Virus record (IMG/VR): IMGVR_UViG_3300005253_001115
Coordinates: 1 to 64,000 of that record
Direction: 5' to 3' (one strand)
DNA: 64,000 nucleotides
The notes under the pieces: model-generated
Told to the model about the DNA's origin: nothing
Databases searched by the model: none
Seen by the model: only the letters and a program-made list of their open reading frames with translations
Translations under genes and position numbers: made by a program
Shown here: piece after piece, positions 1 to 64,000 of the stretch
Position numbering within the stretch: the first letter of the stretch is position 1
Layout of the letters: every line of letters starts with the position of its first letter

Positions 1-45
1 GTTGCAACCCATCAGTCCTCGGTTTGATTCCGAGCAGCGCCTCCA
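1..45 (+). tRNA. tRNA-Cys(GCA), 5' part cut off by the window edge
   Basis: TT-GCA-AC anticodon loop, T arm ctcgg-TTTGATT-ccgag, ends in U73-CCA. Confidence 0.75.
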
Positions 46-54
46 AAGCTAGGT

Positions 55-71
55 GACCGCGACATGCGGTC
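55..71 (+). repeat. GACAG-family hairpin copy 1 (GACAT loop variant)
   Basis: gaccgc-GACAT-gcggtc. Confidence 0.75.
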
Positions 72-72
72 T

Positions 73-152
73 CGCTGGGTGGTGGAAATGGTATACGCAG
101 CCCTGAAAAAGCCGCCGAAAGGCATGCGGGTTCGAGTCCCGCCCCAGCAACC
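73..152 (+). tRNA. Atypical Leu-type (long variable arm) tRNA with GAA anticodon; possibly degenerate
   Basis: Leu-like D arm, ccgaaagg variable arm, perfect T arm; 6-bp acceptor plus C.A pair; anticodon stem has 2 mismatches around CT-GAA-AA. Confidence 0.5.
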
Positions 153-274
153 TTAGACCGAACCCTTCGCAGGCCGCGAGGAGGGACCTCGGAAGCCCCA
201 TCGCGGCTCCGAAAATGGGCAAGCTGGAAGCCCCAAAGTGTAGCCAGTACGGGCACCTTGACTAAAGACTCTCC

Positions 275-547
275 ATGGACGATACTCTGGTGGAAACCAA
301 GACGAGGTGGAAAGTAGTGGAGATCGTAATTGGTCCGACCAAGACAGCCAAGTGGGCAGAAGGTGATGACTGGGACTGGAAAAAGTCCTTCCTAGAGCTA
401 AAGAAATCTGTGGTACGTGCCGAAGATAAGTGGCACATCCTCCTGAGGGTTGACGAGGGGGAGAAGGACGCAATTTACGCCATGTGCGATGGCCGGTTCC
501 GGGTGGAGACGGTTTTAGAGCACGTAGAAGAGAAGAAGACGGAGTAA
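275..547 (+). CDS. hypothetical protein
   Basis: 90-aa ORF, abuts the next ORF. Confidence 0.6.
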   Translation: MDDTLVETKTRWKVVEIVIGPTKTAKWAEGDDWDWKKSFLELKKSVVRAEDKWHILLRVDEGEKDAIYAMCDGRFRVETVLEHVEEKKTE

Positions 548-931
548 TTGATGTGTGGTGGTGACATGACAGGTGTGCCCGAGCTGGGCAGTGAAGAGTG
601 GCAGAGTCAGTGCAATGAAGAGGCGAGCTTCTTGAGCACGTTCGCGGGGGCGCTGGCGCGGGCTACTGATAAGATAGCTGACAACGACCTGCACGCAGAT
701 GCACGTATGTTGCTTGCAGGTGTTATAGACTCGGTTGTTACCGGTCTTGGAGTACACGCCACGGACACTATCGTCCCAGCCGACGGCATGAGATTCTTGT
801 TTATGTACGAGACATGCTGTGACATGATTGACGTAGCCCCGCTGGTTATCAGCGTGGTGACTCCAGCAGGTCGCGAAAAAGAGGTTCTGGGGGCTAGCTA
901 CACTCTACGCCATAACCTGTTGGCCGAATAA
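548..931 (+). CDS. hypothetical protein
   Basis: 127-aa ORF in tandem arrangement. Confidence 0.6.
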   Translation: MMCGGDMTGVPELGSEEWQSQCNEEASFLSTFAGALARATDKIADNDLHADARMLLAGVIDSVVTGLGVHATDTIVPADGMRFLFMYETCCDMIDVAPLVISVVTPAGREKEVLGASYTLRHNLLAE

Positions 932-943
932 CTAACGATTTCC

Positions 944-1014
944 ATTCTGTATGGTGACGATCTAACACGCTGCGTTTTGACCGCAGAGACCCGGGCCAAA
1001 TCCCGGTTCAGAGT
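944..1014 (+). pseudogene. degenerate tRNA-Gln(TTG)-like sequence
   Basis: Perfect ctgcg-TT-TTG-AC-cgcag arm, but non-consensus T loop (ccaaat) and no CCA. Confidence 0.45.
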
Positions 1015-1018
1015 AGAT

Positions 1019-1088
1019 TAGCTGTGGCTCAGGATGAGCACTCCGGTCTTTAATCTGGAGAGGCAGGGTTCAATCCCCTGACAGTTGA
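1019..1088 (+). tRNA. tRNA-Pyl-like fold with 8-nt anticodon loop (TCTTTAAT)
   Basis: 7-bp acceptor, 1-nt linker, gctc-AGGAT-gagc D arm, 6-bp anticodon stem ctccgg/ctggag, 3-nt variable loop, caggg-TTCAATC-ccctg. Confidence 0.55.
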
Positions 1089-1090
1089 AC

Positions 1091-1105
1091 ACCGCGACAG
1101 GCGGT
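1091..1105 (+). repeat. GACAG hairpin copy 2
   Basis: accgc-GACAG-gcggt. Confidence 0.85.
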
Positions 1106-1185
1106 AACCCAGGATGACCCCGGGGAAATGAGCATAGCCTATTCGGCCCAATCTCAGGACCCCGGGAGACTCCTTTCTAGTTTAT

Positions 1186-1269
1186 GCCCGTGTGGTGGAA
1201 TGGCAGACACGGAGGGTTTAAGCCCCTCTGCCGCAAGGCGTGCCGGTTCAAATCCGGCCATGGGTACCA
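1186..1269 (+). tRNA. tRNA-Leu(TAA)
   Basis: gaggg-TT-TAA-GC-ccctc, long variable arm, CCA. Confidence 0.93.
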
Positions 1270-1283
1270 ATTTAGGAGCATAG

Positions 1284-2060
1284 ATGGTACGGGTAGCAAT
1301 TATGCGAGAGCCCTCTCGCAGCTACGCACTCTACTGCAAGCCGGAAACAGGCATCAGCTATTCCAAGGCGCTTCGACAGCACCAGAGGCTCCGTGGCGTC
1401 TATCGCAGACACGGCTACAAAATTGAGCTTCTTCCGAGAAGCTGGAAATACGTAGCAAGCACTTTCACCCAGGACACGGCCTTTGTGTCTGGCGATGAGG
1501 CGTTGCTCACTAATTGCATGTCTTCCTGGCGCACGAAAGAGCCTCGGCACCGGAGTCACCTTCAACGCACATTGGAAAAGTACGTTCGCGTGGTGGGTCA
1601 GATGGGGCTCCCTGCTGAGCTAGACGTGGGCGAGGTCGTCAAGACCGACGACGAATACATAGTGGGTTGCGCCACAAGGGCGGCATACGCAGGTATCCGG
1701 CAAATCCGGCAGAAGCTCAATCTGGACCTCCCAATCAGGACAGCCAAGCGCCAAGATGATGGCATGCCACACCTGGGCTCTGGTCTCAGCTACCTTGGTG
1801 ATGGGTGGTTGCTGGCTTCAGAGCTTTTGGAGGGCTATCCCTTTCTTGCTGCTTACAATGTACTCTGGGTTCCCCAGGGAGATGAAAACGGAGCCAACGT
1901 GGTCCGGTTGGCTGACGGCTGCCTGATCGCTTCCTCCGATTCTCCGTGGACCGTAGGTGCCCTTCGCGACATGGGTTTTGACGTGGAAACCGTCGATCTA
2001 TCCGAGTACAACAAAGCGTGCGGGCACGTTTCTTGCCTTTCCATTAACATCGTCCTATGA
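1284..2060 (+). CDS. amidinotransferase/DDAH-like (pentein superfamily) protein
   Basis: FTQD, PHLGSG and C-terminal EYNKACGHVSCLS motifs match DDAH/arginine deiminase catalytic positions. Confidence 0.75.
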   Translation: MVRVAIMREPSRSYALYCKPETGISYSKALRQHQRLRGVYRRHGYKIELLPRSWKYVASTFTQDTAFVSGDEALLTNCMSSWRTKEPRHRSHLQRTLEKYVRVVGQMGLPAELDVGEVVKTDDEYIVGCATRAAYAGIRQIRQKLNLDLPIRTAKRQDDGMPHLGSGLSYLGDGWLLASELLEGYPFLAAYNVLWVPQGDENGANVVRLADGCLIASSDSPWTVGALRDMGFDVETVDLSEYNKACGHVSCLSINIVL

Positions 2061-2458
2061 TGGAAGCCCAGCCGATCACATTGCCCAGATCGGCTGTGGC
2101 CTTAGAAACCCGGCACGGGGCTCTGGACCCCTTCGTCACTAACAAGAGTCAAGATCTGCTTGGCCCCAGCATCGGCTATGCTCATTACAAAGGTTGCAGA
2201 ACCGTCGATAGTTTGACCCTGGAAGACCTGTACGTTGAAAGCTCCGCTTTTGTTTCCGCTTGCGGGTGCTCACCCGTCGCCCAGGCCGGGTGTACAGACT
2301 CTAGGTACCGTGTATTGCTCACTGTAGAGGGCTGGCTTGACCCAGGCCGCGTTTATTACGTCAGCGGGTGGCTGGGTGAGGGTCTGTGCGGGCTCGCGCC
2401 AGAGGCGGTGCTTACACGCCGAGAGGCAATCCGGCTCAAGAAGCGGGGTTATCTCTAA
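2057..2458 (+). CDS. hypothetical protein
   Basis: ATGA overlap with upstream gene. Confidence 0.55.
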   Translation: MMEAQPITLPRSAVALETRHGALDPFVTNKSQDLLGPSIGYAHYKGCRTVDSLTLEDLYVESSAFVSACGCSPVAQAGCTDSRYRVLLTVEGWLDPGRVYYVSGWLGEGLCGLAPEAVLTRREAIRLKKRGYL

Positions 2459-2474
2459 GCATGAGGAGTTGAGC

Positions 2475-3167
2475 ATGCTACGTAAATCGAACCGTCCCTA
2501 CACAGACCGAACACCCCGCCAACGGTGGAAGGGGGCACTCTCTCGTTTCAATGCTAATCGCGAGCTTATGGCCCATCTCCCCGAGGGGGTAGAGTTGCCC
2601 GAGCCGTTCGAGGCTACGGCCGAAACCGAGGACAGCTTCTTTACAGATCTCGGAGAGTCCGCCAAGGCGAACTCGGCGTTCCGTCGGGTCGAGTACACCG
2701 GCAACAATATGCAGCTTGTACTAATGACACTCAAGCCCGGGGAAGAGATTGGAGAAGAGGTCCACGAGGCTGTGTCCCAGTTCCTACGTATTGAGCAGGG
2801 CTCGGGGGAGCTGACCCTGGGCGAACAAACCCACGAAATGAAACAGGAATCTGCTGTTGTAGTGCCTGAAGGTACGATTCACAATCTCGTAAACACGGGA
2901 TCAGTTGACATGCACCTTTACTCGATCTATAGTCCTCCGCAACATCCCGCCGGAACAGTCCACGAGACCAAAGAAGAGGCGGACGCCGCAGAGGACCACG
3001 AGGTCGAGGCGGGGATCTATGAGGGCGTAGAGGACATCACAATCAGCGATATTCTTGAGGCGCACGACAAGTGGCAGGCAGAGTCTCCCGGAGACTCTGG
3101 TGCGATTCACAGGTTCGTGGACGACTCCTGGGCAGCCAAGAGAGCAAAAAAAGTGGACGTAGGGTAG
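2475..3167 (+). CDS. cupin-domain protein with N- and C-terminal extensions
   Basis: QLVLMTLKPGEEIGEEVH ... VPEGTIHNLVNTG cupin motifs; GAGGAG RBS before ATG 2475. Confidence 0.8.
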   Translation: MLRKSNRPYTDRTPRQRWKGALSRFNANRELMAHLPEGVELPEPFEATAETEDSFFTDLGESAKANSAFRRVEYTGNNMQLVLMTLKPGEEIGEEVHEAVSQFLRIEQGSGELTLGEQTHEMKQESAVVVPEGTIHNLVNTGSVDMHLYSIYSPPQHPAGTVHETKEEADAAEDHEVEAGIYEGVEDITISDILEAHDKWQAESPGDSGAIHRFVDDSWAAKRAKKVDVG

Positions 3168-3274
3168 AACACTAAAGACCTTTCGTAGCGGCCGAACCCA
3201 TACCCGCGCTACCGGGTGGGTTAGGTGCCGGGGCAGGACCCGCAGTGCCCATGGAATACCTGCGGGGTTTTCTC

Positions 3275-3301
3275 TAAAGATCTTGAAGAAAGAACCGAAG
3301 G
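3275..3301 (+). promoter_or_regulatory. sigma28-like promoter
   Basis: TAAA-N15-ACCGAAGG. Confidence 0.45.
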
Positions 3302-3481
3302 ATGAGAATAGCGCGTGATGTTGATCTGGGCAGGCCAAATTTCTGCTTGGGGAGTCGGGTGGAGCGAACCGGGACGAAGTTCAAGCTATCGGCGTGGGCG
3401 ATGCACCCACGGATCGACCTGGGGAGCGGCAGTTGGGACCGGGATGTCTAAACCGGGCGTGCTCTATGCTGAGGAGGTATC

Positions 3482-3700
3482 ATGGCGAAACCAAAGATGC
3501 AACGACTGGCTTTTGACTTCCCTGCACAGGCCGTCGAAGAACTTGATAGGCTCAGGGCAGAGTTCACGCACCAGGAGACGCGGGCAGATCTCCTGCGAGA
3601 CGCGCTGAAGCTTTACAAGTTCCTGGCCGAGCACCGGGCAGATGGCTACGAGGTGTTGGTGCGCAAGATAGAGGGCGAGAAGATAATAATCGACTTCTAG
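3482..3700 (+). CDS. ribbon-helix-helix (CopG-like) DNA-binding protein
   Basis: Alternating strand RLAFDF followed by two helices (VEELDRL, TRADLLRDAL); GAGGAGG RBS. Confidence 0.7.
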   Translation: MAKPKMQRLAFDFPAQAVEELDRLRAEFTHQETRADLLRDALKLYKFLAEHRADGYEVLVRKIEGEKIIIDF

Positions 3701-3707
3701 GCGACAC

Positions 3708-3734
3708 TAAAGAACTTGCATAGCGGGCCGGTAG
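3708..3734 (+). promoter_or_regulatory. sigma28-like promoter
   Basis: TAAA-N15-GCCGGTAG. Confidence 0.5.
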
Positions 3735-3763
3735 AGGCCGCTCAAATCCTGAAAGGAGATAGC

Positions 3764-3967
3764 ATGAATCAGACCGAGATCACAATGTTTTTCGAAGAGC
3801 ATATCCGTTCAATGGCCCGAGCCACCTCAGTGGCTCGTGTAATGGTTGCGCTGCACAATGTGTGCGTTCACGGCAAAATCTTCGATGAGACTGGTGAGGA
3901 TGTGTCGGAAGAACAACTTGGTGAGCTGTTTGACCATTTCGAGGGCATCCTGGGTATCTTGAAATAG
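3764..3967 (+). CDS. hypothetical protein
   Basis: AGGAG RBS before ATG 3764. Confidence 0.6.
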   Translation: MNQTEITMFFEEHIRSMARATSVARVMVALHNVCVHGKIFDETGEDVSEEQLGELFDHFEGILGILK

Positions 3968-4157
3968 GTGTATCGAATCCCGAGGCACAGGAGAAACATG
4001 AGAGACATAATCGTGGGGCTTGGTGCGATTTTAGCGGCGGTTCTTTCCTACACCACGAACCACCACGTAATCTGGGCCATCTGCCACGGTATTCTCAGTT
4101 GGTTCTATGTGGCTTATCGTACTTTGGGGTACGGGGTATCTTGAAATAGGTGTATCG
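3952..4157 (+). repeat. 24-bp direct repeat (3952-3975 / 4134-4157)
   Basis: gggtatcttgaaataggtgtatcg occurs twice. Confidence 0.9.
3998..4144 (+). CDS. small membrane protein (48 aa, not in ORF track)
   Basis: AGGAG RBS; MRDIIVGLGAILAAVLSYTTNHHVIWAICHGILSWFYVAYRTLGYGVS. Confidence 0.7.
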   Translation: MRDIIVGLGAILAAVLSYTTNHHVIWAICHGILSWFYVAYRTLGYGVS

Positions 4158-4458
4158 TTTGTGGTTTTGTCGAAGAAAAACTAGAGCCGCAGCACGCAGA
4201 ATCGAAGAGGTTCTAGCGCGCACGGGAGGTAAATATCTGGATGCTTCAGCGTGGGCGAAGATCCGTGATCTTTCAGAGACTGAAGCACAACAACAGCTCA
4301 ACGAAGGCGTAGCTAAAGGGCTTTTCGAGAGATGTCTTCTGTACACGGGTTCTGAATTCTCTCCTTTCGTGGTTCCGCTGGGCTGGGACGTAAATCCTTC
4401 AGAATTTCGGGAAGTGTTCATCGCTTCAACAAAACGAAAAAGTTCCAGAAAAGACTAA
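4150..4458 (+). CDS. hypothetical protein
   Basis: 102-aa ORF. Confidence 0.5.
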   Translation: MYRLWFCRRKTRAAARRIEEVLARTGGKYLDASAWAKIRDLSETEAQQQLNEGVAKGLFERCLLYTGSEFSPFVVPLGWDVNPSEFREVFIASTKRKSSRKD

Positions 4459-4482
4459 AGAACTGCTGCGAACGGCCGAAGA
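4456..4482 (+). promoter_or_regulatory. sigma28-like promoter
   Basis: TAAA-N15-GCCGAAGA. Confidence 0.55.
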
Positions 4483-4680
4483 GTAGTATTCGTGCCGGGA
4501 GCTGTCAAAGGTGGCCCGGAAGAGCATGTGGTGGGGTGAAACCTCATCCTGTCGAGTACGCTGCCAAGTAGCCATGTGGGGTCCGTTTCGAGTCCCCGGA
4601 TACATGAAAACGACCACATAAGGGGAGTAGAGACCCCGTTGCTCGATTTTACTGCTGCAAGAGAAAATAGACTAAAGACC

Positions 4681-4709
4681 TTGCAGCGAACGAACAAAGG
4701 TGTTATATA
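4681..4709 (+). promoter_or_regulatory. sigma70-type promoter for a leaderless leader ORF
   Basis: TTGCAG-N17-TATATA with extended-10 TG; ATG follows at 4716. Confidence 0.6.
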
Positions 4710-4715
4710 TACAGC

Positions 4716-4859
4716 ATGGACAACAGAGAACTCAGAACCACCTCAGAAAGCGGTAGCCAGGGCGAGAGCACCGAGACCCTTATTACGGGCGACGGGACCA
4801 CTGTAGCCCCGGCCATAGTGGGACGAGAATGGGCGATGCGCGGTGGTGAGAGCGTGTAG
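4716..4859 (+). CDS. putative attenuator leader peptide (47 aa)
   Basis: No RBS; TAG directly precedes alternative hairpins. Confidence 0.55.
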   Translation: MDNRELRTTSESGSQGESTETLITGDGTTVAPAIVGREWAMRGGESV

Positions 4860-4862
4860 TCT

Positions 4863-4915
4863 GGGTACCAAAGAGTTTTTCAAACCCTTGGTACCCGCAG
4901 GTACCGGGGTTTTTT
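4863..4915 (+). terminator. intrinsic terminator with competing antiterminator
   Basis: cccttggtacc-cgca-ggtaccgggg-TTTTTT competes with gggtaccaa/ttggtaccc. Confidence 0.75.
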
Positions 4916-5070
4916 CGTTTAGGAGCATGATGAAGAATCTCACGAGAACTTACGATGCTGGTTGTTGCATAAACCAAGGAGCTATCCCTGTAGGCTGGCG
5001 GCTCGTGGTTTTTGGTTGGGAGATACGTTTAGCTCCGGTGGCTAGAAGGCCGGATTGCGGAGAACATTGA

Positions 5071-5145
5071 TGCGGCGTAGTTCAATGGCAGAACAGGGTC
5101 CTCATAAGGCTCATGTCGGTGGTTCGATTCCACCCGTCGCAACCA
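5071..5145 (+). tRNA. tRNA-Met(CAT), elongator Met or Ile2
   Basis: gggtc-CT-CAT-AA-ggctc, paired 1-72, CCA. Confidence 0.88.
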
Positions 5146-5158
5146 TTTAGAGGCTTAA

Positions 5159-5551
5159 ATGCACGTAAATGAAATTGGGGCTTTGGCCGAGATCAAAGTA
5201 GCTGCTAGGCTCATGGAGCAGGGGTACATAGTATCTAAGCCTGTTTTTGGTGATGCTCGCTACGACTTGCTGGCAGACAACGGAAGCATACATCGAGTAC
5301 AGTGTAAAAACGGACGTTTACGTAATGGCGTGGTAAAATTCAAGACTAGAAGCCACTGCGCGTTCACAGGCGCGGACAGTCCGTACACTTCGGACGAGAT
5401 CGAATTTTTTGGGGTCTACTGCCCTGAACTGGAAACTGTTTACCTCGTGCCTGTAGGCGACGTTCCTCAGGATAAAGGACATCTTAGAGTGGAGCCCACC
5501 AAAAATGGGCAGGTAAAAGGAATAACGCTAGCAGCTTCGTATCTGCTATAG
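5159..5551 (+). CDS. PD-(D/E)XK homing endonuclease (I-Ssp6803I-like), free-standing
   Basis: GALAE...P..D.RYDLL...RVQCK and FFGVYCP motifs. Confidence 0.8.
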   Translation: MHVNEIGALAEIKVAARLMEQGYIVSKPVFGDARYDLLADNGSIHRVQCKNGRLRNGVVKFKTRSHCAFTGADSPYTSDEIEFFGVYCPELETVYLVPVGDVPQDKGHLRVEPTKNGQVKGITLAASYLL

Positions 5552-5564
5552 GAAAAGGATATTT

Positions 5565-5640
5565 GGGGGCGTAGCTCATTTGGGAGAGCACCTGTTTTGC
5601 AATCAGGAGGTAGTCGGTTCGATCCCGACCGTTTCCACCA
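5565..5640 (+). tRNA. tRNA-Ala(TGC)
   Basis: Cloverleaf, G3.U70, CCA. Confidence 0.92.
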
Positions 5641-5646
5641 CATAAT

Positions 5647-5722
5647 GCACCATTAGCTCATTTGGAAGAGCGTCAGATTTCCAATCTGAAGGCGGTCGGA
5701 TCGTAGCCGACATGGTGCTCCA
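5647..5722 (+). tRNA. tRNA-Gly(TCC)
   Basis: tcaga-TT-TCC-AA-tctga; atypical T loop ATCGTAG; CCA. Confidence 0.88.
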
Positions 5723-5727
5723 TATAA

Positions 5728-5803
<76 letters not shown>

Positions 5804-5807
5804 CTTT

Positions 5808-5883
5808 GGTCCCATAGTTTATCGGTTAGAACACCGGGTTCTCAACCCGGAAAGGGAGGGTTCGATTCCCCCTGGGACTACCA
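5808..5883 (+). tRNA. tRNA-Glu(CTC)
   Basis: ccggg-TT-CTC-AA-cccgg, CCA. Confidence 0.92.
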
Positions 5884-5905
5884 TTTAGGAATGAAAGGAA
5901 CATAT

Positions 5906-5982
5906 TGGGGTGTGGCTTACCGGTAAAAGCGCCGAGCTGATATCTCGGAGACAGGCGGGTTCGACTCCCCCGACCCCAACCA
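5906..5982 (+). tRNA. tRNA-Ile(GAT)
   Basis: ccgag-CT-GAT-AT-ctcgg; a few stem mismatches; CCA. Confidence 0.8.
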
Positions 5983-5986
5983 ATTT

Positions 5987-6061
5987 GCCTCTATAGTTCA
6001 ATGGCTAGAATTGCTGTTTTGTACTCAGCGGATCTCAGTTCGATTCTGAGTAGGGGCTCCA
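5987..6061 (+). tRNA. tRNA-Thr(TGT)
   Basis: TT-TGT-AC loop, CCA. Confidence 0.85.
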
Positions 6062-6066
6062 CATAT

Positions 6067-6143
6067 ACGGCTGTAGCATAACCGGAGAATGCCCCGCCCT
6101 GCGAAGGCGGAGATTGTAGGTTCGAATCCTATCAGCCGTGCCA
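6067..6143 (+). tRNA. tRNA-Arg(GCG)
   Basis: ccgcc-CT-GCG-AA-ggcgg, CCA. Confidence 0.9.
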
Positions 6144-6144
6144 C

Positions 6145-6247
6145 GTCGAACTGGAGATGCGGGTTGGATTCCCGCCAGTTGCGCGATTGCGGACTGTAGC
6201 ATAAATGACAAGAACCGCGACAGGCGGTTCGTGAGTGCGCCGTTCAC
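6145..6247 (+). ncRNA. Y RNA (YrlA-like) circularly permuted tRNA mimic with GACAG hairpin (copy 3, 6212-6230) in the D loop
   Basis: 5' GT(C)GAAC pairs with 3' GTTCAC leaving a bulged C; order is T arm, loop-closed acceptor-like stem, D arm. Confidence 0.75.
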
Positions 6248-6254
6248 TTTACAT

Positions 6255-6321
6255 AGGGCGGGATCTGGGATCAGCAGAGCCTCCAAAACTCAGCAGCGGG
6301 GTTCGATTCCTCGTCGCCCTG
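6255..6321 (+). tRNA. tRNA-Trp(CCA), atypical with minimal D arm
   Basis: CT-CCA-AA loop, gatc-tgg-gatc D arm, canonical T arm, G73. Confidence 0.7.
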
Positions 6322-6354
6322 CGACTTTACTAAAGGAAAGAATGGAGAAGAGAC

Positions 6355-6912
6355 ATGAGTGGCAGCATCCTAGACAAGCGGTGGTTGACCCTGCACAAGG
6401 TTGAGGTAGAGGACATTTGCGTCTCTATTGCCGATCTGAACGCTGGGGAAAATCGCCCGGTCCACATCGGAACCGATGCGCAGAAGCACGGCAAGTTCTT
6501 GGATTTCGTCACGGCTGTGGTTGTGCTCGACCCCGGAAAGGGCGGACGTGTGTTCTACTGCAAGACGCGCGAGAAGCACATCAACAGCTTGCAGCACAAG
6601 CTCTTCACGGAGGTTGGCTTGAGCCTGGAGATTGCTCAGGCGCTTTGTGAGCATATCGACGCAGACCAGATTCAGGTTCACGTCGATGCGAACACCAACC
6701 TCAAGTGGGACTCCGGTAAGTATCACCAGCAGCTAGCGGGCATGGTTGTAGGTAGTGGCTTCAAGGCTGTCCTCAAGCCAGACGCCTGGGCAGCCTCGCA
6801 CGTTGCTGACCATGCTGTAAACGGCAAGAACGAGTCCTCGTCAACACGCCGCAGGAATAAGAAGGCCAGCAAGAGGGCAGGAAAGGCCGGTAAGAAGAGG
6901 TCGAAGAAGTAA
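6355..6912 (+). CDS. RNase H-like YkuK/DUF458 family protein with Lys/Arg-rich tail
   Basis: HIGTDAQ, FVTAVVV, KGGRVFY, VHVD and AASHVADH motifs. Confidence 0.85.
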   Translation: MSGSILDKRWLTLHKVEVEDICVSIADLNAGENRPVHIGTDAQKHGKFLDFVTAVVVLDPGKGGRVFYCKTREKHINSLQHKLFTEVGLSLEIAQALCEHIDADQIQVHVDANTNLKWDSGKYHQQLAGMVVGSGFKAVLKPDAWAASHVADHAVNGKNESSSTRRRNKKASKRAGKAGKKRSKK

Positions 6913-6921
6913 ATGAGTTTT

Positions 6922-6998
6922 GCCGCCGTAGCTCAATTGGATAGAGCATTCGGTTTCGACCCGAAAGGCTGGGGGTTCAAGTCCCTTCGGCGGTGCCA
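6922..6998 (+). tRNA. tRNA-Arg(TCG)
   Basis: ttcgg-TT-TCG-AC-ccgaa, CCA. Confidence 0.92.
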
Positions 6999-7441
6999 TG
7001 AAATATCCTGAGAAAGGAGACAAGTTTTGGTTCGTCCATGCCGGTTACCCGATAATTATCAGGGTGACCGTTATGGACAGCCATCATGGGGAAGTGGACA
7101 TTGACGAACCTGTCGGATTTGACTTAGAGTACACCGACCTGTACACTACGCTTGAAGAGGCAGCAGATGTTTTCTATAGAGACATGGAAGAGGCCAAGCT
7201 GCTCTGGGACGAGGACTTTCCAGGCCAGGGTCAGGTAGAGTTCGAGGAAGACTACACACTAGAGAAATATCGCGAAGACGTTGGTTACACCCTTCGAGTC
7301 TACGATGAGGAAGACGGGAAACAGCATACCCCACAGGGCTGGCCGGACAAGAGCGAGGACGAATGGTTCTCGTTGCGGGAAGTTCGAGAAATCCGAGGGA
7401 CGGACAGATCAGCGTTTGAGGAACTATACGGGGGCAGTTAG
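6998..7441 (+). CDS. hypothetical acidic protein
   Basis: 147-aa ORF filling the space between two tRNAs; ATG overlaps the tRNA CCA. Confidence 0.65.
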   Translation: MKYPEKGDKFWFVHAGYPIIIRVTVMDSHHGEVDIDEPVGFDLEYTDLYTTLEEAADVFYRDMEEAKLLWDEDFPGQGQVEFEEDYTLEKYREDVGYTLRVYDEEDGKQHTPQGWPDKSEDEWFSLREVREIRGTDRSAFEELYGGS

Positions 7442-7509
7442 CTCAGTCAGGCCAGAGCGCCGCCTTGACATGGCGGAGGTCACAGGTTCAAGTCCTGTAC
7501 TGCCCACCA
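7432..7509 (+). tRNA. tRNA-Val(GAC)
   Basis: ccgcc-TT-GAC-AT-ggcgg, CCA. Confidence 0.93.
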
Positions 7510-7524
7510 AATTTGGAGATTGCT

Positions 7525-7821
7525 GTGAACTTGCTGGATTGGATGCGCAAACGAAAGAGCACGCTCGGAGAGGCTAGCGGGGAACGAGTAAATGAGTCTA
7601 TCGGCAACCACGACAGGTTGTTGGCAGGGTTACCGCCGCAGAGGAAGGCGTGGCTGATTGACACGGATGGTCAGAAACACTACCACGATATAGACATTCG
7701 AGACAACACACCGAGCCAAGAGGTCCGAGTAAGGCTACACAAGATAGACGCAGACATCGAGGAGAAGGTTTACGAGTACGACAAAGAAGTAGACGGCTGG
7801 CTGATTTACTATCAGGTTTGA
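7525..7821 (+). CDS. hypothetical protein
   Basis: GGAG RBS with GTG 7525. Confidence 0.6.
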   Translation: MNLLDWMRKRKSTLGEASGERVNESIGNHDRLLAGLPPQRKAWLIDTDGQKHYHDIDIRDNTPSQEVRVRLHKIDADIEEKVYEYDKEVDGWLIYYQV

Positions 7822-7898
7822 GGCCCCTTAGCTCAACTGGACAGAGCAACGGTTTTCTACACCGTAGGTTGAGGGTTCGAATCCTTCAGGGGCTACCA
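7822..7898 (+). tRNA. tRNA-Arg(TCT)
   Basis: acggt-TT-TCT-AC-accgt, CCA. Confidence 0.93.
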
Positions 7899-7906
7899 AT
7901 TTGGAG

Positions 7907-8101
7907 ATGTTGATGTTAGACATACAAGCAGTACGACAGATTAACGGGGACTTGAGAATAGACGATGGGGACGAGGGGCCTCTTCTGACAATTCAATTTT
8001 TCGCGGAGTTTGCGAGCGGGTTTTCGAACGAGGATAAGGATCAAGTTTTGGAGGTGGTGGTCGATAAGCTCGTGGAGCTTCTAGCAGATCGCGATGAGTG
8101 A
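7907..8101 (+). CDS. hypothetical protein
   Basis: Short ORF overlapping the next start. Confidence 0.55.
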   Translation: MLMLDIQAVRQINGDLRIDDGDEGPLLTIQFFAEFASGFSNEDKDQVLEVVVDKLVELLADRDE

Positions 8102-8609
8102 ATACGGTCGGTACATGGAAGCTAACCTTCTCATCGAGAAGAATGACGGTTCTGACTGGACAGACGCGGAAGTAGAAGATCTGGTAGAAAAGCTGGTTTA
8201 CGACAATATGGAACACGGACTTATGGTTGGCGGTGGCATACAGCCCATGAGGACCAGAAAAGACGAATGTGACTATTGCGAGGACCCGGGACATAAAGAC
8301 ATCAGCGAAGAAGAACGTTGTGAAACGTGCGGTGGATCAGGCCGCAAACACGAGGAAGAACCAACTTCTGACCCTGAGGCAGAGCAAGAGTGGAAAGACA
8401 TATACGCTCCTATAGCTCAACGGACAGAGCAGTCCCCCCCTAAGGGAAAGGCTGAAGGTTCGAATCCTTCTAGGAGCGCCAATGTTCGGAACAGATGTGA
8501 TCGAGAAAGCGATGGAGAACCTGGGGACCAAGGTGGCCAAGGCGACAATAGCGGGGTTCGAGATTGGTGCGAAGATCCTGGGCGAGACCATAGCGGCGAA
8601 AATGGATGA
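8094..8609 (+). CDS. hypothetical protein with DnaJ-like CxxCxGxG pair; frame runs through tRNA-Arg(CCT)
   Basis: CDYCEDPG / CETCGGSG. Confidence 0.55.
   Translation: MSEYGRYMEANLLIEKNDGSDWTDAEVEDLVEKLVYDNMEHGLMVGGGIQPMRTRKDECDYCEDPGHKDISEEERCETCGGSGRKHEEEPTSDPEAEQEWKDIYAPIAQRTEQSPPKGKAEGSNPSRSANVRNRCDRESDGEPGDQGGQGDNSGVRDWCEDPGRDHSGENG
8406..8481 (+). tRNA. tRNA-Arg(CCT)
   Basis: CC-CCT-AA loop, CCA. Confidence 0.88.
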
Positions 8610-8736
8610 GCTGCACGAGAGAGAACAGCTCGCTCATCGTCAGGAAGAGGAACGGGAAGCGCACAGGCACAGTCCTTAGGAAGAAATGTACCCTTAAAGC
8701 AGCAGAAAGGCGCTTAAAGGGCGATTAAAGCACCAG

Positions 8737-8811
8737 GGTCCCATAGTTTACTGGCTAGAATTCCGGGTTTTCACCCCGGGGAAGGGGGATCGAAACCCCC
8801 TGGGATCACCA
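8737..8811 (+). tRNA. tRNA-Glu(TTC)
   Basis: ccggg-TT-TTC-AC-cccgg, CCA. Confidence 0.9.
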
Positions 8812-8824
8812 TTTATGCGAATAT

Positions 8825-8904
8825 AGGGTCGTATCCCCTCCGTCTTATAAGCGGTAGAAAGGGTAACTGGTTACATGTGGGTTCAAGTCCCACCGGCCCC
8901 ACCA
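8825..8904 (+). tRNA. D-armless tRNA-like RNA with TAT (Ile) anticodon
   Basis: Acceptor, T arm and ACCA intact; ccgt-CT-TAT-AA-gcgg; no D arm; extra gtaac/gttac hairpin. Confidence 0.6.
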
Positions 8905-8931
8905 TTATCCCTTCCTTAGGGGAAGTTTTAC

Positions 8932-9007
8932 ACCGGTGTAACTCAGTGGCCAGAGTGCCTCTTTTACACGGAGGAAGTCGTCGGTTCAACTCCGGCCACC
9001 GGTACCA
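8932..9007 (+). tRNA. tRNA-Val(TAC)
   Basis: cctct-TT-TAC-AC-ggagg, CCA. Confidence 0.92.
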
Positions 9008-9012
9008 TATAC

Positions 9013-9087
9013 GCGGGTATAGCTCAGTGGTAGAGCATCTTGTTGCCAACGAGAAGGCCGGGGGTTCGAGCCCCCCTACCCGCTCCA
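9013..9087 (+). tRNA. tRNA-Gly(GCC)
   Basis: TT-GCC-AA loop, U73, CCA. Confidence 0.93.
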
Positions 9088-9092
9088 AACAC

Positions 9093-9168
9093 GCCCGTTT
9101 GGTGATAACGGTTAGCATTAGCCCCTGGTATGGGCTAGGAAAGGGTTCGACTCCCTTAACGGGCTCCA
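9093..9168 (+). tRNA. tRNA-Thr(GGT)
   Basis: agccc-CT-GGT-AT-gggct, CCA. Confidence 0.88.
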
Positions 9169-9272
9169 TTTTGTTTTGACCGTTACCAGAAGAAGCGGCG
9201 AACGGGAAGGTAAAACAGAAAGGAGGATACATGTTTATCACAATCTAGCCCGTAATGGGCCAGGAGGATAGC

Positions 9273-9554
9273 ATGTATCGACGAGAGAGAGATCTGGCGC
9301 ACACGTTGTGGGCGCAAAGACGCTTTGCTACAGTGCGGTCTTGGGGGTGGTGGGGAGACGTTTTTCCCGATCTTGGAGAGTGGGCGTCCCAGAGTGGCCG
9401 CTTTCGTAAAGAAACTAGGCTTGGGTGCCCGAACGGTCGTAGTAAGTGCGGAGTGTGCAGCGGAGGGGTTCGAGAACCTACTCGCCAGGAAGTCCGCTCA
9501 AATATTGACTTTGAAGAATACCGAAAGGAGGTAGACATGTCAGCGTTTCAATAG
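9273..9554 (+). CDS. hypothetical basic Cys-containing protein
   Basis: AGGAGG RBS. Confidence 0.6.
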   Translation: MYRRERDLAHTLWAQRRFATVRSWGWWGDVFPDLGEWASQSGRFRKETRLGCPNGRSKCGVCSGGVREPTRQEVRSNIDFEEYRKEVDMSAFQ

Positions 9555-9569
9555 TAAGGAGAAACTGAC

Positions 9570-10163
9570 ATGTATGTTATCGAACCCGCTCTCTGTCGAG
9601 AGCAGGAAATCTATCTGTATTGCTGTGGGAGACTTTCCCGCACTTTCTACGGCCTTCATCACTTGTGTGAGGAATTGTCCGTTGACTTTATCGAGAAGTG
9701 GGTAGGCGAACATTACGGCGAACAGATTAAGATCGTCACCAAGAGGGCTCACGGGCTCCATTGGCCCAAAGACAGGGCAAAGTGGGAGTACCAATTCCCC
9801 GAAGAGTTCTACATCGAACCTGCGATGTACATTGTTCGAACGGATGAAGGAGAGAAACTCACTTCCGATTTCTTGAAGAAGGCGTGCAGCCTATTCTATT
9901 ACAATCGTCGTTACGCTCGCCGGGACTATTACAAGCCCCGGATGGGCCGGAAGACTCAGTGGTGCTACGGAAATTACCGAGCACCCAAGATCACTAACGA
10001 GAAGCGTCAGGCTTTCTGCATCAAGGAAGATGGCGAACCTCCGATTCGCGCTCGTCGAAACATTACCAATTTGACGGACGCCTGGGACGACACTAGCAGA
10101 CACAACGATGCGTGCTGGAAGACCCAGTACAAGAAGAGGAAGAGACAGTATCGACCTAAGTAG
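9570..10163 (+). CDS. hypothetical protein with basic C-terminus
   Basis: AAGGAG RBS, 197 aa. Confidence 0.7.
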   Translation: MYVIEPALCREQEIYLYCCGRLSRTFYGLHHLCEELSVDFIEKWVGEHYGEQIKIVTKRAHGLHWPKDRAKWEYQFPEEFYIEPAMYIVRTDEGEKLTSDFLKKACSLFYYNRRYARRDYYKPRMGRKTQWCYGNYRAPKITNEKRQAFCIKEDGEPPIRARRNITNLTDAWDDTSRHNDACWKTQYKKRKRQYRPK

Positions 10164-10252
10164 TACGCAGGTCCAGTATGGTACGTTCCCGGGGATTCCG
10201 GTTCGAGTCCGGTAATGGTTCAGGGCACTCTAGAATGTCCACTGCGTCAAAT

Positions 10253-10327
10253 GCTGCCATAGCTTAACAGGTAAAGTACGCCACTCGTAATGGCGCGTTC
10301 GGGGTTCGAGTCCTCGTGGCAGCTCCA
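10253..10327 (+). tRNA. tRNA-Thr(CGT)
   Basis: cgcca-CT-CGT-AA-tggcg, CCA. Confidence 0.92.
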
Positions 10328-10344
10328 TACACTAAAGGAAGTGC

Positions 10345-10626
10345 ATGATTCATTTCCTTCGAGACAAGAACAACCACACTATCGTTGACGTAGAGGCACT
10401 CCCCAGCGACATCAAGTGTGTTATCGTTATAGAGCGCTTCGCTGAGAAGCTGCTGAGCCTTTCAGACGCCCTGCGTCCGCTTTTCATTGCCGACATGCAA
10501 CTGATTCAGGAGATTCGCGGGTACCTCTTCGAGAAGAATACGTGGAAGGAGACCCCGGACGAGATAGCACGAAACTGGCTCATTCCTGTTGCACAGCGGT
10601 GGGATCTAGTGTACGTTACGGACTGA
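10345..10626 (+). CDS. hypothetical protein
   Basis: 93-aa ORF with RBS. Confidence 0.6.
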   Translation: MIHFLRDKNNHTIVDVEALPSDIKCVIVIERFAEKLLSLSDALRPLFIADMQLIQEIRGYLFEKNTWKETPDEIARNWLIPVAQRWDLVYVTD

Positions 10627-10640
10627 TTGAGGAGCGATAT

Positions 10641-10907
10641 ATGGGTTTATCTATGGGCGACTTACTGCTAGATTCGGAAAGAAAGGTACTAAGTGCTTTT
10701 GAAGCGATTCTCGCGGAAGATTATGAAGAAACACGTAAAGCAAACAGGAAGTTTTTTATTGACGTGTTAAAAGCTTGTAAGGCTTCTGAAGAGAGGCTCC
10801 TGGCGAGATTTAGCGAGCAACTGGATGGACTTGAGCGCAGACTTGAGCTGTTGGAAAATCCAGACAAATTGTGTAGCCTTGAAGACATGAGGGAGATATC
10901 ATCCTGA
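10641..10907 (+). CDS. hypothetical coiled-coil protein
   Basis: GAGGAG RBS before ATG 10641. Confidence 0.6.
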   Translation: MGLSMGDLLLDSERKVLSAFEAILAEDYEETRKANRKFFIDVLKACKASEERLLARFSEQLDGLERRLELLENPDKLCSLEDMREISS

Positions 10908-11347
10908 TCCTTCTCCAGAAGGACATCACAACAGTACAGGCCCCCGCCCTCATCGCGCACGGAGTGAACTGCTCCGACGTGATGGGGAGTGGGGTGGCCC
11001 GAGCCATCTACATGAGGTGGCCGACCGTGAAGGCCATGTACCACAAGGAAGGTTCGATGCGGCTGGGAGATGCCCAGTTCGTAGAGGTAGAAGATGGGCT
11101 GGTGGTGGCTAACTGCTTCACCCAGTCTGAGTACGGTAGAAGCGGAGAGCGTTACGCAGCTCCGGGTGCCATTAAGATGGCTCTATCAACGGCAGCCTGT
11201 GTGGCAATGGACCGAGGTCTGGACAAGGTACACATCCCCAGGATCGGCTCTGGTCTTGGGGGCTTGGATTGGTACGAGGACGTGGTTCCGGCTCTATTGG
11301 AGATCGAGAAGCACGCTCCCATTAACTTCGTAGTTTGTGATGTCTGA
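10904..11347 (+). CDS. macrodomain protein (Poa1p/TARG1/DarG-like ADP-ribose hydrolase)
   Basis: KDIT...IAHGVNC..MGSGVA and PRIGSGLGGLDW; domain begins upstream of the GTG at 10964, implying a CTG start at 10904. Confidence 0.8.
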   Translation: MILLQKDITTVQAPALIAHGVNCSDVMGSGVARAIYMRWPTVKAMYHKEGSMRLGDAQFVEVEDGLVVANCFTQSEYGRSGERYAAPGAIKMALSTAACVAMDRGLDKVHIPRIGSGLGGLDWYEDVVPALLEIEKHAPINFVVCDV

Positions 11348-11606
11348 AGAATTTGACATTATGTGGTACGGCTCTGGCGGCACACCGGGCTCGAAGGGCC
11401 TCATGACGAAAGAAGCTGCGGAAGTGTACGCCCGGACGCTGGAAGCCACAGACCGCGTTATTGGGTGGAAAGCTGGAACTTGCCAATCAGTATTTCAGTT
11501 CTGGGCGCTGGGGAATGGGGAGGCGATGGAGCTTCCGCACAACGAGGAACCCCCTACAGGGCGCAGAGCGGCAATTAAATGGCAGAAGGCGAGGAGACCG
11601 AAATGA
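11340..11606 (+). CDS. hypothetical protein with C-terminal RRxAIxxQKAR tag
   Basis: Ends TGRRAAIKWQKARRPK. Confidence 0.7.
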   Translation: MSEEFDIMWYGSGGTPGSKGLMTKEAAEVYARTLEATDRVIGWKAGTCQSVFQFWALGNGEAMELPHNEEPPTGRRAAIKWQKARRPK

Positions 11607-11701
11607 GAATGTTGTGGTTCAGGTTCAAGACTTTAGTGCTTATAGCTGCGGGCTGGGCGCTGGCCTTCGTCGTGTACAAAATTATGGGGTAAGGCACGCA
11701 A

Positions 11702-11995
11702 ATGTTCGAAAGACTAGATCTGCTATCCCAGCACCCTACCGACAAGGCGCTGGATATCCTGTACGAAGAATTCGACAAAGCTCTGCTGGCTGGGGAATTT
11801 GAGGCAGTTGACATTTACATGCGGCACGCTATAGTGAGTCGCTATCGGGTAGAGACCTTGGTGGGTTTTTTGACGATTTCCTTCCAATGGAAAGACCATC
11901 TAAAGGAACGGCCGGGTTTCTACGCTAGAGTAAAGGCTCGCGTAGAGAAGAGTTACCCAGATAGGGCAGAGAAGATCTTGATGGGGCTAGAGTAG
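11702..11995 (+). CDS. hypothetical protein
   Basis: 97-aa ORF. Confidence 0.6.
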   Translation: MFERLDLLSQHPTDKALDILYEEFDKALLAGEFEAVDIYMRHAIVSRYRVETLVGFLTISFQWKDHLKERPGFYARVKARVEKSYPDRAEKILMGLE

Positions 11996-12005
11996 AGGAG
12001 TTGGC

Positions 12006-12173
12006 GTGGGCGAAAAATGTGAAAAGTGCGATCATGGTGAGCATGCGCCCGGCAAGTGCGAAGTCCTCCACGTCTATGCGAGAGGCCCGAACGACCCGCC
12101 GGGGAATCGGCGCTGTTTGTGCGGATACGTTTTTGAAGACTTCACCACCCAGAGCAACGGAGATGCAGAATGA
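12006..12173 (+). CDS. small Cys/His-rich protein (55 aa, not in ORF track)
   Basis: GAGGAG RBS plus GTG; CEKCDHGEH...CLCG; ATGA overlap with the next gene. Confidence 0.55.
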   Translation: MGEKCEKCDHGEHAPGKCEVLHVYARGPNDPPGNRRCLCGYVFEDFTTQSNGDAE

Positions 12174-12754
12174 GTCTGGTACCGCACAAGTGCAGATGTG
12201 GGCAGTGTTTTCTGGAGATGCCGGAGACAGTACCACAGTCCAGAGGAGGACTGTTTGACCAACTCATGGTGCTAACTGCGGTGGCTGGGCACTTACAGCG
12301 GTCAGGAGAGCATCATTCAGCAGAGACGATTATAGAGGTGCAGGACAAGCTTTACACTGGGCTAGCGGCTGCACTACGAAAGGCAGAAAAGGGGGCGATA
12401 GCTCAGCAGGGAGAGCGCTTGAATATTCAAGAGGTCCGGGGTTCGAGCCCCCGTCGCTCCACCATTATTTCTGACTTCTTGGCGTCACTTCGTATGTACG
12501 AGTTCAACGCGATGGATTGCGGGTCCAGGCGGGTAATAAAGCTGTCCGTGGACGATATTGAGAAAGATTTCCTCGATGAGCTAAAGTTTGTGGACCAACT
12601 TCCCGAAGATGGTATCACAGGAAGAGCCCTGGAGCTTGCGGACCTTGTGTCCGATATGATCTGGGGCGGAGCTAGAGGCTGGGAACGCGCAGATCAGGAG
12701 CAGTTTGAGCACTTGAAGCGTGAAGCCGGGAAGAGAATGAAAGTAACCAACTGA
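12170..12754 (+). CDS. hypothetical protein containing an in-frame tRNA-like insert
   Basis: 194-aa ORF stays open across 12392-12464. Confidence 0.6.
   Translation: MSLVPHKCRCGQCFLEMPETVPQSRGGLFDQLMVLTAVAGHLQRSGEHHSAETIIEVQDKLYTGLAAALRKAEKGAIAQQGERLNIQEVRGSSPRRSTIISDFLASLRMYEFNAMDCGSRRVIKLSVDDIEKDFLDELKFVDQLPEDGITGRALELADLVSDMIWGGARGWERADQEQFEHLKREAGKRMKVTN
12392..12464 (+). tRNA. tRNA-Ala with the anticodon precisely deleted
   Basis: cttgaat-attcaag versus cttgaat-GGC-attcaag in tRNA-Ala(GGC); G3.U70, D/T arms and ACCA intact. Confidence 0.85.
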
Positions 12755-12773
12755 AACAGTTGAGGAAATCACG

Positions 12774-12965
12774 ATGGCCGGTACAAAGACTCAGAACAAG
12801 AACATGGGCAAGCGCGGAACGACGCAGCGCGACCGGTTCCTCACGGGCACGGACACGCCTGTGATTCGCATCATGCTAGGCGGCAAGCGGCGCTTTGTGT
12901 GGGGAGTCAAGAACACAGATGGCGGATACCGCCACGTCGATATTGCAGAAACCGAGCTTCGATAG
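12774..12965 (+). CDS. small basic hypothetical protein
   Basis: GAGGA RBS, 63 aa. Confidence 0.6.
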   Translation: MAGTKTQNKNMGKRGTTQRDRFLTGTDTPVIRIMLGGKRRFVWGVKNTDGGYRHVDIAETELR

Positions 12966-13018
12966 TCTCGGGTGGTTATCTAAAGACATGGACGAAAAGT
13001 GCATCTAACAGAATTTGA

Positions 13019-13095
13019 CGCGGGGTAGAGAAGTCTGGCATCTCGCAAGGCTCATAACCTTGAGATCGGAGGTTCGAATCCTTCTCCCGCTACCA
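13019..13095 (+). tRNA. tRNA-fMet(CAT)
   Basis: C1.U72 mismatch, CT-CAT-AA loop, CCA. Confidence 0.88.
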
Positions 13096-13100
13096 TTTTA

Positions 13101-13356
13101 CGGCTTATCCTTAGGCTGTAGAAGAAGCCGCGACAGGCGGCACAGACCGCCTCCAGAGGGGCTTCGAGGAAGGGAAATCCCGACAACAAAGTCCGCCCTG
13201 GTTGCGGAACCAATGTAGCTCGGTCAGTAGGCTTCCTTTTGTGCATGTAATGTGCATGTGGTCGCGACAGGCGACCGCGGTAATAACGATATTATGACCC
13301 AACAATACCCGCCAAGCCTCTCTACGATGCTCAAACCGGCGGGTTTTTGTTTTTTC
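13101..13356 (+). ncRNA. uncharacterised multi-hairpin RNA with GACAG hairpins copies 4 and 5 and a 3' terminator
   Basis: Hairpins at 13127-13141 and 13258-13278, several further helices, acccgcc/ggcgggt plus T-run. Confidence 0.6.
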
Positions 13357-13374
13357 CTGTGTTATTTCAACCAC

Positions 13375-13542
13375 ATGGACGATAAAGAGATCGAGATTGC
13401 CATTGACCAGTGGATTCGTGAGGTAGATTCTGCTAACCTAGAGCCTGAGGAGCTTGCTCTCTCTTTCCAGGCTCTCTGCACGGAGTTCGACATTCCTGAA
13501 GACCTTGGAAAGAAATTTGTTGCTTCAGCACTAGAAGACTAA
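13375..13542 (+). CDS. hypothetical acidic protein
   Basis: ATG after the terminator, 55 aa. Confidence 0.5.
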   Translation: MDDKEIEIAIDQWIREVDSANLEPEELALSFQALCTEFDIPEDLGKKFVASALED

Positions 13543-13566
13543 AGTTCCTCAGTGTGCGGCCGATAT
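13540..13566 (+). promoter_or_regulatory. sigma28-like promoter
   Basis: TAAAGTT-N12-GCCGATAT (15-nt spacer after TAAA), near-consensus. Confidence 0.7.
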
Positions 13567-13585
13567 ACTTCTGTGGAGAACCCGA

Positions 13586-14125
13586 ATGTCTGTTAAACGA
13601 GCGGTAGGTTATTGTGAGAAAGTGAACTGTGAGGACTACGCCAAGGGCGTATTCCTGCTCAACCACGGGGATACCTTCTACTGCCCCAGGTGCCGAGACA
13701 TAGGTGCTGTGGTAGCAGAGAGAGGCATCCATAGTGCAAAAGACGGTGTATCTTTCAAGGAAGTCAGGGTTGAATTCAACTACGACCCTATCAACAGACG
13801 TTTCAAAGAAATCGGTATCGTCCGAGACGAGTCGATCTGGGGCTCTGGCAGTACATACACGCTGCTCAGTCCTCTCATCAAGACCGAGAAGAGAGCCCTC
13901 AAGGTTGCAGAAGCGATCCTGGCCAATCTCCAGCGCTATGCAGACATTCTGGATGACGGCATTCCCAGAACCACCGAGACCATTGTATCTTTCGATGATG
14001 ATATCAGCGTCTTCACGGACAAGATGAGGCGTCTTGGTGCGGAGTGGGAGAACTCGAATCTCTCAATAAAAAGGCACGTCCGAGCGTGCAAGGATAAAGG
14101 GACTGCATGGCAAGAAATGGCATGA
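13586..14125 (+). CDS. hypothetical zinc-ribbon protein
   Basis: CEKVNC...CPRC; GGAG RBS. Confidence 0.7.
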   Translation: MSVKRAVGYCEKVNCEDYAKGVFLLNHGDTFYCPRCRDIGAVVAERGIHSAKDGVSFKEVRVEFNYDPINRRFKEIGIVRDESIWGSGSTYTLLSPLIKTEKRALKVAEAILANLQRYADILDDGIPRTTETIVSFDDDISVFTDKMRRLGAEWENSNLSIKRHVRACKDKGTAWQEMA

Positions 14126-14328
14126 TCGAAGTAGAGGGCTCCGTGGAGAAGATCCTCGGTGGCGGAATCTACGACGTTTCGGTGGACGGGTCTACTAGAC
14201 ATGTCATGGCCAAGCTGAGCGGTCGCCTACGCCAGTATCGAATCCGGGTCCTCCCCGGAGACAAGGTACGACTCGAAGTCTCGGAAGCCGACACTACAAA
14301 AGGCTTCATCGTTTACAGAATTGGCTAA
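14107..14328 (+). CDS. infA: translation initiation factor IF-1
   Basis: IEVEGSVEKIL...AKLSGRLRQYRIRVLPGDKV...KGFIVYR. Confidence 0.93.
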   Translation: MARNGMIEVEGSVEKILGGGIYDVSVDGSTRHVMAKLSGRLRQYRIRVLPGDKVRLEVSEADTTKGFIVYRIG

Positions 14329-14353
14329 AGTTCTGACCTGTCCCTGCCGATGA
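14326..14353 (+). promoter_or_regulatory. sigma28-like promoter
   Basis: TAAAGTT...GCCGATGA, 16-nt spacer. Confidence 0.6.
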
Positions 14354-14372
14354 GGAGGGGAAGGAGAGCATC

Positions 14373-14543
14373 ATGGTCAAAGTGTACATCATCGAGAGCG
14401 AGCGAGGCTGGGGCCAGAAGATTGACGAGGTGAAAGAGTTCGACACTCTGGAGCTTGCGGAAACCTTCGTGACTGAATTCAACTCTCACAACACCGAAGA
14501 GAAGGTCCCGGACTGGTACATGCGGGCGGAAGTGGTTCGATGA
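14373..14543 (+). CDS. small hypothetical protein (56 aa, not in ORF track)
   Basis: AAGGAG RBS; MVKVYIIESERGWGQKIDE...PDWYMRAEVVR. Confidence 0.7.
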   Translation: MVKVYIIESERGWGQKIDEVKEFDTLELAETFVTEFNSHNTEEKVPDWYMRAEVVR

Positions 14544-15028
14544 TCGAGCTATCCCCCTTCGTGGTTGCTATCCTGGGCATTTTCGCTATCATCGGGTTCA
14601 TCGATGTTGTGGGGCGGTTTTCGTCTCCCCGTCGAACCCGAATACGGGTGGATGGAACTGTAAACAGCAAGAGGCATCTACTGGCATGTGGCCTGATCTC
14701 CCAGGCACACCGCCAGGGAGACCCAGAGTTCTAGTGGCACAGCGTAAGTCGTGCGAAGGAAAAGACGGTAGGACCCTTAGAAAGGGTTCGCGTGTCGAGA
14801 TTCATGCACACACGACGGAGAGCGGCTGGCACATGAGTGGCTTTTTTGGTAAGGTACTGGAAGTATTGCACGATGAGAAGGGTCCATACCTTCGGATCAA
14901 GCTAAAAGGCACTCGTAAAGGTGCGGAGAGGCTTGCCCGAGCGTACAACATAACTAGACGTTAAAGGGGTCCGGGCAGATGAAAATAATCGCTTACAGGG
15001 GCGTACAGAGCAGCACCCTGGGGGAAAC

Positions 15029-15250
15029 ATGGGCTGGGCAAGAGGGTCTGAGCTTGTAGGGCGCGTAGCGCGAGTTTTGGTTGGCGTGGTAGAAACCCCC
15101 GAATGTCGGCGGGAAATCTACGAAGAGCTGGTTCAGGTGGCCCTGGACTTCGATTGTGACACGCTGGATGAGTGCCGAGGGATTGACACTGAACTGGACG
15201 CTGCGATTGACGAGCACTGGGGACCTTACGACAACGAGGAAGAAGACTAA
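15029..15250 (+). CDS. hypothetical protein
   Basis: 73-aa ORF with RBS. Confidence 0.6.
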   Translation: MGWARGSELVGRVARVLVGVVETPECRREIYEELVQVALDFDCDTLDECRGIDTELDAAIDEHWGPYDNEEED

Positions 15251-15444
15251 TGGGGCTTGTGCTTACAATCATTTATGTGGCTATTGGCGTCTCCCTAGCC
15301 AATCATATGGAGTACACGGACGGATTGAAGGGAATCCAGGCTCCTGCTAGATTTTTCGTGCTAGCAGCCGCTTGGCCGTTGCTGGTTTTTTATTGTTTGA
15401 AGTGTCTTGCCGACGGCACTGCCACGCTTCGGAGAAGGGGATGA
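15250..15444 (+). CDS. small membrane protein
   Basis: Two hydrophobic segments. Confidence 0.55.
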   Translation: MGLVLTIIYVAIGVSLANHMEYTDGLKGIQAPARFFVLAAAWPLLVFYCLKCLADGTATLRRRG

Positions 15445-15648
15445 TTTACTCAGGTCGAGTACATAAGATTGGTTTTTGCGCTATTCGTTGCTGGCTGTGG
15501 GTTGCCTTCTTGTGATGCAACACCCTATCACTGGCGCACGGTGGCTAGACTGTGGCTTGTTGCTCGTGGCTGCGGACTTCTTCGGACTACTTAACTTGAA
15601 TGGCTGGGGCGGCAAGCGCCGTAACTGGGCTGGGGAGTTGACACCATA

Positions 15649-16242
15649 ATGGGTTGGGACCAAGAGATATCGCGACAGGATGTACAGGGACTCCTTTTGG
15701 ACCTTCTCGGGGTAGATCCGAACGAGTTGCTCCGGCAGGTGATCGAGCAGAAGCTCGCTGGGCTGGGGCTATCCTACGAGGTCGAGGAAGATCCCGCACG
15801 GGAAGAAGGTGATGGTATGGTCCACAGCTTCCACCCTCGGAAGATCACGTTCTCAGACGGCCGGGTTTTCGTGGAAACCATCACGGAAAGCGTCCGCAGT
15901 GACGATTGGGGCAGCGACCACTACGGATTCGTGGAGGCCGGAAAGCCCTACAAGATCCTGCACGTTGACTATAACGATAACGGCGAGGGGGACGAACCGA
16001 AGGTCACTGAGGAAATAATTCCGGGGTCCGATGGTAATGTAACTTCCCTCGATGAGATTCGTGAGAAGGGGAACGCGCTGACTCCGGGCATGGGGGACGA
16101 GATCAGCGACTTCTTCGATTCCCAGGGAATCACCTCCTTCGAGTTTGCGCCTGCCGAGGAGTGTGGCGGCGGACTCTGTGCAGCCTGCGGCGATGCCGAC
16201 GGACCTTCCAAGGTCTGCGACTGTCCGAACTGTCATGTCTGA
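15649..16242 (+). CDS. hypothetical acidic protein with Cys-rich C-terminus
   Basis: 197 aa. Confidence 0.7.
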   Translation: MGWDQEISRQDVQGLLLDLLGVDPNELLRQVIEQKLAGLGLSYEVEEDPAREEGDGMVHSFHPRKITFSDGRVFVETITESVRSDDWGSDHYGFVEAGKPYKILHVDYNDNGEGDEPKVTEEIIPGSDGNVTSLDEIREKGNALTPGMGDEISDFFDSQGITSFEFAPAEECGGGLCAACGDADGPSKVCDCPNCHV

Positions 16243-16573
16243 GTCCGTAATCGACAGCGGGAAGCTGATCCCAGTTGACCTGACCAGGGAAGAGGCTCTC
16301 GCAGAATGCGAACGTCTCGGGCTGGAATGGATTTTGGAGACTTACGAAGACGCCAAGGAAGCCCTGTGTTGTGAGACTGAAGAGTACGCAGACATTGAGG
16401 GACTGGGGTTCTGCCGGGTCGAAGGCTTCAAGACTGAAGATCCTACTACTGATTGGTGTACCCTATCGAAGAATGAGGACGGGAGCTACGACTTCCGGGC
16501 TAGCTACTACAACGGCGGGGCACATTGGACGGAGCTTGTCGAAGGGGCCTGGAGGAAGCCGAGGAATGGATAA
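16235..16573 (+). CDS. hypothetical protein
   Basis: Overlapping start at 16235. Confidence 0.6.
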   Translation: MSESVIDSGKLIPVDLTREEALAECERLGLEWILETYEDAKEALCCETEEYADIEGLGFCRVEGFKTEDPTTDWCTLSKNEDGSYDFRASYYNGGAHWTELVEGAWRKPRNG

Positions 16574-16736
16574 AGAACATCGGCATCCCAACGTATGGCC
16601 CGCTAAGTTGGGAACCCAGCCAGCACGGCATACAGTGACCGATCTTCTTAACCCTAATTTGCTTACCTACTACCACCTTGCTTCGAGTGACAGTAGATAG
16701 GATAGGCCCCGGTCGGCACCTTTTTGTTAGCCTGTA

Positions 16737-17024
16737 ATGATTGTTGCGTACCACGGCACTAGCCGGGAGAATGTTGATTCCATTTTGAAAGAAGGATTTC
16801 GAGTAGGTACCTATTTTGCCTATGCTATCGAAAATGCTAGAAAATTTGGTGGAGAGTGTGTTTTTGCTGCACAGTTCAACGAAGACGGATTTCGTGGGGA
16901 TAATGACGGATGGCAGTTTCATCTTCGCGATCCTCTAGCGCCAAGCGAAATTCTGTGGTTTGGGTCGTCTACATCCTGCGGTGCTCCGACGGCACGCTGT
17001 ACACCGGGTACACGAACGACATAG
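16737..17024 (+). CDS. small protein with ADP-ribosyltransferase-fold-like YHGT motif
   Basis: [18 protein letters not shown]...GTYFA. Confidence 0.5.
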
Positions 17025-17221
17025 AGGCTAGGCTAAAGAAGCACAATGCCGGAAAAGGCGCGAAGTACACTAGAAGTAGGCTACCAACAGTAGTCTGCTA
17101 CACCTCCCGGTGGGGCAGTAAGTCGCTCGCTATGCGTTGTGAGGCTGACATTAAGAAGAAGACGCGAGCCCAGAAGCTAGCTCTCATTGAAGATCGAGAC
17201 GAATGGGGCTATGGTGACTAA
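16955..17221 (+). CDS. GIY-YIG nuclease, YhbQ/UPF0213-like
   Basis: [18 protein letters not shown]...[15 protein letters not shown]. Confidence 0.85.
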
Positions 17222-17232
17222 AAGGAAACCGA

Positions 17233-17658
17233 ATGGACATCAGTAAGACATCGAGTACGTATCGAAAATATGTAGCAGGAGCCAAGAGCTACGCAAGGTT
17301 TTTCGATAAGCACTTCTTCAGCAGCGACATGGAAAGTGTTGGCTTTTGCTCTATGATGCGGACCATTTACTTCTGGAGACCCCTCATCGCCACTACCCGC
17401 GTACTGATGATGGCTATGACGGTTGTGATAGTCTGCGCGGCTTTTTACCTCAAATCGACGGAGATCCTAGCGGGTATTGTGGTATTCCTTTTGCTTGCCC
17501 TGCTTGTCTGGGTGGCCAAGATAGCGGTTTTGGCTGGTGGGGATTACTTCGACTCAGCAGACGAGTCTCTATTATTTCAGTGGGCAAAAGCCTCACACGA
17601 CAAGGTTTGTCCGCTCGTTACCTTTACCCCCACGGAGGAAGAAAAATGCGACGAATAG
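17233..17658 (+). CDS. membrane protein
   Basis: Two TM segments. Confidence 0.6.
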   Translation: MDISKTSSTYRKYVAGAKSYARFFDKHFFSSDMESVGFCSMMRTIYFWRPLIATTRVLMMAMTVVIVCAAFYLKSTEILAGIVVFLLLALLVWVAKIAVLAGGDYFDSADESLLFQWAKASHDKVCPLVTFTPTEEEKCDE

Positions 17659-17789
17659 CTTTGATTATCAAAGAGTGGTATGTCGTCCCCGGTGGTATGG
17701 TGGTGTCGATTCCCTTTTTACTGGCCATCGTTCTACTGTGCGTAGGTGCCGTCGGCCAAGCTACCCTTAAATTGATTTTTTAGGAGAAT

Positions 17790-18398
17790 ATGATGTTTGA
17801 AGTTGGTCTTTTGGTCGCGGGCTTTTTGGCTCTTCCCTGGTACGTTCTGAGTATCTTGGTGATCGTCTTTCTATGTGACGTTGGGGCGGCATCGAAGGAT
17901 GAGTTCGCTTTCGCCACTGGAGCAATTATCGTAGGGCTGCTTCTTGTCTCTGGTCTAGGCTGGTGGACAGAGGGCTTCAATCCTCTTGGGTGGGCATGGA
18001 ACAATCCAGTGGATGTGATTACTGGCTTCGTGGCCTACTCGTTGATCGGGTGTCTCTGGAGTGTTGCCAAGTGGAAGCTGTTTCTCCGCAAGTCGTTCAA
18101 GCGTTCTGAGAAGAAATTCGAAGAGGCCCTGACCAACTTCCAACGCATGCTGGACGAGGTGGCAAACGGGACTAGGCACCACGCGCCCACTGACCCGCCG
18201 AAGAAGACACGACCGAGCGAGTCGTTCGCCAGCGAGAACGCCGGTCGCCTGACGGGCTGGATTTTTCACTGGCCTTTCTCGGTTCTGGGTGTTCTGGTCG
18301 GTGACGTTATCATCCGGTTCGCGGACACTTGCTACAAGGCGCTGCACGGACTGTTCGAGCGCATGGCTCGGGCGCAGTTTGCGGGGTATGAGGAATGA
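17790..18398 (+). CDS. membrane protein
   Basis: Several TM segments; AGGAG RBS. Confidence 0.7.
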   Translation: MMFEVGLLVAGFLALPWYVLSILVIVFLCDVGAASKDEFAFATGAIIVGLLLVSGLGWWTEGFNPLGWAWNNPVDVITGFVAYSLIGCLWSVAKWKLFLRKSFKRSEKKFEEALTNFQRMLDEVANGTRHHAPTDPPKKTRPSESFASENAGRLTGWIFHWPFSVLGVLVGDVIIRFADTCYKALHGLFERMARAQFAGYEE

Positions 18399-18607
18399 GA
18401 AACCCCAAAGAGGCTTTGACCAAAGCAGGGTATGAGGCGTACCGGGCACATTTGTGGAACCTGCGGGAAGCTTTGTTCTTCCTTACGGGACACGCTGAGG
18501 ACCTGGAGCTAGATGCTCTTGACGACGGAGAACTGTGCAGAGGGCTGTATACCCTTGAGGGGGCCTTGCACACGCATAGGTTGGTATTGTTGGGCGAGTC
18601 CCGATGA
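18395..18607 (+). CDS. hypothetical protein
   Basis: ATGA overlaps on both sides. Confidence 0.6.
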   Translation: MRNPKEALTKAGYEAYRAHLWNLREALFFLTGHAEDLELDALDDGELCRGLYTLEGALHTHRLVLLGESR

Positions 18608-18996
18608 GGAATGAACCTACCTGTGAATGTATCGTCGATGGCTGCAAAAACCGTATCTCTGCCTTGGACGACCAATTCTGGTGCGGTGAGCACGGTGGAG
18701 AGACAATGTACGAGATGACAGACCGTAAGGGTTTGGTCGCTGCACAGAAAGCCCTGCGTCAGGAGCAGCACGGCACAAAGGAGGTACAGGGCACGCCGAT
18801 CGACGAGAATAAACCCATGACTGTTTCTGAGATGATAAGCGTGGTCGCTTACGAGCAGGGTACGGATGTTCTGGGCGGCACCGAGGAGGTGGAGATTCCC
18901 GACCCAGCTCCTACCAATTTGACCACTATCTTGACCACTACGGCCAGCGTAACGATTACCAAGCCCCGCGAAGCGAACCGTTTGAAGGCGCGGTAA
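18604..18996 (+). CDS. hypothetical protein, N-terminal C3H cluster plus internal tag variant
   Basis: CIVDGC...FWCGEH; TDRKGLVAAQKALR. Confidence 0.65.
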   Translation: MRNEPTCECIVDGCKNRISALDDQFWCGEHGGETMYEMTDRKGLVAAQKALRQEQHGTKEVQGTPIDENKPMTVSEMISVVAYEQGTDVLGGTEEVEIPDPAPTNLTTILTTTASVTITKPREANRLKAR

Positions 18997-19277
18997 TGCT
19001 CTGTACGATATGCTGTAAATGCGGCAGGTGGTACGGCCCCTGGTACGAGGAGCCCAGAAACTGCCTTGGCCAGTGGTATTTTGACGAGGCCGGGAAGCAG
19101 CGCTACAATAGTTGCGATCATTTGCGCTGTGGGGGTTGCGGGAAGGGGGACTTTCCCCTACCCTGTGAAGGTGAGAAAAAGGTGCTGAAAGCTCCTGGGG
19201 GCGCTCCTAGGAAAAAGTTCAATCGAAAGAAGAAAAAAAACAAGAATCGGAACAGAAATCGCTCAAGAAATGGCTAG
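18996..19277 (+). CDS. Cys-rich protein with Lys/Arg/Asn tail
   Basis: CCKCG...CGGC; RKKKKNKNRNRNRSR. Confidence 0.6.
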   Translation: MLCTICCKCGRWYGPWYEEPRNCLGQWYFDEAGKQRYNSCDHLRCGGCGKGDFPLPCEGEKKVLKAPGGAPRKKFNRKKKKNKNRNRNRSRNG

Positions 19278-19346
19278 GCTGTCCGATACTACACTAAAGA
19301 GCTTGTGCATCGCGAAAACTTTTCGGGTGCTTATATATTGGATACA

Positions 19347-19424
19347 ATGATGGTCTCAGTAAAACAGTCCCAATCGAAGCCGAGTCAGCCCAGTAATCCT
19401 GGGCAGGAGACTGGTGTGCTGTAG
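19347..19424 (+). CDS. putative attenuator leader peptide (25 aa)
   Basis: Leaderless ATG after TATATT; followed by a terminator. Confidence 0.45.
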   Translation: MMVSVKQSQSKPSQPSNPGQETGVL

Positions 19425-19450
19425 CTCGAACTGAAACGAGCGACTTTTCG

Positions 19451-19484
19451 CGCCCCGGCCTCCAACGACCGGGGCGTTTTTTTT
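19451..19484 (+). terminator. intrinsic terminator upstream of second tRNA array
   Basis: cgccccgg...ccggggcg plus T8. Confidence 0.8.
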
Positions 19485-19496
19485 GGAGGTACCGTT

Positions 19497-19910
19497 TTGG
19501 CTGGAAGAAATAAATCACCCAATTGTAAAAATGGTCACCCGTTTACAAAAGAGAACACGCAAGTACGGCCTAACGGCGCTCGCAGATGCCGTACCTGCCA
19601 TAGAGCGGAAAACCGAAAATACGATAGAGCAAATGTACTGAAGAGGCGTGAAGGGCAACTCAAGATCAAGTACGATATTTCTGCTTACGACTACGAAGAA
19701 ATGCTGCGCAGGCAAGGTAATGTTTGCGCTATATGCAAAGAAGGTTCTGATAAAGTTTTTCATGTAGATCACGATCATTGTACTGGGGAAGTTCGTGGAT
19801 TGCTGTGCAAGCCATGTAACGTTGGTTTGGGTTGGTTCAGGGATAACCGGAAAGCGCTTTTGGAAGCTTCAGAATACTTGCTTCAAGACTCCAGAAGTGG
19901 CCAAAAATAA
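19497..19910 (+). CDS. endonuclease VII-family (HNH) homing endonuclease
   Basis: CAIC...VDHDH.TGEVRGLLC..CNVGLG. Confidence 0.88.
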   Translation: MAGRNKSPNCKNGHPFTKENTQVRPNGARRCRTCHRAENRKYDRANVLKRREGQLKIKYDISAYDYEEMLRRQGNVCAICKEGSDKVFHVDHDHCTGEVRGLLCKPCNVGLGWFRDNRKALLEASEYLLQDSRSGQK

Positions 19911-19980
19911 GAAGGCAAAAGGATTTTATTGCGACCGTTCCTGTATGGCGCGGGATTTCGGACGCGGAAGAAGTAAATGT

Positions 19981-20055
19981 TCCCCGTAATGCACAAGGCG
20001 TGCAGTCGTCCTGTTAAGGCGTATGAGCTAGGTTCGATTCCTAGACGGGGAGCCA
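19981..20055 (+). tRNA. tRNA-Asn(GTT)
   Basis: CT-GTT-AA loop, G73, CCA. Confidence 0.9.
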
Positions 20056-20067
20056 ATTTAAGGCAAA

Positions 20068-20159
20068 CAAAGGTCATATCCCGGTCGCCAGAGAGGCGGT
20101 ACGGGTATCGCGACAGGCGATAAGGTAGGCTAGCGTTTGTATAGCCGGGAAGTTCTTTG
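20068..20159 (+). ncRNA. uncharacterised multibranch RNA carrying GACAG hairpin copy 6 (20106-20122)
   Basis: Outer caaagg/tctttg and tcccgg/ccggga helices; inner cgcc-AGAGA-ggcg and tatcgc-GACAG-gcgata. Confidence 0.55.
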
Positions 20160-20164
20160 CTCCC

Positions 20165-20239
20165 GGCCCTTATAACTCAATTGGCAGAGTGCCGGGCCTG
20201 AAGCCCGGATGTTGCAGGTTCGAGTCCTGCTAAGGGCCA
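20165..20239 (+). tRNA. atypical tRNA: 8-bp acceptor (His-like G-1:C73), loop CC-TGA-AG
   Basis: Perfect stems, no U33, no CCA. Confidence 0.6.
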
Positions 20240-20247
20240 CAGAGAGT

Positions 20248-20262
20248 GCCGCGACAGGCGGC
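20248..20262 (+). repeat. GACAG hairpin copy 7
   Basis: gccgc-GACAG-gcggc. Confidence 0.85.
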
Positions 20263-20283
20263 GAGCGACCGGCAACAGTTTAA

Positions 20284-20360
20284 CAGGGTGTAGTTCAGTC
20301 TGGAAGAATCCTCCCCTCGGAAGGGAGAGGTCGTTGGTTCAAATCCAACCACCCTGACCA
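20284..20360 (+). tRNA. tRNA-Pro(CGG)
   Basis: ctccc-CT-CGG-AA-gggag, CCA. Confidence 0.92.
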
Positions 20361-20380
20361 TTTGATTACGAAAGGATAAA

Positions 20381-20652
20381 CAGACGGGCGGACAATCGCT
20401 CCAAGGAGAGGAAAGTCGGGACTGCACGGTACAGCCTAGAGGGTAACACCCTTCCACCGTGAGGTGCGTGACGGCAACAGAGACGAGCCTATTTGGTTAG
20501 GTTGAAACGGGCGACAGCGTGGGCGCAGCAACCGAAAGCAGGGGACATTGATCGTACCAGAGAGTCCCCGGGTATCGGGCAAAGATTCTAGTGGTAACAC
20601 TAGAGCAAGACGAATGATTGTCGATAACAGAATCCCGCTTATAGCCCATCTG
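20381..20652 (+). ncRNA. rnpB: RNase P RNA (compact, bacterial type)
   Basis: GAGGAAAGTCGGGAC and AACAGAATCCCGCTTA (P4), GCAACAGAGA, TGAAACGG, terminal P1 cagacgggc/gcccatctg. Confidence 0.93.
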
Positions 20653-20670
20653 CAATTTTAGGAGAAGAAC

Positions 20671-21108
20671 ATGTTGGCATTGGAAGATTTGGCAGGAGCT
20701 GACGAAACATTGGTTCGTGACCATATCGTGTGCGAGTTCGAGATCGAGGAGAAGGAGCTTGACGGATTCGAGGTCTTGATTGCTTACGAGAGTTGCGGTA
20801 GTTGGGGTTGCGATTCGAGCAACTGGTTCTTGCTCCGCAAGGACGGGCAGTTGTACGAGAACCACGGCTCGCACTGCTCGTGCAACGGGTTCGAGGAGCA
20901 GTGGGCTCCTGAGGAGACGAGCGTTGATTACTTGTTGTCGGAGAAGTTCTACTTTCCGTCGGGTGGGTACGACACCAACGGAAACGAAGAGGCCGTGAGT
21001 CGAGAGATTCGCCGTTTTTTTACAGTGACAGAAGCGACTGGCCGAAGGGCTGCAATCGCTGCACAGAAGGCACGGGCCGCAAACCCGTACATTGAAACGG
21101 AGGAATAG
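20671..21108 (+). CDS. hypothetical protein with C-terminal RRxAIxxQKAR tag
   Basis: GSHCSC motif; ends TGRRAAIAAQKARAANPYIETEE. Confidence 0.75.
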   Translation: MLALEDLAGADETLVRDHIVCEFEIEEKELDGFEVLIAYESCGSWGCDSSNWFLLRKDGQLYENHGSHCSCNGFEEQWAPEETSVDYLLSEKFYFPSGGYDTNGNEEAVSREIRRFFTVTEATGRRAAIAAQKARAANPYIETEE

Positions 21109-21114
21109 AAATAT

Positions 21115-21191
21115 TGGGAACTAGCTCAACTGGCTAGAGCGTCGGTCTCTGACACCGAAGGTTCTGGGTTCGAACCCCAGGTTCCCAACCA
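21115..21191 (+). tRNA. tRNA-Gln(CTG)
   Basis: tcggt-CT-CTG-AC-accga, CCA. Confidence 0.92.
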
Positions 21192-21199
21192 TACATTAT

Positions 21200-21275
21200 G
21201 GACCCCTAGCTCAACAGGTAGAGCGGCTGTCTCTTAAACAGCAGGTTCAGGGTTCGAGTCCCTGGGGGTTCACCA
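21200..21275 (+). tRNA. tRNA-Lys(CTT)
   Basis: gctgt-CT-CTT-AA-acagc, CCA. Confidence 0.93.
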
Positions 21276-21280
21276 TATAT

Positions 21281-21326
21281 CCGGGTGTAGCGCAGTCTGG
21301 TAGCGCGCCTGCTTTGGGAGCAGGAT
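21281..21326 (+). pseudogene. 5' half of tRNA-Pro(TGG), T arm and acceptor 3' strand lost
   Basis: D arm and cctgc-TT-TGG-GA-gcagg intact, then sequence switches. Confidence 0.8.
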
Positions 21327-21419
21327 TTGGGTGGCACTACTTGCCCAGAAAACTTACAGCCTTTGTGCCTTAATTGCCATAGAGACAAAACGGTACAGGA
21401 GTCGAAAAATAGAAAATGA
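21327..21419 (+). pseudogene. C-terminal remnant of an HNH endonuclease
   Basis: LGGTTCPENLQPLCLNCHRDKTVQESKNRK-stop, no start. Confidence 0.75.
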
Positions 21420-21421
21420 TT

Positions 21422-21496
21422 CGGGGTATGGCGCAGAGGCAGCGCGCCGCGTTTGGGACGCGGAGGTCGAGATTTCGAAATTCTCTACCCCGACCA
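21422..21496 (+). tRNA. tRNA-Pro(TGG)
   Basis: ccgcg-TT-TGG-GA-cgcgg, CCA. Confidence 0.88.
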
Positions 21497-21503
21497 TACA
21501 TAA

Positions 21504-21591
21504 GGACCGGTAGCAAAATTGGCTGAATGCAGCGGACTTTTAACCCGCAGGAGAAATCCCACTGTGAGTTCGAATCTCACCCGGTTCACCA
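21504..21591 (+). tRNA. tRNA-Lys(TTT) with long variable arm
   Basis: CT-TTT-AA loop; gga-GAAA-tcc extra arm; CCA. Confidence 0.8.
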
Positions 21592-21597
21592 TATTAA

Positions 21598-21685
21598 GGA
21601 AGAGTGGCAGATAGGAATCGCGCCCGGTTGCTAACCGGAGGCCGGGGGCAACCCCGAGTGGGATCGTTACCCACCTCTTCCGCCA
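21598..21685 (+). tRNA. tRNA-Ser(GCT)
   Basis: TT-GCT-AA, long variable arm, G73, CCA. Confidence 0.88.
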
Positions 21686-21692
21686 TACATAT

Positions 21693-21767
21693 TGGGGTGT
21701 CATCCAACGGCTAGGATACCGCTCTTTGAAAGCGAGGATAAAGGTTCGACTCCTTTCACCCCATCCA
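21693..21767 (+). tRNA. tRNA-Gln(TTG)
   Basis: cgct-CT-TTG-AA-agcg, CCA. Confidence 0.88.
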
Positions 21768-21770
21768 TTT

Positions 21771-21856
21771 AGAAGGTACCGTGCAGGGCACAAACTGGGC
21801 TTGAACCCCAGGGCATCGCGAGAGCGGTGGGAGATCGTTACTTCTACCTTCTGCCA
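21771..21856 (+). tRNA. tRNA-Ser(TGA)
   Basis: ctggg-CT-TGA-AC-cccag, long variable arm, G73, CCA. Confidence 0.8.
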
Positions 21857-21973
21857 TACAGCCAGGAAGAGTGACAGAGCGGCTATTGTGCCTGTTTCGA
21901 AAACAGTGGCCTGGGCGAGAGCCCAGCGGGGGTTCGAGTCCTCCCTCTTCCGGTACTTCTACCTTCTGCCATA
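21839..21973 (+). repeat. 20-bp direct repeat of the tRNA-Ser(TGA) 3' end (21839-21858 / 21954-21973)
   Basis: tacttctaccttctgccata occurs twice. Confidence 0.9.
21865..21952 (+). tRNA. tRNA-Ser(CGA), no encoded CCA
   Basis: TT-CGA-AA, long variable arm, G73. Confidence 0.88.
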
Positions 21974-22016
21974 TTGGGTGTCGTTCCTACGTATTATTTG
22001 TATGTAGGGGACTGAA

Positions 22017-22430
22017 ATGGCTCGTGTTTTTGACAATCAGCCGGATACAATATATCCAATTACAGCGCCCACGCGCCGTAAACTGGCTGTAGCTCTGGAA
22101 GATACGGAAGCAGCCAATGAGCTTGTTGACGCCATAGATTCTTCCAGATCTGTTGAGATTTCTCAGGTGTCCTTGCATCATACAGCCCTAGCCATAGATG
22201 ACGTTATTTTATGCGACGCGACCAACGGGCCAGTTGTCGTTACTCTTTTCCCTGCAACAGAAGCCAACTCCGGGAAAGTCCTAGAGATCAAGAAAATCGA
22301 CCCCACAGGAAACATTGTGACTGTGGACGGCAATGGCGCTAACATAGATGGTGGTCCGACTGCTGTGTTAACCATTCAGTTTGAAACAATCACAATTGTT
22401 ACTGCCGCTTCGGCATGGTGGATACTATGA
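22017..22430 (+). CDS. putative virion structural protein
   Basis: Beta-rich, DATNGPVVVTL...IKKID..GNIVTVDG tail-fibre-like segment. Confidence 0.6.
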   Translation: MARVFDNQPDTIYPITAPTRRKLAVALEDTEAANELVDAIDSSRSVEISQVSLHHTALAIDDVILCDATNGPVVVTLFPATEANSGKVLEIKKIDPTGNIVTVDGNGANIDGGPTAVLTIQFETITIVTAASAWWIL

Positions 22431-23626
22431 CATACAGACCCTTTGTTGAAGACAGCAAGGCTGCTTTTGGAGAACTTCAGATATCGGAGTTGTCCCCAGT
22501 CTTTCAGAATACTTTTGAATACACGGTGGATAATACTGAGTTGCTTACCAACACCGTTGTTGCTGGTGGCACGGTAACTCAAGCAAACGGAATGGGGACG
22601 GTAGGTACCTCAACAACGACAGCAAGTACCGCATTGATGGAATCTAGGCAACATGCAAGATATCATGCTGGACAAGGCGGTCTATCAAGATTCACTGCCC
22701 TTTGGTCTGCTCCGGTAGAGGGCACTGAGATGTATGTTGGACTAGCGGACGAGATTGGCTCTATTGCTGCTTTTGAGAATGGTTTTATGGTAGGGTACGA
22801 TGGAGTTACGTTCGGCTTCCATAGGTTTCAGAACGACACCAAGATTACTATAGCATTATCCGAGTGGGATGATCCGCTAGACGGATCAGGCCCTAGTGGC
22901 ATGACTATAAACACAGCCATGTTGAACGTTTTTCAGATTCAATTCCAATATTTAGGAGCGGGACCAATTAAGATCTTCATAGAGGATGATACTAACGGCA
23001 AATTTATCTTGGCCCACACAGTGAGTTATGTCAATCAGAATACTGAACCGTCCGTCCATAATCCTAATTTCCACCACATCATGTGGGTAAACAACGGCGG
23101 CACAACAAGCGATATGATTATCAGGTCAGGCTCTTTCGGTTTCTACATCGAGGGAAGAACAGATTTGATACAACTTCATCAGCCTCAATTTGCTTCCGGC
23201 ACTCAGCAAAAAACCAGTGTCACAGATGAGGTTGCCATTTTAACGATCAGAAACAAGACTACATACGCCTCGAAGACGAATTTCATAGATATTTTGATTC
23301 AAGGATTATTGGGTGCCATTGATGCAAATCAAGCGTCTAATATTGGGGTAGTTCGAATTGTCAAAAATGCAACACTTGGGGGTGCTCCTGATTATTCGGA
23401 CATAAACTCTAGTGATTCAGTGGTAGAGATGGATACCGATGGAACCGACGTGACAGGTGGACAGGAGTTGATAGGTACTCCGCTTTCTGGACAAAATGAT
23501 AAAGACGATAGAGACGTTACCGATTTGAAAATCATTCTGAATCCAGGGGATACCTTGACTGTTGCAGGCTCCAGTGGCAATAGTGCTACAATGGCTGGAG
23601 GCATTCTTTGGCGGGAGCTGTTCTAG
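22427..23626 (+). CDS. putative virion structural beta-sandwich protein
   Basis: About 400 aa, T/G/N-rich, more AT-rich codon usage than flanks. Confidence 0.6.
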   Translation: MTYRPFVEDSKAAFGELQISELSPVFQNTFEYTVDNTELLTNTVVAGGTVTQANGMGTVGTSTTTASTALMESRQHARYHAGQGGLSRFTALWSAPVEGTEMYVGLADEIGSIAAFENGFMVGYDGVTFGFHRFQNDTKITIALSEWDDPLDGSGPSGMTINTAMLNVFQIQFQYLGAGPIKIFIEDDTNGKFILAHTVSYVNQNTEPSVHNPNFHHIMWVNNGGTTSDMIIRSGSFGFYIEGRTDLIQLHQPQFASGTQQKTSVTDEVAILTIRNKTTYASKTNFIDILIQGLLGAIDANQASNIGVVRIVKNATLGGAPDYSDINSSDSVVEMDTDGTDVTGGQELIGTPLSGQNDKDDRDVTDLKIILNPGDTLTVAGSSGNSATMAGGILWRELF

Positions 23627-23647
23627 CACCTACACTAAAGGGTAACC

Positions 23648-23929
23648 ATGCAAGAGGTGCCCGATATCAATCTAATCCCCCACGAGGGCGACATTATCTG
23701 CGACGAGTGCAGACAGGAGGCAAGTTTTCTGATCGGTCCCGAGCCGATAAATGACGGCAAGAACAGGTGCAAAGCATGCTTTGGGCAGCATTATCCACAG
23801 TACAAGGACGCCGTGACAGACTTTTCTGACCTCCTAGACTTGATGCTGGAGATGCAGTCGCGTATGATGACGACGGACATGATGCACGAATTATACGGGA
23901 ACCAAGAGGAACCCGAAGAAAAGGATTAA
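23648..23929 (+). CDS. hypothetical zinc-finger protein
   Basis: CDEC...CKAC. Confidence 0.6.
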   Translation: MQEVPDINLIPHEGDIICDECRQEASFLIGPEPINDGKNRCKACFGQHYPQYKDAVTDFSDLLDLMLEMQSRMMTTDMMHELYGNQEEPEEKD

Positions 23930-24017
23930 GGAGAGTTGCCAGAGAGGCCAAATGGGCTTGCTTGGAAAGCAATGCGCGGTAAAACGCACGGGGGTTCGAC
24001 TCCCCCACTCTCCGCCA
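23930..24017 (+). tRNA. tRNA-Ser(GGA)
   Basis: TT-GGA-AA, long variable arm, CCA. Confidence 0.92.
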
Positions 24018-24018
24018 C

Positions 24019-24116
24019 AATGAAGTCAGAAATCCGAGTTCGAGTCCCGGCGGGGATCTTACCGCGACAGGCGGTTGATGTTCCCTGTAGGTTAATTGGT
24101 AAACCACTGGCGCATT
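24019..24116 (+). ncRNA. second circularly permuted tRNA mimic (YrlA-like topology) with GACAG hairpin copy 8 (24061-24075) capping the acceptor-like stem
   Basis: gtcag..T arm (TTCGAGT)..cgggga/tccctg..ggtt-AATTGGTA-aacc D arm..ctggc. Confidence 0.75.
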
Positions 24117-24122
24117 TACAGA

Positions 24123-24155
24123 TGGGAGATTGGCTACCCGAGGAGCCAATCTCCC
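24123..24155. terminator. strong hairpin at the end of the tRNA array
   Basis: tgggagattggct/agccaatctccca 13-bp stem, no clear U-run. Confidence 0.5.
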
Positions 24156-24164
24156 ACAATAGAC

Positions 24165-24191
24165 TAAAGATCTCCTGACAGGTGCCGATGA
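24165..24191 (+). promoter_or_regulatory. sigma28-like promoter
   Basis: TAAA-N15-GCCGATGA. Confidence 0.65.
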
Positions 24192-24227
24192 GTATTGTAT
24201 ACTGTCACCAAATCACGGGAGACTCTA

Positions 24228-24590
24228 ATGAGCAAAAGACCGAAGATCAACCACCTGGCCCGGCTGGGCCTGGAACCCCACCCCCACAGCACGCATACCC
24301 TCGACAATGCGCGCAGGCGGGACGTTGAGATTCTAGGCCGTCGCTCTCGTAAGGAGTGGCCCTGTGCCGACCCCAAGTGCAGCGTAGGCTTCGACATTGA
24401 TCTTGACGAGGTGTACATCGAGCATTTCGTGGGAACCTCGCGGTACGGAGGTGAGCACTTCCAGTACCACGTTGCATGCGCAATCAATAAGCAGGTCGTT
24501 CGACCTGTAGAGGGTGCCATCGACAAGGGTAACAATCGCCGACAAGCAATTCAGGCGCAACGCGCACGAAAGGCAGCCAATGCTGGTTAG
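24228..24590 (+). CDS. hypothetical zinc-binding protein with C-terminal RRxAIxxQRAR tag
   Basis: CADPKC...YHVAC; ends NNRRQAIQAQRARKAANAG; GGAG RBS before ATG 24228. Confidence 0.7.
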   Translation: MSKRPKINHLARLGLEPHPHSTHTLDNARRRDVEILGRRSRKEWPCADPKCSVGFDIDLDEVYIEHFVGTSRYGGEHFQYHVACAINKQVVRPVEGAIDKGNNRRQAIQAQRARKAANAG

Positions 24591-25136
24591 ACTCGTCCTT
24601 GAGGAGAACACACAGTGAGCAAGGTTCTTCAAAAGATCGGAACTATACGCACGACTGCCGAGCGTTTCGGCGTACCCACCGAAGGCATCCCAACGGAGCG
24701 GCATAATACCCTTGTATTCGTCAACCACAGGTTGCGCTCGACCCTAGGTAGCGCAAACTGGGTCGGAAAGTTTTGCTGGATCGAGATACACAAGTTAGTT
24801 TTCGCGAACCCCGAGCAAATGCGCGAGACGCTGGCACACGAGATTGCGCATGCCATGCAGGGTCCCGGCCACGGTCACAGCCAGCGATGGGAAGCAACCG
24901 CAAAGTCTCTCGGAAGTAAGGGCAAAAGACACGCTTCGCGCGAAGCTTGCGAAGCTATTGGAATCAGGGATACCTACCGCGTGGTAGCGCATTGCGAGAG
25001 ATGCGGCAGTGAATTCAAACGGGCCCGTGCCCCCGATAAACGCAAACAGTACACGCATATTAGGTGCGGCGGTGATATTGTCCTCGACTCGGAATACATC
25101 GAGGACAATAGAAAGGCAGCCAATGCTGGTTAGACT
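24568..25136 (+). repeat. 26-bp direct repeat (24568-24593 / 25111-25136) flanking the SprT-like gene
   Basis: gaaaggcagccaatgctggttagact occurs twice. Confidence 0.92.
24615..25133 (+). CDS. SprT-like zinc metalloprotease
   Basis: TLAHEIAH (HExxH), GHGHSQRW, C-terminal CERC..HIRC ribbon. Confidence 0.85.
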   Translation: MSKVLQKIGTIRTTAERFGVPTEGIPTERHNTLVFVNHRLRSTLGSANWVGKFCWIEIHKLVFANPEQMRETLAHEIAHAMQGPGHGHSQRWEATAKSLGSKGKRHASREACEAIGIRDTYRVVAHCERCGSEFKRARAPDKRKQYTHIRCGGDIVLDSEYIEDNRKAANAG

Positions 25137-25905
25137 GGTTTCAGATTTGCACCTTGAGTTCGGAAAGGACTGGGAGCCTGTGGTTCCTGAACTACCCGAG
25201 GACAGCGAGTCTGTTCTTGTGGTAGCCGGGGACATCGACACGGGTCTGGACGCTTGCGACTTTCTCCAGCAGGTTGCCCATCGGTTCTTGCACACGATTT
25301 ACGTTCTTGGCAACCACGATTTCTACAGAGGCAATGATCTCCACCTTCTGCCCGGATATGTTCGAGAGGAGTTGAGCGACTTCCCCAATATCACCCTTCT
25401 GGAGAACGAGACTCTGGTTGTGGGCAATGTCCGGTTCTTGGGGACTACCCTCTGGACCAATATGGCGAACGAGAATCCGACTGTCATGCTCATTATCGAG
25501 CAGGGCATGGCGGACTACGGGCAAATCAAGAAGAACGGCGGGGAGAGGATATTCGCCCCTGACACGATTGCTATACACAAGTTGGCAGTGAAATTTCTCG
25601 AAGAGGAGTTGCCGAAGGAGCACGATGGTCCGACCATAGTCGTCACACATCACCTTCCTAGCTTCCAAAGCGTACACCCCATGTACCATCGACCGGGGGT
25701 GAATGCTATCAATCCCGGGTTCTACTCCAGCTTGGATGGGTTGCTGGTTGACCACGACATTGCTTACTGGCTTCACGGCCACACGCACGCGACCGTAGAA
25801 TACGAGATCGAAGGCACTAGAGTACGAATGAACCCGCTTGGGTACGCGCCGGTAGAGCGTAAAGAGAATCCGCAATTTTCACCAACATGGAGAATCGAAG
25901 TATGA
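25123..25905 (+). CDS. calcineurin-like metallophosphoesterase
   Basis: SDLH, AGD, GNHD, THH and HGHTH motifs. Confidence 0.9.
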   Translation: MLVRLVSDLHLEFGKDWEPVVPELPEDSESVLVVAGDIDTGLDACDFLQQVAHRFLHTIYVLGNHDFYRGNDLHLLPGYVREELSDFPNITLLENETLVVGNVRFLGTTLWTNMANENPTVMLIIEQGMADYGQIKKNGGERIFAPDTIAIHKLAVKFLEEELPKEHDGPTIVVTHHLPSFQSVHPMYHRPGVNAINPGFYSSLDGLLVDHDIAYWLHGHTHATVEYEIEGTRVRMNPLGYAPVERKENPQFSPTWRIEV

Positions 25906-26267
25906 GTGGAGAAACCAAGGAAGACAAGTTTGACCGACTATTCCGACATGCCGACGCGATGTTCGATCGGGCGGAAAAGATGTTCGCGAATTTTCCGTGG
26001 AGCAAGCCGCCCAGCAACGACGGCTTCTTCACTAGAACCGTAACATACGTGCCCCTTGAGGATGAAGAGGAAGTCGAGCCCTGCAACGACCCCAGCGAGT
26101 ACAAGTTGGTCAAGACACCAACAGCCTTCGAGAGCAAGGAAGCCATCGAAGAGTGGCTGAACGGTTTCGGTGCAGAGGGCTGGGACCTGAACTGTTTCGA
26201 GTTCGGGTATGCGATCTTTTCACGGTACGTGGAGGACGAGGACGAGGATGAAGCGGAGGTGGAATGA
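25902..26267 (+). CDS. hypothetical protein
   Basis: ATGA overlap; EEWLNGFGAEGWDL segment. Confidence 0.65.
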   Translation: MSGETKEDKFDRLFRHADAMFDRAEKMFANFPWSKPPSNDGFFTRTVTYVPLEDEEEVEPCNDPSEYKLVKTPTAFESKEAIEEWLNGFGAEGWDLNCFEFGYAIFSRYVEDEDEDEAEVE

Positions 26268-26581
26268 CCACTGTAATTCATATTCGAGACACCCCGCCGG
26301 GATACAAGGACAACCCGGACTACGTGTACATCGGACGCCCCAGCAAGTGGGGTAATCCTTACCCGGTGAGCATGGGTCGGACCGCCTGTATTGATCTGTT
26401 TCGAGAGCATGTGACTTCCGATCCACGGTTGCTGGAGGCTCTCTCCGAACTACGGGGAAAGACCCTGGTCTGCTATTGTAAGCCCCAGGCTTGTCACGGG
26501 GATGTGCTAGCTGAACTGGCTGATGCCAAGCAGAAGGAGGACGAAGATGAAGCGGAAGAATCAGAGTCCGAGGGAGTATAG
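26264..26581 (+). CDS. DUF4326-like protein
   Basis: VYIGRPSKWGNPY...LRGKTLVCYCKPQACHGDVL. Confidence 0.85.
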   Translation: MTTVIHIRDTPPGYKDNPDYVYIGRPSKWGNPYPVSMGRTACIDLFREHVTSDPRLLEALSELRGKTLVCYCKPQACHGDVLAELADAKQKEDEDEAEESESEGV

Positions 26582-26855
26582 TCTACAGCATTGCAAGGAT
26601 CGTGCGCGCGAGCGTTACGCTTTCGAGCTTCTGGACAACGACTACGACGTTCTATGTAACTCTGTTAGGGAAGAGTTGGTGGGCGACTGCTTTATAGGCG
26701 GGATCTCTAGGTTGAAAAAGGTCAACCAAGAGGGTTCGCAATACACCTTTATCGTGGTCCTAAGGGGCAGAGAACTGGTTGTGGTATTTGACGCTGGGCG
26801 CTCATTAGTTACCACTCTTTTGCCGCCGGAGCAGTTTTCTGAGCATTTGAGCTAA
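26547..26855 (+). CDS. hypothetical protein
   Basis: HCKDRARERY...LVTTL, weakly RelE-like. Confidence 0.6.
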   Translation: MKRKNQSPREYSLQHCKDRARERYAFELLDNDYDVLCNSVREELVGDCFIGGISRLKKVNQEGSQYTFIVVLRGRELVVVFDAGRSLVTTLLPPEQFSEHLS

Positions 26856-26879
26856 AGACTTCGGCCGAGAGACCGATAG
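26853..26879 (+). promoter_or_regulatory. sigma28-like promoter, leaderless to ATG 26887
   Basis: TAAA-N15-ACCGATAG. Confidence 0.55.
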
Positions 26880-26886
26880 ATAAGGT

Positions 26887-27339
26887 ATGAGTAGTGGAGC
26901 AGAACACAATAGAGGAGCCCTAGTTGCCGGTGGGTTAGTCATGCTTGCCTGTGTAGTAACAGGAGTTGCGTTTGATCCTAGATTAGGTACTATTGCCGCA
27001 GTATCGTTTCTGTTTGGCGTTTTCATGTTGAGCCCGGATCTGGATCTACGGAACAGTTCCCCAACTAAGCGCTGGGGTCCTCTTCGACTCTTATGGCGAT
27101 TCTACTCTAAAACACATGCACACAGAGGCATTAGCCATAGTATGCTCTTTGGCACTTTGGAGCGTGTCCTGTACATGTCTTCCGTTCTTCTGCTGATTGG
27201 CTATTGCTGGCACGGGTTCAACGTAGAATTTTTCAGCGATGTGCAAGTAATGGCGCAAGCATATCCATTAGAAATGCTTACCTCGTTCACAGGCATGTGG
27301 GTAGCAAATACAGTACACATCGTACAAGACGGGATGTAA
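26887..27339 (+). CDS. DUF2227-like metal-binding membrane protein
   Basis: LSPDLD, RWGPLRLLW and HRGISH motifs. Confidence 0.8.
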   Translation: MSSGAEHNRGALVAGGLVMLACVVTGVAFDPRLGTIAAVSFLFGVFMLSPDLDLRNSSPTKRWGPLRLLWRFYSKTHAHRGISHSMLFGTLERVLYMSSVLLLIGYCWHGFNVEFFSDVQVMAQAYPLEMLTSFTGMWVANTVHIVQDGM

Positions 27340-27470
27340 ATGATGGACAACATTGAAACACTCAAAGTAGATCTCCGTTGGCAGCTTTCCTTCGAAGAAA
27401 TTGACTGGGACTATTTCATGGAAACCGTAGAAAGGGCTAGGGCTGCTCAACAGGCGCTACTGGATCAGCA

Positions 27471-27695
27471 ATGAGCAAAGGATATCGGAAAATATCCGTC
27501 GGTGGTGTGAATTACGAGTATAAGGTAGGGCGCGCTCACGTAGACATCAGACCCCCTGGGGGGGCACGCATGACGCCGGACTTACGCCAGGTGACGGGGC
27601 TTACCTGGGACGAAATCGAGCGCGGGACGTGGAAGCGGTATTTCAGCGTCACGCCGCAACAAATTAGAGAGTACATTGAAGGAAGACAGACATGA
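27471..27695 (+). CDS. hypothetical protein
   Basis: 74 aa, overlapping starts/stops. Confidence 0.6.
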   Translation: MSKGYRKISVGGVNYEYKVGRAHVDIRPPGGARMTPDLRQVTGLTWDEIERGTWKRYFSVTPQQIREYIEGRQT

Positions 27696-28042
27696 GCAAA
27701 CCCAGTAGCAAACCTCTGGTTCGATGCACAGGGAAAGAGTGCTCCATTCACTGCCCACACAGCCTACCACATGAAAAGTGGGGCGAACTGAAGACATGTA
27801 CTCTCTGGGGAGAATGTTCAGAGAGTGAGAAAAAGATTCGTTGCGTGAAAGTGAAAGAAGGAGAACACGATGAATGACCGAAACTGTGCGGTCCGAGAGA
27901 GAATCGGAGACGGCGTTTCAGTTGGGCGCTGCTGGATTTACACAGACGAGGCTGAGGGTACTCTGACGTGCCCCAGACACGGAGATGTAACAAGTATTCA
28001 GAAGCGCTTCAGCGAGACTGGGGAGCTTGGAGAAGACCCGAG

Positions 28043-29272
28043 ATGAGTGACTACGACGTATTTCAGGGTGGCGTGCCGATCAAGGCATGGACGAAGGGCG
28101 TGCCGATTGAGTCGGCGGCTCTCGATCAGTTGAAGAATGTGGCGGCTCTGCCGTTCATTCACAAGTGGGTAGCAGTGATGCCGGACGTTCACTTCGGGCG
28201 TGGTGCTACCGTTGGCTCGGTCATTCCGACCAAGGGGGCTATCATTCCGGCGGCTGTCGGTGTGGACATTGGTTGCGGCATGGTCGCCGTGCGAACGGGA
28301 CTCGTGTCTCACGACCTTCCGACCAACTTGAAGAAGTGGCGTCTAGCTATCGAAGAGGCTGTGCCGCACGGCGCAGTCAAGGGTGCTTCCCACGATCGTG
28401 GCGGATTCTCTCCGGGCGCTCTTCCGAAGACGAACTCTCGTCTGTGGCAGAACAAGTTGGCGAATCGTTACGCTACCATTATGGGAAAGCACAAGTCGGT
28501 TGCTCACAAGGCTGGTCCACACCAGCTTGGTACGCTTGGGGGCGGTAACCACTTCATCGAGATTTGCCTGGATGAGGCGGATCGCGTGTGGCTGATGCTG
28601 CACTCGGGTAGCCGTGGCCTTGGCAACAAGATCGGAATGTACTTCACCGATCTGGCAAAGAAGGAGATGAAGATTCACTTCGTGAACTTGCCGGACAAGG
28701 ATCTTGCATATCTGCCGGAGGGTACGCAGCACTTCGATGACTACATCGAGGCGATGACGTGGGCGCAGGACTTTGCTCAGTTCAACCGCGACCTTATGGT
28801 TCTTCAGGTGTTCGATGCCTTGAAGCGCGAGGGCGGAGTTCCGCAGAAGAAGCTCTTGACTCACGATGTGGCAGTCAATTGCCATCACAATTACAGCGCT
28901 CGCGAGAACCACTACGGACAGAACGTGTGGCTCACTCGTAAGGGAGCAGTGTGCGCGCGCAAGGGCGTCATGGGAATCATCCCGGGTTCGATGGGTACCA
29001 AGTCCTTCATTGTAGAGGGCAAGGGTAACCCGGAGAGCTTTGACTCGTGCTCGCACGGGGCTGGTCGCATCATGAGCCGCTCGAAGGCAAAGAAGACGTT
29101 CACGCTGGACGACCACATCAAGGCAACGGAGGGGGTCGAGTGTCGCAAGGACGAAGGAGTCATTGATGAGACGCCGGGAGCTTATAAGGATATCGACGCT
29201 GTTATGGCAGCGCAGGCATCTTTGGTGGACATCAAGCATACGCTTCGTCAGGTGCTCTGTGTCAAGGGCTAA
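28043..29272 (+). CDS. rtcB: RtcB RNA 3'-phosphate/5'-OH ligase
   Basis: MPDVH, VGVDIGCG, GTLGGGNHF, HSGSRG, HHNY, SHGAGR and DETPGAYK motifs. Confidence 0.97.
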   Translation: MSDYDVFQGGVPIKAWTKGVPIESAALDQLKNVAALPFIHKWVAVMPDVHFGRGATVGSVIPTKGAIIPAAVGVDIGCGMVAVRTGLVSHDLPTNLKKWRLAIEEAVPHGAVKGASHDRGGFSPGALPKTNSRLWQNKLANRYATIMGKHKSVAHKAGPHQLGTLGGGNHFIEICLDEADRVWLMLHSGSRGLGNKIGMYFTDLAKKEMKIHFVNLPDKDLAYLPEGTQHFDDYIEAMTWAQDFAQFNRDLMVLQVFDALKREGGVPQKKLLTHDVAVNCHHNYSARENHYGQNVWLTRKGAVCARKGVMGIIPGSMGTKSFIVEGKGNPESFDSCSHGAGRIMSRSKAKKTFTLDDHIKATEGVECRKDEGVIDETPGAYKDIDAVMAAQASLVDIKHTLRQVLCVKG

Positions 29273-29410
29273 TCTGGTTGCCGTAAAGAGGCAAGATAAG
29301 AATGGAAAGATGGTAACCAAGTGGGTTCGACCTGAAGGTGTAAATCCGCCTTCTTAGTCCAACACACATGGCGGCTACAAAGTTGCTTCTGGGGTAGGAA
29401 AGGGAACACA

Positions 29411-29674
29411 ATGTCGCAGCAGGAACATGACGCTAGAGTCAGAGATCGCCTTTCTTGGCGCTTTATCCAACACAAGGAAGACGCCTGCCCCAAATGTCAC
29501 GGAGCAGGGGTTCGTATGTATCCCAATACTGCAACATGGGACAATAGACCTGGAATGGTATCTGGCCAAGCATTCACAGGAGATGTTTGTGACAAGTGTT
29601 GGGGAAGTGGGGATAAATATCGCCCTTGGCCCTCGCATCGAGAATTCAGAGAATTGAAAGAAGCAAATGGCTAG
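29411..29674 (+). CDS. DnaJ-like zinc-finger protein
   Basis: CPKCHGAG / CDKCWGSG. Confidence 0.65.
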   Translation: MSQQEHDARVRDRLSWRFIQHKEDACPKCHGAGVRMYPNTATWDNRPGMVSGQAFTGDVCDKCWGSGDKYRPWPSHREFRELKEANG

Positions 29675-29761
29675 TCCCGCAACGTGGAAAGATTACGCGC
29701 TGGGGTTTGGCCTCATCATGCTTATGCTAGGATTTACGGCAGGCTTCATAGTAGGTGTGAC

Positions 29762-29998
29762 ATGGCACTAGGAGATGAACTTCACTACGAGATCTGCCCG
29801 ATGCTGTTCGATTATCGCATCATCAAGACCGACGGATACATTGTCACAGACAATTGGTTATACGACGATCTTGATGATGCGGTCACGGCCTTAGTGCAGA
29901 TGGAAGAAGGCAAGGAACCAGAGGGCTGGTTCCGCCATATCGAGACTGGGCGGCGTCGCCCCGGTGGGAATGCGTCCAAGGAGTACATAAACCCGTGA
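29762..29998 (+). CDS. hypothetical protein
   Basis: AGGTG RBS; EPEGWFRH. Confidence 0.6.
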   Translation: MALGDELHYEICPMLFDYRIIKTDGYIVTDNWLYDDLDDAVTALVQMEEGKEPEGWFRHIETGRRRPGGNASKEYINP

Positions 29999-30375
29999 GC
30001 CATTCAGGCATGAGCCATTACATTGTATGCGCACATTGCGGCAAGACCTACAATACCCATGATTCGTGGCAGGCTGGCGACCACGAGAACGAAGCATGTA
30101 CCGCTGTCCAGCACGGTTTTTGCGATACCTGCGGAGGTAATGGAGCACTACACATAGCCGAAACCGGAGAGGCAGTCCACACAGATCAGACAGAGTGCAT
30201 CAGGTTTCTAACGGAGCAGGTTAAATACATGGAGCAGTACCGCCTTGAGCACGACACGAGGTATTGCGAACTGGAGAAAGCTGTGGAGGGTTTGGTCAAT
30301 GGCCGCAAGGCTGCCTTGGCGGAATCCCGGACACTAAAGGCAATACGAAACTCCGATGCCGCTGTATCACGTTAA
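29995..30375 (+). CDS. hypothetical Cys/His-rich protein
   Basis: CAHC, CDTC; weak tag variant NGRKAALAESR. Confidence 0.6.
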   Translation: MSHSGMSHYIVCAHCGKTYNTHDSWQAGDHENEACTAVQHGFCDTCGGNGALHIAETGEAVHTDQTECIRFLTEQVKYMEQYRLEHDTRYCELEKAVEGLVNGRKAALAESRTLKAIRNSDAAVSR

Positions 30376-30643
30376 TGTTTCCGTCGTTGTAGGCGACCAG
30401 CATCTCACCTTTTCGAAGGTAGTAGAAGCAAAAGGTTCAGTTGCTGGTCCCATTAAGCTAACGGTGGCTAGGCTCCCGGGCGTGTATCAGCGTGAAGAAG
30501 CCCCTTCCGACATTGGGAGTTCCAGCAGGTGCTATGCAGGGCACGCAAGTGACCTTACTCTAATTCACGGAGAGGTACCAGAGCCGGAACCCATCACCGA
30601 TCGTCGAGGGGCGATTAGAGACCAGAAAGCACGCAATGGATAA
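30356..30643 (+). CDS. hypothetical protein with C-terminal RRxAIxxQKAR tag
   Basis: Ends TDRRGAIRDQKARNG. Confidence 0.7.
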   Translation: MPLYHVNVSVVVGDQHLTFSKVVEAKGSVAGPIKLTVARLPGVYQREEAPSDIGSSSRCYAGHASDLTLIHGEVPEPEPITDRRGAIRDQKARNG

Positions 30644-30938
30644 AGTGATGGAATTGAAAGCCCAGCTCTCCACCGCCGAAGCTGAGCGGGATGCTGCGCG
30701 GGAGGAGGCGGGGATGAGTGATGCAGCATTTGTAACGCTTCTGGCTGCCAGCACAAAACAAGATGATGAACTCACCAGGCTGCGCGTCCTGGTTGAGGAG
30801 CGGAAAGCAGGAACACCTCACCACCACGATCGAGACTATCCGGGTTGCAAGGTAGCTGTAGACGCTCTCTACAGGAAGCGTGACGAACTCCAAGCCACCG
30901 TCGCCGCCCATGTAAAGGCTGCGGCAGAGCTAGCCTAG
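30636..30938 (+). CDS. hypothetical coiled-coil protein
   Basis: 100 aa, overlapping start. Confidence 0.6.
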   Translation: MDKVMELKAQLSTAEAERDAAREEAGMSDAAFVTLLAASTKQDDELTRLRVLVEERKAGTPHHHDRDYPGCKVAVDALYRKRDELQATVAAHVKAAAELA

Positions 30939-30947
30939 AGAGATTCA

Positions 30948-31361
30948 ATGGGTGACGTAAAGGTAGTATTCACGAACGGCTGTTTCGACCTACTGCACGT
31001 TGGTCATATTCGGTATCTGGCTGCGGCTAAGCTACATGGGGACTGGCTCATCGTAGGGCTGAACTCGGACGAAAGTTTCCGCCGACACAAGGGCAGGAAT
31101 CCCATCAACTGTGAGCAGTGGCGCTACGAGATGCTGATGGCTTTGGGGTGTGTGGACGAGGTGCGAATCTTCGATGAAGACACGCCGGAGAGGCTTCTCT
31201 CAGAGATCGAGCCAAATATCCTAGTAAAGGGCGCAGATTACAAGCCCGAAGACGTACTCGGGCGTGAGCACGCAAAGAAGGTGCTGTGCCTGGAGGTTGG
31301 TGCGCAGGTCCATACGAGCGATCTTTTCGAGAAGATCAGAATACACTTTCAAGGAGTTTGA
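30948..31361 (+). CDS. RfaE domain II/HldC-like nucleotidyltransferase (heptose-1-phosphate adenylyltransferase family)
   Basis: FTNGCFDLLHVGH, LIVGLNSD, LVKGADY. Confidence 0.85.
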   Translation: MGDVKVVFTNGCFDLLHVGHIRYLAAAKLHGDWLIVGLNSDESFRRHKGRNPINCEQWRYEMLMALGCVDEVRIFDEDTPERLLSEIEPNILVKGADYKPEDVLGREHAKKVLCLEVGAQVHTSDLFEKIRIHFQGV

Positions 31362-31465
31362 TATGATGATAAATTGCAAACGCTGCGGAATCCTTACCAA
31401 AGATTTTCTGTACCACTGGCTCTGGTGTCGTAATTGTCGCTTGAAGCACCAAAATGGTAGATAAA

Positions 31466-32071
31466 CTAAGAGACCTCTGCCATGCACTGGTGGGTTCGCT
31501 TCATCCATCCGTGGAGAAACACGATCATTTCAGGCTTGTTCTTGACGAGGCGGCAGAGAAAACCTACCCGCTCCATTACGACAGCCTGGGCGACGGCGTT
31601 CTCGCCATCTTTCTCCACGGCTGAGGCAACCTTCTTCAGCGTGTTCGGCCCGATAGCACCATCGACTCCGGCTCCGACTACCTTCTGGAGTGTCTTGGCG
31701 GAGCGGCTGGTGCCAGAATTCACTGCGTAGTCCATCACGGCTAGAGCAATGGCGGGAGCTAGGTCGTCCCCGTGGATTTTGTTCCAATACTTCTCCCGGT
31801 AGATGTCCTTCGCCCCCTCTTCCGTGAGGTTCTTGATGTCTACGTCGGGGTGCGACCGCTTGGCGATGCCGAAATTCGTCTCACCTCCGGGATCGGACTC
31901 GTGATTTGTGTAGCCACCTTCCCACCGCAGAGTAAACTTCATAGCTCTTTCAAATTTGTCCATTTCAGGCTCCTCGGGTATAACCGGACGCACAGCTTGG
32001 GAAGGAACCGGCTGGGGCTTAGTGTTCCCCCGCTTGTCCAAAAAGCTCATGATCCAGTCAAAAAATCCCAT
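31466..32071 (-). CDS. endolysin, glycosyl hydrolase family 108 with peptidoglycan-binding domain
   Basis: WEGGY...DPGGETNFGI, VDGAIGPNTL, FLHGWMKR. Confidence 0.9.
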   Translation of the reverse strand: MGFFDWIMSFLDKRGNTKPQPVPSQAVRPVIPEEPEMDKFERAMKFTLRWEGGYTNHESDPGGETNFGIAKRSHPDVDIKNLTEEGAKDIYREKYWNKIHGDDLAPAIALAVMDYAVNSGTSRSAKTLQKVVGAGVDGAIGPNTLKKVASAVEKDGENAVAQAVVMERVGFLCRLVKNKPEMIVFLHGWMKRTHQCMAEVS

Positions 32072-32091
32072 ACTGGAGAGATAATGGTGAG

Positions 32092-35000
32092 TTAGGGTCG
32101 AGGCTCCTGCTCGTACTCGATCGGCATACCAGCGGACTGGATGAGCTGCTGAACGCGGGCGAACAGGTCGTCGGCACCGTCGTGCTCGGAGGACTTGTCC
32201 AGAGCCTCCAGACGGGGCGTGATACCAAGTAGCCACTCGGGAGGACCGTCAATCACGATTCCGCCGTGACGCTCGAACCTGTGGCTCCTGAGGGCCATAA
32301 TTGCCGGACTTACTTCCTCGAAAAGGGGGCTCATGATTACGATACGCTCCCCCACGGGACCCTTAGGATCGACCGCAATAGCCATTTTCTGGTTTGGCAT
32401 TAGCGGTTGAACCTGCTTCTGTTCGACATTTGCGTCATCGTCAGCTTGGATGGGGTCGATCGGAACTTCTCGCTCGTTTCTGTGATTCACGGATGGTCCT
32501 ATTCCCGGGCGTTCCTCTTCCAGAGGAGTGCTGTATTCCTTCGGGAAGATGGCGTCGATGTCCATCAGGTCTTCCATAGTTCGCGCCGCTTCCGTGGCTG
32601 CGGGGTAAATGTTCTCTTCGGGCTCCTCGATACTCATGAAGCCAGACTTCTTGCCTGTAAAGTCCATGTCCCAGTACGGACGGATCTTGGTGCCGCCACC
32701 ACGACCGCCTCGTCCCCGCTCTCCGTGATTCATGTCATCACCGCCCGGATTTTGTCCGCCGGGTCCATGCATGTTCGTGGGGTCGAGAGTTGAAGTAGCT
32801 TTGTCTGCATCGTCGTGGTCGTCGTAGAAATCAGGGTGCTCCACAAGATGATCCTTAGTCACCTCCTTAGCTATGCCTCTATCTACACCGTGTTCCCACA
32901 CTTCAATATCTGTGCCTGTCTTTAGCGCCTCGGGGTCGAAGGCAGAATCCGGCATGCCATCAGCCCTACCGCCAGGAAGCAGCTCTTCTTGAGCGCAAGC
33001 CTTGAACATGTTGCGCTCTGGGTCCGGGTAGTTCTGTACGGGCAGGAATCCTGTCTCTTGGTCTGCACCACGAGGCTTAATCATCGGGGCACGGTCGAGA
33101 CCGCCGCCACCTGGCTTACGAACTATCTGTCCGGGGAAGCTGGAGGGAGGGGACTCTTCGGCACTTCTAGTGGGGGACGGGTGCGGAGTGGAAGTCTCGG
33201 GCATCTGTGGCAACGGAAGCTCTACAGGCAAGAAGCCCCGGTCCTTGTTGTTGGGTGTCTCGTATGCTTCAGCAGGGTCGCCTTCCCAGTCCGGGAAGAC
33301 ACCGGTTTCTGGTGTCATGCCGTTCGGGCTGGGCTCAAGCTCCTCCATTTGGTGCGGCGTAGACCCGCCGAACCCGTCACGGCCAAGAGGCCCTTCTAGG
33401 GGATGGTTCGAGAATCTAGATCCTCGATCGAAGTCCTTGACGCCGGGATACTCTTCGGCGCGCTTGTGTAGGCGCTGGGGCTCCGCCGTGGCTAGGCCCG
33501 GATGCTGGGATTCACCCTTCTTGTCAGCGGGCCACTCGTAAAGATTCCACAAGAGGAAATCATCTTGCGTCTTGTCTGGGTCTGTTCGGAATGAGCTAGG
33601 GCCTACACCTGTGCCGAATACTCCGCTCTTGGTGTTACCCTTCTTGCGCTCTTCTCTATAGTTCCCGTCGAAGCATTCTTCACCTTCGCGGATATGCGAG
33701 TCCCCACATTCATTCATGTTCTTCTCCTGAGAACCGCCCTCCTCCGAGCGGTCCTTCAAAAAACGAGTAGCCAATTCGATCAGCTTGTCCGGGTCTGTTA
33801 TTGCTGTCTCGTCCTCAATCGAACGAGTCAGAGCCAGGAACTTGCCCATATCGGGTCCGGGCTTGAAGCCCTTCGCGATTAGGTGCTTACCCGAAACAGA
33901 GTCTACCAGCTTCCCGCCTGGGGCAGCTACAGAAGTGACATGCTGGTGGTAGTCCTCAAGGAACTTGTCCTGGGAACTTACGTCCCTGCGCAGGGCTTCC
34001 TCGGTTGTTCTGCCCAACACATCAGCCTTCGACAAGGCCGCAAGCAGCTCGGGGCTAACATCGGCATCACCCAATGTGCGACCCAGCTTCCTGTAGCCTT
34101 TGCGGCCACTGGTTCCGGGAAGGATCGCCGGGCGCAAGTGGGTATCAACTAGAGTCTCAACCTGCTTAATTAGAGCCAGTGGTGCTTTCATCCTGCCCAA
34201 GAACGCGCGAGTAGGCTCGATGCCAGCCTCTTCGTGTCCACGGGAGGTAATGTACCCGTCGATCTCCTCAGTAGAGACCGGCTTTCCAAAGTCGTGTGCC
34301 AGAGCCCCAAGCATTAGGGGGAGATCGAACGCAGGATCGCCAGTGCGCTGTTTTGCAGCCTCATCGAGAACCAGCAGGGTGTGGACGTAAACGTCCCCCT
34401 CGGGGTGCCACTTAGGTTCCTGCGGAACACCCAGTAGCGCCTCGATCTCCGGGAAGTAGCGGAGCAGGTTTGCCTGATGCAGCACCTCAATTCCCTTACT
34501 CGGTTTTTGGCCCTTTAGGAGCATCTTGGAGAACTCCGGCAGGATACGCTCACCCGGGAGCTGCTCAAGCGGCTGTGCGGCCACGAGTTGAAGTGTCTGG
34601 GGGTCTACATCAAAGTCAAAACGCGCAGCGAACTGGGCCACTCTGAGGGCTCGTAACGGGTCGTCAGAGAACGTGTTGACATCTGCGGCACGCAGGATTC
34701 CTGCCTTGAGGTCAGCGACACCGTTTAAGGGGTCAATGATCTCGTCTGTTAAAGGGTCTTTCGAAAGGGCGTTGATCGTGAGATCGCGCCTGCGGGCAGC
34801 GTCTTCCACGCTCATGGTAGGATCAGGAATTACATCAAAGCCTTTGTGCCCCTCTCCGGTCTTCTTCTCGCGGCGAGGGAGTGCAACGTCCCAGTCAAGC
34901 TCTTGGATGTTCAGCACGCCGAACTGCTGTCCGACCTCTTTTACATTACCAAACCGGGAAAGGATCTCGTTGACCTTCTCCATGGGGAGACCGAAGACCT

Positions 35001-35202
35001 CGAAGTCCACGTCTTTGCTTGGGAGGCCGAGTAGCTCATCTCGCACGATGCCCCCGACGAGCAAGGCTACCCCTCCCGCGCCTTCAACAGCGCGTGCGAA
35101 TGCCTCGACCAGAGCTTTTTCATTCGGATTCACGAGAATATTCCTGTATTTCTTCCTCATCCGCATAGCGGCTATGTGTGCGAATCCTGTGGCAATTTGC
35201 AC
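32092..35202 (-). CDS. cca: CCA tRNA nucleotidyltransferase (class II + HD domain) fused to ~550-aa acidic/Pro-rich extension
   Basis: VGGIVRD, DVDFE, RRDLTINA, DDPLRALR, HPEGDV, HDFGK. Confidence 0.9.
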   Translation of the reverse strand: MQIATGFAHIAAMRMRKKYRNILVNPNEKALVEAFARAVEGAGGVALLVGGIVRDELLGLPSKDVDFEVFGLPMEKVNEILSRFGNVKEVGQQFGVLNIQELDWDVALPRREKKTGEGHKGFDVIPDPTMSVEDAARRRDLTINALSKDPLTDEIIDPLNGVADLKAGILRAADVNTFSDDPLRALRVAQFAARFDFDVDPQTLQLVAAQPLEQLPGERILPEFSKMLLKGQKPSKGIEVLHQANLLRYFPEIEALLGVPQEPKWHPEGDVYVHTLLVLDEAAKQRTGDPAFDLPLMLGALAHDFGKPVSTEEIDGYITSRGHEEAGIEPTRAFLGRMKAPLALIKQVETLVDTHLRPAILPGTSGRKGYRKLGRTLGDADVSPELLAALSKADVLGRTTEEALRRDVSSQDKFLEDYHQHVTSVAAPGGKLVDSVSGKHLIAKGFKPGPDMGKFLALTRSIEDETAITDPDKLIELATRFLKDRSEEGGSQEKNMNECGDSHIREGEECFDGNYREERKKGNTKSGVFGTGVGPSSFRTDPDKTQDDFLLWNLYEWPADKKGESQHPGLATAEPQRLHKRAEEYPGVKDFDRGSRFSNHPLEGPLGRDGFGGSTPHQMEELEPSPNGMTPETGVFPDWEGDPAEAYETPNNKDRGFLPVELPLPQMPETSTPHPSPTRSAEESPPSSFPGQIVRKPGGGGLDRAPMIKPRGADQETGFLPVQNYPDPERNMFKACAQEELLPGGRADGMPDSAFDPEALKTGTDIEVWEHGVDRGIAKEVTKDHLVEHPDFYDDHDDADKATSTLDPTNMHGPGGQNPGGDDMNHGERGRGGRGGGTKIRPYWDMDFTGKKSGFMSIEEPEENIYPAATEAARTMEDLMDIDAIFPKEYSTPLEEERPGIGPSVNHRNEREVPIDPIQADDDANVEQKQVQPLMPNQKMAIAVDPKGPVGERIVIMSPLFEEVSPAIMALRSHRFERHGGIVIDGPPEWLLGITPRLEALDKSSEHDGADDLFARVQQLIQSAGMPIEYEQEPRP

Positions 35203-35725
35203 ATACTAATTGACATCTCTCTAACTCTTTTTGGATTACATCGTTTGTTGCACCCATGTGTATTAGCTTACTTACGCTGGTATGTCCGGGAGAATCACTG
35301 ATATTGTCAAAATCAAAAACGAAAGAAGGGAAGGTATTATTGCAATCATAGCATTTACCTCCATGCTGGAGGACTAATTTATTCTTTCGGCGCTTTGTGC
35401 GTACCCTTTCCCAGTGAGCATGGCAATAGCCTTTGGCTATATGCTTAGCAGTACAATTTGTAATGCGGCAGCCCTGCTTGCCGTCTTTTTCCTGTGTTTC
35501 TTGGTCTAATGGGGTTTCTTGTCTTAGGCGCTGATAGTGAAAAAGGCAATATCCCCGAGACCCGTGCTTTCTTTCGCACCCTTCAACAGTACATCCTTGT
35601 TTTCCGTCTGTTTTTCTTATTTCCTGGTGAAGCGGTGTTCCGCGCTCCATACGATCATAATGTAACTCACAATATCCGTGTCCGTAGTGTTTCCTCTCAC
35701 AATCACTTATTTTGCATATTCTCAT
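35120..35725 (-). CDS. HNH-like endonuclease with three Cys/His repeats
   Basis: 3x Cx4C..KH...GYCxxH; C-terminal CYDC...CQLVCANCHRIRT. Confidence 0.75.
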   Translation of the reverse strand: MRICKISDCERKHYGHGYCELHYDRMERGTPLHQEIRKTDGKQGCTVEGCERKHGSRGYCLFHYQRLRQETPLDQETQEKDGKQGCRITNCTAKHIAKGYCHAHWERVRTKRRKNKLVLQHGGKCYDCNNTFPSFVFDFDNISDSPGHTSVSKLIHMGATNDVIQKELERCQLVCANCHRIRTHSRYADEEEIQEYSRESE

Positions 35726-37479
35726 CTGCGGGGTCTCTTCAAGAATGTTGCTCTGACGAACTCAGAGTCGAGGCTACCAGAGACATTCGAATCCGCCCCT
35801 AGCTGCACGCTTGTTGCTGTAATACCTGTCATATCGGGAACCGTGGCTGCCAAGTCCTCTATCAGAGTAACGCCATCTACGGAAATTCGCAACAGCGAAC
35901 TACTCCATTCGGCGACTACCTCAGTAATTTTACCACTAACCCACGAGGTTGGCGTAGGTGTAGTAATGGTTCCGGTTGTAGCGGCATCCTGAACCAGTAA
36001 CGTAAGTGTTCCGTCTACATTTACCTTTAATGCAACACCGTTAACCAGCGTGATGGGGTCCCTGGTGTCGAAGACCCACTTAGGTTCGGTAGGTGTGGCC
36101 TCGAATCCGATCGCTAGACTGAACACGGCTGCGCCTTCCACCATATCGAAGGGCACATCTGGAGCAAACGACAGGTTGTCTGTAGCCCGAATCTCGTCAG
36201 TAAGGACCTGCGATGTGGCAAAAGGCGTGTGGGAAATGCTGGGCACGGCCAGTCGCACGGTAACATAGTCACCCTGGTTGACGCTACCGATCTCCAGACG
36301 CCAAGAGAATTTCTCGGTAGTAGCCGGGTACTCGGAAGGCTGAGCCTGGATACTGAACGGCTTCAAAGGGCGGGCATTGAATAGGTCTGCGGGATTGAGG
36401 CTGACCGACTTAGCGGGCAAAGCACGGTCAGCGAAATCGAAGAAGTTAAGGATGAGCTTGACCTCGGTGATGTCGCTGTCCGGGGCCACTTTTTCCATAC
36501 CTGCTAGCAAGGACAGGGCGATAGGCTTCGTGATGTCGAACAGGATAGGCTCTGCTAGGCCGAAGCTGGCAGTGCTGAACGGAGAGATGCTTACAGGGCT
36601 GGCACCGTTTACCTGAATGCTCCAAACATTTGCGTCAAACCCGTCTCCTTGTAGCTTCTGTACACCGCTCTTGATGATAGAGATGCCTGGAGAGTCCATG
36701 GTGTAGCTATCTGGGAAGAATCCAGTCCCACAAGGGATCGTAGAGGAGCCGGTGAACAGGTTATTTGGAAGAAGCTGAATGGAGCCTTGTTCTGTGAACG
36801 TTGATGTACCCAGCTCCCACGGAGGAGTGTCGATTGTCTGGAACGATAGAGACCCTGGTTTCGGTAACAAGCGTTCGCCACCACCAAGGTACACTAGTTG
36901 ACCAGCAAGTTGGGCATCGGACTTGATCTCTGCAAGCTTCTCGAAGTTGATGTCCGCCCACACGGAGTTCACGATAGTAGGCTCCGGGATGACTGTCTGG
37001 TTAACGCCAAGCTCGATAGGTGTGTGGGGAGAAACATCAGCATAGGGCTCATCTCGCTCCTTCTCCTTATCAAGGTGCCAGGAGCGGTTGGGTGTAGAAC
37101 CGACCACCGAAGTGCTGGGTTGGTCGGAGAATGTTCCTTGTTCCTTCATCACAGCAGTCACGCTTGTAGTTAGGCTCTGACCATCTAGATCCAGAGAGAC
37201 TCTAGCTTCAAGGTTGGTAGAAACTGCTGGGTTGATGAAGAATACTGCGAAATAACCGTCTTGGTTGGCGGCGGACTTGGTAAAGGTTACCTTCTCTAGA
37301 GCTACCTCGACCAGTCCGGTCTGCGCCGTATTGTAGACATTGAAAAGCTGCACCTCTCCCGAGATGACATCAGCAGGATGAAAGAAGTCGTCACACGGAC
37401 TGACTACGTAGACCTGTACTGTGACTACGTTGCTGTCAACGTTATGATACGCAGCGATTTTTGCTTCGAGAGTAGCCAT
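35722..37479 (-). CDS. putative virion structural protein with lectin/LamG-like C-terminus
   Basis: 585 aa, beta-rich, S/T-rich. Confidence 0.6.
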   Translation of the reverse strand: MATLEAKIAAYHNVDSNVVTVQVYVVSPCDDFFHPADVISGEVQLFNVYNTAQTGLVEVALEKVTFTKSAANQDGYFAVFFINPAVSTNLEARVSLDLDGQSLTTSVTAVMKEQGTFSDQPSTSVVGSTPNRSWHLDKEKERDEPYADVSPHTPIELGVNQTVIPEPTIVNSVWADINFEKLAEIKSDAQLAGQLVYLGGGERLLPKPGSLSFQTIDTPPWELGTSTFTEQGSIQLLPNNLFTGSSTIPCGTGFFPDSYTMDSPGISIIKSGVQKLQGDGFDANVWSIQVNGASPVSISPFSTASFGLAEPILFDITKPIALSLLAGMEKVAPDSDITEVKLILNFFDFADRALPAKSVSLNPADLFNARPLKPFSIQAQPSEYPATTEKFSWRLEIGSVNQGDYVTVRLAVPSISHTPFATSQVLTDEIRATDNLSFAPDVPFDMVEGAAVFSLAIGFEATPTEPKWVFDTRDPITLVNGVALKVNVDGTLTLLVQDAATTGTITTPTPTSWVSGKITEVVAEWSSSLLRISVDGVTLIEDLAATVPDMTGITATSVQLGADSNVSGSLDSEFVRATFLKRPRR

Positions 37480-37552
37480 AGTGTTGTACCAAAAAGAGCC
37501 AGCCTGGGTGGGAACCCGGGCTGGCCCCGTGGGTAGTCCAAAATTGGACTAT

Positions 37553-37756
37553 TTACTTCGTAACGCCGTCTTGCTTCGGAAGCAACTTCACGCCACCGAG
37601 TGTGAGCACCTTGGCAACCATGTCCAGAACCTTGACGATGATGGTATCGTCCTTGGTGCCGGGAATCAGTCGCTTGGCAAGCTCAGCCAGGGCCACAATA
37701 GCGCCCCAAGACAGTGCAATAGTTTCGGCATTTGCCGTTACCCAGTCCAACATATC
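37553..37756 (-). CDS. holin-like small membrane protein
   Basis: TM helix then IPGTKDD; GAAGGGAG RBS. Confidence 0.5.
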   Translation of the reverse strand, partial: DMLDWVTANAETIALSWGAIVALAELAKRLIPGTKDDTIIVKVLDMVAKVLTLGGVKLLPKQDGVTK

Positions 37757-37811
37757 TATTCTCCCTTCGAAGGTGAAGAAGCCCAAACCCTGGGCTCTCT
37801 GTAGAGATAAC

Positions 37812-38723
37812 CTATAGAATCTCGGTGGGCCATTTGCGGGAAAGCTCTGGTGTTTTGATAGCGTGGAGCGCTTTGAGCATTTTGACGGCTCTGGAGCCTA
37901 CTAGGGTAAAATCGTGAGTGGTGTTCCTGTTCACGTTCACATTAGCATGGTGCTCAGGCACCAGTTTGGTGGCTATGTCGCGTACCCACTCACAGGTCAT
38001 TCTGGTCCCTGATACTTTCCAAACGGATAAACCCTTCGTATTGTGTGTAAGGCAACCGTCTGCGTCGTACAGACCCTTCAGGTACGCTAAATTCAGGGGG
38101 TGCTCTAGGTCCGGTGGGGACAACGTGTGGCTCTTGTTGGGAACTACGTTGAACTGCTGTAGATTTTTGACCCACTGGGATGAGCTTATCGCCACAGAGT
38201 ACATCTGACCTCCTCGTGGCGCTTTGTACTCTCGTACCTTGCCTGCGAACTTTGTTACCGCCTTGAATCCGTCAATAAGCTCTCTATCCTTCAACGATAG
38301 TCGTATTACACCATTGATGACGTTTCCGTCGCCTGCGAGGAGACCTGCCCAGTAGGAATTGATGACGTTTGGGTCCTTGAAGAACTCGTCGTTTACTTTG
38401 TAGCGCCGTCCTTGATTGTTCTCGCGATTAGGGTTCTTGGCAACTAGGTCTTTGATCCACCCGTAGACAGTTGGTTTGCTTACGTCGAGCTGTACAGAAA
38501 CCTTATCTAACGAGCTTCCGTTCGAGTACAAAGCCCTGGCGGCTTCGCGTTGCGTCTCCTGCTTGGGCGTCCGTCGCGTGAGTTTAACCCGTGTCTCTGG
38601 TTCCGGCAGGTCTCTTGTCCATCTCCAAATGGTTTGCCTCAGGGTACCTGTGCGCTTGATGATCTCTTTGACTGGGATGCCTTCTGCCCACAGTTCTCTA
38701 ACTTCTGTCTTTCGCTTATCCAT
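37812..38723 (-). CDS. LAGLIDADG homing endonuclease with N-terminal HTH repeats
   Basis: YWAGLLAGDG and YLKGLYDADG. Confidence 0.88.
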   Translation of the reverse strand: MDKRKTEVRELWAEGIPVKEIIKRTGTLRQTIWRWTRDLPEPETRVKLTRRTPKQETQREAARALYSNGSSLDKVSVQLDVSKPTVYGWIKDLVAKNPNRENNQGRRYKVNDEFFKDPNVINSYWAGLLAGDGNVINGVIRLSLKDRELIDGFKAVTKFAGKVREYKAPRGGQMYSVAISSSQWVKNLQQFNVVPNKSHTLSPPDLEHPLNLAYLKGLYDADGCLTHNTKGLSVWKVSGTRMTCEWVRDIATKLVPEHHANVNVNRNTTHDFTLVGSRAVKMLKALHAIKTPELSRKWPTEIL

Positions 38724-38824
38724 GAATATCCTCCTTGTAGACTCTTTAGTCTATTGGAGATATAATCCTTGAAGTGCGAAATAATTCTAATATGAAGATA
38801 ATCTTCTAAGTAGTTGATTTTACT

Positions 38825-40051
38825 CTATAATATGCCAATATTGGACAAAGTTTGCATTATGTCACCGCTGGAAAACGTGCCCATCGGGAAAGTGAACCGA
38901 TTCAGCGCACGGAACCCCATAGGCTTTCCAGCGAAGTTACCCACGGAACTTGTTGCACGGATGAATCCCAGCTTCGCGGGGCTAACCGAATCACTCAAGT
39001 AATCCCGGAACCTGTTGATGGCTTCAGCCAGCATCGGAGCATGGTCGTAATCTAGTGTTACCGTCTGGCCAGAGAAGGAAAACGCTAGATCCACTTCCAT
39101 GAGATACTGTGCGTTTAATCCGTACCACGCGGCAGCCAGGAGAATGAATGAGTTGAACTGAGATCCCCCAATAAACGACATTTGCCAAGCGGTGATCGGG
39201 TAGGTTACATTGACGATTTCCAGACCCCTGTCGAGATACTCAACAAGGTCGGAGTCCTCGTAAGCCTGTACACGTCCACGTTGCTTTTGGAACTTGTCGA
39301 TTAACTGGCGTAGCTGTACGGTCATATTGAGGATAGGTCCGTCAACTGACCGAATTAGTTGGAATTGCGTCTCTTCAGCAGCGGCAATGTTCTGCCGGAC
39401 GCTCCACAAAGAGACGTATGCGCAGTTGGGCGTAGACAGCACACCCGCAGGAATAGTGTAGTAGTACAGGTAGCTGTCGCCGAACTCTACCTCTTGGATC
39501 TGACCGTTGTCTAGCGTAACAATGGTAGACGTTCCTTGAGGTCCAATGGCCACGCTCTTTCCAGACGTACTGCCAAGTATCAGCTCCAAGGCCAAAGTAC
39601 CGCCGTTCGCGATGTCGATCCTCTCTGTACGCTGGATCTGTACTCGAAGCTCTCGGCTGACCAGGCTTAGGATACACTGGCTCCGGTCCTCGGAAGCCGT
39701 TACAACGATATCCTGAACATCGAATTCGTGAGTGATCTCAGCCTGCTCGTTGGTGTTCGTTACGATGAACGCCTTGAACTGATATCGGTTGTTGGGGTTA
39801 GACAACATAGCGTCATTGGCGACCGTCCACGTTGTAGCGTACTCACCTACTCCCCCGTCTGCTTGTAGAACACCAGTTTGTACAGCCACTCCGTTGGGAT
39901 CTAGAATCTCGTAGGAAGGGTACCTAAGAGGGTCCTTGGGGATGAGAGGGGTAGTTTTGGAACCGTCGGTGAAGAACCCTATACGGAATACCTGGGAAGT
40001 GCCCCGCGTTAGTAGTCGGGGGATGTCATCGGATTCACTAAGGAATGCCAT
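38825..40051 (-). CDS. putative virion structural (neck/adaptor-like) protein
   Basis: 408 aa in structural operon; function inferred from context. Confidence 0.5.
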   Translation of the reverse strand: MAFLSESDDIPRLLTRGTSQVFRIGFFTDGSKTTPLIPKDPLRYPSYEILDPNGVAVQTGVLQADGGVGEYATTWTVANDAMLSNPNNRYQFKAFIVTNTNEQAEITHEFDVQDIVVTASEDRSQCILSLVSRELRVQIQRTERIDIANGGTLALELILGSTSGKSVAIGPQGTSTIVTLDNGQIQEVEFGDSYLYYYTIPAGVLSTPNCAYVSLWSVRQNIAAAEETQFQLIRSVDGPILNMTVQLRQLIDKFQKQRGRVQAYEDSDLVEYLDRGLEIVNVTYPITAWQMSFIGGSQFNSFILLAAAWYGLNAQYLMEVDLAFSFSGQTVTLDYDHAPMLAEAINRFRDYLSDSVSPAKLGFIRATSSVGNFAGKPMGFRALNRFTFPMGTFSSGDIMQTLSNIGIL

Positions 40052-40725
40052 TATAACTCCTTCGGAACTTTGCGGGATGCTAGGTACGTAGTCTCGGGCA
40101 CGAATACAATCCCGATATCATTCTCTAGCGAGTATACTCTGTGTCGCAATGTATCGTGCGTTCCCATAGCCATAGTCACGTCGTTCTTCAACCCTTCTAG
40201 AAACCTTTCAGAGAAGCCGCGAAAAACTCCCCCTGCAAAGTCCACGTCGTATGGGAAGTCTTCTGCCTGTATGTTTACCGTGACCGTATCTCCCCAGCCT
40301 TCTGCTCTGCCGTACTTTCCCTGGAGGTATGCAAGGTTGGTCTTTACAGCTATCCCGTCAATATCGAAGTACGGAAGCATGCTGTACGCCATGAAGTTCT
40401 TGATGACCGCAGCGGCGTAGTTGATGGAGGGGAGAGGGTAGACCCCGAGTTCACAGGCAGGTATCTTTTGATGCGTTACAGTGAACCCCAGGTCTTGATC
40501 CCCCGCTTCGTTCAGCTTGTAGACTACTGCGACCCACAAGTCTACAGGCATGTTCAGTAAGTTCTGCAAATCCGTCATGTGGATATAGAAGGCCGAACAC
40601 AGGGTGTAGTCTATGTCTACACCCTGGTCCGACTCATAAGAGACGCCAATGGGCCTTCTAGCCTCTGACAGCAAGGTATGCGCCAGAGTCACGCCAATGC
40701 GTTGTGCGAGCTTTGCAGCTTCCAT
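40051..40725 (-). CDS. hypothetical protein
   Basis: 224 aa, TAATG overlap. Confidence 0.7.
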   Translation of the reverse strand: MEAAKLAQRIGVTLAHTLLSEARRPIGVSYESDQGVDIDYTLCSAFYIHMTDLQNLLNMPVDLWVAVVYKLNEAGDQDLGFTVTHQKIPACELGVYPLPSINYAAAVIKNFMAYSMLPYFDIDGIAVKTNLAYLQGKYGRAEGWGDTVTVNIQAEDFPYDVDFAGGVFRGFSERFLEGLKNDVTMAMGTHDTLRHRVYSLENDIGIVFVPETTYLASRKVPKEL

Positions 40726-40750
40726 AAACCGAGACTCTCCTGTCTACGGT

Positions 40751-41842
40751 TTACGCAATTCCCACTACCAGATCCGAGAGGAGATCAGGGTGCAGGATGT
40801 ACGCTACCGGTGAAGCGTCATTGATCGAGGTGAATACTCGAAGAACGCCGAACTGGAAAGTACCGTATCGGATGTTGGTCCGAGTGTCCACGGCAGAGGC
40901 ATCCAGCGCAATGACCGTATCGCCCGTAGCTAGGGAAGAAGCGCCGACCGTAGCACCAACTGCCGTAGCCTGCGTGAAATCTAGTTCCGTGTTGGCTTCC
41001 GTCACGTCAACTTCGCCAGCAGCACCGAGCCCGTCAGAGACAAGAGCAATCTGCGCTCCGATACTTACAGCTTCACCAGAGCTTAGCTGGCTGTTGGTTT
41101 CCGCAATCACCTCGGCCTTCGTCAAGGTAGCCGAAGAGTACACAACCGCATCCACGCCCCCGTTGTCCATGTCAACACTGAGAGTGGTGTCGTTCGACAT
41201 GTCGAAGGTCTCACCCGTGGCACCGACAGCAATTGCCTGCGAGTCCGTGATTAGTAGATCTGCGATACCTTGGTCAACGCCATGGATCTCACCAGTAGCA
41301 CCACCGCCACCAACACGATCACCGAACTTCGCTCGAACATCGTAGCTTTGGTCAGAAGCAGCAATCTTCTCTGTGAAGTTACGAATAACGACGTTGGAAC
41401 CCCGGGCCTTCAGCTTGGCTGCTCGGGTAGCGAGAGCGTCACCAGAGCCCTTGAGCTGGTCAGAGTTGTCTACACCGGACACGAAGTCGATGAGGTCGAA
41501 CGGGTTCTTTACCACACCATGCACGTCGGCGTCGATGAAGTTCTCACTCGGGGGTTCGCCTGTATAAGCAGCCTTGAGGGCGACGTAGTTGGCAGCGCTG
41601 ATGAGCGCTGCTACCGGGTCAGCAACGGTCACACCGATGCCACTCACGTTGGTGGAGTTACCACCACCTGTGCGGCGTCGCAGGATGTCGATTCCAGTGG
41701 TAGATTCGGCCAGAACAGACATGGGACCTGTGCCTGCCTCAATGTCCTTGAGGATCTTGGGGAGGCGGGACTTTCCGTTTGAATGTCCCTCGTAGATCTC
41801 CTCATACGTGAGATCCGTCTTTGCGTTGATCGTAATGGTCAT
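40751..41842 (-). CDS. putative virion structural protein
   Basis: A/G/T/D-rich, strong AAGGAG RBS. Confidence 0.6.
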   Translation of the reverse strand: MTITINAKTDLTYEEIYEGHSNGKSRLPKILKDIEAGTGPMSVLAESTTGIDILRRRTGGGNSTNVSGIGVTVADPVAALISAANYVALKAAYTGEPPSENFIDADVHGVVKNPFDLIDFVSGVDNSDQLKGSGDALATRAAKLKARGSNVVIRNFTEKIAASDQSYDVRAKFGDRVGGGGATGEIHGVDQGIADLLITDSQAIAVGATGETFDMSNDTTLSVDMDNGGVDAVVYSSATLTKAEVIAETNSQLSSGEAVSIGAQIALVSDGLGAAGEVDVTEANTELDFTQATAVGATVGASSLATGDTVIALDASAVDTRTNIRYGTFQFGVLRVFTSINDASPVAYILHPDLLSDLVVGIA

Positions 41843-41941
41843 TTTGTTGCTCCTTAGAACGCATCTGGACTGTCGCCAGCAACGTCATTCTAAAGGCTCT
41901 CAGCAAACGGGGCGTTTTGGCCTTCTACTTCAATAGATAAG

Positions 41942-42940
41942 CTATGTCTGCCCGACAGGTACGTTCACATAGGGTTCGAACGTCTGGACCAATCTGAGGG
42001 TCGTGTCGTGGCTCGTGAGGATGTTCAGGGGCCTGTTCGGGCTGGAATCGACCACTTTCCACAGCTCTTGGTCCCGACAGCGGAAAACGAAGTCCTCCAC
42101 GCCCACTTTGGGGACACTGCTGTCAAAAAAGGCCGTGATAGTTTGCCAGGAGTCGTAGATTCCGAACTCCGCCAGGGTGATACTCTCCCTATCTCGGGGG
42201 AGGTCAATCCGAATGCGAAGATCGTCCATCAGCTTGGACCGCAGGAAGAAATGAGACATGATGGGGTTCGCGTCACTTAGGGTTGCCCGAGAGAACTCAA
42301 ACCGGAATGTGAGCTTCTGGTCGCCGATTCTGGCGTTTAGGCTAGCGTAAGTGACCGGAACAAAATCGGTTTCGTCGGCTGACTTGACGAAAGCTTCGAT
42401 GCTGTTGTTCTGGGTTATCGTAGTCGATCTCACGACCATCTTGAAGACATCGGCAATCCCAAGGGATTGGCGGATCGCTACGTCGGCCTCAATATACCCT
42501 TCCAGGGCGGTATCGTCCAGTCCCAGGAGCACTGGGCGGGCCTGTAGCTCGAAAAGGGGTCTTACATTAACACATCGGAGGCTGGGGTGGGTCACGTCGA
42601 TGGTCAGATCGGTCGTGCCGAACTTCGAGTAACCACCAACGATTCCGGTTCCGTAGCAGATCTGGCACTGTCCGTCCGGGGAAGATTCCACGATGAAGCA
42701 GGAGCAGCGACGGCCTGTCAGTTTACGCTGGAAAAACAGCGTGTCCACCCGGTCTACAGAGAGAGCATCGCGGGTACGAGACTGGATTCTAGGAATCAGA
42801 TCTAGAAGTGCAACTTGGTGCGGATAATCCTCTTTTGCTTGGGTTTTGTCGAAGACGTGATTGTCTCGATTGACCTGATGAGCATCGGTCGTGCGGACGT
42901 TATCGGCTTTTCTGAGCATACGCGCCTCCCCTGAAGACAT
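41942..42940 (-). CDS. putative head-completion/neck protein
   Basis: GRRCSC...CQICYGTGIVGGY motif; function inferred from context. Confidence 0.5.
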   Translation of the reverse strand: MSSGEARMLRKADNVRTTDAHQVNRDNHVFDKTQAKEDYPHQVALLDLIPRIQSRTRDALSVDRVDTLFFQRKLTGRRCSCFIVESSPDGQCQICYGTGIVGGYSKFGTTDLTIDVTHPSLRCVNVRPLFELQARPVLLGLDDTALEGYIEADVAIRQSLGIADVFKMVVRSTTITQNNSIEAFVKSADETDFVPVTYASLNARIGDQKLTFRFEFSRATLSDANPIMSHFFLRSKLMDDLRIRIDLPRDRESITLAEFGIYDSWQTITAFFDSSVPKVGVEDFVFRCRDQELWKVVDSSPNRPLNILTSHDTTLRLVQTFEPYVNVPVGQT

Positions 42941-42969
42941 AAGTTATCTCTAGGGTGGAGGAGTGTGTC

Positions 42970-43356
42970 GTGTCCCAACCCAAGTTCTTCAGAGCCGACG
43001 ATGACGAGGAGGAGGGAGAGCGCCCTAAGCCCGCTCCCGGCGACTGGTTCGGCACTTCAGACCAGAAATTCCGTGCAAAGACCCCTACGTTCTCGTTCAC
43101 GAACGGGCTTGACCCTCACGGAACAGACGGCTGGCGCGATTTCTTCAAAGGGAGTCAGCCACGAGACCCGCTGTGGAACCCTCTGCTGTCGCCAGACAAG
43201 AAAGCAGAGACGATCCGGTTTCGAGACAAGAACTCAGACCGAGAGGAGATGATCTGGGTTCTTGAACACGCTGCCGAGATATTTGAAGCGGGAGGTCACA
43301 CTGACCTAGCTGCTGAGTGCGAAACGCTTTGCGAGCTGGCATATTTGGAGGACTAG
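42970..43356 (+). CDS. hypothetical protein
   Basis: GGAGGAG RBS. Confidence 0.6.
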   Translation: MSQPKFFRADDDEEEGERPKPAPGDWFGTSDQKFRAKTPTFSFTNGLDPHGTDGWRDFFKGSQPRDPLWNPLLSPDKKAETIRFRDKNSDREEMIWVLEHAAEIFEAGGHTDLAAECETLCELAYLED

Positions 43357-43358
43357 AA

Positions 43359-43721
43359 ATGAAGGCTAGATATTTGATTCCCGCCATGCTGGCGGTTCTT
43401 TTCATGAGTAGCGGTTGTATTACACATTACGATCCGATCTCTATCGAGCAGCTTTCCCAGAAGAACCAGCAGGTGACTTCGATTACCGAGTCGGTGTGCG
43501 AGGACTTCTACGCCGGGGCGCATGCCTTTGGCGAGGGCCCCGAGCGCGCGTACCCCTGGCTTGGCCGGGCTCGCGAGGTAGATGACGCGAATGTGGTCAT
43601 GCGCAAACAGGGTGTAGTATGCTACTCGTCTACTACTAGAGATCTTTCATCTGACGGCGAGAATCGACTCTTGAACGCTTTCAAGCGTACTTGGCGCAGC
43701 GCTGAGGAGGTCATCAAGTAA
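43359..43721 (+). CDS. lipoprotein
   Basis: Signal peptide with lipobox MSSG-C. Confidence 0.65.
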   Translation: MKARYLIPAMLAVLFMSSGCITHYDPISIEQLSQKNQQVTSITESVCEDFYAGAHAFGEGPERAYPWLGRAREVDDANVVMRKQGVVCYSSTTRDLSSDGENRLLNAFKRTWRSAEEVIK

Positions 43722-44215
43722 TGAAGTGGTTAATCGAAGCTATCAAGACTCTTATCGCTTACCTGTCTGTAGAGTCTAAGAAATCCAACAATCCTGTGAC
43801 GGATATTACGAACTTCCTGGGCGACAAGGCTGTGAAGCTAGGGGGCGTTACTGGCGTTCTGGCGAGCTTTGGGGCTGAAATTGGCGGGGCTGCTATCAAC
43901 GAAGCGATTGCTTTCGTGAAGACCCACAAGACAACGCTCTTCCAGATGACGAAGAAGGAGATGAAGTACCTGTGGGGCAACATCTTCAAGAACAAGGGTG
44001 AGTTCGATGAGAAGGCGTACAAAGCATTCGTCGCCGGGCTCGATGAAGAACTATTGATCGCCGAGGCCGAGGCTAATGCTGACGCCATGGGAAAGATCGC
44101 AGATCGCGTTGCCAAAAAGAAAGAGCTGGCTGTGGACCTGAAGCACAAGCTTAGCGTGCTGGCCCGGTTCGCTTTGGCCAAGGCAATCAGCATCGCGTCT
44201 CACGGGATACTCTAA
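43721..44215 (+). CDS. hypothetical helical protein
   Basis: TAATG overlap. Confidence 0.65.
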   Translation: MKWLIEAIKTLIAYLSVESKKSNNPVTDITNFLGDKAVKLGGVTGVLASFGAEIGGAAINEAIAFVKTHKTTLFQMTKKEMKYLWGNIFKNKGEFDEKAYKAFVAGLDEELLIAEAEANADAMGKIADRVAKKKELAVDLKHKLSVLARFALAKAISIASHGIL

Positions 44216-44216
44216 G

Positions 44217-44768
44217 CTATTTGGACGACTTCTTTCGGACCCGAGCTTTCTTGGGCTCTCGACCAACGAAGGGGTAGCGCTTCAATCGCTTCACACGCTT
44301 GAGAAGCTTCCCCTTTTCGTTTAGCTTTCCTTCCATCGTATACACAGCAATGGCGAGCGCGTCGGCCTCGTGTACACTGAGGTGGTTGAAATGCGATTTC
44401 ATGGTCTCGACCCTACCGTAGCGGCTGTTCAGGTAGTTCTTCCACGAAGCGGAAGTAATTAGCTCTGTGGGGATTCCTCTGCTAGAGTTTACCGTGCAGA
44501 GAATACCCAGCATGATGTTGATGTACTCGCCCACCACTCCGCCGTTGCTTCCGGGTCTGGCCATGAATCTCTCCGCCACGACCAGATCAGGCTTGTGCTT
44601 CTCCAACAGAGTAAAATAGCGGTTCCTGAAGCCCTTCGATTCCTTCTCGAAAGCATCCCGCTTCAAGTCCTTGATGCACAGGATGTAACCCGCTTCCAGA
44701 ACCTTCGTGTCCTCCATTACGGCGAACGCGAAATTTATCTTGCCTGGGTCTAGTGCTAGGATCTTCAT
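44217..44768 (-). CDS. ruvC: RuvC-like Holliday junction resolvase
   Basis: ILALDPG, VVAER, SASWK, HEADALAIA. Confidence 0.8.
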   Translation of the reverse strand: MKILALDPGKINFAFAVMEDTKVLEAGYILCIKDLKRDAFEKESKGFRNRYFTLLEKHKPDLVVAERFMARPGSNGGVVGEYINIMLGILCTVNSSRGIPTELITSASWKNYLNSRYGRVETMKSHFNHLSVHEADALAIAVYTMEGKLNEKGKLLKRVKRLKRYPFVGREPKKARVRKKSSK

Positions 44769-44853
44769 GTGATGGTTATCCAGCCCGGTTTGACACTCAT
44801 ACTAAAGATAACCGTAGGGGTGGGGTACTTTTGATTACACTCTTGGAGAAAGA

Positions 44854-45453
44854 ATGTCAGGAAAATCAGTAGCTTCAGAGCTGGGGCAAATTCTTCGCAG
44901 CCTGCCCCAGATGAACGCTGAGGAACGAGAGATCGCAGTAGAGCGGCTGGCAATTTTCGGGGTAGAACCCCCAGAGGGTCCTGTGCGTCGTCCGGGCGTG
45001 GAGTGCCCTTTTACGCAAATGCAGGTCGTAAGTCCCTGTAATTTAACGAAATGCAAGTATCACATTGAAAACGAGTGGTCTAGGAACTGCCTACTGGAGT
45101 ACCTTGAGGTGCAAGGTAGCGAGTCTCTGGCTGTGGAGGAGATTGCGTTCCTGTATAGCACCCCAACCGAGAAAGTCGAAGGCGTAATTAAGCAAGCGAT
45201 GCTGCAACTACGCGAAAACTCTAAGGAAACTATGGGTATCGTGGGGGGCTTTGAGAAGTCCGAGACACCCGATATTCAGGTGAATTTGGAAGAGGATGAC
45301 GATTTCGTCATTACTGCCGCGACCTTAGCGCCCCAGTTCCTAGAAAAGGTGAATGTTGCTCTGGAATCGGCCGCGCCTGCGGCTGACGTTTTCAACCACC
45401 CCGCCATTAGACTTTTGGGCATACTTGACACTATTATTGGCGAACTAGACTAA
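44854..45453 (+). CDS. protein with Cys cluster and sigma region-4-like HTH
   Basis: SLAVEEIAFLYSTPTEKVEGVIKQAMLQLR. Confidence 0.55.
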   Translation: MSGKSVASELGQILRSLPQMNAEEREIAVERLAIFGVEPPEGPVRRPGVECPFTQMQVVSPCNLTKCKYHIENEWSRNCLLEYLEVQGSESLAVEEIAFLYSTPTEKVEGVIKQAMLQLRENSKETMGIVGGFEKSETPDIQVNLEEDDDFVITAATLAPQFLEKVNVALESAAPAADVFNHPAIRLLGILDTIIGELD

Positions 45454-45510
45454 GAAGAGACCTTATTATCTACATGTAGGAGTCTAACGCACTTGCGGGG
45501 AGAGAACTGT

Positions 45511-46311
45511 ATGTCTAATTCCGACAACTCGATTGATCGAGAGCAGCGAATGCTAGCTCGCCTTCGAGGTAAGATGGCCAGCAAGGTAGGACACCGGGCT
45601 GATCTGTACCTCGGTGATTACCGAACCATCAACCAGACCACGGCCCAGATCCTCATTGGTTACGGAGACCGTTTTGGCATTCCCACGGGAAATGACCTCA
45701 CGGATTTCATGGTCAAGAGTTTCGCTGGACAGATTGTCCCGCAAATGGCAACCGCCAAGGTCCACGGTGATATCGAAGCAATTTCGGTTGTAGCTGAGAT
45801 CTACCGCCCCACTCGTCGTCTCGAAGAGGCGAACTCGATGACGGCCATCGCCAGCACCCAGTATGTCGATTCCGATATGGGAGAGACCTGGGAAGTGATG
45901 GGAGACGAGGAAACCAAGTACCTCGCTCGTGTCATGAAGGACGACATTGGGGCGATTCTTCAGGAGCGCCGCAACCGGATGACATCGCAGTTCACCGGCA
46001 AGGTCTGTCTAGCTAACGCGCTATCGGCTGGTATCAATCAGGTCGAGCAGGGCGCTCTGGTCCGCTTCTACTGGAACAGCTCAGTCCTACAGGGCGAGGT
46101 TACCCAGGTTCAGGAGAATGGCATCAAGATCAACGCCGAGGATGGCGGCACCTTCACGGTGCCCCGCGAGGCGGTGACTGAGGTTCTTCGCTGGAGCAGC
46201 AAGACCGAGAACAACCTGAAGGAAACCCTTGGCGATTATTTCGAAAAAGCCTACGGTTTCGAGGATTACGGTCAGCAGCTAGCGAGAGACCTTAACGGCA
46301 GGTACAGATAG
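45511..46311 (+). CDS. putative virion protein
   Basis: 266 aa, head module context. Confidence 0.6.
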   Translation: MSNSDNSIDREQRMLARLRGKMASKVGHRADLYLGDYRTINQTTAQILIGYGDRFGIPTGNDLTDFMVKSFAGQIVPQMATAKVHGDIEAISVVAEIYRPTRRLEEANSMTAIASTQYVDSDMGETWEVMGDEETKYLARVMKDDIGAILQERRNRMTSQFTGKVCLANALSAGINQVEQGALVRFYWNSSVLQGEVTQVQENGIKINAEDGGTFTVPREAVTEVLRWSSKTENNLKETLGDYFEKAYGFEDYGQQLARDLNGRYR

Positions 46312-46334
46312 ACTTCTTAGGGACAGGGAACACC

Positions 46335-46871
46335 ATGTCCGATGAGCGAGCTTTATCTAAGCCCCCTATTCTGCCTAAGGTTCCGACGGTTGATGAGCCT
46401 CCGCAACTCTCTCCCATTCCCCCGGTGGAGTTGCTTGATCGTCCTGACCTCTCAGACCAGAAGCTAGAGAACCGCCCAGAAATGGACGACTCTTTGCGCG
46501 GTAAGCGTGGGGGTGAGTTCAAGTCACCCTATATGCACAACCTACGCCGGGACCCGTCTCGCCAAAAGCGTGAAGATACGGAGCAGAGAGATCAGCTCCA
46601 CGATCTAAGGAAGCAGCGCAAAGAGATCGACAAGCAGATCAACGATATCCGAAATCAGGATACTAGGATCAACCCCTACAACGTCAATACACATGTAGCG
46701 ATTACGACCGATGCTATCATTGCCGACTTGCGTAACATGGAGCAATCACCGTGGAGCGGCGAGCTTAGCACGCAGCGTGGCTACTCTCCGCTGCATACGT
46801 TGTTCAACGACCAGTTCAGCGTGTCAGAAGAAGATGAGGAGTGGGAAAATGAACTACTTCTTGACTGCTGA
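46335..46871 (+). CDS. hypothetical protein
   Basis: 178 aa. Confidence 0.65.
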   Translation: MSDERALSKPPILPKVPTVDEPPQLSPIPPVELLDRPDLSDQKLENRPEMDDSLRGKRGGEFKSPYMHNLRRDPSRQKREDTEQRDQLHDLRKQRKEIDKQINDIRNQDTRINPYNVNTHVAITTDAIIADLRNMEQSPWSGELSTQRGYSPLHTLFNDQFSVSEEDEEWENELLLDC

Positions 46872-47196
46872 TGACATTAAGACTGGGCGGAAGTGCCTTC
46901 TTAACGGAAGGATCGTAACACCTATTGGCATGCGCGGACGCAAAGTAAAGCTTGCTGAGGACGGACAGTGGCATCTCCACACTTTACTACAACCTCTTAC
47001 GCAGGACCAGATACGAGAAGAACTAATCTCCACAATGGCTGATTTGGTAGAGGGCAAGAGCATCTCCACCATGAAGGCTAAAGGGAGGGGAGTGGAGTTT
47101 GTTCTTAATGACAATACACGGGTAGGGCTTACTATCACTGCGGGAGAAAATCTGGAGCTTAGCGTGCTCGATTCCGACGGCAAAAGGATACTGTAG
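46849..47196 (+). CDS. hypothetical protein
   Basis: RBS plus ATG 46849. Confidence 0.6.
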   Translation: MNYFLTADDIKTGRKCLLNGRIVTPIGMRGRKVKLAEDGQWHLHTLLQPLTQDQIREELISTMADLVEGKSISTMKAKGRGVEFVLNDNTRVGLTITAGENLELSVLDSDGKRIL

Positions 47197-47826
47197 ATGC
47201 CCAGACCCAAAAGGACGCCGAAGGACAAAGACGCAGCCTCGGAGGCTCTACTGGACAACCTCACGAAAAAGGGTCAGGTCAAGGAAGAGCGTGACGAAGC
47301 TAACGATGACCCGTTTCTAGACCAAGACGGTGACATGCGTGTAGTCCCAACAAATGCGGATCTGTCGGGTCTGGTTTCGGACGAAGCCTCTATTAACTCT
47401 CTCCCGTTCAAAGAAATTCTCCGAAGAAATCTACAGGTTACACTGCGCGCCACCGAAATGGCCGAACTTGCTTACCACGCCAATCCTCGGCAGGGTACTG
47501 CTACAGCCCTAACCTCGATGCAGAATTTGGCAACGGATCTCATCAAGGCCATCGAGGAGCGTCAAGATCCTATGGACTTGGCTTCTGAGGTTGAGGAAGC
47601 TGTTATCCAGCCCATGATTGCAGAGTTCATCAAGATTCTAACGTCCGAGGCTGAGCGCAAGCGTTCCGCTTTGATGGCTATTACACCCGCCGAGAATGCT
47701 GGTGTCGTTTCACACGAGATGCGGGATCTTCTGGCAGGCATCAGAGGTGGTATGGACGAAGCATACGATGATGGTCGCCGAAAGCTAGAAGACCTCCTGT
47801 GCTCCAAGATCAAGAAGACTAAGTAA
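47197..47826 (+). CDS. putative terminase small subunit
   Basis: Helical 209 aa directly upstream of TerL; positional inference. Confidence 0.4.
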   Translation: MPRPKRTPKDKDAASEALLDNLTKKGQVKEERDEANDDPFLDQDGDMRVVPTNADLSGLVSDEASINSLPFKEILRRNLQVTLRATEMAELAYHANPRQGTATALTSMQNLATDLIKAIEERQDPMDLASEVEEAVIQPMIAEFIKILTSEAERKRSALMAITPAENAGVVSHEMRDLLAGIRGGMDEAYDDGRRKLEDLLCSKIKKTK

Positions 47827-49820
47827 TGGCGAAGGCTGCGGCAGAACAATGGTCACCGTCAAGTATGGTGGATGCGGCCCTGGCTTCTGACCTTGACCCT
47901 GGAATTTTCTCTACCATTGATGAGGGAGATGTACCCAAGTCTGGGAACTTTCTTGACTTCTGCATTAACAAGAAGTTCCTTAACGTACTGCCCTACCCCA
48001 GACAGGTCGAAGTGGGACTAATGTTCTTCGAGGAATATTGTCCCGACTGCTCGAACCCTGCTTGGCTTTTTGGTGACGAACGGGATCTAGATCTGTTCGA
48101 CCAACCAATGGGAGAGATCCTAGAAAACATCAAATTGCTTGAGTTTGGCGTGTGCCCTAAATGCGGGCAGAATCGTAATGACTTCGTAAAGAAGGGATAC
48201 TTCCATAACCCATACGAACTGGCTGGATGCGCTGGACAGCGTTCCGGCAAGTCCGCAGTTATCGCCATGATTGCTGCCTATGTCCTTCATAGGTATTTGT
48301 GCATTCCTGATCCTATTCGCACCTTAGGTCTGCTGTCGTCCTCTCAGCTATACATGAGTATGACCGCCATTTCCGCCGGTCAGGCCGAAGCGTCCTTGTG
48401 GACTCCCTTCAAGGAATACGTCGATCAGGCTCCTTGGTTTGTGGAGTACCACAAGCTTCTAGCTGATACAGGAGAGCGTCTAGGGACGGAACTACTACAT
48501 CGACCTAGAACATTCCTCGTGTACCAACACAAGCGCATCGCTTGTATGTACGAAGCACCTAATAAGCGTCGTCTTCGTGGTAAGACTCGTTTCTTCACTG
48601 CAATTGATGAGATCGGATGGATGGAGGCGGATGCCGCCAAGCAGTCTGTAACTATGTCTGCTGACGAAATTTCCGCTTCTCTAGACAACTCTTTGCGAAC
48701 CGTCCGATCTATGGTCGAGACCCTGCGCGAAAAGCGTAATCTCTTCAACCTACCAGACGGCTACGCCTGCAACATCTCCAGCCCCTCCGACAAGAACGAC
48801 CGTATCATGCGGTCTGTGCGTTCCGCTCGCACCAATCGGAAGATCTACGCTTACCATTACCCGACCTGGGAAGCAAACCCATTCATTTCCCGTGCCAGCC
48901 TACAGCCCGAGTACGACAAGAGCAAGATGGTGGCCGAACGAGATTTCGGTGCCGTACCCCCGTTGGCAAATGATCCGTTCATTGACAACCCGAATTGCGT
49001 CGATCTTATGATCGTGCCGGATCACAAGCACAATCTGATTCAAGTCAAGATGGCATATAACACGGACGACTTTGGCAACAAGACGAAGTACGCCTCCGTG
49101 AAGGTCCCACACATCGACAAGCGAAAGCCTAGAATGCTTCTCGTGGATGCTGGAGAGAAGCGTAATCACTTTGCCGTTATGCTTATGACCTGGGACACGA
49201 AGATGAACCGTGCCCGAGTCGATTACGTTTTCGATGTTCCGCCGGAGGAGGGTATTCCGATCAATTTCGCTTTGATGTGGGAGCACTGCTTCCTACCGCT
49301 GGTACAGGGCTTGCTCATCAAGCACATGTTCTCGGATACATGGAACAGCACGGACTTGGTACAGAAGCTCCGACAGCACAAGGTAATGTCAGAGCAATAC
49401 ACTTTGAAATTCATGGACTTAATAGAGATAGCTGCACGTCTAAGCTCCGGCGAGCTGATGCTACCGAAGCCCGAGCTTCCCGTAGAGGATCTGAGGCTGA
49501 CCTACGAGAATCCGACCGAGTTCGTAGACGGGAAGCCCATTCTTGGTCTGATTTTACAGATGTTGACGGTTAGGCAGGTAGGACGACGGGTCGTAAAGCC
49601 AGTAAATGGCGAAGATGATATGTTCCGAGCCTTGGCTTTGGGCATGTATCACATCATCCGACCGGAGATCAAGAGGATCTACGCTGTGGATGCCGCAGGC
49701 GGGGCTGGTGGCAATCTGGGGGTTATCTCTAGTAGGAGTGCGGGGTCTGCCGGAATTGACCCAAGAAAACGCACATCAGGCGCTATTTTAGCGACAAAGC
49801 GCGGTTATCGCAACCGATAG
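47826..49820 (+). CDS. terL: terminase large subunit
   Basis: PYPRQ Q-motif, GQRSGKS Walker A, AIDE Walker B, ISSP, nuclease LVDAG..DD. Confidence 0.9.
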   Translation: MAKAAAEQWSPSSMVDAALASDLDPGIFSTIDEGDVPKSGNFLDFCINKKFLNVLPYPRQVEVGLMFFEEYCPDCSNPAWLFGDERDLDLFDQPMGEILENIKLLEFGVCPKCGQNRNDFVKKGYFHNPYELAGCAGQRSGKSAVIAMIAAYVLHRYLCIPDPIRTLGLLSSSQLYMSMTAISAGQAEASLWTPFKEYVDQAPWFVEYHKLLADTGERLGTELLHRPRTFLVYQHKRIACMYEAPNKRRLRGKTRFFTAIDEIGWMEADAAKQSVTMSADEISASLDNSLRTVRSMVETLREKRNLFNLPDGYACNISSPSDKNDRIMRSVRSARTNRKIYAYHYPTWEANPFISRASLQPEYDKSKMVAERDFGAVPPLANDPFIDNPNCVDLMIVPDHKHNLIQVKMAYNTDDFGNKTKYASVKVPHIDKRKPRMLLVDAGEKRNHFAVMLMTWDTKMNRARVDYVFDVPPEEGIPINFALMWEHCFLPLVQGLLIKHMFSDTWNSTDLVQKLRQHKVMSEQYTLKFMDLIEIAARLSSGELMLPKPELPVEDLRLTYENPTEFVDGKPILGLILQMLTVRQVGRRVVKPVNGEDDMFRALALGMYHIIRPEIKRIYAVDAAGGAGGNLGVISSRSAGSAGIDPRKRTSGAILATKRGYRNR

Positions 49821-49830
49821 GAGGGCTCTC

Positions 49831-50142
49831 GTGGACGATTTCGTATCCAAGGTAGCGCAAAGACTAAAGCTTTCTAAGGACCAGACACGTAAACTTCGCA
49901 CCACTGCGCAGGTTGCGGGTGTTGACTCCGAGAAGAAAGTGGAGGCTGTTCTAGCAGGTATTCAGCGGGGCGAGGCTAATGTTGCTGCGGCGAATCAGGC
50001 CCTTGTTCAGCCGGTGGAGTATCCGTCTCGCGTAGACGAATGTCCGATCTGCTATGCACGGATGACACCTGTAACCATTGCTGGCGCGAGACCTGCGTTC
50101 TTTTGCCCCGTCCACAACGTCTGCATGCCGACGACCGAGTAA
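49831..50142 (+). CDS. small zinc-ribbon protein
   Basis: CPIC...FFCPVH. Confidence 0.65.
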   Translation: MDDFVSKVAQRLKLSKDQTRKLRTTAQVAGVDSEKKVEAVLAGIQRGEANVAAANQALVQPVEYPSRVDECPICYARMTPVTIAGARPAFFCPVHNVCMPTTE

Positions 50143-50145
50143 TCA

Positions 50146-52170
50146 ATGAAGTTTCATTTTGGACAAGGACGCGCCCGGACACCCCACGGAAGCCCCGGGG
50201 GGCGTATTGGCAAGACCAGGACTGCAACTGCTGGTGTTAGTAGTGGTAGTGGCATTGGTCCCGGCAGCGGTGGTGGTGGCGGAGGTTCAGGCTTCGGCGG
50301 AGGCGGAAACTATGATGTTTCTCGCTTCAATCCTGTCCACGACAATCTAGAAATTGGATCGGTAATTGAAGATTGGATGCCCCGAGACCAAACTGGTCTC
50401 AACCAGATGTGGCGTCTGATTTATTTGCGCGACGCAATTGTTGGTCCGGCAGTCGATCTCTACTCCAACCTGCCGTACTCTGAGTGCAGGTTGACGGGTA
50501 TTGACGATCCGGCTATCATGCGCGTCTATCAGGATACCATGGAGCGCCTGGACATCGTAACGATGATGCCAGAGCTGGTCCGTGAATTCCTCATGATTGG
50601 GCGATTCTGCTCATCCCTCATCTTCGACCGGCGTCAGGGCGTGTTCACGGACTGGACCACCCACGACCCGGACTTCCTGCGCATCGAGCCCATCCCTGTT
50701 CGTGGCTTCGACCCCAAGATTGACCTTGTAGCGTCTCCGGCGCTAAAGAACTTTCTCCATTCTATGGACCCACGGGACATGGCGGTAAGAGACAACCTCC
50801 CGCTTGAGTTCTTCGATGAGTTCGAGAAGACGGGGACCTACAAGCTGAATCCTCTGAACACCTTGTTTGTGCCACGGCGCGCGAACCCCTACGATTACGT
50901 CGGTACGTCGTTCTTGACCCGTATCGTTAGTTTTTGGGCATTGGAGAAGTCTCTCATCGAGAGCACAGTAACCAATGCCCGACGCCGCACACGTTCTATC
51001 CTTCACGTCACAGCGGGCCTTGACAACATGTGGGAGCCCACAGAAGACGAGTTGGAGGCTATATCCGGTCTATTTATCCAGGCTGACGAGGACCCGGTAG
51101 GCGCTGTTGTAACCACCCGCACAGGTGTCGAGACTAACGAGGTCAAGGCGGGTATGGACTTCTGGAAACTCTCCGATGAGTGGGCCTTTCTTACAGAGGG
51201 CAAGATGCGCGCCCTCGGTATCTCGGACGCCTTTCTTAGTGGTGACGCGACCTACAATAACATGGAGACCGCCCTGTCGGTGTTTATGGAGTCTCTACGG
51301 ACCCTGCGAGCCTACATGGACCGTCGCGTCTTCTACGAGAAGGTCTTTGCCACTATCGCCCGTGTTCACGGATTCATCAAGCCCGATGCCAGAAGTCGCC
51401 ATCTCCGAGGCCCACGTATTGGTCAGACGCTAGAGTACAAGAACGCTATCAAGATCCCCCGCGAAGACCTTCTCATGCCAAAGATCGTCTGGGACAAGAA
51501 GCTCCAGCCCGAAGGCGATATGAACTTCCTTGAGATGCTTCAGTCAGCCGATGACGCTGGCGTTCCGGTCACGTTGAAGCAGTGGGCCTCTGGTGCCGGT
51601 CTCAACCTAGAAGAGATGATGGAAGAGTTGGAAGAGGACTCTCGCTACCGCAAGATGACAGCGGAGTGGCGCAAGCAGTTCACGGGAGACCAAGCCCTAG
51701 AGCAGGAAGTGATGTCCAGCCTTGGACTCCGCTCGATCCCTGTGTGGGACGATCAGCACAACTTTCTGATATTGTCCTCTGACGAGGCCCTAGACGTTAT
51801 TGAGCACTTCACAAAGAGCCGACGTAATCTAGCCAAGCTCCGCAGTCCCGACGAAACCATGCGCACAATTAGTAGCCTGTTGGACGGAAATTCTATGAAG
51901 ACTGAGCTTATGGGTTATCTTCTAAGGCGGCTAGGAATCGGTAAAGCCCTCCCTATGGAGGACAATACCTACGAGGCTATTTCCGAGCACCTGTTCAAGA
52001 TTGGTACACAAACGGAGAGCGGCAAAAAGAAGAAGGCGGTACACGCTGAGTTCGAGACATTGGCGAAGATGATGACACCTCAGTTTTCCGACGGAGAGAA
52101 GAGCAAGCTTCTCGCCACGGCGACTAGGGATGTCTCACCGTTCTCTGCAAGTTCCGTGACGGGGAGTTAA
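50146..52170 (+). CDS. portal protein
   Basis: Follows TerL; size and KMRALGISDAFLSGDATYNN portal-like segment. Confidence 0.8.
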   Translation: MKFHFGQGRARTPHGSPGGRIGKTRTATAGVSSGSGIGPGSGGGGGGSGFGGGGNYDVSRFNPVHDNLEIGSVIEDWMPRDQTGLNQMWRLIYLRDAIVGPAVDLYSNLPYSECRLTGIDDPAIMRVYQDTMERLDIVTMMPELVREFLMIGRFCSSLIFDRRQGVFTDWTTHDPDFLRIEPIPVRGFDPKIDLVASPALKNFLHSMDPRDMAVRDNLPLEFFDEFEKTGTYKLNPLNTLFVPRRANPYDYVGTSFLTRIVSFWALEKSLIESTVTNARRRTRSILHVTAGLDNMWEPTEDELEAISGLFIQADEDPVGAVVTTRTGVETNEVKAGMDFWKLSDEWAFLTEGKMRALGISDAFLSGDATYNNMETALSVFMESLRTLRAYMDRRVFYEKVFATIARVHGFIKPDARSRHLRGPRIGQTLEYKNAIKIPREDLLMPKIVWDKKLQPEGDMNFLEMLQSADDAGVPVTLKQWASGAGLNLEEMMEELEEDSRYRKMTAEWRKQFTGDQALEQEVMSSLGLRSIPVWDDQHNFLILSSDEALDVIEHFTKSRRNLAKLRSPDETMRTISSLLDGNSMKTELMGYLLRRLGIGKALPMEDNTYEAISEHLFKIGTQTESGKKKKAVHAEFETLAKMMTPQFSDGEKSKLLATATRDVSPFSASSVTGS

Positions 52171-52171
52171 C

Positions 52172-52310
52172 ATGCGAATTTGTAGTATAGACGGATGTGA
52201 GCGCAAGCATTATTTACAAAGAATTGAAGAGGTGCGAAATGGTATGTTCTAACTGCCATCGAATGAGAACGTATTCTAGATATGAGCAGCTTGAGCTTGG
52301 GGGGCTCTAA
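52172..52310 (+). pseudogene. internally deleted HNH paralog of 35120-35725
   Basis: MRICSIDGCERKHY joined out of frame to KELKRCEMVCSNCHRMRTYSRY. Confidence 0.8.
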
Positions 52311-53290
52311 TGCAACCGAAACACTACAAATTTGAAAATTTGGAATCTTCCCTCAGCACCAAGATGTTCGAGGATCACTGGAAGCTCTATGAGCGAGCAG
52401 TGGAGAGCCTGAATGAGACCATGACAAAGCTATCCAACCCGTATGACCCGGAGCGCCTCCGCTCTGCCTCTACGGCTTCTGGTGAATGGCGCGACATCGA
52501 GAACGACAAGACAAGCCTGTCGAACTCTGCAATGCTTCACGAGCTATTCTTCGAGAACGTACTCATGCCCCCGCAGAGCGCCCCGATGCCTGCCGGACCT
52601 ATGTTCACCTCGTTGGTACAGTCTGAGTTCCCTCACGTCAAGGCTACTGATTTCTGGTCGCATGTCATCAAGCCCACAGCTAAGGCTGCTCGCGGCTGGT
52701 GCATTGTTGGCTGGGATACGGTGAACTCCAAGATGGACGTTACCATGATGGACGGGGACTTCGGTCCGTGTCTCGTGGGCCTGTACCCCATTTTGGTGAT
52801 AGACACCTCCGAGCACGCTTATGCACCGCAGTATGGCATTGACAAGGGCACGTACCTTGAGCATATCGCCAAAAGCATCAACTGGAGCATCATTGAGCAC
52901 CGTGTCGGTGTCATCCACAGCGCCTCTGAGCTGATGCGAACAGCTATCCCCGAGCAGGCCGAAGACTACGTTCGAGACATGCTGGAAGAGCAGAAGGACG
53001 ATTTCGGGTTCCCGGACAAAGAGTCCTACAACGAACAGGGCCTACCGCCCGCAGTCGGGCTGGATTCGCGAAACGAGAAGTCTATTTCACCCAATCCCCG
53101 AGTTCAGAGTTCTGTAGCAGACGGCCAGGGTGGCGTAACGTTGGCTGACCTAGAAGCAGCTAGGGACAGGATTAAGGCACTTGCCAAAGTAACCTTCAGA
53201 TCCGAAGACTCCATGTATGACGAGGAAGTACGCGGGAAAAGCGCGGACTTTCGGGAGGCTCTATGGGACAGGCTTCGAGAGGAAGAGTAA
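52310..53290 (+). CDS. Fe/Mn superoxide dismutase-like protein with C-terminal extension
   Basis: EDHWKLY, LHELFFEN, RGW, IDTSEHAYAPQY (four metal ligands present). Confidence 0.8.
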   Translation: MQPKHYKFENLESSLSTKMFEDHWKLYERAVESLNETMTKLSNPYDPERLRSASTASGEWRDIENDKTSLSNSAMLHELFFENVLMPPQSAPMPAGPMFTSLVQSEFPHVKATDFWSHVIKPTAKAARGWCIVGWDTVNSKMDVTMMDGDFGPCLVGLYPILVIDTSEHAYAPQYGIDKGTYLEHIAKSINWSIIEHRVGVIHSASELMRTAIPEQAEDYVRDMLEEQKDDFGFPDKESYNEQGLPPAVGLDSRNEKSISPNPRVQSSVADGQGGVTLADLEAARDRIKALAKVTFRSEDSMYDEEVRGKSADFREALWDRLREEE

Positions 53291-54238
53291 ATGAGCAATC
53301 AATCAGACATCAGGAAAATTACGGAATTGGCTGGCGCAGCTATCGTTCTCGGGTTTGCAGAAGATATTGTAACCCTGAATGAGGTTCTGGCTTTTGATAT
53401 GCGGTTCAATCTCCGACACCCCAAGCTGGCAGCTATCTACATGCTTGAAATCCCCATCAATGGGTGCAACTTCGAGGTCGTAAAGCGAGATGGTCAGCGT
53501 TACCACGTAGGCGGTGACATCGCTGGCAAGATTCTTGGCGAAGAGAAGGCATACATGGGCACGCTGGAGAATGTAGCGACGCAGGCCAAGGAGCAGTCCG
53601 GCCTCATAAAGCAGTTCTGCCGCAAGTGTGACCTGTTTAACCAGCTCTATCCCCAGGAAGCGCTGGAGCAGGCACAGAAGGATCGGGCTAAGGCTATGGA
53701 GGAGCAGTATCTTCAGCAGGCAGGAGGAGTCCTGTCCCGTCTAGCGAAGGCCGATAAGAAGCTCCCAGAAATGCCCGTCAACCCGGCCAAGCCGTCTCCG
53801 GTTTCGGCTGCTGTGGCGGACCGTCTTCGCTCGAAGCTCCGAACGAACTGTGAGATCCAGTACACTGTAGCACAGACTCACCTGGGAAAGTGGCTAGATT
53901 TTCTTCGTAGCAAGCGTGGCCAGGTTCTCAGCAAGACCGAGAATTTCCGGGATTCTGATCCCACGGGTACCCTGAAGTTCGAGGCCGTAGGTGGCAAGCT
54001 GGTGCTGTCCCGAGAAGGAGAAAAACTGGGAGAGTGGGATGATTACGCCGAGGCGTACAAATTCATGCGATTGGGAGCCAATACGCTCCCGAATATCATG
54101 CTCCCTCTGACGGATGAGTCCTACGAGAGGACGATCTCCAGTATCCCTGTAGAGGAAGACATGCTGCGGCAGGCCATTGGAACCCAGGTTACCGAGAAAA
54201 TCTGCACAGCTTCTCTGTGGGAAAGGCTGAATTCGTAG
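53291..54238 (+). CDS. hypothetical protein
   Basis: 315 aa in head module. Confidence 0.7.
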   Translation: MSNQSDIRKITELAGAAIVLGFAEDIVTLNEVLAFDMRFNLRHPKLAAIYMLEIPINGCNFEVVKRDGQRYHVGGDIAGKILGEEKAYMGTLENVATQAKEQSGLIKQFCRKCDLFNQLYPQEALEQAQKDRAKAMEEQYLQQAGGVLSRLAKADKKLPEMPVNPAKPSPVSAAVADRLRSKLRTNCEIQYTVAQTHLGKWLDFLRSKRGQVLSKTENFRDSDPTGTLKFEAVGGKLVLSREGEKLGEWDDYAEAYKFMRLGANTLPNIMLPLTDESYERTISSIPVEEDMLRQAIGTQVTEKICTASLWERLNS

Positions 54239-54273
54239 CTTATATTCTAAGTACCAGCCGCTAGGGGGGGAAA

Positions 54274-55014
54274 ATGGCAGATAACGAGCCCACTATCGTA
54301 CACGGTTCGGTCGTTACGGCCGAATCTAGTATCGAAGCCCACAAGAAGTCATACCAGTATGACAAGGGACGTGGCGTTACGGCTAGTGTTCTTCAAGGTA
54401 AGGAAATCTCCAGTAACTTCAAGCGAGACATTGACGTGTCTTGGCTTCAGGCTGCGGCGGACACCTACCGGATCAGTGGTGACATCAATGATTACGTCAT
54501 TGTAGACATTCCGTCGGTAACGATTGACATCCCGAATCGAAATCTCCAGGCGTTCCCATACGAAGAGGTTTCATTTTTCGACAACATGCAGGGTTCGCTA
54601 GTGTATCAGACGTTCACTGGACGCCCGACGCACGTTGACCATCAGAATTCTGACCCCCTTGAGGCTAAGGGCGTCCATTTTGACTCTACCCTCCAGTTCG
54701 TTCCTGCATACAACGTATGGAAGATTAGGACTCTTGCTGGTTTCGACCGCACAAAGGACCAGAAGCTTGTATCCGACATCTTGACTGGTCGCCGAAATGG
54801 CTACTCGATGGGTGCGCTGGTACAGAACTTCGTGTGCTCCAACTGTGGCGAGGTCGAGGTCATCAAGAAGCCTTGCCGGTGCATGGCTATGGGCAAAGGC
54901 TCTATCGTGGATGGTCGCCTTGTATATCAGCTTTGCGCCGGAGTACAGTTCTTTGAGCAGTCCTCAGTAGAGGACCCGGCAGACCCTACGGCCGTGACAG
55001 ACTCGGTTAGGTAA
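54274..55014 (+). CDS. putative prohead protease
   Basis: VDHQN, GYSMG, CSNC, FFEQSSVEDPAD; lies between portal and scaffold. Confidence 0.65.
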   Translation: MADNEPTIVHGSVVTAESSIEAHKKSYQYDKGRGVTASVLQGKEISSNFKRDIDVSWLQAAADTYRISGDINDYVIVDIPSVTIDIPNRNLQAFPYEEVSFFDNMQGSLVYQTFTGRPTHVDHQNSDPLEAKGVHFDSTLQFVPAYNVWKIRTLAGFDRTKDQKLVSDILTGRRNGYSMGALVQNFVCSNCGEVEVIKKPCRCMAMGKGSIVDGRLVYQLCAGVQFFEQSSVEDPADPTAVTDSVR

Positions 55015-55018
55015 CGAT

Positions 55019-55786
55019 ATGCCGTGGCAAAGTAAAAAGCAGCAGCGGTGGGGACATAGCCCCGCAGGCAAGAAAGAACTGTCCAAGAAGGAAATCAAGG
55101 AATTTGATGACGCTACGGATTTCGATTCCCTGAAGGATGAGGCTACTGGGGGTAAGGGACCTACACGACGACAAGGAAGCGGACAGAAGACGCCGGAGTC
55201 TGTAAAGAATCTGCGGCGATCTAGTCGCGAGATCCACAAGGACGTAAACCAGAACAGTGCTGGCCCCCAGACCTCCAAGAAGGGCGACAGGGGTTATAAC
55301 CGCAAGCAGAAGCACAAGAATAGTGACGACGAGACGATTAGCGAGGAGCTTACAATGGTGGATGAGACATATCGTGGCGTAGGTTTCCCGATGGCTGAGA
55401 CACTGAGCTGGAAGACCTCTGCGCGCAGGGGCAGCGGAACTTCTTCGGCTGGCGACGACGACGAAACCCCGGTAGTTGACACACCCGGTTTCCCGCCTAC
55501 CAAGGAAGGTGGCGGCGATGTTCCCGACGATGGGGCGGCGTGGGGCTCTTCAATAGCAGCAGACCTTACATGGTCCACACACAAGTCTGAGACATTCAAC
55601 GACGACGGTGAAAAGGGCGGTGTGTCATCCTGGGGCCTGAAATCCATTATCGACCGTGGCGTCAAGACCCACGAGAAGCCCTCTGGGGCAAAGCGTATTG
55701 AAGACGCCGAGAACCAGACTACGAAGCGCGAAATTCCGGGAAAGCAGTTCAAGTCCTACTCGATGGTTGGAGCGTTTTACTGGTAA
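55019..55786 (+). CDS. hydrophilic low-complexity protein
   Basis: MPWQSKKQQRW N-terminus. Confidence 0.65.
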   Translation: MPWQSKKQQRWGHSPAGKKELSKKEIKEFDDATDFDSLKDEATGGKGPTRRQGSGQKTPESVKNLRRSSREIHKDVNQNSAGPQTSKKGDRGYNRKQKHKNSDDETISEELTMVDETYRGVGFPMAETLSWKTSARRGSGTSSAGDDDETPVVDTPGFPPTKEGGGDVPDDGAAWGSSIAADLTWSTHKSETFNDDGEKGGVSSWGLKSIIDRGVKTHEKPSGAKRIEDAENQTTKREIPGKQFKSYSMVGAFYW

Positions 55787-56496
55787 TGAGTGAAGAGAAG
55801 CCTTACGGGATTGTTTACGTGCTGACTTCGCCTAGCGGGAAGCAGTACGTGGGCCAGACAGTCAAAACTTTGAAGCACCGTCTCCGAAAACATAGATCCC
55901 TAGCAGAAGGTAGGTTTCAAAATTCAGCTATTGCTGGGGCTGTTAGGAAGTACGGTATAGACGCTTTTGAAAGTTGTGTAATAGCAATAGCATCTTCGCA
56001 AAGGGAGTTAGACGCTCTAGAGATTCGCCATATTGCAGAACAGGGTACTATTGCTCCCAATGGTTATAATCTTCTCGCTGGCGGCTCTGGTGGTCGTGTG
56101 CATCATAAAGACACGAGAGAAAAGCTTAGAAAGGCTGCCACAGGTAGAAAGGCTTCTGACGAAACTAGACGTAAAATGTCTGAGTCCAACAAGGGCGATA
56201 AGAACGGGTTTTACGGAAGGAAACATTCCGAAGAAACAAAATTGAAGATGCGCGTCCACAAAAGAACACCAGAGCACGCAGCTAAACTGGGTTCCGCCAA
56301 AGCAGGTACAGTTCTAACACAGGAACATAAAACCAAAATAGGTGAAGGAATTAGGAAATTTTGGGACGAGAAAGGTAGAAGCCCCCTAAATCACAGCACA
56401 TACGCAGGGTACCGAAAGGGCTGCAAATGCCGTCCCTGCCTAGACGCTAATTCTTCTTACCACAAAGCACGGAGAGAGCGAAAGCTCGCTGAGTAA
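55786..56496 (+). CDS. GIY-YIG homing endonuclease with NUMOD3 repeats
   Basis: GIVYV...YVGQT, GYNL, HSEETKLKM repeats. Confidence 0.9.
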   Translation: MSEEKPYGIVYVLTSPSGKQYVGQTVKTLKHRLRKHRSLAEGRFQNSAIAGAVRKYGIDAFESCVIAIASSQRELDALEIRHIAEQGTIAPNGYNLLAGGSGGRVHHKDTREKLRKAATGRKASDETRRKMSESNKGDKNGFYGRKHSEETKLKMRVHKRTPEHAAKLGSAKAGTVLTQEHKTKIGEGIRKFWDEKGRSPLNHSTYAGYRKGCKCRPCLDANSSYHKARRERKLAE

Positions 56497-56497
56497 T

Positions 56498-57388
56498 ATG
56501 GACAACAAAACGCTAGCACACAGATTGAACTGGAAGGTTCTTGGTTACGGACATGGCGGGTATCATTATAACCCACATGTGTGTATAGCACAAGGGTCTT
56601 TAGTGTACACACCAGAAGGAACAATTTCTATCGAAGAATGCGTTCCCGGAATGCTTGTTTTTCAGTGTGATGAAGAGCGAATGTGTCTCAGCACCACGAC
56701 AGTTAGAACAGTGTACAGTCACGGCATTCAGTCAGTATTTCGTGTCATTTCTGAGACGGGAGACGAGATTACAGCTACAGTAGACCACAAGTTTTTGTTT
56801 GAAAATGGCTGGTTGTCCTTGAAAGAAGCCGTGGGCCTAACGGACGATGAGTTTCCTCACGCCACTAAATACCCGAAATTCCAGATGTTGTCGGCGAGGG
56901 GGGACATTGTTGTCACGAAGATGATTAGCGTGGAATTTGTAGGAAACGTCCCTGTTTATGATATTGAGGTGGAGTCAGAGTACCATAATTTCATCTGTGA
57001 AGGTTATGTGACTCACAATTCAAAGCCCGTAGCCCTCGAACCCATTGGTGAGGAAGGCGGATATTCATATTTCGGTCCGCCCCCAGATGGCGGCTTCAGT
57101 TACGGATTATTTTCCGACGGCGAAAACACCATAGCTTCACAGATGGCCCTAGAGGTATTCAGCCCTCATAATGGGAAGCTCATGAAGTACCGGGGACCCG
57201 TCCCTTTTGAGGAAGTGCAGAAGGCAATGAGCGGCTCTAAGTTCGCGAATTTGCTGCATTCTTGCGGAACCTGCTCATCCTCCTACGTAACATCTTCCGA
57301 TCACGCCCAGAACTGCCACTGCCCATCCTGCGGGACATTGAGTGACTATGGCAGTGCCTTGATGCGCGGTCGTAAAAACAGACGATAA
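56498..57388 (+). CDS. intein-containing hypothetical protein
   Basis: Hint domain between short exteins; C-terminal CGTC...CPSC. Confidence 0.8.
   Translation: MDNKTLAHRLNWKVLGYGHGGYHYNPHVCIAQGSLVYTPEGTISIEECVPGMLVFQCDEERMCLSTTTVRTVYSHGIQSVFRVISETGDEITATVDHKFLFENGWLSLKEAVGLTDDEFPHATKYPKFQMLSARGDIVVTKMISVEFVGNVPVYDIEVESEYHNFICEGYVTHNSKPVALEPIGEEGGYSYFGPPPDGGFSYGLFSDGENTIASQMALEVFSPHNGKLMKYRGPVPFEEVQKAMSGSKFANLLHSCGTCSSSYVTSSDHAQNCHCPSCGTLSDYGSALMRGRKNRR
56582..57019 (+). mobile_element. mini-intein (146 aa)
   Basis: C1 (CIAQGSLV), block B TVDHKF, block F VYDIEV, terminal HN followed by Ser+1. Confidence 0.9.
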
Positions 57389-57537
57389 TTTACCCTTTTT
57401 GGGTGCTTATCTATAATAGAGCAGCAAAGCCCGCCTGCTATGACAAAGGCTCGGGTGTGGGTCCATTGATTCCTCATCTGAAAACGCAAAGCGATCCCGA
57501 GCCCAGAGAACTAAGTTCTAAAAAGAGGAAAAACACA

Positions 57538-59985
57538 ATGGCTTCAGAAAGAATGAATTTGAACAAGATTCGAAAGGCCCTCGGCAAGCAGGTAGTTGCT
57601 GGTGATCCGGGCGCGCTAGACCCCGCAGTCGGTCCCGGCGGCGGCACACACAACACTGATATCGAGATTGCAGATGACGTGGTAAAGCTGGTTGACACCA
57701 ACTCTCCTAGCACGCCTGATCTCGAAACTCGCGCCTACGAAGGTGGCACAGAGGATGACGGCTCTGCCGACACCCCGCCCTACGACGGCGACGCCTCTGT
57801 AGACGGCAACCCCGTGATTCCCGACACGATGGCAGCAACCGGCGGACGTGGCAACACGAAGCTTGGTGGCCCCATTGGCGGTGAGCCTCAGGGTGTAAAT
57901 GAAGATGCAAACGCCATCGAAGCTCAGGAAGATGCTGACGCAGGCGACGCACAAAAGAATAGTGGCGGCGGCGGACCGAGCGTTCAGCTTCCCGATACTC
58001 TGGAGGACGACCTTTCCGTGGCTCCCAACGACCCTCACGCTTCTGTACAGGCTCTCACGACCGACGACATCGCTGACCTCCGCAAGATCGTGGCGGAAGA
58101 TGCCGAGTCCAACGTCGCGAAGGCAGTCAAGGCCCTCCAGTGGCTTGACCGCAACCCTAACCACGCACAGCGACAGCAGGTTCGCGCTGGCATCGACGCC
58201 TGGAAGCCCCGCCCCGAGATCGCTCGCGAAGCTCAGGCCCGATATGGCTTTGCATTCCTGCACACCGAAGCTGCTGCTGCTCCAGAGAGCGCAGATTACA
58301 CCCGCAAGGTTCTATCCTGGCTCAAGAAGTTTGTGACTGCTCGCAAGATCACGATCGCTTCTGAGTTCCTCAAGAGCAAGGACGCCCAGGCCGAACCCAA
58401 GCTTGCTTCTCAGATTCAGTCTTGGTTGGTTAAAGCTGTGGATCAGGTTCGTGAGAACAGAGAAGATGTTGGCATTGATGACATCACCCTTTACGGTCCC
58501 CAGAACGACTCCCCATCCCACAAGCCTGCCGCTTCTGACGATGGTTTCGATGAGCCCAAGGTTGTGAGCCTAGACGACGTTCCGTTCCTCGACCCCGAGC
58601 GCCATCCTGCACAGGCTGGTTCTGAGGTTGACGAGCAGTCCGGCACTCCGGCACAAGACGGAAACGCTGTAGATGGCGACTCTTTCGACGCCAAGGGCCA
58701 CGATCGCGCCAAGGAGAGCAATCTCCCGACCGCCGGTCACAAGGCTACGGCAATGCCCCCGACGGACCCGATGGCTCAGCCCCCGGCTCCGGTAGAGGCT
58801 CCCCCGGTTCCCGGAATGCCTGACCCGATGGCTGACCCGCTTGGAATGCCCCCGGCTCCCGGAATGAACCCGATGGCTGACCCGATGGCTATGGACCCGA
58901 TGGCTATGGACCCGATGGCTATGGACCCGATGGCTATGGAGGCACCGCCCGAGATGCCCATGGGTGACGAGATGATTCCTGGGATTCCCCCGGTTCTGCC
59001 CGAAGGCGAGCCTGAGCTTCCGATGGAAGGAATGGGCGGTGAGATGGGTGGCGGCGGAATGCCGATGGCCCCAGCCGCTGGCCCTGACGCCGGTATGGAA
59101 CAATCCCTTGAAGAGTGGCTACAGCAAGAGCTTATGGCCCCGGAGGTAGGTATGGACCCCGCCCAGTCCGCTCATGTTGAAATGCTCTCGAACTTCGAGG
59201 ACATCGGAATCGTCGCCGCAGAGGACGTAGTAATGTCCCTCTACAACGCCGATCAGGAAAACCCGCACTGGAACATCGACATTAACGGTCGCCCCGTTGC
59301 CCGCGTCGAGCTTGCTGCTCAGCCGAAGCCTGAGGAGGTCCGTTCGACGTTCCTCTCCGGTCCCTACGCTGAGAACATTGCTCAGGCGATGGCCAAGGTC
59401 GGCGTTGTTGACGTTCTGAGTGCAATCAACGCAAAGCCTTACGCTGCGAAGATTGAGGTTGGTAAGTTGGCCAAGAAGATCCGAGCCAAGGTTGAGGAAG
59501 AGATGGAAGAGAAGCTGGCTGAAGCAGTCGGTACCCTCCGAGATCGTTTCCTTACCGCCGCACGAATCGCCCTCGCCGGTTACAACAACAACTTCTTCCG
59601 TGGCGAAGATCATCAGCTCAAGGCTGCGATCTGGAGCGAGCTTGGACGCATTGGTGTCCGGGACGCTGCTGGCCTCATTGAGGCTAGTTTCGATGAGGGG
59701 TCCGTACCCTTCTTCGAGTCGGTCATGGCGAAGGCTGAAGAACTCATGGACCTGCCCGACGAAGCGCGTGACGCAATCGCCAAGGCAATCCCTGAGAGCA
59801 ACTCCCTTGTGGAGGCAGGTGCCTCGACTGGGAACAACCTGCCCATGCACGAAGACATGGCATCACAGCTCGAAGCGGGAAATATGCCGTTCACGAACCC
59901 GGCAGCGCCGGTCGTGGCATCCCGAGGCGACGTGACTGCCGGTCTCCGAAAGCGGGTACGATTGTCAACATTCCGGTCCAGCTAA
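57538..59985 (+). CDS. putative capsid scaffolding/core protein
   Basis: Acidic, Pro/Met-rich, upstream of capsid genes. Confidence 0.6.
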   Translation: MASERMNLNKIRKALGKQVVAGDPGALDPAVGPGGGTHNTDIEIADDVVKLVDTNSPSTPDLETRAYEGGTEDDGSADTPPYDGDASVDGNPVIPDTMAATGGRGNTKLGGPIGGEPQGVNEDANAIEAQEDADAGDAQKNSGGGGPSVQLPDTLEDDLSVAPNDPHASVQALTTDDIADLRKIVAEDAESNVAKAVKALQWLDRNPNHAQRQQVRAGIDAWKPRPEIAREAQARYGFAFLHTEAAAAPESADYTRKVLSWLKKFVTARKITIASEFLKSKDAQAEPKLASQIQSWLVKAVDQVRENREDVGIDDITLYGPQNDSPSHKPAASDDGFDEPKVVSLDDVPFLDPERHPAQAGSEVDEQSGTPAQDGNAVDGDSFDAKGHDRAKESNLPTAGHKATAMPPTDPMAQPPAPVEAPPVPGMPDPMADPLGMPPAPGMNPMADPMAMDPMAMDPMAMDPMAMEAPPEMPMGDEMIPGIPPVLPEGEPELPMEGMGGEMGGGGMPMAPAAGPDAGMEQSLEEWLQQELMAPEVGMDPAQSAHVEMLSNFEDIGIVAAEDVVMSLYNADQENPHWNIDINGRPVARVELAAQPKPEEVRSTFLSGPYAENIAQAMAKVGVVDVLSAINAKPYAAKIEVGKLAKKIRAKVEEEMEEKLAEAVGTLRDRFLTAARIALAGYNNNFFRGEDHQLKAAIWSELGRIGVRDAAGLIEASFDEGSVPFFESVMAKAEELMDLPDEARDAIAKAIPESNSLVEAGASTGNNLPMHEDMASQLEAGNMPFTNPAAPVVASRGDVTAGLRKRVRLSTFRSS
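58869..58940 (+). repeat. 15-bp tandem repeat encoding (MDPMA)n
   Basis: atggacccgatggct repeated. Confidence 0.85.
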
Positions 59986-60017
59986 GCTAGACCACAAGGA
60001 TAAAAGGAAATTAAATC

Positions 60018-60770
60018 ATGGGATACGATCTAAAACGATCTCACTTCAGCCTAGTGCTGGAGAAAGTAGTTCAGGCTGGTCAGGTTATCACGGAAGAGGG
60101 TGTACTGCTCTATGCCGCTCTTGACGCTGCCACGGGTACGGAAGTTGTTCTTCCGTCCGACGAGAGCGCAGGGGTTATCGCAGGCTTTGCCATTCGCGAC
60201 AACGCTGACCACGCCACCACGTCCGAAGTAGAGAGCATCACGGTTCCGGCCAGCGCTCCCTATCAGGTTCAGCTTCGCAACAACAACCTTGTTGCATCCA
60301 CCCCGGCTGACGGTTCGACGGCGCAGCTATCGGCTATTCTGGACGATGGTACTACCCAGATGACCAACGCAAATGATAGCTCTGGTGGAGCTAACTCCGT
60401 TGGTGTCGATGACGTGACTGGTCTTCTGGACTTCGACGTGGCTCGTGCTGGTGAAACTATCGTGGTGACCTATCGGTACAACCTCACGGTTGCTGAGAGC
60501 CGCCTCAAGTTCTTCCAGCGCAACATCAATAACGAGGCTTCCACCCTGTTCGGTCAGGTTGGTGTCGGTATGGGACACGGTGAGATCTTCACCGACCAGT
60601 TCGACGCTACCGTCGAATGGAGCACTAGCCCGACCATTGCGTCCGGTGCAGGTGGTACTCTTACCGTAGGCGGTTCCGGTGCTGTTCTTGACGCTCGCGT
60701 CATCAGCGTGCCGAACGTGAACAACCCGCTTCTCGGAGTCAGCTTCGACATCGGCGGCTCTGTCGCGTAA
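60018..60770 (+). CDS. putative head decoration/minor capsid protein
   Basis: Between scaffold and MCP; beta-rich. Confidence 0.55.
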   Translation: MGYDLKRSHFSLVLEKVVQAGQVITEEGVLLYAALDAATGTEVVLPSDESAGVIAGFAIRDNADHATTSEVESITVPASAPYQVQLRNNNLVASTPADGSTAQLSAILDDGTTQMTNANDSSGGANSVGVDDVTGLLDFDVARAGETIVVTYRYNLTVAESRLKFFQRNINNEASTLFGQVGVGMGHGEIFTDQFDATVEWSTSPTIASGAGGTLTVGGSGAVLDARVISVPNVNNPLLGVSFDIGGSVA

Positions 60771-60934
60771 GTCGTAGTGTAGCAATATAGCGGGACGGTC
60801 GGAAGGCCGTTCCGCTTGATACACCCTTACCTCCCCTGAGCGGGGGAGGCTGATTTATCTCGGATTATTTGAACGCTCACGGTGTAAAGAAATTTCAGAC
60901 TTACTAACTCTTGGACTACTATAGGAGAAAACAA

Positions 60935-62068
60935 ATGTCTAAGAACCCCTATCTAGCTCGCCCGGCATACGTCGGACGCAACGGGGATGCGCTCGTAGAT
61001 GGTGGCCATAAAGCTGGCCGCGTTTCGCGAGCAGGCACCGTGATTCAGTCAAATACTGAGTCTGCTGTTGCAGGTAATGGCGAGATCAACGCAGGAAGCA
61101 AGCGTGAGCTGATGCAGGCCATCAGTTCGCTACAGCGCGCGGTGTCAGTCGGTGAAGTCCGACAGGCTTCGCAGCAAGAGCAGTACGGCGATGTCGTACA
61201 GGCTCGACGTGAGCTGGTCGAGGCTGCCTACGCCGACAAGAACGGTGAAGGTTGGCAGGTACTCGGCGAGGTAATCGGTGAAGAGATCTGGGAGACCCTA
61301 GGTCGTGAAGGCTTCGCCCGCAAGACTCTTCTCATCAAGCCCCTGGGCAAGGGTGAGACTGGTCGATTGCGCGTCCGCCGCAAGGATGTGATTTCGTTCT
61401 TCGCCACAAGCGATCCGAACGTCATTGCTTCCAGCGTCCGACAGTTCTACATCTACCCGCCCGAGTTCTACTTGATCGCGCACATTACGATCGAGGACAA
61501 GGAGATTGAGCAAGCTTCTGGCGATCTTCTGGACGACAAGTACCAAGACGGTCTTGAGCAGATCATGGTCAACGAGGATAACGTTTGGCGTAACCTCATC
61601 AATGCTGCCGCTGGCGCATCGAATGACCTGTTCCTGTTCAACACCTTCACGCCCACGGTATTCTCCACCATGCGTACACAGATTGCGCGTTGGGGTATCC
61701 CGGTAACTGGTGCGGTCATCGCCTTCGACCTCTGGGACGACATCATTGCTGACACTGAGTTCAGCACTTGGTTCGACCCGGTATCGAAGCACGAGATCGT
61801 TCTTGAAGGTTCCCTCGGCAGCATCCTTGGTGTTAATCTCATCACGGACGCCTTCCGCCACGATACCTTGCAGGTGTTGCAGCCCGGTGAAGTTTACTTC
61901 GTCGGTGCCCCGCAGACCCTCGGTGGTATTACGCAGCGTAAGGAACTCGCCACTGAGAGCATCAACAAGTACAACCAGGGCAAGCCGGAGCGCGGCTGGT
62001 TCATGGAGACCATAGAGGGAATGTCAATTGTGAATTCCCGAGCAGTTACACGCGGTAACCGCGTATAG
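60935..62068 (+). CDS. major capsid protein
   Basis: 377 aa, biased codons, AGGAG RBS, followed by a strong terminator; position in head module. Confidence 0.8.
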   Translation: MSKNPYLARPAYVGRNGDALVDGGHKAGRVSRAGTVIQSNTESAVAGNGEINAGSKRELMQAISSLQRAVSVGEVRQASQQEQYGDVVQARRELVEAAYADKNGEGWQVLGEVIGEEIWETLGREGFARKTLLIKPLGKGETGRLRVRRKDVISFFATSDPNVIASSVRQFYIYPPEFYLIAHITIEDKEIEQASGDLLDDKYQDGLEQIMVNEDNVWRNLINAAAGASNDLFLFNTFTPTVFSTMRTQIARWGIPVTGAVIAFDLWDDIIADTEFSTWFDPVSKHEIVLEGSLGSILGVNLITDAFRHDTLQVLQPGEVYFVGAPQTLGGITQRKELATESINKYNQGKPERGWFMETIEGMSIVNSRAVTRGNRV

Positions 62069-62130
62069 TTGCTGGTCCGTGTAATAACAGTTACGACTGT
62101 AGTTGCACATTCCATTTGGTTCCAAAAGAG

Positions 62131-62162
62131 GAGGCCGGAGGCAGTGCCTCCGGCCTCTTTTT
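62131..62162 (+). terminator. intrinsic terminator after MCP
   Basis: gaggccggaggca/tgcctccggcctc plus T-run. Confidence 0.85.
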
Positions 62163-62186
62163 GTTGCAGTACACTAAAGTAACCTC

Positions 62187-62879
62187 ATGGATGAATTGAA
62201 GTTTTGTAGAGGTTGCTCCCAAGATTTACCAAAGGCCGAGTTTGCCAAGCGTGCAGATCGACCACTAGGTACGTCGAGCCGATGCAAGAAATGTCTCAGT
62301 GCGGACCTCAGGAAGAAGTACCAAGACCCCGAATTCGCAGAGAAGGACATAGCAAGAGCTTCCAAGTGGGCTAAGGACAACCCAGAGAAGCATGTAGCCA
62401 GAACTACAAACTGGAAGAAACAGAACCCGGAAAAAGTGTCCAAGCAGCAAAAGCGCTGGTACGACGACAACAAAGAAAGAGTCAGAGACAACCAGAGAAC
62501 CTACGAGAAAGAGAGATACAACACAGACCCGAACTACATGCTCCGAAAGCGTCTCAGAAGCCGAATGTACGACATTTTCAGGTCTGAGACAAGGAACGGA
62601 AAGAAAGCAGGATCGCACGTAAGAGACCTAGGGTGTTCTATAACACAGCTTATCTCTTACATGGAGGACAAGTTTACACCAGAAATGACCTGGGACAACC
62701 ACGGAGCACTCTGGGAGATAGACCACGTTGTACCGCTGGCCAATTTTGACTTGACGGACAGGAACCAGTTTCTAGAGGCGTGCCACTTTACCAATTTACA
62801 ACCCTTAGGAATTGATGAACACTTGGAAAAGACCACAAGAGAATTGGCGGACACATGCAACCTTTCAACTGGTCAATAA
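62187..62879 (+). CDS. HNH endonuclease-like protein
   Basis: CRGC..CKKC N-terminus; WEIDHVVP...HFTNLQPL. Confidence 0.8.
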   Translation: MDELKFCRGCSQDLPKAEFAKRADRPLGTSSRCKKCLSADLRKKYQDPEFAEKDIARASKWAKDNPEKHVARTTNWKKQNPEKVSKQQKRWYDDNKERVRDNQRTYEKERYNTDPNYMLRKRLRSRMYDIFRSETRNGKKAGSHVRDLGCSITQLISYMEDKFTPEMTWDNHGALWEIDHVVPLANFDLTDRNQFLEACHFTNLQPLGIDEHLEKTTRELADTCNLSTGQ

Positions 62880-63104
62880 AGGCATTCAACTTTGGTTCTA
62901 AAGATGGCTCGTACAAGCTGAGAATTGAGGAAGCAGAAGACAACATTTCTATGGGTGTAGAGATGTTGAAAAGGGTCAAGCAGTCGGGTGCGCCCGAGGC
63001 TACCTCTGAGCAGATTGAACAGATAGCAGGTGAACTTAGTTCTACCTTAGACAAACTTCGCCAACTACGTACCAACATGAAATCCATGATATAGGAGACC
63101 CAGA

Positions 63105-63422
63105 ATGACTCGGGCACAAAGACTTCTTACATTGGCCTACAAGGCCCACCAGCGCGGCGAGGAAACCATCGCAGCACGCATTACTGCGTTTGCTTTTGCC
63201 GAGCCGGATTCAGCACAGATTTTCGAGAAGATTACTTCTGATAAGACCTCGGGGACCTCCGAGGTTGATCGTGCTGAAGCTACAATCCGAGCTGCCGAAG
63301 CTACTACTAAGGGTGCTATCTTTAGTGGTAGAGGGAGCAATGCGCTCTTGGCAATCGCGGAGAAGGCCCACAGAGACGGTCTTCCCAAGATAGCCGCAGC
63401 AATCGCTAACGCAGCCAGATAA
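63105..63422 (+). CDS. hypothetical Ala-rich protein
   Basis: AGGAG RBS, internal KAH repeat. Confidence 0.6.
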   Translation: MTRAQRLLTLAYKAHQRGEETIAARITAFAFAEPDSAQIFEKITSDKTSGTSEVDRAEATIRAAEATTKGAIFSGRGSNALLAIAEKAHRDGLPKIAAAIANAAR

Positions 63423-63455
63423 TCGGTCTGCCACCCTCTCTAAAGGGAGACTACA

Positions 63456-64000
63456 ATGGCCGATCCGACAGGCAGCGTAGGCGGAACATTTGGCGCTGGA
63501 CCCGGCGAGACTCCGGGCGAGCGTATCTTCCAATCGGTTGATACGCTTGCTCGACTTGCCACTATTCAAACAGCCGTAGATCGCACACTCATTCTCGTTG
63601 AGGGCGAGCAGGGCGGTCTGCTTTATCGTATGGACAAGCAGGCAACTGTACCGGGCTCCAACGAAGTTGCAGCCCCGAACGGTGGTGTGTGGAAGCTAGT
63701 CAATCTGGGTGGTGTCCAGGGAAATACAGGCGAAACTGGCCCCGCAGGCGCTCCCACGGGCGTCACAGGAGAGACTGGCGCTTCCGGCCCCCAAGGTGTC
63801 GTAGGTTCGCAAGGTATCCAAGGTGACATAGGTACTACCGGACCCAACGGCGAGACGGGAGCCCAAGGCACCGCAGGCGTCAACGGACTCCTAGGTGAAG
63901 TTGGACCCACGGGTTCGGGCGGAACTGGCAACACTGGCAATACTGGCGTGGATGGTTTCGGTAACACAGGACACACAGGAAATACTGGACCGGCTGGCGT
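63456..64000 (+). CDS. collagen-like (Gly-X-Y) fibre protein, partial
   Basis: MADPTGS... then [23 protein letters not shown]; open to window end. Confidence 0.8.

Follow-up and report, generated by a model that had tools for sequence, protein, structure and literature searches.

The 3′ end of a noncoding stretch in a 266,640-bp marine-sediment phage genome is an abiF RNA, a near-perfect copy of the small RNA that bacteria use to silence the AbiF suicide toxin. No gene for this toxin was detected in the phage record. We therefore favor, with moderate confidence, the hypothesis that the RNA is a decoy antitoxin made together with the phage tRNAs, which would keep the AbiF of a host inactive. 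The region examined lies in a window of 64,000 nucleotides, which constitutes the first 64 kb of IMG/VR record IMGVR_UViG_3300005253_001115. CheckV estimates this record to be 89% complete, and neither end repeats nor an integrase gene were found. The first 24 kb carry 33 tRNA genes, all on the + strand, and a reduced bacterial-type RNase P RNA.

An earlier note, made from the sequence alone, described positions 13101-13356 as an unclassified structured RNA of ∼250 nt between a tRNA-fMet and a terminator, with no credible ORF, two GACAG hairpins about 130 nt apart, and five additional helices. All of these features are present, and the observation is confirmed. The upstream neighbor and probable cotranscript is a tRNA-Met (anticodon CAU) at 13019-13095 (+), which was called by ARAGORN and by the Rfam tRNA model (55 bits). 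It has an encoded CCA and an unpaired, initiator-like 1:72 position. The next ORF downstream is short and starts at 13375. The two GACAG pentaloop hairpins are at 13127-13141 and 13258-13278, with loops 134 nt apart. The first has a 5-bp stem, and the second, which is invariant in four phages, has a stem of up to 8 bp. The gcctc/ggggc (13149-13162), tgcat/gtgca (13241-13257), and taata/tatta (13279-13299) helices all appear in the minimum-free-energy fold, although only tgcat/gtgca is also present in the four-sequence consensus fold. The tggtt/aacca and gaccg/cggtc helices are possible alternatives to the pairs preferred by RNAalifold.

The + strand of positions 13096-13356 folds at −101.1 kcal/mol, compared with −80.6 ± 4.8 kcal/mol for shuffled sequences (z = −4.25), and none of 200 shuffles was as stable. 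The − strand gives a z of −2.75. ORFs that overlap the region have no family hits, and natural variants from other metagenomes carry 1-nt indels at positions 13099, 13122, 13162, and 13285, which a coding frame would not tolerate. The region is therefore noncoding. A search for similarity to cultured phages over the whole region recovered only the tRNA.

The interpretation offered in the note is only partly supported. The stretch is indeed a structured, noncoding RNA region that follows an initiator-like tRNA-Met and ends in a terminator-like stem. However, "unclassified" is wrong for its 3′ part, since a match to a known family, which the note had named as grounds for refutation, was found with Rfam. 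Positions 13308-13344 (+) match the abiF RNA model (RF03085) over its full length (1-37 of 37) at 59.4 bits, against a gathering score of 37, with E values of 1.1e-10 to 1.3e-8. Of the 37 bases, 35 are identical to the consensus, and every pair is canonical. The motif has a 6-bp P1 (CCCGCC/GGCGGG), a 3-bp P2 (AGC/GCU), an 11-nt loop, and a 6-nt 3′ bulge. It is the only abiF motif in the record, and no second motif, as occurs in RCd22, was found upstream at E ≤ 10. The only other Rfam match between positions 12950 and 13450, apart from the tRNA, is a subthreshold rnk leader match that reuses the same stem. A U-run follows P1 directly (13345-13356), and together they look like an intrinsic terminator that ends the tRNA-Met/RNA unit. 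P1 plus TTTTTGTTTTTT was seen in the sequence but was not listed by a simple terminator scan, probably because that scan allows loops of only 3-8 nt.

The abiF motif was first defined by its position upstream of abiF (Abi_2) genes. [quoted passage not shown] The RCd22 RNA of C. difficile neutralizes AbiF in cis and in trans by direct binding (10.1101/2025.04.15.648962). In a cryo-EM structure, each AbiF monomer of the HEPN dimer holds one RNA, whose single-stranded bulge blocks the active site (reviewed in PMC12737573; PMC13064643).

The phage motif shares the sequence, secondary structure, and short ACA-type leader of AbiF-linked bacterial copies, as well as the U-rich tail that often accompanies them. 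Its P1, P2, and bulge are identical to those of a copy beside an AbiF-like ORF in a Desulfuromonadaceae MAG, from which it differs at only one loop base. In contrast to known abiF loci, a six-frame search of the entire 266,640-bp record revealed no Abi_2 (PF07751) match at E ≤ 0.001. The neighboring ORFs, which encode a 55-aa protein, a 179-aa zinc-ribbon protein, and an IF-1 homolog, have no Abi_2, PADLOC, or Pfam defense hit. Thus, the locus does not have the paired RNA antitoxin and protein toxin of a type III operon. The motif also differs from known examples in that it is a single copy, whereas RCd22 has two motifs, and in that it lies in a tRNA region, 213 nt after tRNA-Met, where it is preceded by clade-specific RNA modules.

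Three relatives were recovered. These are L141 (90.6% identical), L140 (84% identical), and L005 (from a 184-kb contig whose neighboring protein is 77% identical). All three keep the order tRNA-Met, a spacer of about 220-230 nt, abiF motif, and U-run. The motif is unchanged except at two positions in L005, one of which is the consensus-variable loop base. The flanks diverge, however, and the 55-aa ORF comes and goes. This pattern indicates that the motif is under selection. A more distant relative, L006, keeps tRNA-Met and two hairpins but has an ordinary terminator at the equivalent place and lacks both the conserved core described below and the abiF motif. Other phages have the abiF motif without the rest. 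The modules are therefore separable, and the region is not a single RNA fold.

To examine whether orphan copies are general, IMG/VR was scanned with an exact 21-nt loop pattern, which returned at least 119 loci. Among 121 copies, 105 keep at least five of six P1 pairs, with 49 distinct P1 sequences, which is evidence of covariation. Abi_2 is present in only 5 of 100 whole records, and in 2 of 21 records that are at least 90% complete. Of 79 copies with at least 1.1 kb on both sides, only four have an adjacent AbiF-like ORF. Many of the contigs are fragments, a limitation that these three counts address only in part. The genes downstream from the orphans are unrelated to one another and include those for phosphoesterase, integrase, capsid, and sigma factor proteins. 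Bacteria give the opposite picture. All three species genomes with the same P1 have an AbiF-like ORF directly after the motif, and in 151 genomes of the class of one of them, 16 of 18 motif matches are directly adjacent to an AbiF-like ORF. A relaxase-bearing element, L004, shows the canonical layout of motif, Abi_2 gene, and second motif.

The viral copies are also associated with tRNA genes. When the clade of this phage is excluded, 8 of 120 viral copies start within 15 nt after a same-strand tRNA, against 0.40 expected, and 19 start within 400 nt, against 5.5 expected. Of the 185 tRNAs in those loci, 175 are on the strand of the motif. Among 108 unique contexts, 27 directly abut a tRNA (8 after one and 19 before one) and 37 lie within 400 nt of one, although some tRNA-adjacent copies could lie at provirus ends. 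In L117, another phage fragment (positions 590-797, − strand of the locus), a dense array of about 20 tRNAs ends with an initiator-like tRNA-Met followed by three tandem abiF-like hairpins (36.3, 33.4, and 52.8 bits) and a U-run. This layout is reminiscent of antitoxin repeat arrays.

Three cultured phages also carry the motif above the Rfam cut-off, in unannotated intergenic DNA near or inside tRNA clusters, and no Abi_2 was found at E ≤ 0.001 in their complete genomes. These are Acinetobacter phage Acj61 (77195-77235; 58 bits), Mycobacterium phage Thibault (90374-90409; 54.9 bits), which is among the cluster-J-like mycobacteriophages, and Synechococcus phage S-SZBM1 (31410-31454; 55.7 bits), in which the motif lies between tRNA-Pro and tRNA-Ala. 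About 38 Mycobacterium phage records give the same BLAST match as Thibault. No paper in the literature searched mentions orphan phage abiF RNAs, although this search did not extend to the primary AbiF structure report (Zilberzwige-Tal 2025; Cell), where such orphans might already be mentioned.

The remaining modules of the region have different patterns of conservation. A trailer hairpin (13096-13125) directly follows the tRNA, and its loop length varies among relatives, with insertions in L141 and L140. The gcctc/ggggc hairpin at 13149-13162 differs in sequence in every relative, but a hairpin is kept, and variation in natural populations concentrates at positions 13148-13162. The small tgcat/gtgca hairpin carries a one-sided U-G to C-G change in L141. 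The AU-rich taata/tatta hairpin is diverged in L005, where another local hairpin can be drawn by eye. A single-stranded linker, CAACAAUA (13300-13307), precedes the abiF motif, and an ACA/AAUA-type leader recurs before abiF motifs in other phages and in bacteria.

Between the two GACAG hairpins is a 73-nt core (13166-13238), in which positions ∼13174-13231 are almost invariant in four phages. RNAalifold predicts an irregular rod with a closing helix (13166-13172/13232-13238), followed by CCGAC/G.UCGG, ACA/UGU, and UCCGC and GCGGA flanking a 7-nt loop. Because the four sequences do not vary here, there is no covariation for or against this fold. The closing helix of L005 might be paired, judging by eye, with a one-column register shift and different bases. 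No cloverleaf was called by ARAGORN within 13096-13307, and the core has no Rfam or tRNA match at E ≤ 10. A covariance model of the core found only one copy in the genome and no homolog in 100 loci, other than a weak match (E = 9.9) at positions 6118-6190 of L030. This match lies 26 nt downstream from the abiF motif of that phage and is probably due to chance. A 7-mer and an 11-mer shared with locus L002 upstream of its motif were not supported by the model. A 20-mer from the core is absent from 185,579 species genomes, whereas a 16-mer gave 14 viral hits that are chance matches, except for the known relative.

The note proposed that the two GACAG hairpins are tags of a bivalent scaffold RNA, which is not supported. 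The 11-mer CGCGACAGGCG occurs eight times in the window (seven exact and one with a single mismatch), all on the + strand within 1-24 kb, against 1.44 expected. Two more exact copies lie on the − strand near 253 kb, and the outer stem pairs covary among the 10 genomic copies. Most copies lie a few to about 80 nt from a tRNA or tRNA-like 3′ or 5′ end, and two of them flank tRNA-Ser at 20165-20240. A relative, G004, has seven copies, all on one strand of its tRNA region. The hairpins are therefore a clade-wide element of tRNA-region transcripts rather than tags specific to this RNA, and they probably act as punctuation, either as processing sites or as protein-binding sites. Like the boxB-type hairpins of lambdoid nut sites, they have a 5-6 bp stem and a pentaloop, are strand-specific, and are repeated along an early transcription region. 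However, this resemblance is an analogy that rests on the hairpins alone, with no boxA or N-like protein identified; the loop ends in G and does not fit GNRA-like folding, and the hairpins sit next to tRNA ends.

Taken together, the sequence analyses establish the family membership of the 3′ module, its orphan status, its conservation while the flanks drift, the contrast between phages and bacteria, and the linkage to tRNAs. Expression of the RNA, binding to AbiF, and protection of the phage are inferred. In the mechanism we propose, the RNA would be transcribed with tRNA-Met, its 5′ side would be freed by tRNA 3′ processing, and its 3′ end would be set by P1 and the U-run. The abiF hairpin would then bind the HEPN RNase dimer of a host that carries AbiF, exactly as the host antitoxin does. 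Type III systems of the ToxIN kind are thought to fire when phage-induced shut-off of host transcription lets the labile antitoxin RNA decay, and the decoy would prevent this. No RNA run was found to hold the sequence. The same phage or close strains occur in several studies, none of which has RNA data. In addition, no promoter-like site was found between the preceding ORF and tRNA-Met, including a sigma-70-like site directly upstream of the tRNA. The model also does not explain the upstream 210 nt, including the core and the dispersed hairpins.

The direct precedent is pseudo-ToxI of Pectobacterium phage ΦTE (PMC3475682), a phage-borne RNA that resembles a host type III antitoxin, is carried without the toxin, and lets the phage avoid abortive infection. 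That RNA corresponds to a different toxin family (ToxN rather than HEPN AbiF) and a different fold (pseudoknot repeats), and its function was shown genetically, whereas that of the abiF orphans is inferred from sequence alone. The abiF orphans also appear to be widespread in wild phages rather than arising as laboratory escape mutants. Counter-defense elements in or beside a phage tRNA cluster, and expressed with it, are exemplified by tRNA-Tyr and Rad of phage T5, which act against retrons (bioRxiv 10.1101/2023.03.15.532788), although those are a tRNA and a protein rather than an antitoxin-mimic RNA.

Other explanations are possible, but each seems unlikely. The motif could serve only in cis, as an intrinsic terminator or attenuator that closes the tRNA-Met unit and gates read-through into the downstream genes for the 55-aa, zinc-ribbon, and IF-1 proteins. 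Consistent with this possibility, which cannot be excluded, P1 is followed by a U-run here and in L005, L140, and L141, RCd22 also acts in cis by premature termination (10.1101/2025.04.15.648962), and L006 has an ordinary terminator at this place. However, a terminator needs only a GC stem and a U-run, whereas the loop, P2, and 3′ bulge match the AbiF-binding consensus almost base for base and are nearly unchanged in relatives. Furthermore, only 17 of 120 viral copies have a T-rich tail, many copies sit inside tRNA arrays a few nucleotides before the next tRNA, and downstream genes are unrelated across phages. A role in tRNA-array RNA metabolism, such as a processing signal, a stabilizer, or a decoy for RNase P, Z, or E, would fit the strong same-strand association with tRNAs and the fact that this phage encodes an RNase P RNA. 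This reading is less likely still, since the same motif in bacteria is tied to AbiF genes rather than to tRNAs and is experimentally an AbiF antitoxin, and two-thirds of the phage copies are not near tRNAs.

It is similarly doubtful that the phage copies belong to a toxin–antitoxin pair used for superinfection exclusion or addiction, whose toxin, for example a divergent HEPN protein, is not recognized as Abi_2. Some mobile elements and proviruses do carry complete abiF RNA plus Abi_2 modules (L004 and records G055, G080, and G085), and 22 loci share a downstream phosphoesterase (phrog_547). However, the genes next to the motif are diverse, and in this clade the 179-aa neighbor also occurs without the motif in L006, L007, and L008. 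The existence of complete modules might also suggest that the motif is a decaying relic of an ancestral module. This is very unlikely given that the motif is near-consensus and almost unchanged across phages whose surrounding DNA is 74-90% identical, that no AbiF pseudogene was detected in six frames, and that about 95% of viral copies are orphans with intact, covarying P1 stems. Equally improbable is the single bivalent scaffold, despite the fact that two identical pentaloop hairpins flank the core and are both kept in L005, L140, and L141. The same hairpin occurs at eight other places in this genome, mostly beside tRNAs, copy 1 sits at a different position in L005, and the modules occur independently of each other.

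AbiF is a widespread abortive-infection toxin and the proposed ancestor of Cas13, and its RNA antitoxin was characterized only in 2025. If phages routinely carry this antitoxin without the toxin, then this would be a second, natural, and apparently common case of RNA-based antitoxin mimicry after pseudo-ToxI, and a counter-defense that protein-centered screens cannot see. It would also give a new reason for phage tRNA clusters, which would carry and process small anti-defense RNAs. A more speculative possibility, which we regard as tentative, is that phage tRNA arrays act as launch pads for counter-defense RNAs. In this view, abiF hairpins in one to three copies, embedded in or beside the tRNA clusters of many unrelated phages (including T4-like, cyanophage, and mycobacteriophage isolates), would be released by tRNA processing to neutralize a host HEPN toxin that may itself attack tRNAs. 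The invariant 73-nt module in this clade could then be a decoy for another RNA-binding defense protein.

Additional features were observed in these phages. The RNase P RNA is of bacterial class A (20380-20657, +; 149 bits against a gathering score of 100), is shortened to 278 nt relative to the 367-position model, and sits right after tRNA-Pro. At 12392-12464 (+), ARAGORN calls a tRNA of undetermined identity with an odd anticodon loop (Rfam tRNA, 54 bits). It lies inside a mechanically called 194-aa ORF (12170-12754), which is therefore doubtful. T-arm-like and tRNA-like sequences not called by ARAGORN lie at ∼1020-1088 and 24038-24058 (+), directly before GACAG hairpins at 1093 and 24063, and the first has an anticodon-loop-like CTTTAAT. 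Rfam also calls a tRNA at 21281-21349 that ARAGORN misses. L006 (785-1147 and 1486-1560) encodes a tmRNA (140 bits), and the two hairpins after its tRNA-Met have the same stem type but a GATTA loop instead of GACAG, a variant that is local only, with two copies. A repeated GGCGCTACAGGCG-type sequence at 64.9-85 kb (+) of record G000 is picked up at one mismatch from the hairpin pattern but is not a hairpin. Finally, the IF-1 homolog (PF01176, 1.5e-16) is encoded about 1 kb after the initiator-like tRNA-Met, with a Macro-domain protein, a GIY-YIG protein, and an endonuclease VII nearby (14107-14328, 10964-11347, 16910-17221, and 19497-19910, all +).

What the first reader, a model, noticed from the sequence alone, without database searches (positions are those of the whole stretch)
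14107..35202. Self-contained tRNA maturation and repair kit, including phage RNase P RNA
Seen: rnpB (5' processing), CCA enzyme (3' end), RtcB (religation), a metallophosphoesterase, IF-1, Y-like RNAs and more than 30 tRNAs. The rnpB is only about 272 nt with a short P12 and appears to lack P13/P14. RNase P RNA is uncommon in phages. Inference: defence against tRNA-targeting immunity.
Basis: partly seen in the sequence, partly recalled or inferred. Interest (0 to 1): 0.6.

Follow-up and report, generated by a model that had tools for sequence, protein, structure and literature searches.

The report
Phage-borne RNase P ribozyme in tRNA array
A 267-kb uncultured marine-sediment phage carries its own structurally conserved copy of the RNase P ribozyme inside its cluster of 33 tRNA genes; dozens of other large phages do the same, which I found described in no paper, while the other "kit" genes nearby are ordinary huge-phage accessories.

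Summary
The core observation holds. The window is the first 64 kb of a 266.6-kb phage contig with terminase, portal and major head genes. At 20380-20657 (+) lies a 278-nt bacterial type-A RNase P RNA (Rfam 149 bits, threshold 100). It has a complete catalytic domain, a 3-bp P3, a 4-bp P12 and no P13/P14. IF-1, RtcB, a CCA-type nucleotidyltransferase, a metallophosphoesterase and 33 tRNAs are also real. "Y-like RNAs" are not supported: no Rfam match and no Ro60 gene.

The ribozyme is under selection. Across 25 relatives, 96% of pair cells are paired, 40 of 78 pairs change on both sides, and the P6 pseudoknot covaries. It groups with single-copy chromosomal rnpB genes of Burkholderiales/Usitatibacter genomes; the two I inspected also lack P13/P14, so the reduced form is inherited rather than a phage invention.

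At least 32 IMG/VR records carry rnpB-like genes, from unrelated large phages. Almost all sit in same-strand tRNA arrays. None of the 27 tested encodes RnpA; 8 have RtcB and 6 a CCA-type enzyme.

The likeliest role is 5' processing of the phage's own tRNA array with host RnpA. It is neither a self-contained kit nor specifically an immunity countermeasure. I found no paper describing phage-encoded RNase P RNA.

The parts
20380..20657 (+). RNase P RNA (rnpB), bacterial type A, reduced. P1 2-10/265-273; P2 12-18/237-243; P3 stub; P4 34-41/255-261 with bulged U37; P5; P6 pseudoknot 49-53/175-179; P7-P11; P12 stub 109-112/119-122; no P13/P14; P15/P16 with an L15 GGU; P18 with a GUAA loop (numbering from 20380).
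   Evidence: RF00010 149.4 bits. Helices mapped by hand. On 25 relatives, 96.2% of pair cells are paired and 40 of 78 pairs change on both sides.
73..13095 (+). First part of the tRNA region: 21 tRNA genes among small ORFs.
   Evidence: ARAGORN and Rfam. 30 of the 33 tRNAs have an encoded CCA, and spacers within the arrays are 3-8 nt.
19981..20360 (+). tRNA-Asn(GUU), an atypical short-arm tRNA with a UGA anticodon, and tRNA-Pro(CGG). The last ends 19 nt before rnpB.
21115..21952 (+). Dense tRNA array downstream of rnpB: Gln, Lys, Pro, Lys(UUU, long variable arm), Ser, Gln, Ser, Ser, plus a truncated tRNA-like piece at 21281-21349.
23930..24017 (+). tRNA-Ser(GGA), the last tRNA of the region.
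20671..21108 (+). 145-aa ORF of unknown function directly after rnpB, with a ribosome-binding site. It sits beside rnpB only in the closest relatives, so it is not a general partner.
   Evidence: No Pfam match; phrog_8792 and phrog_21421; synteny.
14107..14328 (+). Translation initiation factor IF-1 homologue (73 aa).
   Evidence: PF01176 60 bits. TIGR00008 64 bits, over its cut-off. Homologues lie near rnpB in L202 and L222. No match in G013.
19497..19910 (+). Endonuclease VII/HNH-type free-standing endonuclease, present in only part of the population.
   Evidence: PF02945 86 bits. A joint 19464->19957 that skips it appears in run X4.
25126..25905 (+). Calcineurin-like metallophosphoesterase, about 259 aa. 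The longest ORF starts at 25009.
   Evidence: PF00149; phrog_1649; homologues are about 255-260 aa. The model has pLDDT 95 and is closest to PptH (TM 0.72), then Rv0805.
27968..29272 (+). RtcB RNA ligase.
   Evidence: PF01139 426 bits over the full profile. 80% identical in G013.
32092..35202 (-). Class II tRNA nucleotidyltransferase (CCA-type head, RNA-binding and HD domains, residues about 40-460) fused to a C-terminal extension of about 570 aa, rich in Pro, Gly, Glu and Asp, of unknown function.
   Evidence: PF01743, PF12627 and HD; phrog_2244 264 bits; CCA-adding enzymes in the PDB; best NCBIfam match is 'multifunctional CCA addition/repair protein' at 216 bits, below its cut-off; motifs read.

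Best explanation
The 278-nt element is a working, host-derived gene for the RNA subunit of RNase P. It belongs to the phage's tRNA gene region, not to a defence module.

Proposed mechanism:
- It is transcribed on the same strand as the flanking tRNAs (shown).
- It is freed from the long transcript by the same cuts that free the tRNAs (inferred).
- It assembles with the host's RnpA protein, because the phage has none (absence shown, assembly inferred).
- It cuts the 5' leaders of the phage pre-tRNAs (inferred).
- Many neighbouring tRNAs are only 3-8 nt apart and 30 of 33 carry an encoded CCA. One RNase P cut per junction is therefore the main endonucleolytic step needed to take the array apart, and the retained GGU in L15 fits CCA-bearing substrates (inferred).
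- The phage thus raises or maintains RNase P RNA supply during infection (inferred).

The reduced shape (no P13/P14, short P12) came with the gene from a betaproteobacterial-type donor. The phage lineage shortened P3 further.

RtcB, the CCA/HD enzyme, IF-1 and the tRNAs are separate translation-support and RNA-repair accessories of the kind already known from huge phages.
For: Family and catalytic core:
- RF00010 scores 149.4 bits against 100.
- All five conserved regions are present by sequence, as are the bulged U of P4, the L15 GGU and the GNRA loops of L9 and L18.

Selection on structure:
- In 25 relatives of 65-100% identity, 96.2% of pair cells are paired, against 37-46% when the partners are slid.
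- 40 of 78 pairs change on both sides.
- P6 is 100% paired, with 4 of 5 pairs covarying. P4 and P5 are invariant.

Link to tRNA arrays:
- 24 of 26 IMG/VR rnpB loci hold 1-17 same-strand tRNAs within 3.3 kb.
- No opposite-strand tRNA occurs in any of 44 loci.
- A tRNA lies within 30 nt upstream in 17 loci and within 30 nt downstream in 19.
- Cellular rnpB loci have 0-2 tRNAs in 8 kb.

Origin and dependence on the host:
- RnpA is absent from all 27 rnpB-bearing viral records.
- The phage clade is monophyletic (support 1.0). It groups (0.99) with single-copy chromosomal rnpB genes of Burkholderiales/Usitatibacter genomes; the two I inspected also lack P13/P14.

Conservation in phages:
- The gene is kept in the collinear relative G013, whose TerL is 91% identical. 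rnpB there is 88% identical with compensatory changes, while neighbouring proteins are 60-87% identical.
- The region is contiguous in an independent study's contigs.
- tRNA ends and spacers are.
Against: - There is no expression or activity data. No RNA run holds this phage.
- Whether RNase P RNA rather than RnpA limits RNase P activity in the unknown host is not known. If RnpA is limiting, an extra RNA would compete with the host RNA rather than add capacity.
- In this phage the downstream neighbour is an ORF, not a tRNA, so 3'-end formation is unexplained.
- P1 has one C-A mismatch.
- The donor inference rests on a pattern-limited sample of cellular genomes, capped at 120 rows.
- T4 and other tRNA-rich phages manage with host RNase P, so the benefit is not obvious.
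Confidence: 0.7

Rival explanations
1. Counter-defence kit. rnpB, the CCA enzyme, RtcB, the phosphoesterase and the tRNAs act together to replace and repair tRNAs cut by host anticodon nucleases.
For: - RtcB and a CCA/HD-type repair enzyme are present and conserved in G013.
- The tRNA set is large.
- An unusual long-arm tRNA-Lys(UUU) is present, and long-arm Lys and Asn tRNAs recur in related arrays. Lys(UUU) is the known target of PrrC-type nucleases (own knowledge).
- Published reviews assign RtcB and CCA enzymes of jumbo phages to repair of cleaved tRNAs (PMC7824862; PMC7162821).
Against: - rnpB co-occurs with RtcB in only 8 of 27 records and with a CCA-type enzyme in 6 of 27, but with tRNA arrays in nearly all.
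- The genes are scattered over 15 kb among unrelated genes, and the CCA gene is on the other strand, next to an endolysin.
- The phosphoesterase resembles PptH and Rv0805, not an RNA end-healing enzyme.
- RNase P does not repair anticodon-loop cuts.
Confidence: 0.2
2. A non-catalytic RNA. The phage RNA acts as a sponge that captures host RnpA, or another host factor, to shut down host tRNA maturation. Alternatively it acts as a decoy for a host nuclease.
For: - No phage RnpA exists, so the RNA must interact with host protein if it acts at all.
- The specificity-domain elements are reduced.
Against: - Catalytic-core nucleotides and the P4 and P5 helices are invariant in all 25 relatives.
- The substrate-binding GGU and the J11/12-J12/13 modules are kept. 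That is more constraint than protein binding alone would need.
- The cellular sister genes are equally reduced, and each is the only rnpB of its genome.
Confidence: 0.07
3. An artefact or decaying passenger: a cellular rnpB fragment misassembled into the contig, or a recently captured pseudogene.
For: - IMG/VR and GenBank phage sets do contain cellular contamination with rnpB.
- The contig is 'linear' and 89% complete.
Against: - Contigs of the probable source runs X1 and X2 span 18604-21315, and overlapping contigs of an independent study (run X4) tile 19134-21289 with at most one difference each, across phage ORFs, tRNAs and rnpB.
- The same arrangement occurs in G013 and in several metagenome contigs.
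- Covariation is strong.
- Hallmark phage genes lie on the same contig.
Confidence: 0.03

Closest known systems
Chromosomal type-A RNase P RNA (rnpB) of Burkholderiales/Usitatibacter genomes (loci L354 and L356; Rfam RF00010)
   Same: - The same family.
- The same P4 variant (GUCGGG / CCCGCUUA).
- The same J11/12 and J12/13 sequences.
- No P13/P14, and in L356 also a short P12.
- These genes group with the phage clade in the tree.
   Different: - The cellular genes are 307-323 nt, with a full 9-10-bp P3 and an extra hairpin before the 3' strand of P4.
- Each is the only rnpB of its genome and has no tRNA within 8 kb.
- The phage gene is 278 nt with a 3-bp P3, sits in a tRNA array and is about 63-65% identical to them.
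Phage T4 tRNA cluster processed by host RNase P, and the T4 Pnkp/Rnl1 repair of PrrC-cut tRNA-Lys
   Same: - A phage tRNA cluster with very short spacers whose maturation needs RNase P (PMC11143913).
- The phage encodes RNA repair enzymes.
   Different: - T4 relies wholly on host RNase P and encodes no rnpB.
- T4 repairs with Pnkp plus an ATP-dependent ligase. This phage has RtcB and no Rnl2-family ligase.
- Most tRNAs here carry an encoded CCA.
Translation-related gene sets of huge phages (Al-Shayeb et al. 2020, PMC7162821; Iyer et al. 2021, PMC7824862)
   Same: tRNA arrays, IF-1, a CCA-adding enzyme and RtcB-type ligation of cleaved tRNAs are all described there.
   Different: Neither paper mentions RNase P: 0 occurrences in each.
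Naturally reduced RNase P RNAs: CPR bacteria lacking P13/P14/P16/P17 (PMC8172020), and Mycoplasma fermentans and the Thermoproteaceae, which lack P12
   Same: Specificity-domain helices are lost while the catalytic core is kept. Loss of P13/P14 is called 'not unusual' in bacteria.
   Different: Those are the sole cellular enzymes of their organisms. This one is an extra copy on a virus without a cognate protein gene.
Salmonella rsr-yrlBA-rtcBA type module (Ro60, Y-like RNAs, RtcB)
   Same: RtcB is present.
   Different: No Y RNA or YrlA match and no Ro60/TROVE gene. The module is not present.

Membership tests
Bacterial RNase P RNA, class A (RF00010) | Covariance-model score at or above the curated gathering score | tested here: met
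   149.4 bits against 100, full model 1-367, E 4e-46.
Bacterial RNase P RNA, class A (RF00010) | P4 long-range helix with a bulged U, flanked by conserved regions I and V | tested here: met
   GAGGAAAGUCGGG ... ACAGAAUCCCGCUUA. All 7 pairs are invariant in 25 of 25 relatives.
Bacterial RNase P RNA, class A (RF00010) | P6 pseudoknot and the P15/L15 GGU that binds the tRNA 3'-CCA | tested here: met
   P6 (49-53/175-179) is 100% paired, with 4 of 5 pairs changed on both sides. GGGU at 191-194 is invariant.
Bacterial RNase P RNA, class A (RF00010) | Specificity domain with P7-P12, conserved J11/12 and J12/13, and the stacked P13/P14 helices typical of class A | tested here: not met
   P7-P11 and both joining regions are present. 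P12 is a 4-bp stub and P13/P14 are absent (0 of 43 model positions). The same absence occurs in the two cellular sister genes inspected and is reported as not unusual in bacteria, so this does not exclude membership.
Bacterial RNase P RNA, class A (RF00010) | Pre-tRNA 5'-leader cleavage activity | not testable with these tools
   No RNA data; needs an in vitro assay.
Bacterial RNase P holoenzyme | A cognate protein subunit RnpA (PF00825) encoded in the same genome | tested here: not met
   No match in G000 at E<=1. 0 of 27 rnpB-bearing viral records. The control genomes gave matches.
RtcB RNA ligase (PF01139) | Full-length match to the family profile | tested here: met
   426 bits, profile positions 1-426. 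Activity was not tested.
Class II CCA-adding enzyme | Head-domain motifs (GGxVRD...DxD; RRD; EDxxR) and CCA rather than A-only or poly(A) specificity | tested here: inconclusive
   GGIVRD...DVD and RRRD are present. Motif D reads DDPLR rather than EDxxR. The best NCBIfam match is the CCA addition/repair protein at 216 bits, below its 451-bit cut-off; PcnB scores 103 bits. Specificity cannot be read from sequence.
Bacterial Y RNA (YrlA) / Ro60 module | A Y RNA-like gene and a TROVE-domain Ro60 protein | tested here: not met
   No Rfam Y RNA match at E<=1 in 1-36000. No PF05731 match in the genome.
RNA end-healing phosphoesterase (Pnkp / lambda-phosphatase type) | Closest structural kinship to the Pnkp phosphatase or lambda-phosphatase branch of the metallophosphoesterases | tested here: not met
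   The model (pLDDT 95.4) is closest to PptH 6unc (TM 0.72), then Rv0805 and purple acid phosphatases. No Pnkp or lambda phosphatase appears among the top 50.
Translation initiation factor IF-1 (TIGR00008 / PF01176) | Score over the curated equivalog cut-off | tested here: met
   64.0 bits against 61.15; PF01176 60.2 bits against 30.2.

The most novel reading that the evidence does not exclude
Large phages of many unrelated lineages carry their own RNase P ribozyme genes, cut out of tRNA arrays by the tRNA-processing machinery and always without the protein subunit. If so, phages are an unrecognised reservoir of RNase P RNA diversity, reaching down to about 200-nt forms with almost no specificity domain (G002, a complete 184-kb genome). 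During infection they would re-equip the host's RnpA with a phage-made catalytic RNA.
Probability: 0.45. Interest if true: 0.8.

Novelty: new variant of a known kind. Interest (0 to 1): 0.65.

Why it matters
RNase P is treated as a universal cellular enzyme, and phage tRNA maturation has been the textbook case of dependence on host RNase P since T4.

A conserved, covarying RNase P RNA gene inside phage tRNA arrays, repeated in dozens of large phages and never accompanied by rnpA, would have three consequences:
- Phages would be supplying the catalytic RNA of a host ribonucleoprotein.
- It would offer natural minimised ribozymes (278, 265 and 200 nt) for structure-function work.
- It would give a host-linked marker: the rnpB tree points to a betaproteobacterial donor.

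It also corrects the idea of a single self-contained anti-immunity kit. The association is with tRNA biogenesis.

Tried and rejected
- **Y RNAs.** An E-value-mode Rfam scan of 1-36000 and a TROVE search found nothing.
- **ORF 20671-21108 as a phage-specific protein cofactor.** It is adjacent to rnpB only in the nearest relatives and absent beside rnpB elsewhere. Rejected.
- **Deposited phage genomes.** blastn with six different rnpB queries found no convincing phage match. The named records that matched (a Salmonella contig, 'Microcystis phage MaAM05' with fabI/engB/mtgA, Acinetobacter MD-2021a contigs) look cellular or were not checked; two 'Bacteriophage sp.' faecal contigs were not followed up. 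blastn is insensitive here, so this is only weak evidence of absence.
- **Expression.** No RNA run holds the phage.
- **Promoter and terminator scan.** Nothing usable.
- **Circularity.** The contig ends do not overlap, and no tRNA forms across the junction.
- **IF-1 homologue search for host clues.** Only unnamed metagenomic proteins came back.
- **Own covariance model of the 278-nt RNA.** Not attempted, because calibration of a model that long would exceed the tool's time limit. nhmmer plus MAFFT and a hand-mapped structure were used instead.
- **The 3' P4 pattern ACAGAANCCCGCTTA.** It mostly hit chance sites: 5 of 49 records had an rnpB.


Full report
**What the window is.** The window is bases 1-64000 of a single-contig IMG/VR virus record of 266,640 bp. 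It is classed as 'linear', CheckV puts it at 89% complete, and its GC content is 53%. It encodes a large terminase, a portal protein, a head-tail connector and a major head protein. The head protein is 37% identical to that of Pseudomonas phage PaBG and 35% to Burkholderia phages BcepSauron and BcepSaruman. The DNA occurs in marine-sediment metagenomes of at least two studies. Contigs of the probable source runs span 18604-21315. Contigs of the independent study tile 19134-21289 at high depth with at most one difference each. rnpB is thus physically linked to phage ORFs and tRNAs.

**Checking the parts list.**
- ARAGORN finds 33 tRNAs, all on the + strand, all between 73 and 24017, and none elsewhere in the genome.
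- The contig begins inside the 3' half of another tRNA, so the array runs past the contig end.
- Rfam places a bacterial class A RNase P RNA at 20380-20657, scoring 149.4 bits against a gathering score of 100.
- IF-1 lies at 14107-14328, RtcB at 27968-29272 and a calcineurin-like phosphoesterase at 25126-25905. A class II tRNA nucleotidyltransferase with an HD domain lies at 32092-35202 on the minus strand. All are confirmed.
- 'Y-like RNAs' are not confirmed. There is no Y RNA or YrlA match even at E<=1 and no Ro60/TROVE gene.
- The interval is not a compact module. It also holds an endonuclease VII/HNH gene, an SprT-like protein, DUF2227, a heptose-type adenylyltransferase homologue, a GH108 endolysin, another HNH endonuclease and many small ORFs.
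- The CCA gene belongs to a minus-strand block together with the endolysin.

**Anatomy of the ribozyme.** I mapped the helices by hand onto the Rfam alignment.
- The catalytic domain is complete. It has P1, P2 and P4 with the bulged U, flanked by GAGGAAAG and ACAGAAUCCCGCUUA.
- It has P5 and a 5-bp P6 pseudoknot. P15/P16 carry the GGU that pairs with the tRNA 3'-CCA. P18 has a GUAA loop. J18/2 and J2/4 are present.
- The specificity domain keeps P7-P11, a GUGA loop on P9, and the conserved J11/12 and J12/13 strands.
- P12 is a 4-bp stub. J12/13 runs straight into the 3' strand of P11, so P13 and P14 are absent.
- P3 is reduced to 3 bp with a tetraloop.

**Is it functional?**
- Pattern scans of IMG/VR and of metagenome contigs, followed by an nhmmer search, gave 24 further sequences of the same reduced architecture. 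They are 65-100% identical to the window's.
- On this alignment, 96.2% of pair cells in the hand-mapped structure form standard pairs. When the partners are slid by 1-3 columns, only 37-46% do.
- 40 of 78 pairs have changes on both sides. No shuffle in 500 reaches the observed covariation score.
- P6 is paired in every sequence, with 4 of 5 pairs covarying. P4 and P5 never vary.
- The collinear relative G013 has a TerL 91% identical and other proteins 60-87% identical. It keeps rnpB at 88% identity, with compensatory changes in P1, P6, P12, P16 and P18.
- This is the signature of an RNA whose fold, tertiary pseudoknot included, is under selection. It is not a decaying fragment.

**Where it came from.**
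- The P4 variant GUCGGG/CCCGC also occurs in cellular genomes.
- The best cellular matches to the phage clade are contigs of Burkholderiales, Usitatibacter and other betaproteobacterial metagenome-assembled genomes.
- In the five such genomes I tested, the match is the only rnpB present. It is 307-323 nt long and scores 218-245 bits.
- The two I inspected also lack P13/P14, and one also has the short P12.
- In a FastTree of 70 sequences the phage clade is monophyletic (support 1.0) and joins this betaproteobacterial group (0.99).
- The missing P13/P14 is therefore inherited from the donor type. Published work already calls such loss 'not unusual' in bacteria (PMC8172020).
- Phage-specific changes are the P3 stub and the loss of a hairpin before the 3' strand of P4.
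- Caveat: the cellular sample was chosen by a 16-base pattern and capped at 120 rows.

**How general it is.**
- Scanning whole IMG/VR records with RF00010 gave rnpB-like genes in 25 of 49 records that hold the 5' P4 pattern and in 5 of 49 that hold the 3' pattern. Adding G001 and the window makes at least 32 records.
- They include complete genomes with terminal repeats of 168, 170, 181, 184 and 385 kb, and near-complete ones of 279-456 kb.
- A scan for the canonical P4 sequence gave 44 more loci. About 12 of these lie in dense tRNA arrays of contigs of up to 463 kb; the rest look like cellular contamination.
- Only G013 shares the window's terminase, so the carriers are unrelated phages.
- 24 of 26 loci hold 1-17 tRNAs within about 3.3 kb.
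- In 44 loci every tRNA is on the rnpB strand. A tRNA lies within 30 nt upstream in 17 of them and within 30 nt downstream in 19, in several cases with no spacer at all.
- Cellular rnpB loci have 0-2 tRNAs in 8 kb.
- None of the 27 rnpB-bearing viral records tested encodes RnpA. Eight have RtcB and six have a CCA-type enzyme.

**Mechanism.**
- Shown: a conserved class A RNase P RNA with an intact catalytic core; same-strand embedding in tRNA arrays; absence of rnpA; an encoded CCA on 30 of 33 tRNAs; and 3-8-nt spacers within the arrays.
- Inferred: the RNA is co-transcribed with the tRNAs and released by tRNA-end processing.
- Inferred: it binds host RnpA, which is plausible given its host-like origin.
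- Inferred: it makes the one endonucleolytic cut per junction that such tightly packed, CCA-bearing arrays need. Exonucleases would then trim the short trailers.
- In close relatives the downstream tRNA starts 5-9 nt after rnpB. In the window's subgroup an ORF has been inserted there instead.
- Why a phage needs its own copy is unknown. The options are a higher processing load, a long infection after host shut-off, or displacement of the host RNA from RnpA.

**The other genes.**
- RtcB and a CCA/HD enzyme are plausible RNA repair functions. Because CCA is encoded in the tRNA genes, the nucleotidyltransferase would repair 3' ends rather than build them.
- Both classes, and IF-1, are already described in huge phages.
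- The phosphoesterase belongs to a very large family of about 255-aa 'predicted phosphodiesterases'. Its confident model is closest to M. tuberculosis PptH and then Rv0805. Nothing ties it to RNA.
- The CCA enzyme carries a C-terminal extension of about 570 aa, rich in Pro, Gly, Glu and Asp, of unknown role.

**Literature.**
- Nine full-text searches and targeted reading found no description of a phage-encoded RNase P RNA.
- The jumbo-phage comparative review, the huge-phage paper and a 2024 RNase P review do not mention one.
- Subscription journals are not covered, so this is absence of evidence within the library only.

**Verdict.**
- The 'self-contained kit against tRNA-targeting immunity' reading is only partly supported.
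- The more interesting result is that rnpB inside tRNA arrays is a recurrent, apparently undescribed feature of large phages.

Noticed in passing
window 13308-13344 (+): An abiF RNA motif (RF03085, 59 bits against a gathering score of 37). It is a single copy ending in a T-run. It is 96% conserved at the syntenic site of the relative G013, far above its flanks. No AbiF-like protein lies beside it. It could be a phage copy of a host abortive-infection RNA element.
   Followed up: partly
window 21504-21591 (+); also L190, L196, L085, L029, L230: tRNA-Lys(UUU) is 88 nt long with a long variable arm (a class II-like body, discriminator A). Long-arm tRNAs with Lys, Asn, His, Cys, Met and Ile anticodons recur in rnpB-bearing phage arrays: 8 long against 56 short Lys, and 11 long against 23 short Asn. 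This could be a way to escape anticodon nucleases while keeping anticodon-based charging.
   Followed up: partly
window 20165-20240 (+) and 21281-21349 (+): A well-scoring tRNA (62 bits) has a UGA anticodon but a short variable arm and no encoded CCA. Separately, a truncated tRNA-Pro-like piece (29 bits) lies just upstream of the intact tRNA-Pro(UGG). ARAGORN also calls an odd tRNA with a 2-base anticodon at 12392-12464.
   Followed up: no
window 1093, 6216, 13129, 13263, 20109, 20250, 24063 (+); genome 252683 and 253885 (-): A repeated short hairpin, NNCGCGACAGGCGNN (a GACAG loop closed by a CGC/GCG stem), sits in intergenic spots of the tRNA region. It is possibly a processing or regulatory signal.
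   Followed up: partly
window 19464-19957: The endonuclease VII/HNH ORF (19497-19910) just upstream of the rnpB tRNA block is missing from part of the population in an independent metagenome: a joint skips 492 bases. This is typical of a mobile homing endonuclease.
   Followed up: partly
L186:1501-1700 (-) in G002; L002:1501-1765 (+) in G001: A complete 183.6-kb phage genome with terminal repeats has a 200-nt RNase P RNA-like gene (61 bits) in a 14-tRNA array. It has P1-P5 and the conserved core but almost no specificity domain and no P18. A 389-kb record has a 265-nt form with 25 nt where the model has 105. In size these approach the smallest natural RNase P RNAs I know of.
   Followed up: partly
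window 32092-33819 (-): The CCA-type enzyme has a C-terminal extension of about 570 aa, rich in Pro, Gly, Glu and Asp, with no family match. In G013 the open frame at the homologous gene is 1505 aa.
   Followed up: no
window 1-45: The contig starts in the 3' half of a tRNA (T arm, acceptor stem, CCA). The tRNA array therefore continues beyond the assembled end, and the tRNA count is a lower bound. Asp, Cys, His, Trp and Tyr tRNAs are not seen in the assembled part.
   Followed up: partly
L188 (GenBank MW495066.1, 'Microcystis phage MaAM05', 112438-118472): The only named isolate 'phage' with an rnpB-like blastn hit carries fabI, engB and mtgA around it. This part of the record looks cellular.
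   Followed up: partly

What the first reader, a model, noticed from the sequence alone, without database searches (positions are those of the whole stretch)
24019..24116. Second circularly permuted tRNA mimic with the tag hairpin at a different site
Seen: the T arm precedes the D arm, both loops are canonical (TTCGAGT; AATTGGTA), and the acceptor-like stem is capped by the GACAG hairpin. The end stem lacks the bulged-C Ro motif. The same hairpin at two different positions in two mimics shows that it is a movable module.
Basis: partly seen in the sequence, partly recalled or inferred. Interest (0 to 1): 0.7.

Follow-up and report, generated by a model that had tools for sequence, protein, structure and literature searches.

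The report
Permuted tRNA-like RNA in a jumbo phage
A marine-sediment jumbo phage carries, inside its tRNA gene array, a conserved small RNA gene that folds like a tRNA whose two halves are swapped and whose anticodon loop is missing, capped by a short hairpin that the phage reuses in at least eight other places. It resembles bacterial Y-RNA-like tRNA mimics, but the protein those normally serve (Ro60) and its binding motif are absent.

Summary
Window 24019-24116 is a circularly permuted tRNA body. In order it has a closing stem, a 4-nt variable region, a T arm (loop TTCGAGT), an acceptor-like stem capped by ACCGC-GACAG-GCGGT, U8A9, a D arm (loop AATTGGTA) and the closing stem again.

When the halves are re-joined with an artificial anticodon loop, ARAGORN calls a normal cloverleaf; it does so for 0 of 1000 shuffled controls. 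The unit sits directly after tRNA-Ser(GGA) in the tRNA array of a 266-kb phage.

It is kept in a second phage record (G001) and in at least four further metagenomic lineages. The substitutions preserve the structure. Identity between the two phages is 81.5%, against a median of 80.4% for 26 orthologous tRNAs. The tRNA-Asn next door decays.

The tag core CGCGACAGGCG occurs 9 times in this genome and 7 times in the 28-kb tRNA region of G001, always on the transcribed strand, with covarying flanks. One copy lies in the D loop of a second mimic (about 6150-6245).

The architecture is that of YrlA. However, the Ro motif, a Ro60 gene and the Rfam threshold all fail. I read it as a Ro-independent, YrlA-type tRNA mimic that carries a clade-specific recognition hairpin. 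Function and expression are unproven.

The parts
23930..24017 (+). tRNA-Ser(GGA) with encoded CCA, directly upstream. Its 3' processing would set the 5' end of the mimic.
   Evidence: Rfam tRNA 46.9 bits; ARAGORN.
24019..24029 (+). 5' strand of the closing stem: outer AATG 24019-22, internal loop AA, inner GUCAG 24025-29, which stands for the 3' strand of an anticodon stem.
   Evidence: Sequence. 24026 U>C turns G.U into G-C in relatives and G001. The outer 4 bp are not conserved in G001.
24030..24033 (+). Variable region AAAU; its last base U48 can pair with A15.
   Evidence: Positions 24030 and 24032 vary and take an insertion in relatives, while the final U is invariant.
24034..24050 (+). 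T arm CCGAG-UUCGAGU-CCCGG.
   Evidence: Sequence. The loop is invariant in all lineages. 24037 A>G restores a G-C pair, and 24034 C>U gives U.G.
24051..24058 (+). 3' strand of the acceptor-like stem (CGGGGAU) plus a discriminator-like C.
   Evidence: Pair 24056/24082 is A-U here and G-C in X4B, X5 and the marine lineage. Pair 24057/24081 is U.U here, U.G in X4B/X5, G-C in the marine lineage and A-U in G001.
24061..24075 (+). Tag hairpin ACCGC-GACAG-GCGGU capping the acceptor-like stem.
   Evidence: The core CGCGACAGGCG is exact in all lineages. The outer pairs covary: CCGC/GCGG, GAUCGC/GCGAUC, GGAUCGC/GCGAUCU.
24080..24089 (+). G(-1), the 5' strand of the acceptor-like stem (UUCCCUG), then U8 A9. 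The predicted RNase P site lies between 24080 and 24081.
   Evidence: Sequence. The cleavage prediction is an inference from M. smegmatis YrlA (PMC4201824).
24090..24106 (+). D arm GGUU-AAUUGGUA-AACC and position 26.
   Evidence: Sequence. Invariant except loop position 20 in G001 and 24106 A>G.
24107..24116 (+). 3' strand of the closing stem: CUGGC, G, CAUU.
   Evidence: Sequence. The conserved block ends at 24117-24126 in relatives.
24124..24155 (+). 12-bp hairpin that is the relic of a tRNA-Asn(GUU) with a paired leader and trailer. It marks the 3' side of the unit.
   Evidence: The tRNA is intact in L028, X7 and X10, has lost its T loop in G001, has lost its interior here, and is absent in an X8/X9 variant.
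24175..24203 (+). Sigma-70-like promoter CTGACA-17-TATACT for the next gene (24228-24590). The mimic therefore ends the upstream transcription unit.
   Evidence: Best promoter-like site in the region, 10 of 12; conserved in relatives.
6150..6245 (+). The other permuted tRNA-like unit (the 'first mimic'). T arm GCGGG-UUGGAUU-CCCGC, a capped acceptor-like stem, and a D stem GCAU/GUGC whose loop carries the tag hairpin (core 6216-6226).
   Evidence: R1 covariance-model hit of 23.3 bits; sequence. The G001 ortholog has a fully compensated acceptor stem and a C-G to U-A change in the D stem.
1093..1103 (+). Tag core, 3 nt after the 3' end of an uncalled tRNA-like unit.
13129..13139 (+). Tag core, 33 nt after tRNA-Met.
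13263..13273 (+). Tag core, 35 nt before the abiF RNA motif.
20109..20119 (+). Tag core in the spacer after tRNA-Asn.
20250..20260 (+). Tag core, 9 nt after an unusual CCA-less tRNA.
20380..20657 (+). Phage-encoded bacterial type-A RNase P RNA; candidate processing enzyme for the unit.
   Evidence: Rfam RF00010, 149.4 bits.
27968..29272 (+). RtcB RNA ligase, 4 kb downstream.
   Evidence: Pfam PF01139, 426 bits.
34690..35064 (-). Head domain of the CCA-adding / poly(A) polymerase family, inside a 1037-aa open frame.
   Evidence: PF01743, 72.2 bits.

Best explanation
The element is the gene of a small non-coding RNA of the YrlA architectural type: a tRNA body with its halves swapped and its ends where the anticodon loop would be. 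It has neither the Ro60-binding motif nor a Ro60 partner gene.

Inferred steps:
1. It is transcribed as part of the phage tRNA array.
2. It is cut out by the enzymes that mature its tRNA neighbours.
3. It folds into an L-shaped tRNA-like body with an intact D-loop/T-loop elbow.
4. It presents, at the end of a 7-8-bp acceptor-like helix, the clade-specific hairpin CGC-GACAG-GCG. That hairpin is the recognition site of an unidentified factor.
5. Because the acceptor-like helix is full length, RNase P probably cuts 5' of position 24081. The phage encodes its own RNase P RNA. Cleavage would leave a two-piece tRNA-like RNA whose 3' side carries the tag, as happens with Mycobacterium smegmatis YrlA.

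The likely role is that of an adaptor or decoy. It would link or sequester proteins that recognise the tRNA shape, together with the tag-binding factor.

Shown: the fold pattern, its conservation, and the modular reuse of the tag. Inferred: transcription, processing, the binding partner and the role.
For: - Anatomy: the structure and tertiary-contact bases are present. ARAGORN calls the re-permuted construct a tRNA in both the window and G001 versions and, for the window version at default settings, against 0 of 1000 shuffles.
- Orthologs: one lies in phage record G001 at the same place after tRNA-Ser(GGA). Further variants occur in four metagenome studies.
- Substitutions keep or improve pairing: G.U to G-C in the closing stem, C-G to U.G and A.C to G-C in the T stem, A-U to G-C at 24056/24082. 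The 24057/24081 pair takes three standard pair types plus the window's U.U.
- The T loop, D arm, U8A9 and tag core are invariant.
- Identity between G000 and G001 is 81.5%, against a median of 80.4% for 26 orthologous tRNAs.
- The MFE of three reconstructed relatives is the permuted cloverleaf.
- The adjacent tRNA-Asn decays or is lost while the mimic is kept.
- No paralogous donor tRNA exists in either phage.
- Tag: 16 copies in the two phages, all on the transcribed strand. The 4th stem pair forms in 16 of 16 copies with four pair types (p about 1.5e-7), and the 5th in 12 of 16.
- A second and a third permuted unit occupy other slots of the arrays.
- The genome encodes RNase P RNA, RtcB and a CCA-adding-type enzyme.
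- Precedent: a YrlA with a 7-bp acceptor stem is cut by RNase P and receives CCA (PMC4201824).
Against: - There is no expression evidence; only DNA runs hold the region.
- This genome's copy has an A.C and a U.U mismatch. Its MFE is not the cloverleaf, and its z-score is only -0.8 to -0.9.
- G001 has two unpaired positions in the acceptor-like stem.
- Only about six lineages are known, most of them closely related. Three variants were rebuilt from difference tables rather than read as sequences.
- No tag-binding protein is identified.
- The Rfam YrlA model scores the unit at 20.6 bits. That is no better than tandem-tRNA junctions, which score 18-32 bits.
- The role as adaptor or decoy rests on analogy only.
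Confidence: 0.6

Rival explanations
1. Scaffold reading. The functional unit is the tag hairpin. The tRNA-like body only serves as a nuclease-resistant, correctly processed carrier that displays it, in the way engineered tRNA scaffolds carry inserted RNAs. The partners of the body itself would be irrelevant.
For: The tag is the most strictly conserved part. It is present in every lineage of this unit, in the D loop of the other mimic, and in seven non-mimic contexts, including mRNA intergenic regions.
Against: Most tags do without a tRNA-like carrier. The elbow-forming loops are as invariant as the tag, which a mere carrier would not need. A third permuted unit in G001 has no tag.
Confidence: 0.15
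2. Non-functional relic. A tandemly duplicated tRNA lost its outer halves, and the remaining 3' half, spacer hairpin and 5' half still look like a permuted tRNA.
For: The arrays of these phages do contain decaying tRNAs: the tRNA-Asn relic at 24124-24155, a truncated tRNA-Pro at 21281-21349, and a T-loop deletion in G001. This copy carries two mismatches and has no significant folding z-score. There are no expression data.
Against: The unit is kept in all lineages seen while the neighbouring tRNA-Asn is lost. Changes are compensatory or pair-improving. It is as conserved as real tRNAs. No donor paralog exists. Two further permuted units have their own compensated orthologs.
Confidence: 0.14
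3. True permuted tRNA gene. The ends would be joined by RtcB, and the tag-containing insert removed by RNase P, 3' trimming and CCA addition. The product would be a decoding tRNA, as in the permuted tRNA genes of Cyanidioschyzon.
For: RtcB, RNase P RNA and a CCA-adding-type enzyme are encoded. No tRNA-His, Asp, Trp, Tyr or Cys is found in this record. In G001 a 3+4-nt join of the flanks would read UUGUGAU, a His-type loop. The window and close relatives have G(-1):C73.
Against: The flanks are not conserved between lineages. In the window no join with two or more 3'-flank bases gives U33, and neither does a 0- or 1-base join. G(-1):C73 is absent in G001 and in the marine lineage. I saw no bulge-helix-bulge motif. 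The sister unit at 6150-6245 has a non-canonical T loop and a tag inside its D loop. The record is 89% complete and starts inside the array, so the missing tRNAs may lie off the contig.
Confidence: 0.06
4. Artefact. Either the T arm of one tRNA and the D arm of the next are read together (the known false positive of YrlA searches), or the order is an assembly error.
For: The YrlA and R1 models do hit tandem-tRNA junctions in this window and elsewhere.
Against: There is no tRNA body on either side: 16 nt separate tRNA-Ser from the T arm, and nothing tRNA-like follows the D arm. The two acceptor strands and the two closing strands pair with each other. The same order appears in independent assemblies from several studies.
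Confidence: 0.02

Closest known systems
YrlA, bacterial and mycobacteriophage Y-RNA-like tRNA mimics (Rfam RF02553; Chen et al. 2014, PMC4201824)
   Same: The order is the same: T arm, acceptor-like stem-loop, D arm, with the RNA ends closing the structure where the anticodon stem would be. The tRNA tertiary-contact bases are conserved. YrlA also occurs in phages. In M. smegmatis it has a full-length acceptor stem that RNase P cuts.
   Different: There is no GNCGAAN0-1G Ro motif. No Ro60 (TROVE) gene is found in either phage record. The unit scores 20.6 bits against a threshold of 69. It is embedded in a tRNA array rather than next to rsr. Its acceptor cap is a clade-specific hairpin that also occurs outside the mimics.
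Circularly permuted tRNA genes of Cyanidioschyzon merolae and some green algae (recalled knowledge; mentioned in papers listed)
   Same: The 3' half precedes the 5' half, and an intervening sequence links the acceptor 3' and 5' strands.
   Different: Those genes yield decoding tRNAs through a circular intermediate, and their ends rebuild a loop at a bulge-helix-bulge motif. Here no conserved anticodon loop can be rebuilt, and no such motif is seen.
Two-piece (permuted) tmRNA of alpha-proteobacteria and cyanobacteria
   Same: The gene order is permuted, with the T arm and acceptor 3' strand ahead of the acceptor 5' strand. The intervening loop is removed to give a two-piece tRNA-like domain.
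   Different: There is no tag reading frame, no pseudoknots and no CCA after the discriminator. ARAGORN, which detects permuted tmRNA, finds none.
boxB-type pentaloop hairpins of lambdoid phages (recalled, for the tag only; a lead, not a test)
   Same: A short GC-rich stem with a 5-nt loop beginning GACA, on the transcribed strand, presumably read by a protein.
   Different: The last loop base is G, not A, so the GNRA-like fold is doubtful. There are nine copies per genome, some inside structured RNAs. No N-like protein is identified.

Membership tests
YrlA (RF02553; Chen et al. 2014) | T arm, then acceptor-like stem-loop, then D arm, closed by pairing of the RNA ends | tested here: met
   Sequence; ARAGORN on the re-permuted construct; the MFE of relatives gives this fold.
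YrlA (RF02553; Chen et al. 2014) | Bases for tRNA tertiary contacts (8-14, 15-48, 18/19-55/56, 54-58) | tested here: met
   U8, A14, A15/U48, G18G19, U54U55C56, A58 are present and invariant across lineages.
YrlA (RF02553; Chen et al. 2014) | GNCGAAN0-1G Ro60-binding motif near the 5' end | tested here: not met
   The 5' region CCACAAUGAAGUCAG has no such motif, and nor does G001. Definition taken from PMC4201824.
YrlA (RF02553; Chen et al. 2014) | Encoded within about 4 kb of a Ro60/Rsr (TROVE) gene on the same strand | tested here: not met
   PF05731 finds nothing in G000 (266 kb, 89% complete) or G001. The controls were positive.
YrlA (RF02553; Chen et al. 2014) | Score at or above the Rfam gathering threshold | tested here: not met
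   20.6 bits against 69, over model positions 30-81 only. Tandem-tRNA junctions score 18-32 bits.
YrlA (RF02553; Chen et al. 2014) | Bound by Ro60; modified by TruB and DusA | not testable with these tools
   Needs biochemistry.
tRNA (RF00005) | Contiguous cloverleaf with a 7-nt anticodon loop | tested here: not met
   Neither Rfam nor ARAGORN calls it in the native order. It is called only after re-permutation with an artificial loop.
Permuted tRNA gene (Cyanidioschyzon type) | 3' half upstream of the 5' half, with an insert between the acceptor strands | tested here: met
   Sequence.
Permuted tRNA gene (Cyanidioschyzon type) | Ends that rebuild a conserved anticodon loop (U33, anticodon) at a processing motif | tested here: not met
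   The flanks differ between lineages. No join in the window gives U33. No bulge-helix-bulge motif is seen.
Permuted tRNA gene (Cyanidioschyzon type) | Circular RNA intermediate | not testable with these tools
   No RNA runs hold the region.
Two-piece tmRNA | Tag-peptide reading frame and pseudoknots between the tRNA-like halves; detection by ARAGORN | tested here: not met
   ARAGORN finds no tmRNA. The unit has only about 100 nt.

The most novel reading that the evidence does not exclude
The clade has a Ro-independent counterpart of the Y RNA system. A dedicated, still unknown RNA-binding factor would read the CGC-GACAG-GCG tag on a set of phage RNAs: two or three permuted tRNA mimics, tRNA trailers, an abiF-antitoxin-like RNA and two mRNA spacers. 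The tRNA-shaped mimics would act as adaptors or decoys. They would couple that factor to tRNA-recognising machinery (the phage RNase P RNA, the CCA-adding enzyme, RtcB), or soak up host tRNA-targeting defence nucleases. Lacking an anticodon loop, the mimics could not be cut by anticodon nucleases.
Probability: 0.2. Interest if true: 0.8.

Novelty: new variant of a known kind. Interest (0 to 1): 0.6.

Why it matters
tRNA-shaped Y-like RNAs have so far been defined by their link to Ro60, and the job of their tRNA-like domain is still unknown. Here the same architecture is conserved without Ro60 and without the Ro motif. It sits inside the tRNA array of a phage that also carries its own RNase P RNA, RtcB and a CCA-adding-type enzyme.

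This suggests that the tRNA-like domain has a function of its own. It also offers a simpler system in which to find that function. The recurrent tag hairpin gives an experimental handle, as bait for the partner protein. It further hints at a phage-specific way of marking a set of small RNAs, possibly connected with defence and counter-defence around tRNAs.

Tried and rejected
- Cultured relatives: megablast of 8 kb and blastn of the 98-nt unit against 50,697 phage records gave only tRNA hits or nothing.
- IMG/VR DNA patterns: three patterns found only one related record, G001.
- IMG/VR neighbour proteins: searches with two of them again found only G001.
- Metagenome scan: it gave one identical contig and four relatives whose upstream region differs or is cut off. 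An exact-protein look-up added nothing.
- Tag 15-mer in IMG/VR: 88 single hits with no tRNA nearby, except in G001.
- T-loop-plus-tag pattern in 185,579 prokaryote genomes: only chance hits and tandem-tRNA junctions by the R1 model.
- Pseudomonas phage D6: it has the same layout of tRNA array followed by RtcB, but no mimic.
- attP-like copy of a host tRNA 3' end: rejected, because the matching 5' half is also present.
- tRNA-His-like identity (G-1:C73): not conserved in G001 or the marine lineage.
- tmRNA: rejected.
- Rfam on the distal tag region at 250.5-256.5 kb: no hit.
- Complementarity between the tag loop and the RNase P RNA: one 6-nt match inside a helix, judged to be chance (sequence).
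- Not attempted: I made no tool alignment of the reconstructed metagenome variants, because they have no reference id. Pair counts were done in a script instead.

Full report
**Setting**

The window is the first 64 kb of a 266,640-bp virus record (IMG/VR, linear, estimated 89% complete). The DNA comes from marine sediment metagenomes.

The first 24 kb is an array of 33 tRNA genes, all on the + strand. Small ORFs and non-coding elements are interspersed. These include a bacterial type-A RNase P RNA at 20380-20657 (149 bits) and an abiF RNA motif at 13308-13344 (59 bits). RtcB lies at 27968-29272. A CCA-adding/poly(A)-polymerase head domain lies at 34690-35064 on the - strand. No RNase P protein gene and no TROVE/Ro60 gene were found.

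**The observation**

In order these are the closing stem, the variable region AAAU, the T arm, the acceptor-like stem with its tag-hairpin cap, U8A9, the D arm and A26.

The bases that make the tRNA tertiary contacts are all present. tRNA-Ser(GGA) ends with its CCA at 24017, one base before the unit.

When the two halves are re-joined with an artificial anticodon loop, ARAGORN draws an ordinary 75-nt cloverleaf for this copy and for the ortholog in the second phage. It calls the window construct at default settings as well, while 0 of 1000 dinucleotide-shuffled constructs are called.

In native order neither Rfam tRNA nor ARAGORN reports anything here. The known false positive of YrlA searches is the T arm of one tRNA read with the D arm of the next. 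It is excluded because there is no room for a tRNA body on either side.

This copy has two weak points: an A.C mismatch in the T stem and a U.U at the top of the acceptor-like stem. Its predicted MFE (-29.7 kcal/mol, z about -0.9) is not the cloverleaf, which scores -28.0.

**Relatives**

IMG/VR holds only one related record, G001 (184 kb). It has the same unit in the same place after tRNA-Ser(GGA). An identical contig exists in GenBank metagenomes (L026).

Laying Logan contigs of eight public DNA runs on the region gave further variants:
- two in a 2019 sediment study (X4A, X4B);
- one in a 2024 sediment study (X5);
- variants in a 2020 sediment run (X10);
- a marine-water lineage (X6-X9).

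I rebuilt X4A, X4B and X5 from the difference tables in a script. They are reconstructions, not read sequences.

The changes, by position:

| Position(s) | Change | Effect |
|---|---|---|
| 24026 | U>C | G.U to G-C in the closing stem |
| 24034 | C>U | C-G to U.G in the T stem |
| 24037 | A>G | removes the A.C mismatch; the window is the odd one out |
| 24051 | C>U | C-G to U.G |
| 24056 with 24082 | A>G with U>C | compensatory, A-U to G-C |
| 24057/24081 | see below | four states across lineages |

The top pair 24057/24081 is U.U in the window, U.G in X4B/X5, G-C in the marine lineage and A-U in G001.

The remaining changes fall in the variable region, in the linkers around the tag, and at position 26. 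The T loop, D stem, D loop (except position 20 in G001), U8A9 and the 11-nt tag core never change.

In the three reconstructed relatives the unconstrained MFE structure is the permuted cloverleaf itself, including the outer closing stem, at -37.6 to -40.0 kcal/mol. Their z-scores are -1.5 to -2.0.

Between G000 and G001 the unit is 81.5% identical. The median for 26 orthologous tRNAs is 80.4%, with a range of 59-92%. Two neighbouring proteins are 65% and 74% identical.

There is a natural control next door. The hairpin at 24124-24155 is the relic of a tRNA-Asn(GUU). That tRNA is intact in L028, X7 and X10. It has lost its T loop in G001 and its whole interior in the window, and it is absent in an X8/X9 variant. 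The mimic is kept in all of these lineages.

Neither half has a close paralog among the tRNAs of either phage. It is therefore not a recent rearrangement of a neighbour.

**The tag hairpin**

The exact 11-mer CGCGACAGGCG occurs nine times in the genome, where about 0.13 is expected from length; the reversed control occurs 0 times. Seven copies are on the + strand in the first 24 kb. Two are on the - strand at 252.7 and 253.9 kb, between ORFs of that strand.

G001 has seven copies in its 28-kb tRNA region, six of them at positions orthologous to G000 sites.

Across the 16 copies the fourth stem pair is always formed, with four different pair types (p about 1.5e-7 against random flanks). The fifth pair is formed in 12 of 16. 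It is therefore a hairpin with an invariant 3-bp core and pentaloop and a free outer stem. That is the signature of a specifically recognised RNA element.

Its contexts differ:
- the cap of the acceptor-like stem here;
- the D loop of another permuted tRNA-like unit at about 6150-6245;
- 3-33 nt after tRNAs or tRNA-like units (1093, 13129, 20250; also after tRNA-Cys in G001);
- in front of the abiF-type RNA (13263);
- a spacer after tRNA-Asn (20109);
- two mRNA spacers.

In every lineage of the present unit the tag is at the same place, while its outer stem and linkers differ.

The 15-mer version of the tag is not enriched or tRNA-linked in any other IMG/VR record. A T-loop-plus-tag pattern finds only chance hits and tRNA dimers in prokaryote genomes. 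The tag is clade-specific as far as these collections show.

**Other permuted units**

I built a covariance model, R1, from the window and G001 copies. It recovers the unit at 6139-6258 (23 bits) and its G001 ortholog.

The G001 ortholog's acceptor-like stem is entirely different in sequence but still paired. Its D stem carries a C-G to U-A change.

G001 has a third unit without a tag, filling the spacer between tRNA-Pro(GGG) and tRNA-Lys(CUU) (34 bits).

All three occupy tRNA slots in the arrays, starting a few bases after the CCA of the preceding tRNA.

**Mechanism**

Shown:
- a tRNA-shaped fold pattern without an anticodon loop;
- conservation like that of a tRNA;
- a conserved recognition hairpin on its acceptor end;
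- co-orientation with the tRNA array;
- a strong promoter-like site only downstream, at 24175-24203.

Inferred: the RNA is co-transcribed with the upstream ORFs and tRNA-Ser, and is released by tRNA 3' processing on one side and by processing of the tRNA-Asn leader helix on the other.

The acceptor-like helix has 7 bp, or 8 with G-1:C73 in this sub-lineage. The published precedent therefore applies. [quoted passage not shown] I therefore predict a cut between 24080 and 24081 by host RNase P or by the phage's own RNase P RNA. The product would be a two-piece tRNA-like RNA.

What the RNA then does is not known. By analogy with Y RNAs, the best guess is an adaptor or decoy that combines two recognition surfaces, the tRNA elbow and acceptor helix and the tag.

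**Comparison with known families**

The architecture is that of YrlA. Membership fails on the defining points that can be tested:
- there is no GNCGAAN0-1G motif (definition; sequence);
- there is no TROVE gene in either phage record;
- the Rfam score is 20.6 bits against a threshold of 69, over the tRNA-like part only.

That score is within the range the model gives to tandem-tRNA junctions (18-32 bits).

It is not a tRNA, and it is not a tmRNA.

It is unlikely to be a Cyanidioschyzon-type permuted tRNA gene. The flanks are not conserved, no join in the window gives U33, and the His-like G-1:C73 pair is not conserved.

**Verdict**

The unit is best described as a Ro-independent, YrlA-type permuted tRNA mimic carrying a clade-specific modular hairpin: a new variant of a known kind.

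Three weaknesses remain: the lack of any expression data, the small number of mostly close relatives, and the unknown partner of the tag.

Noticed in passing
window 20380-20657 (+): A phage-encoded bacterial type-A RNase P RNA (149 bits). It is shortened, about 278 nt against a 367-position model, with part of the specificity domain missing. No RNase P protein gene is found in the record. I found no mention of RNase P in the huge-phage survey I checked.
   Followed up: partly
window 13263-13350 (+): A small unit made of a tag hairpin followed by an abiF RNA motif (RF03085, 59.4 bits) that doubles as a U-tailed terminator. Pfam finds no AbiF-type domain in the next large ORF (13586-14125). It may be an antitoxin-RNA decoy against host AbiF abortive infection. 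It is conserved in G001.
   Followed up: partly
window 24124-24155 (+); L006 1437-1340 (-); L028 1-110: This hairpin is what remains of a tRNA-Asn(GUU). In intact copies the 5' leader (GGGAGAUUGGC in G001; a shorter AAUUGGC in L028) pairs with the discriminator, CCA and trailer. In G001 this prolongs the acceptor stem to an 18-bp helix, possibly an RNase III-type processing stem. The tRNA is intact, damaged or gone in different lineages.
   Followed up: partly
window 6150-6245 (+) and 6257-6320 (+): This is the other permuted tRNA-like unit. It has a non-canonical T loop (UUGGAUU) and the tag inside its D loop. A further uncalled tRNA-like segment follows directly, and then an ORF of the RNaseH_like family PF04308 (6355-6912).
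   Followed up: partly
window about 1018-1090 (+): A tRNA-like unit not called by ARAGORN or Rfam. It has a 6-bp anticodon stem, an 8-nt loop (UCUUUAAU) and no CCA. A tag hairpin lies 3 nt after its 3' end.
   Followed up: no
window 20165-20240 (+) and 12392-12464 (+): Two unusual tRNAs. The first has C33, anticodon UGA, a short variable arm and no encoded CCA, with a tag 9 nt downstream. The second is called by ARAGORN with a two-base 'anticodon'.
   Followed up: no
window 21281-21349 (+): A truncated tRNA-Pro-like gene (29.1 bits) that appears to lack a T arm. It is another sign of turnover in the array.
   Followed up: no
window 34690-35064 (-): A CCA-adding/poly(A)-polymerase head domain inside an open frame of 1037 aa, far longer than ordinary CCA-adding enzymes.
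   Followed up: no
L031 5848-5751 (-), phage record G001: A third permuted tRNA-like unit without a tag. It has a 6-bp closing stem (AGUCAG/CUGACU) and fills the spacer between tRNA-Pro(GGG) and tRNA-Lys(CUU). It is absent from this window.
   Followed up: partly
L006 3060-2990 and 2885-2815 (-), phage record G001: Two copies of a roughly 70-nt non-coding repeat beginning UCCUGAACGGGCG lie between tRNA genes. It has no known family.
   Followed up: no
window 252683-252693 and 253885-253895 of the whole record (- strand; L123 2184-2194 and 3386-3396): Two tag hairpins lie far from the tRNA array, between ORFs of the - strand. The first is followed by a terminator-like hairpin. There are no Rfam hits in the region.
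   Followed up: partly
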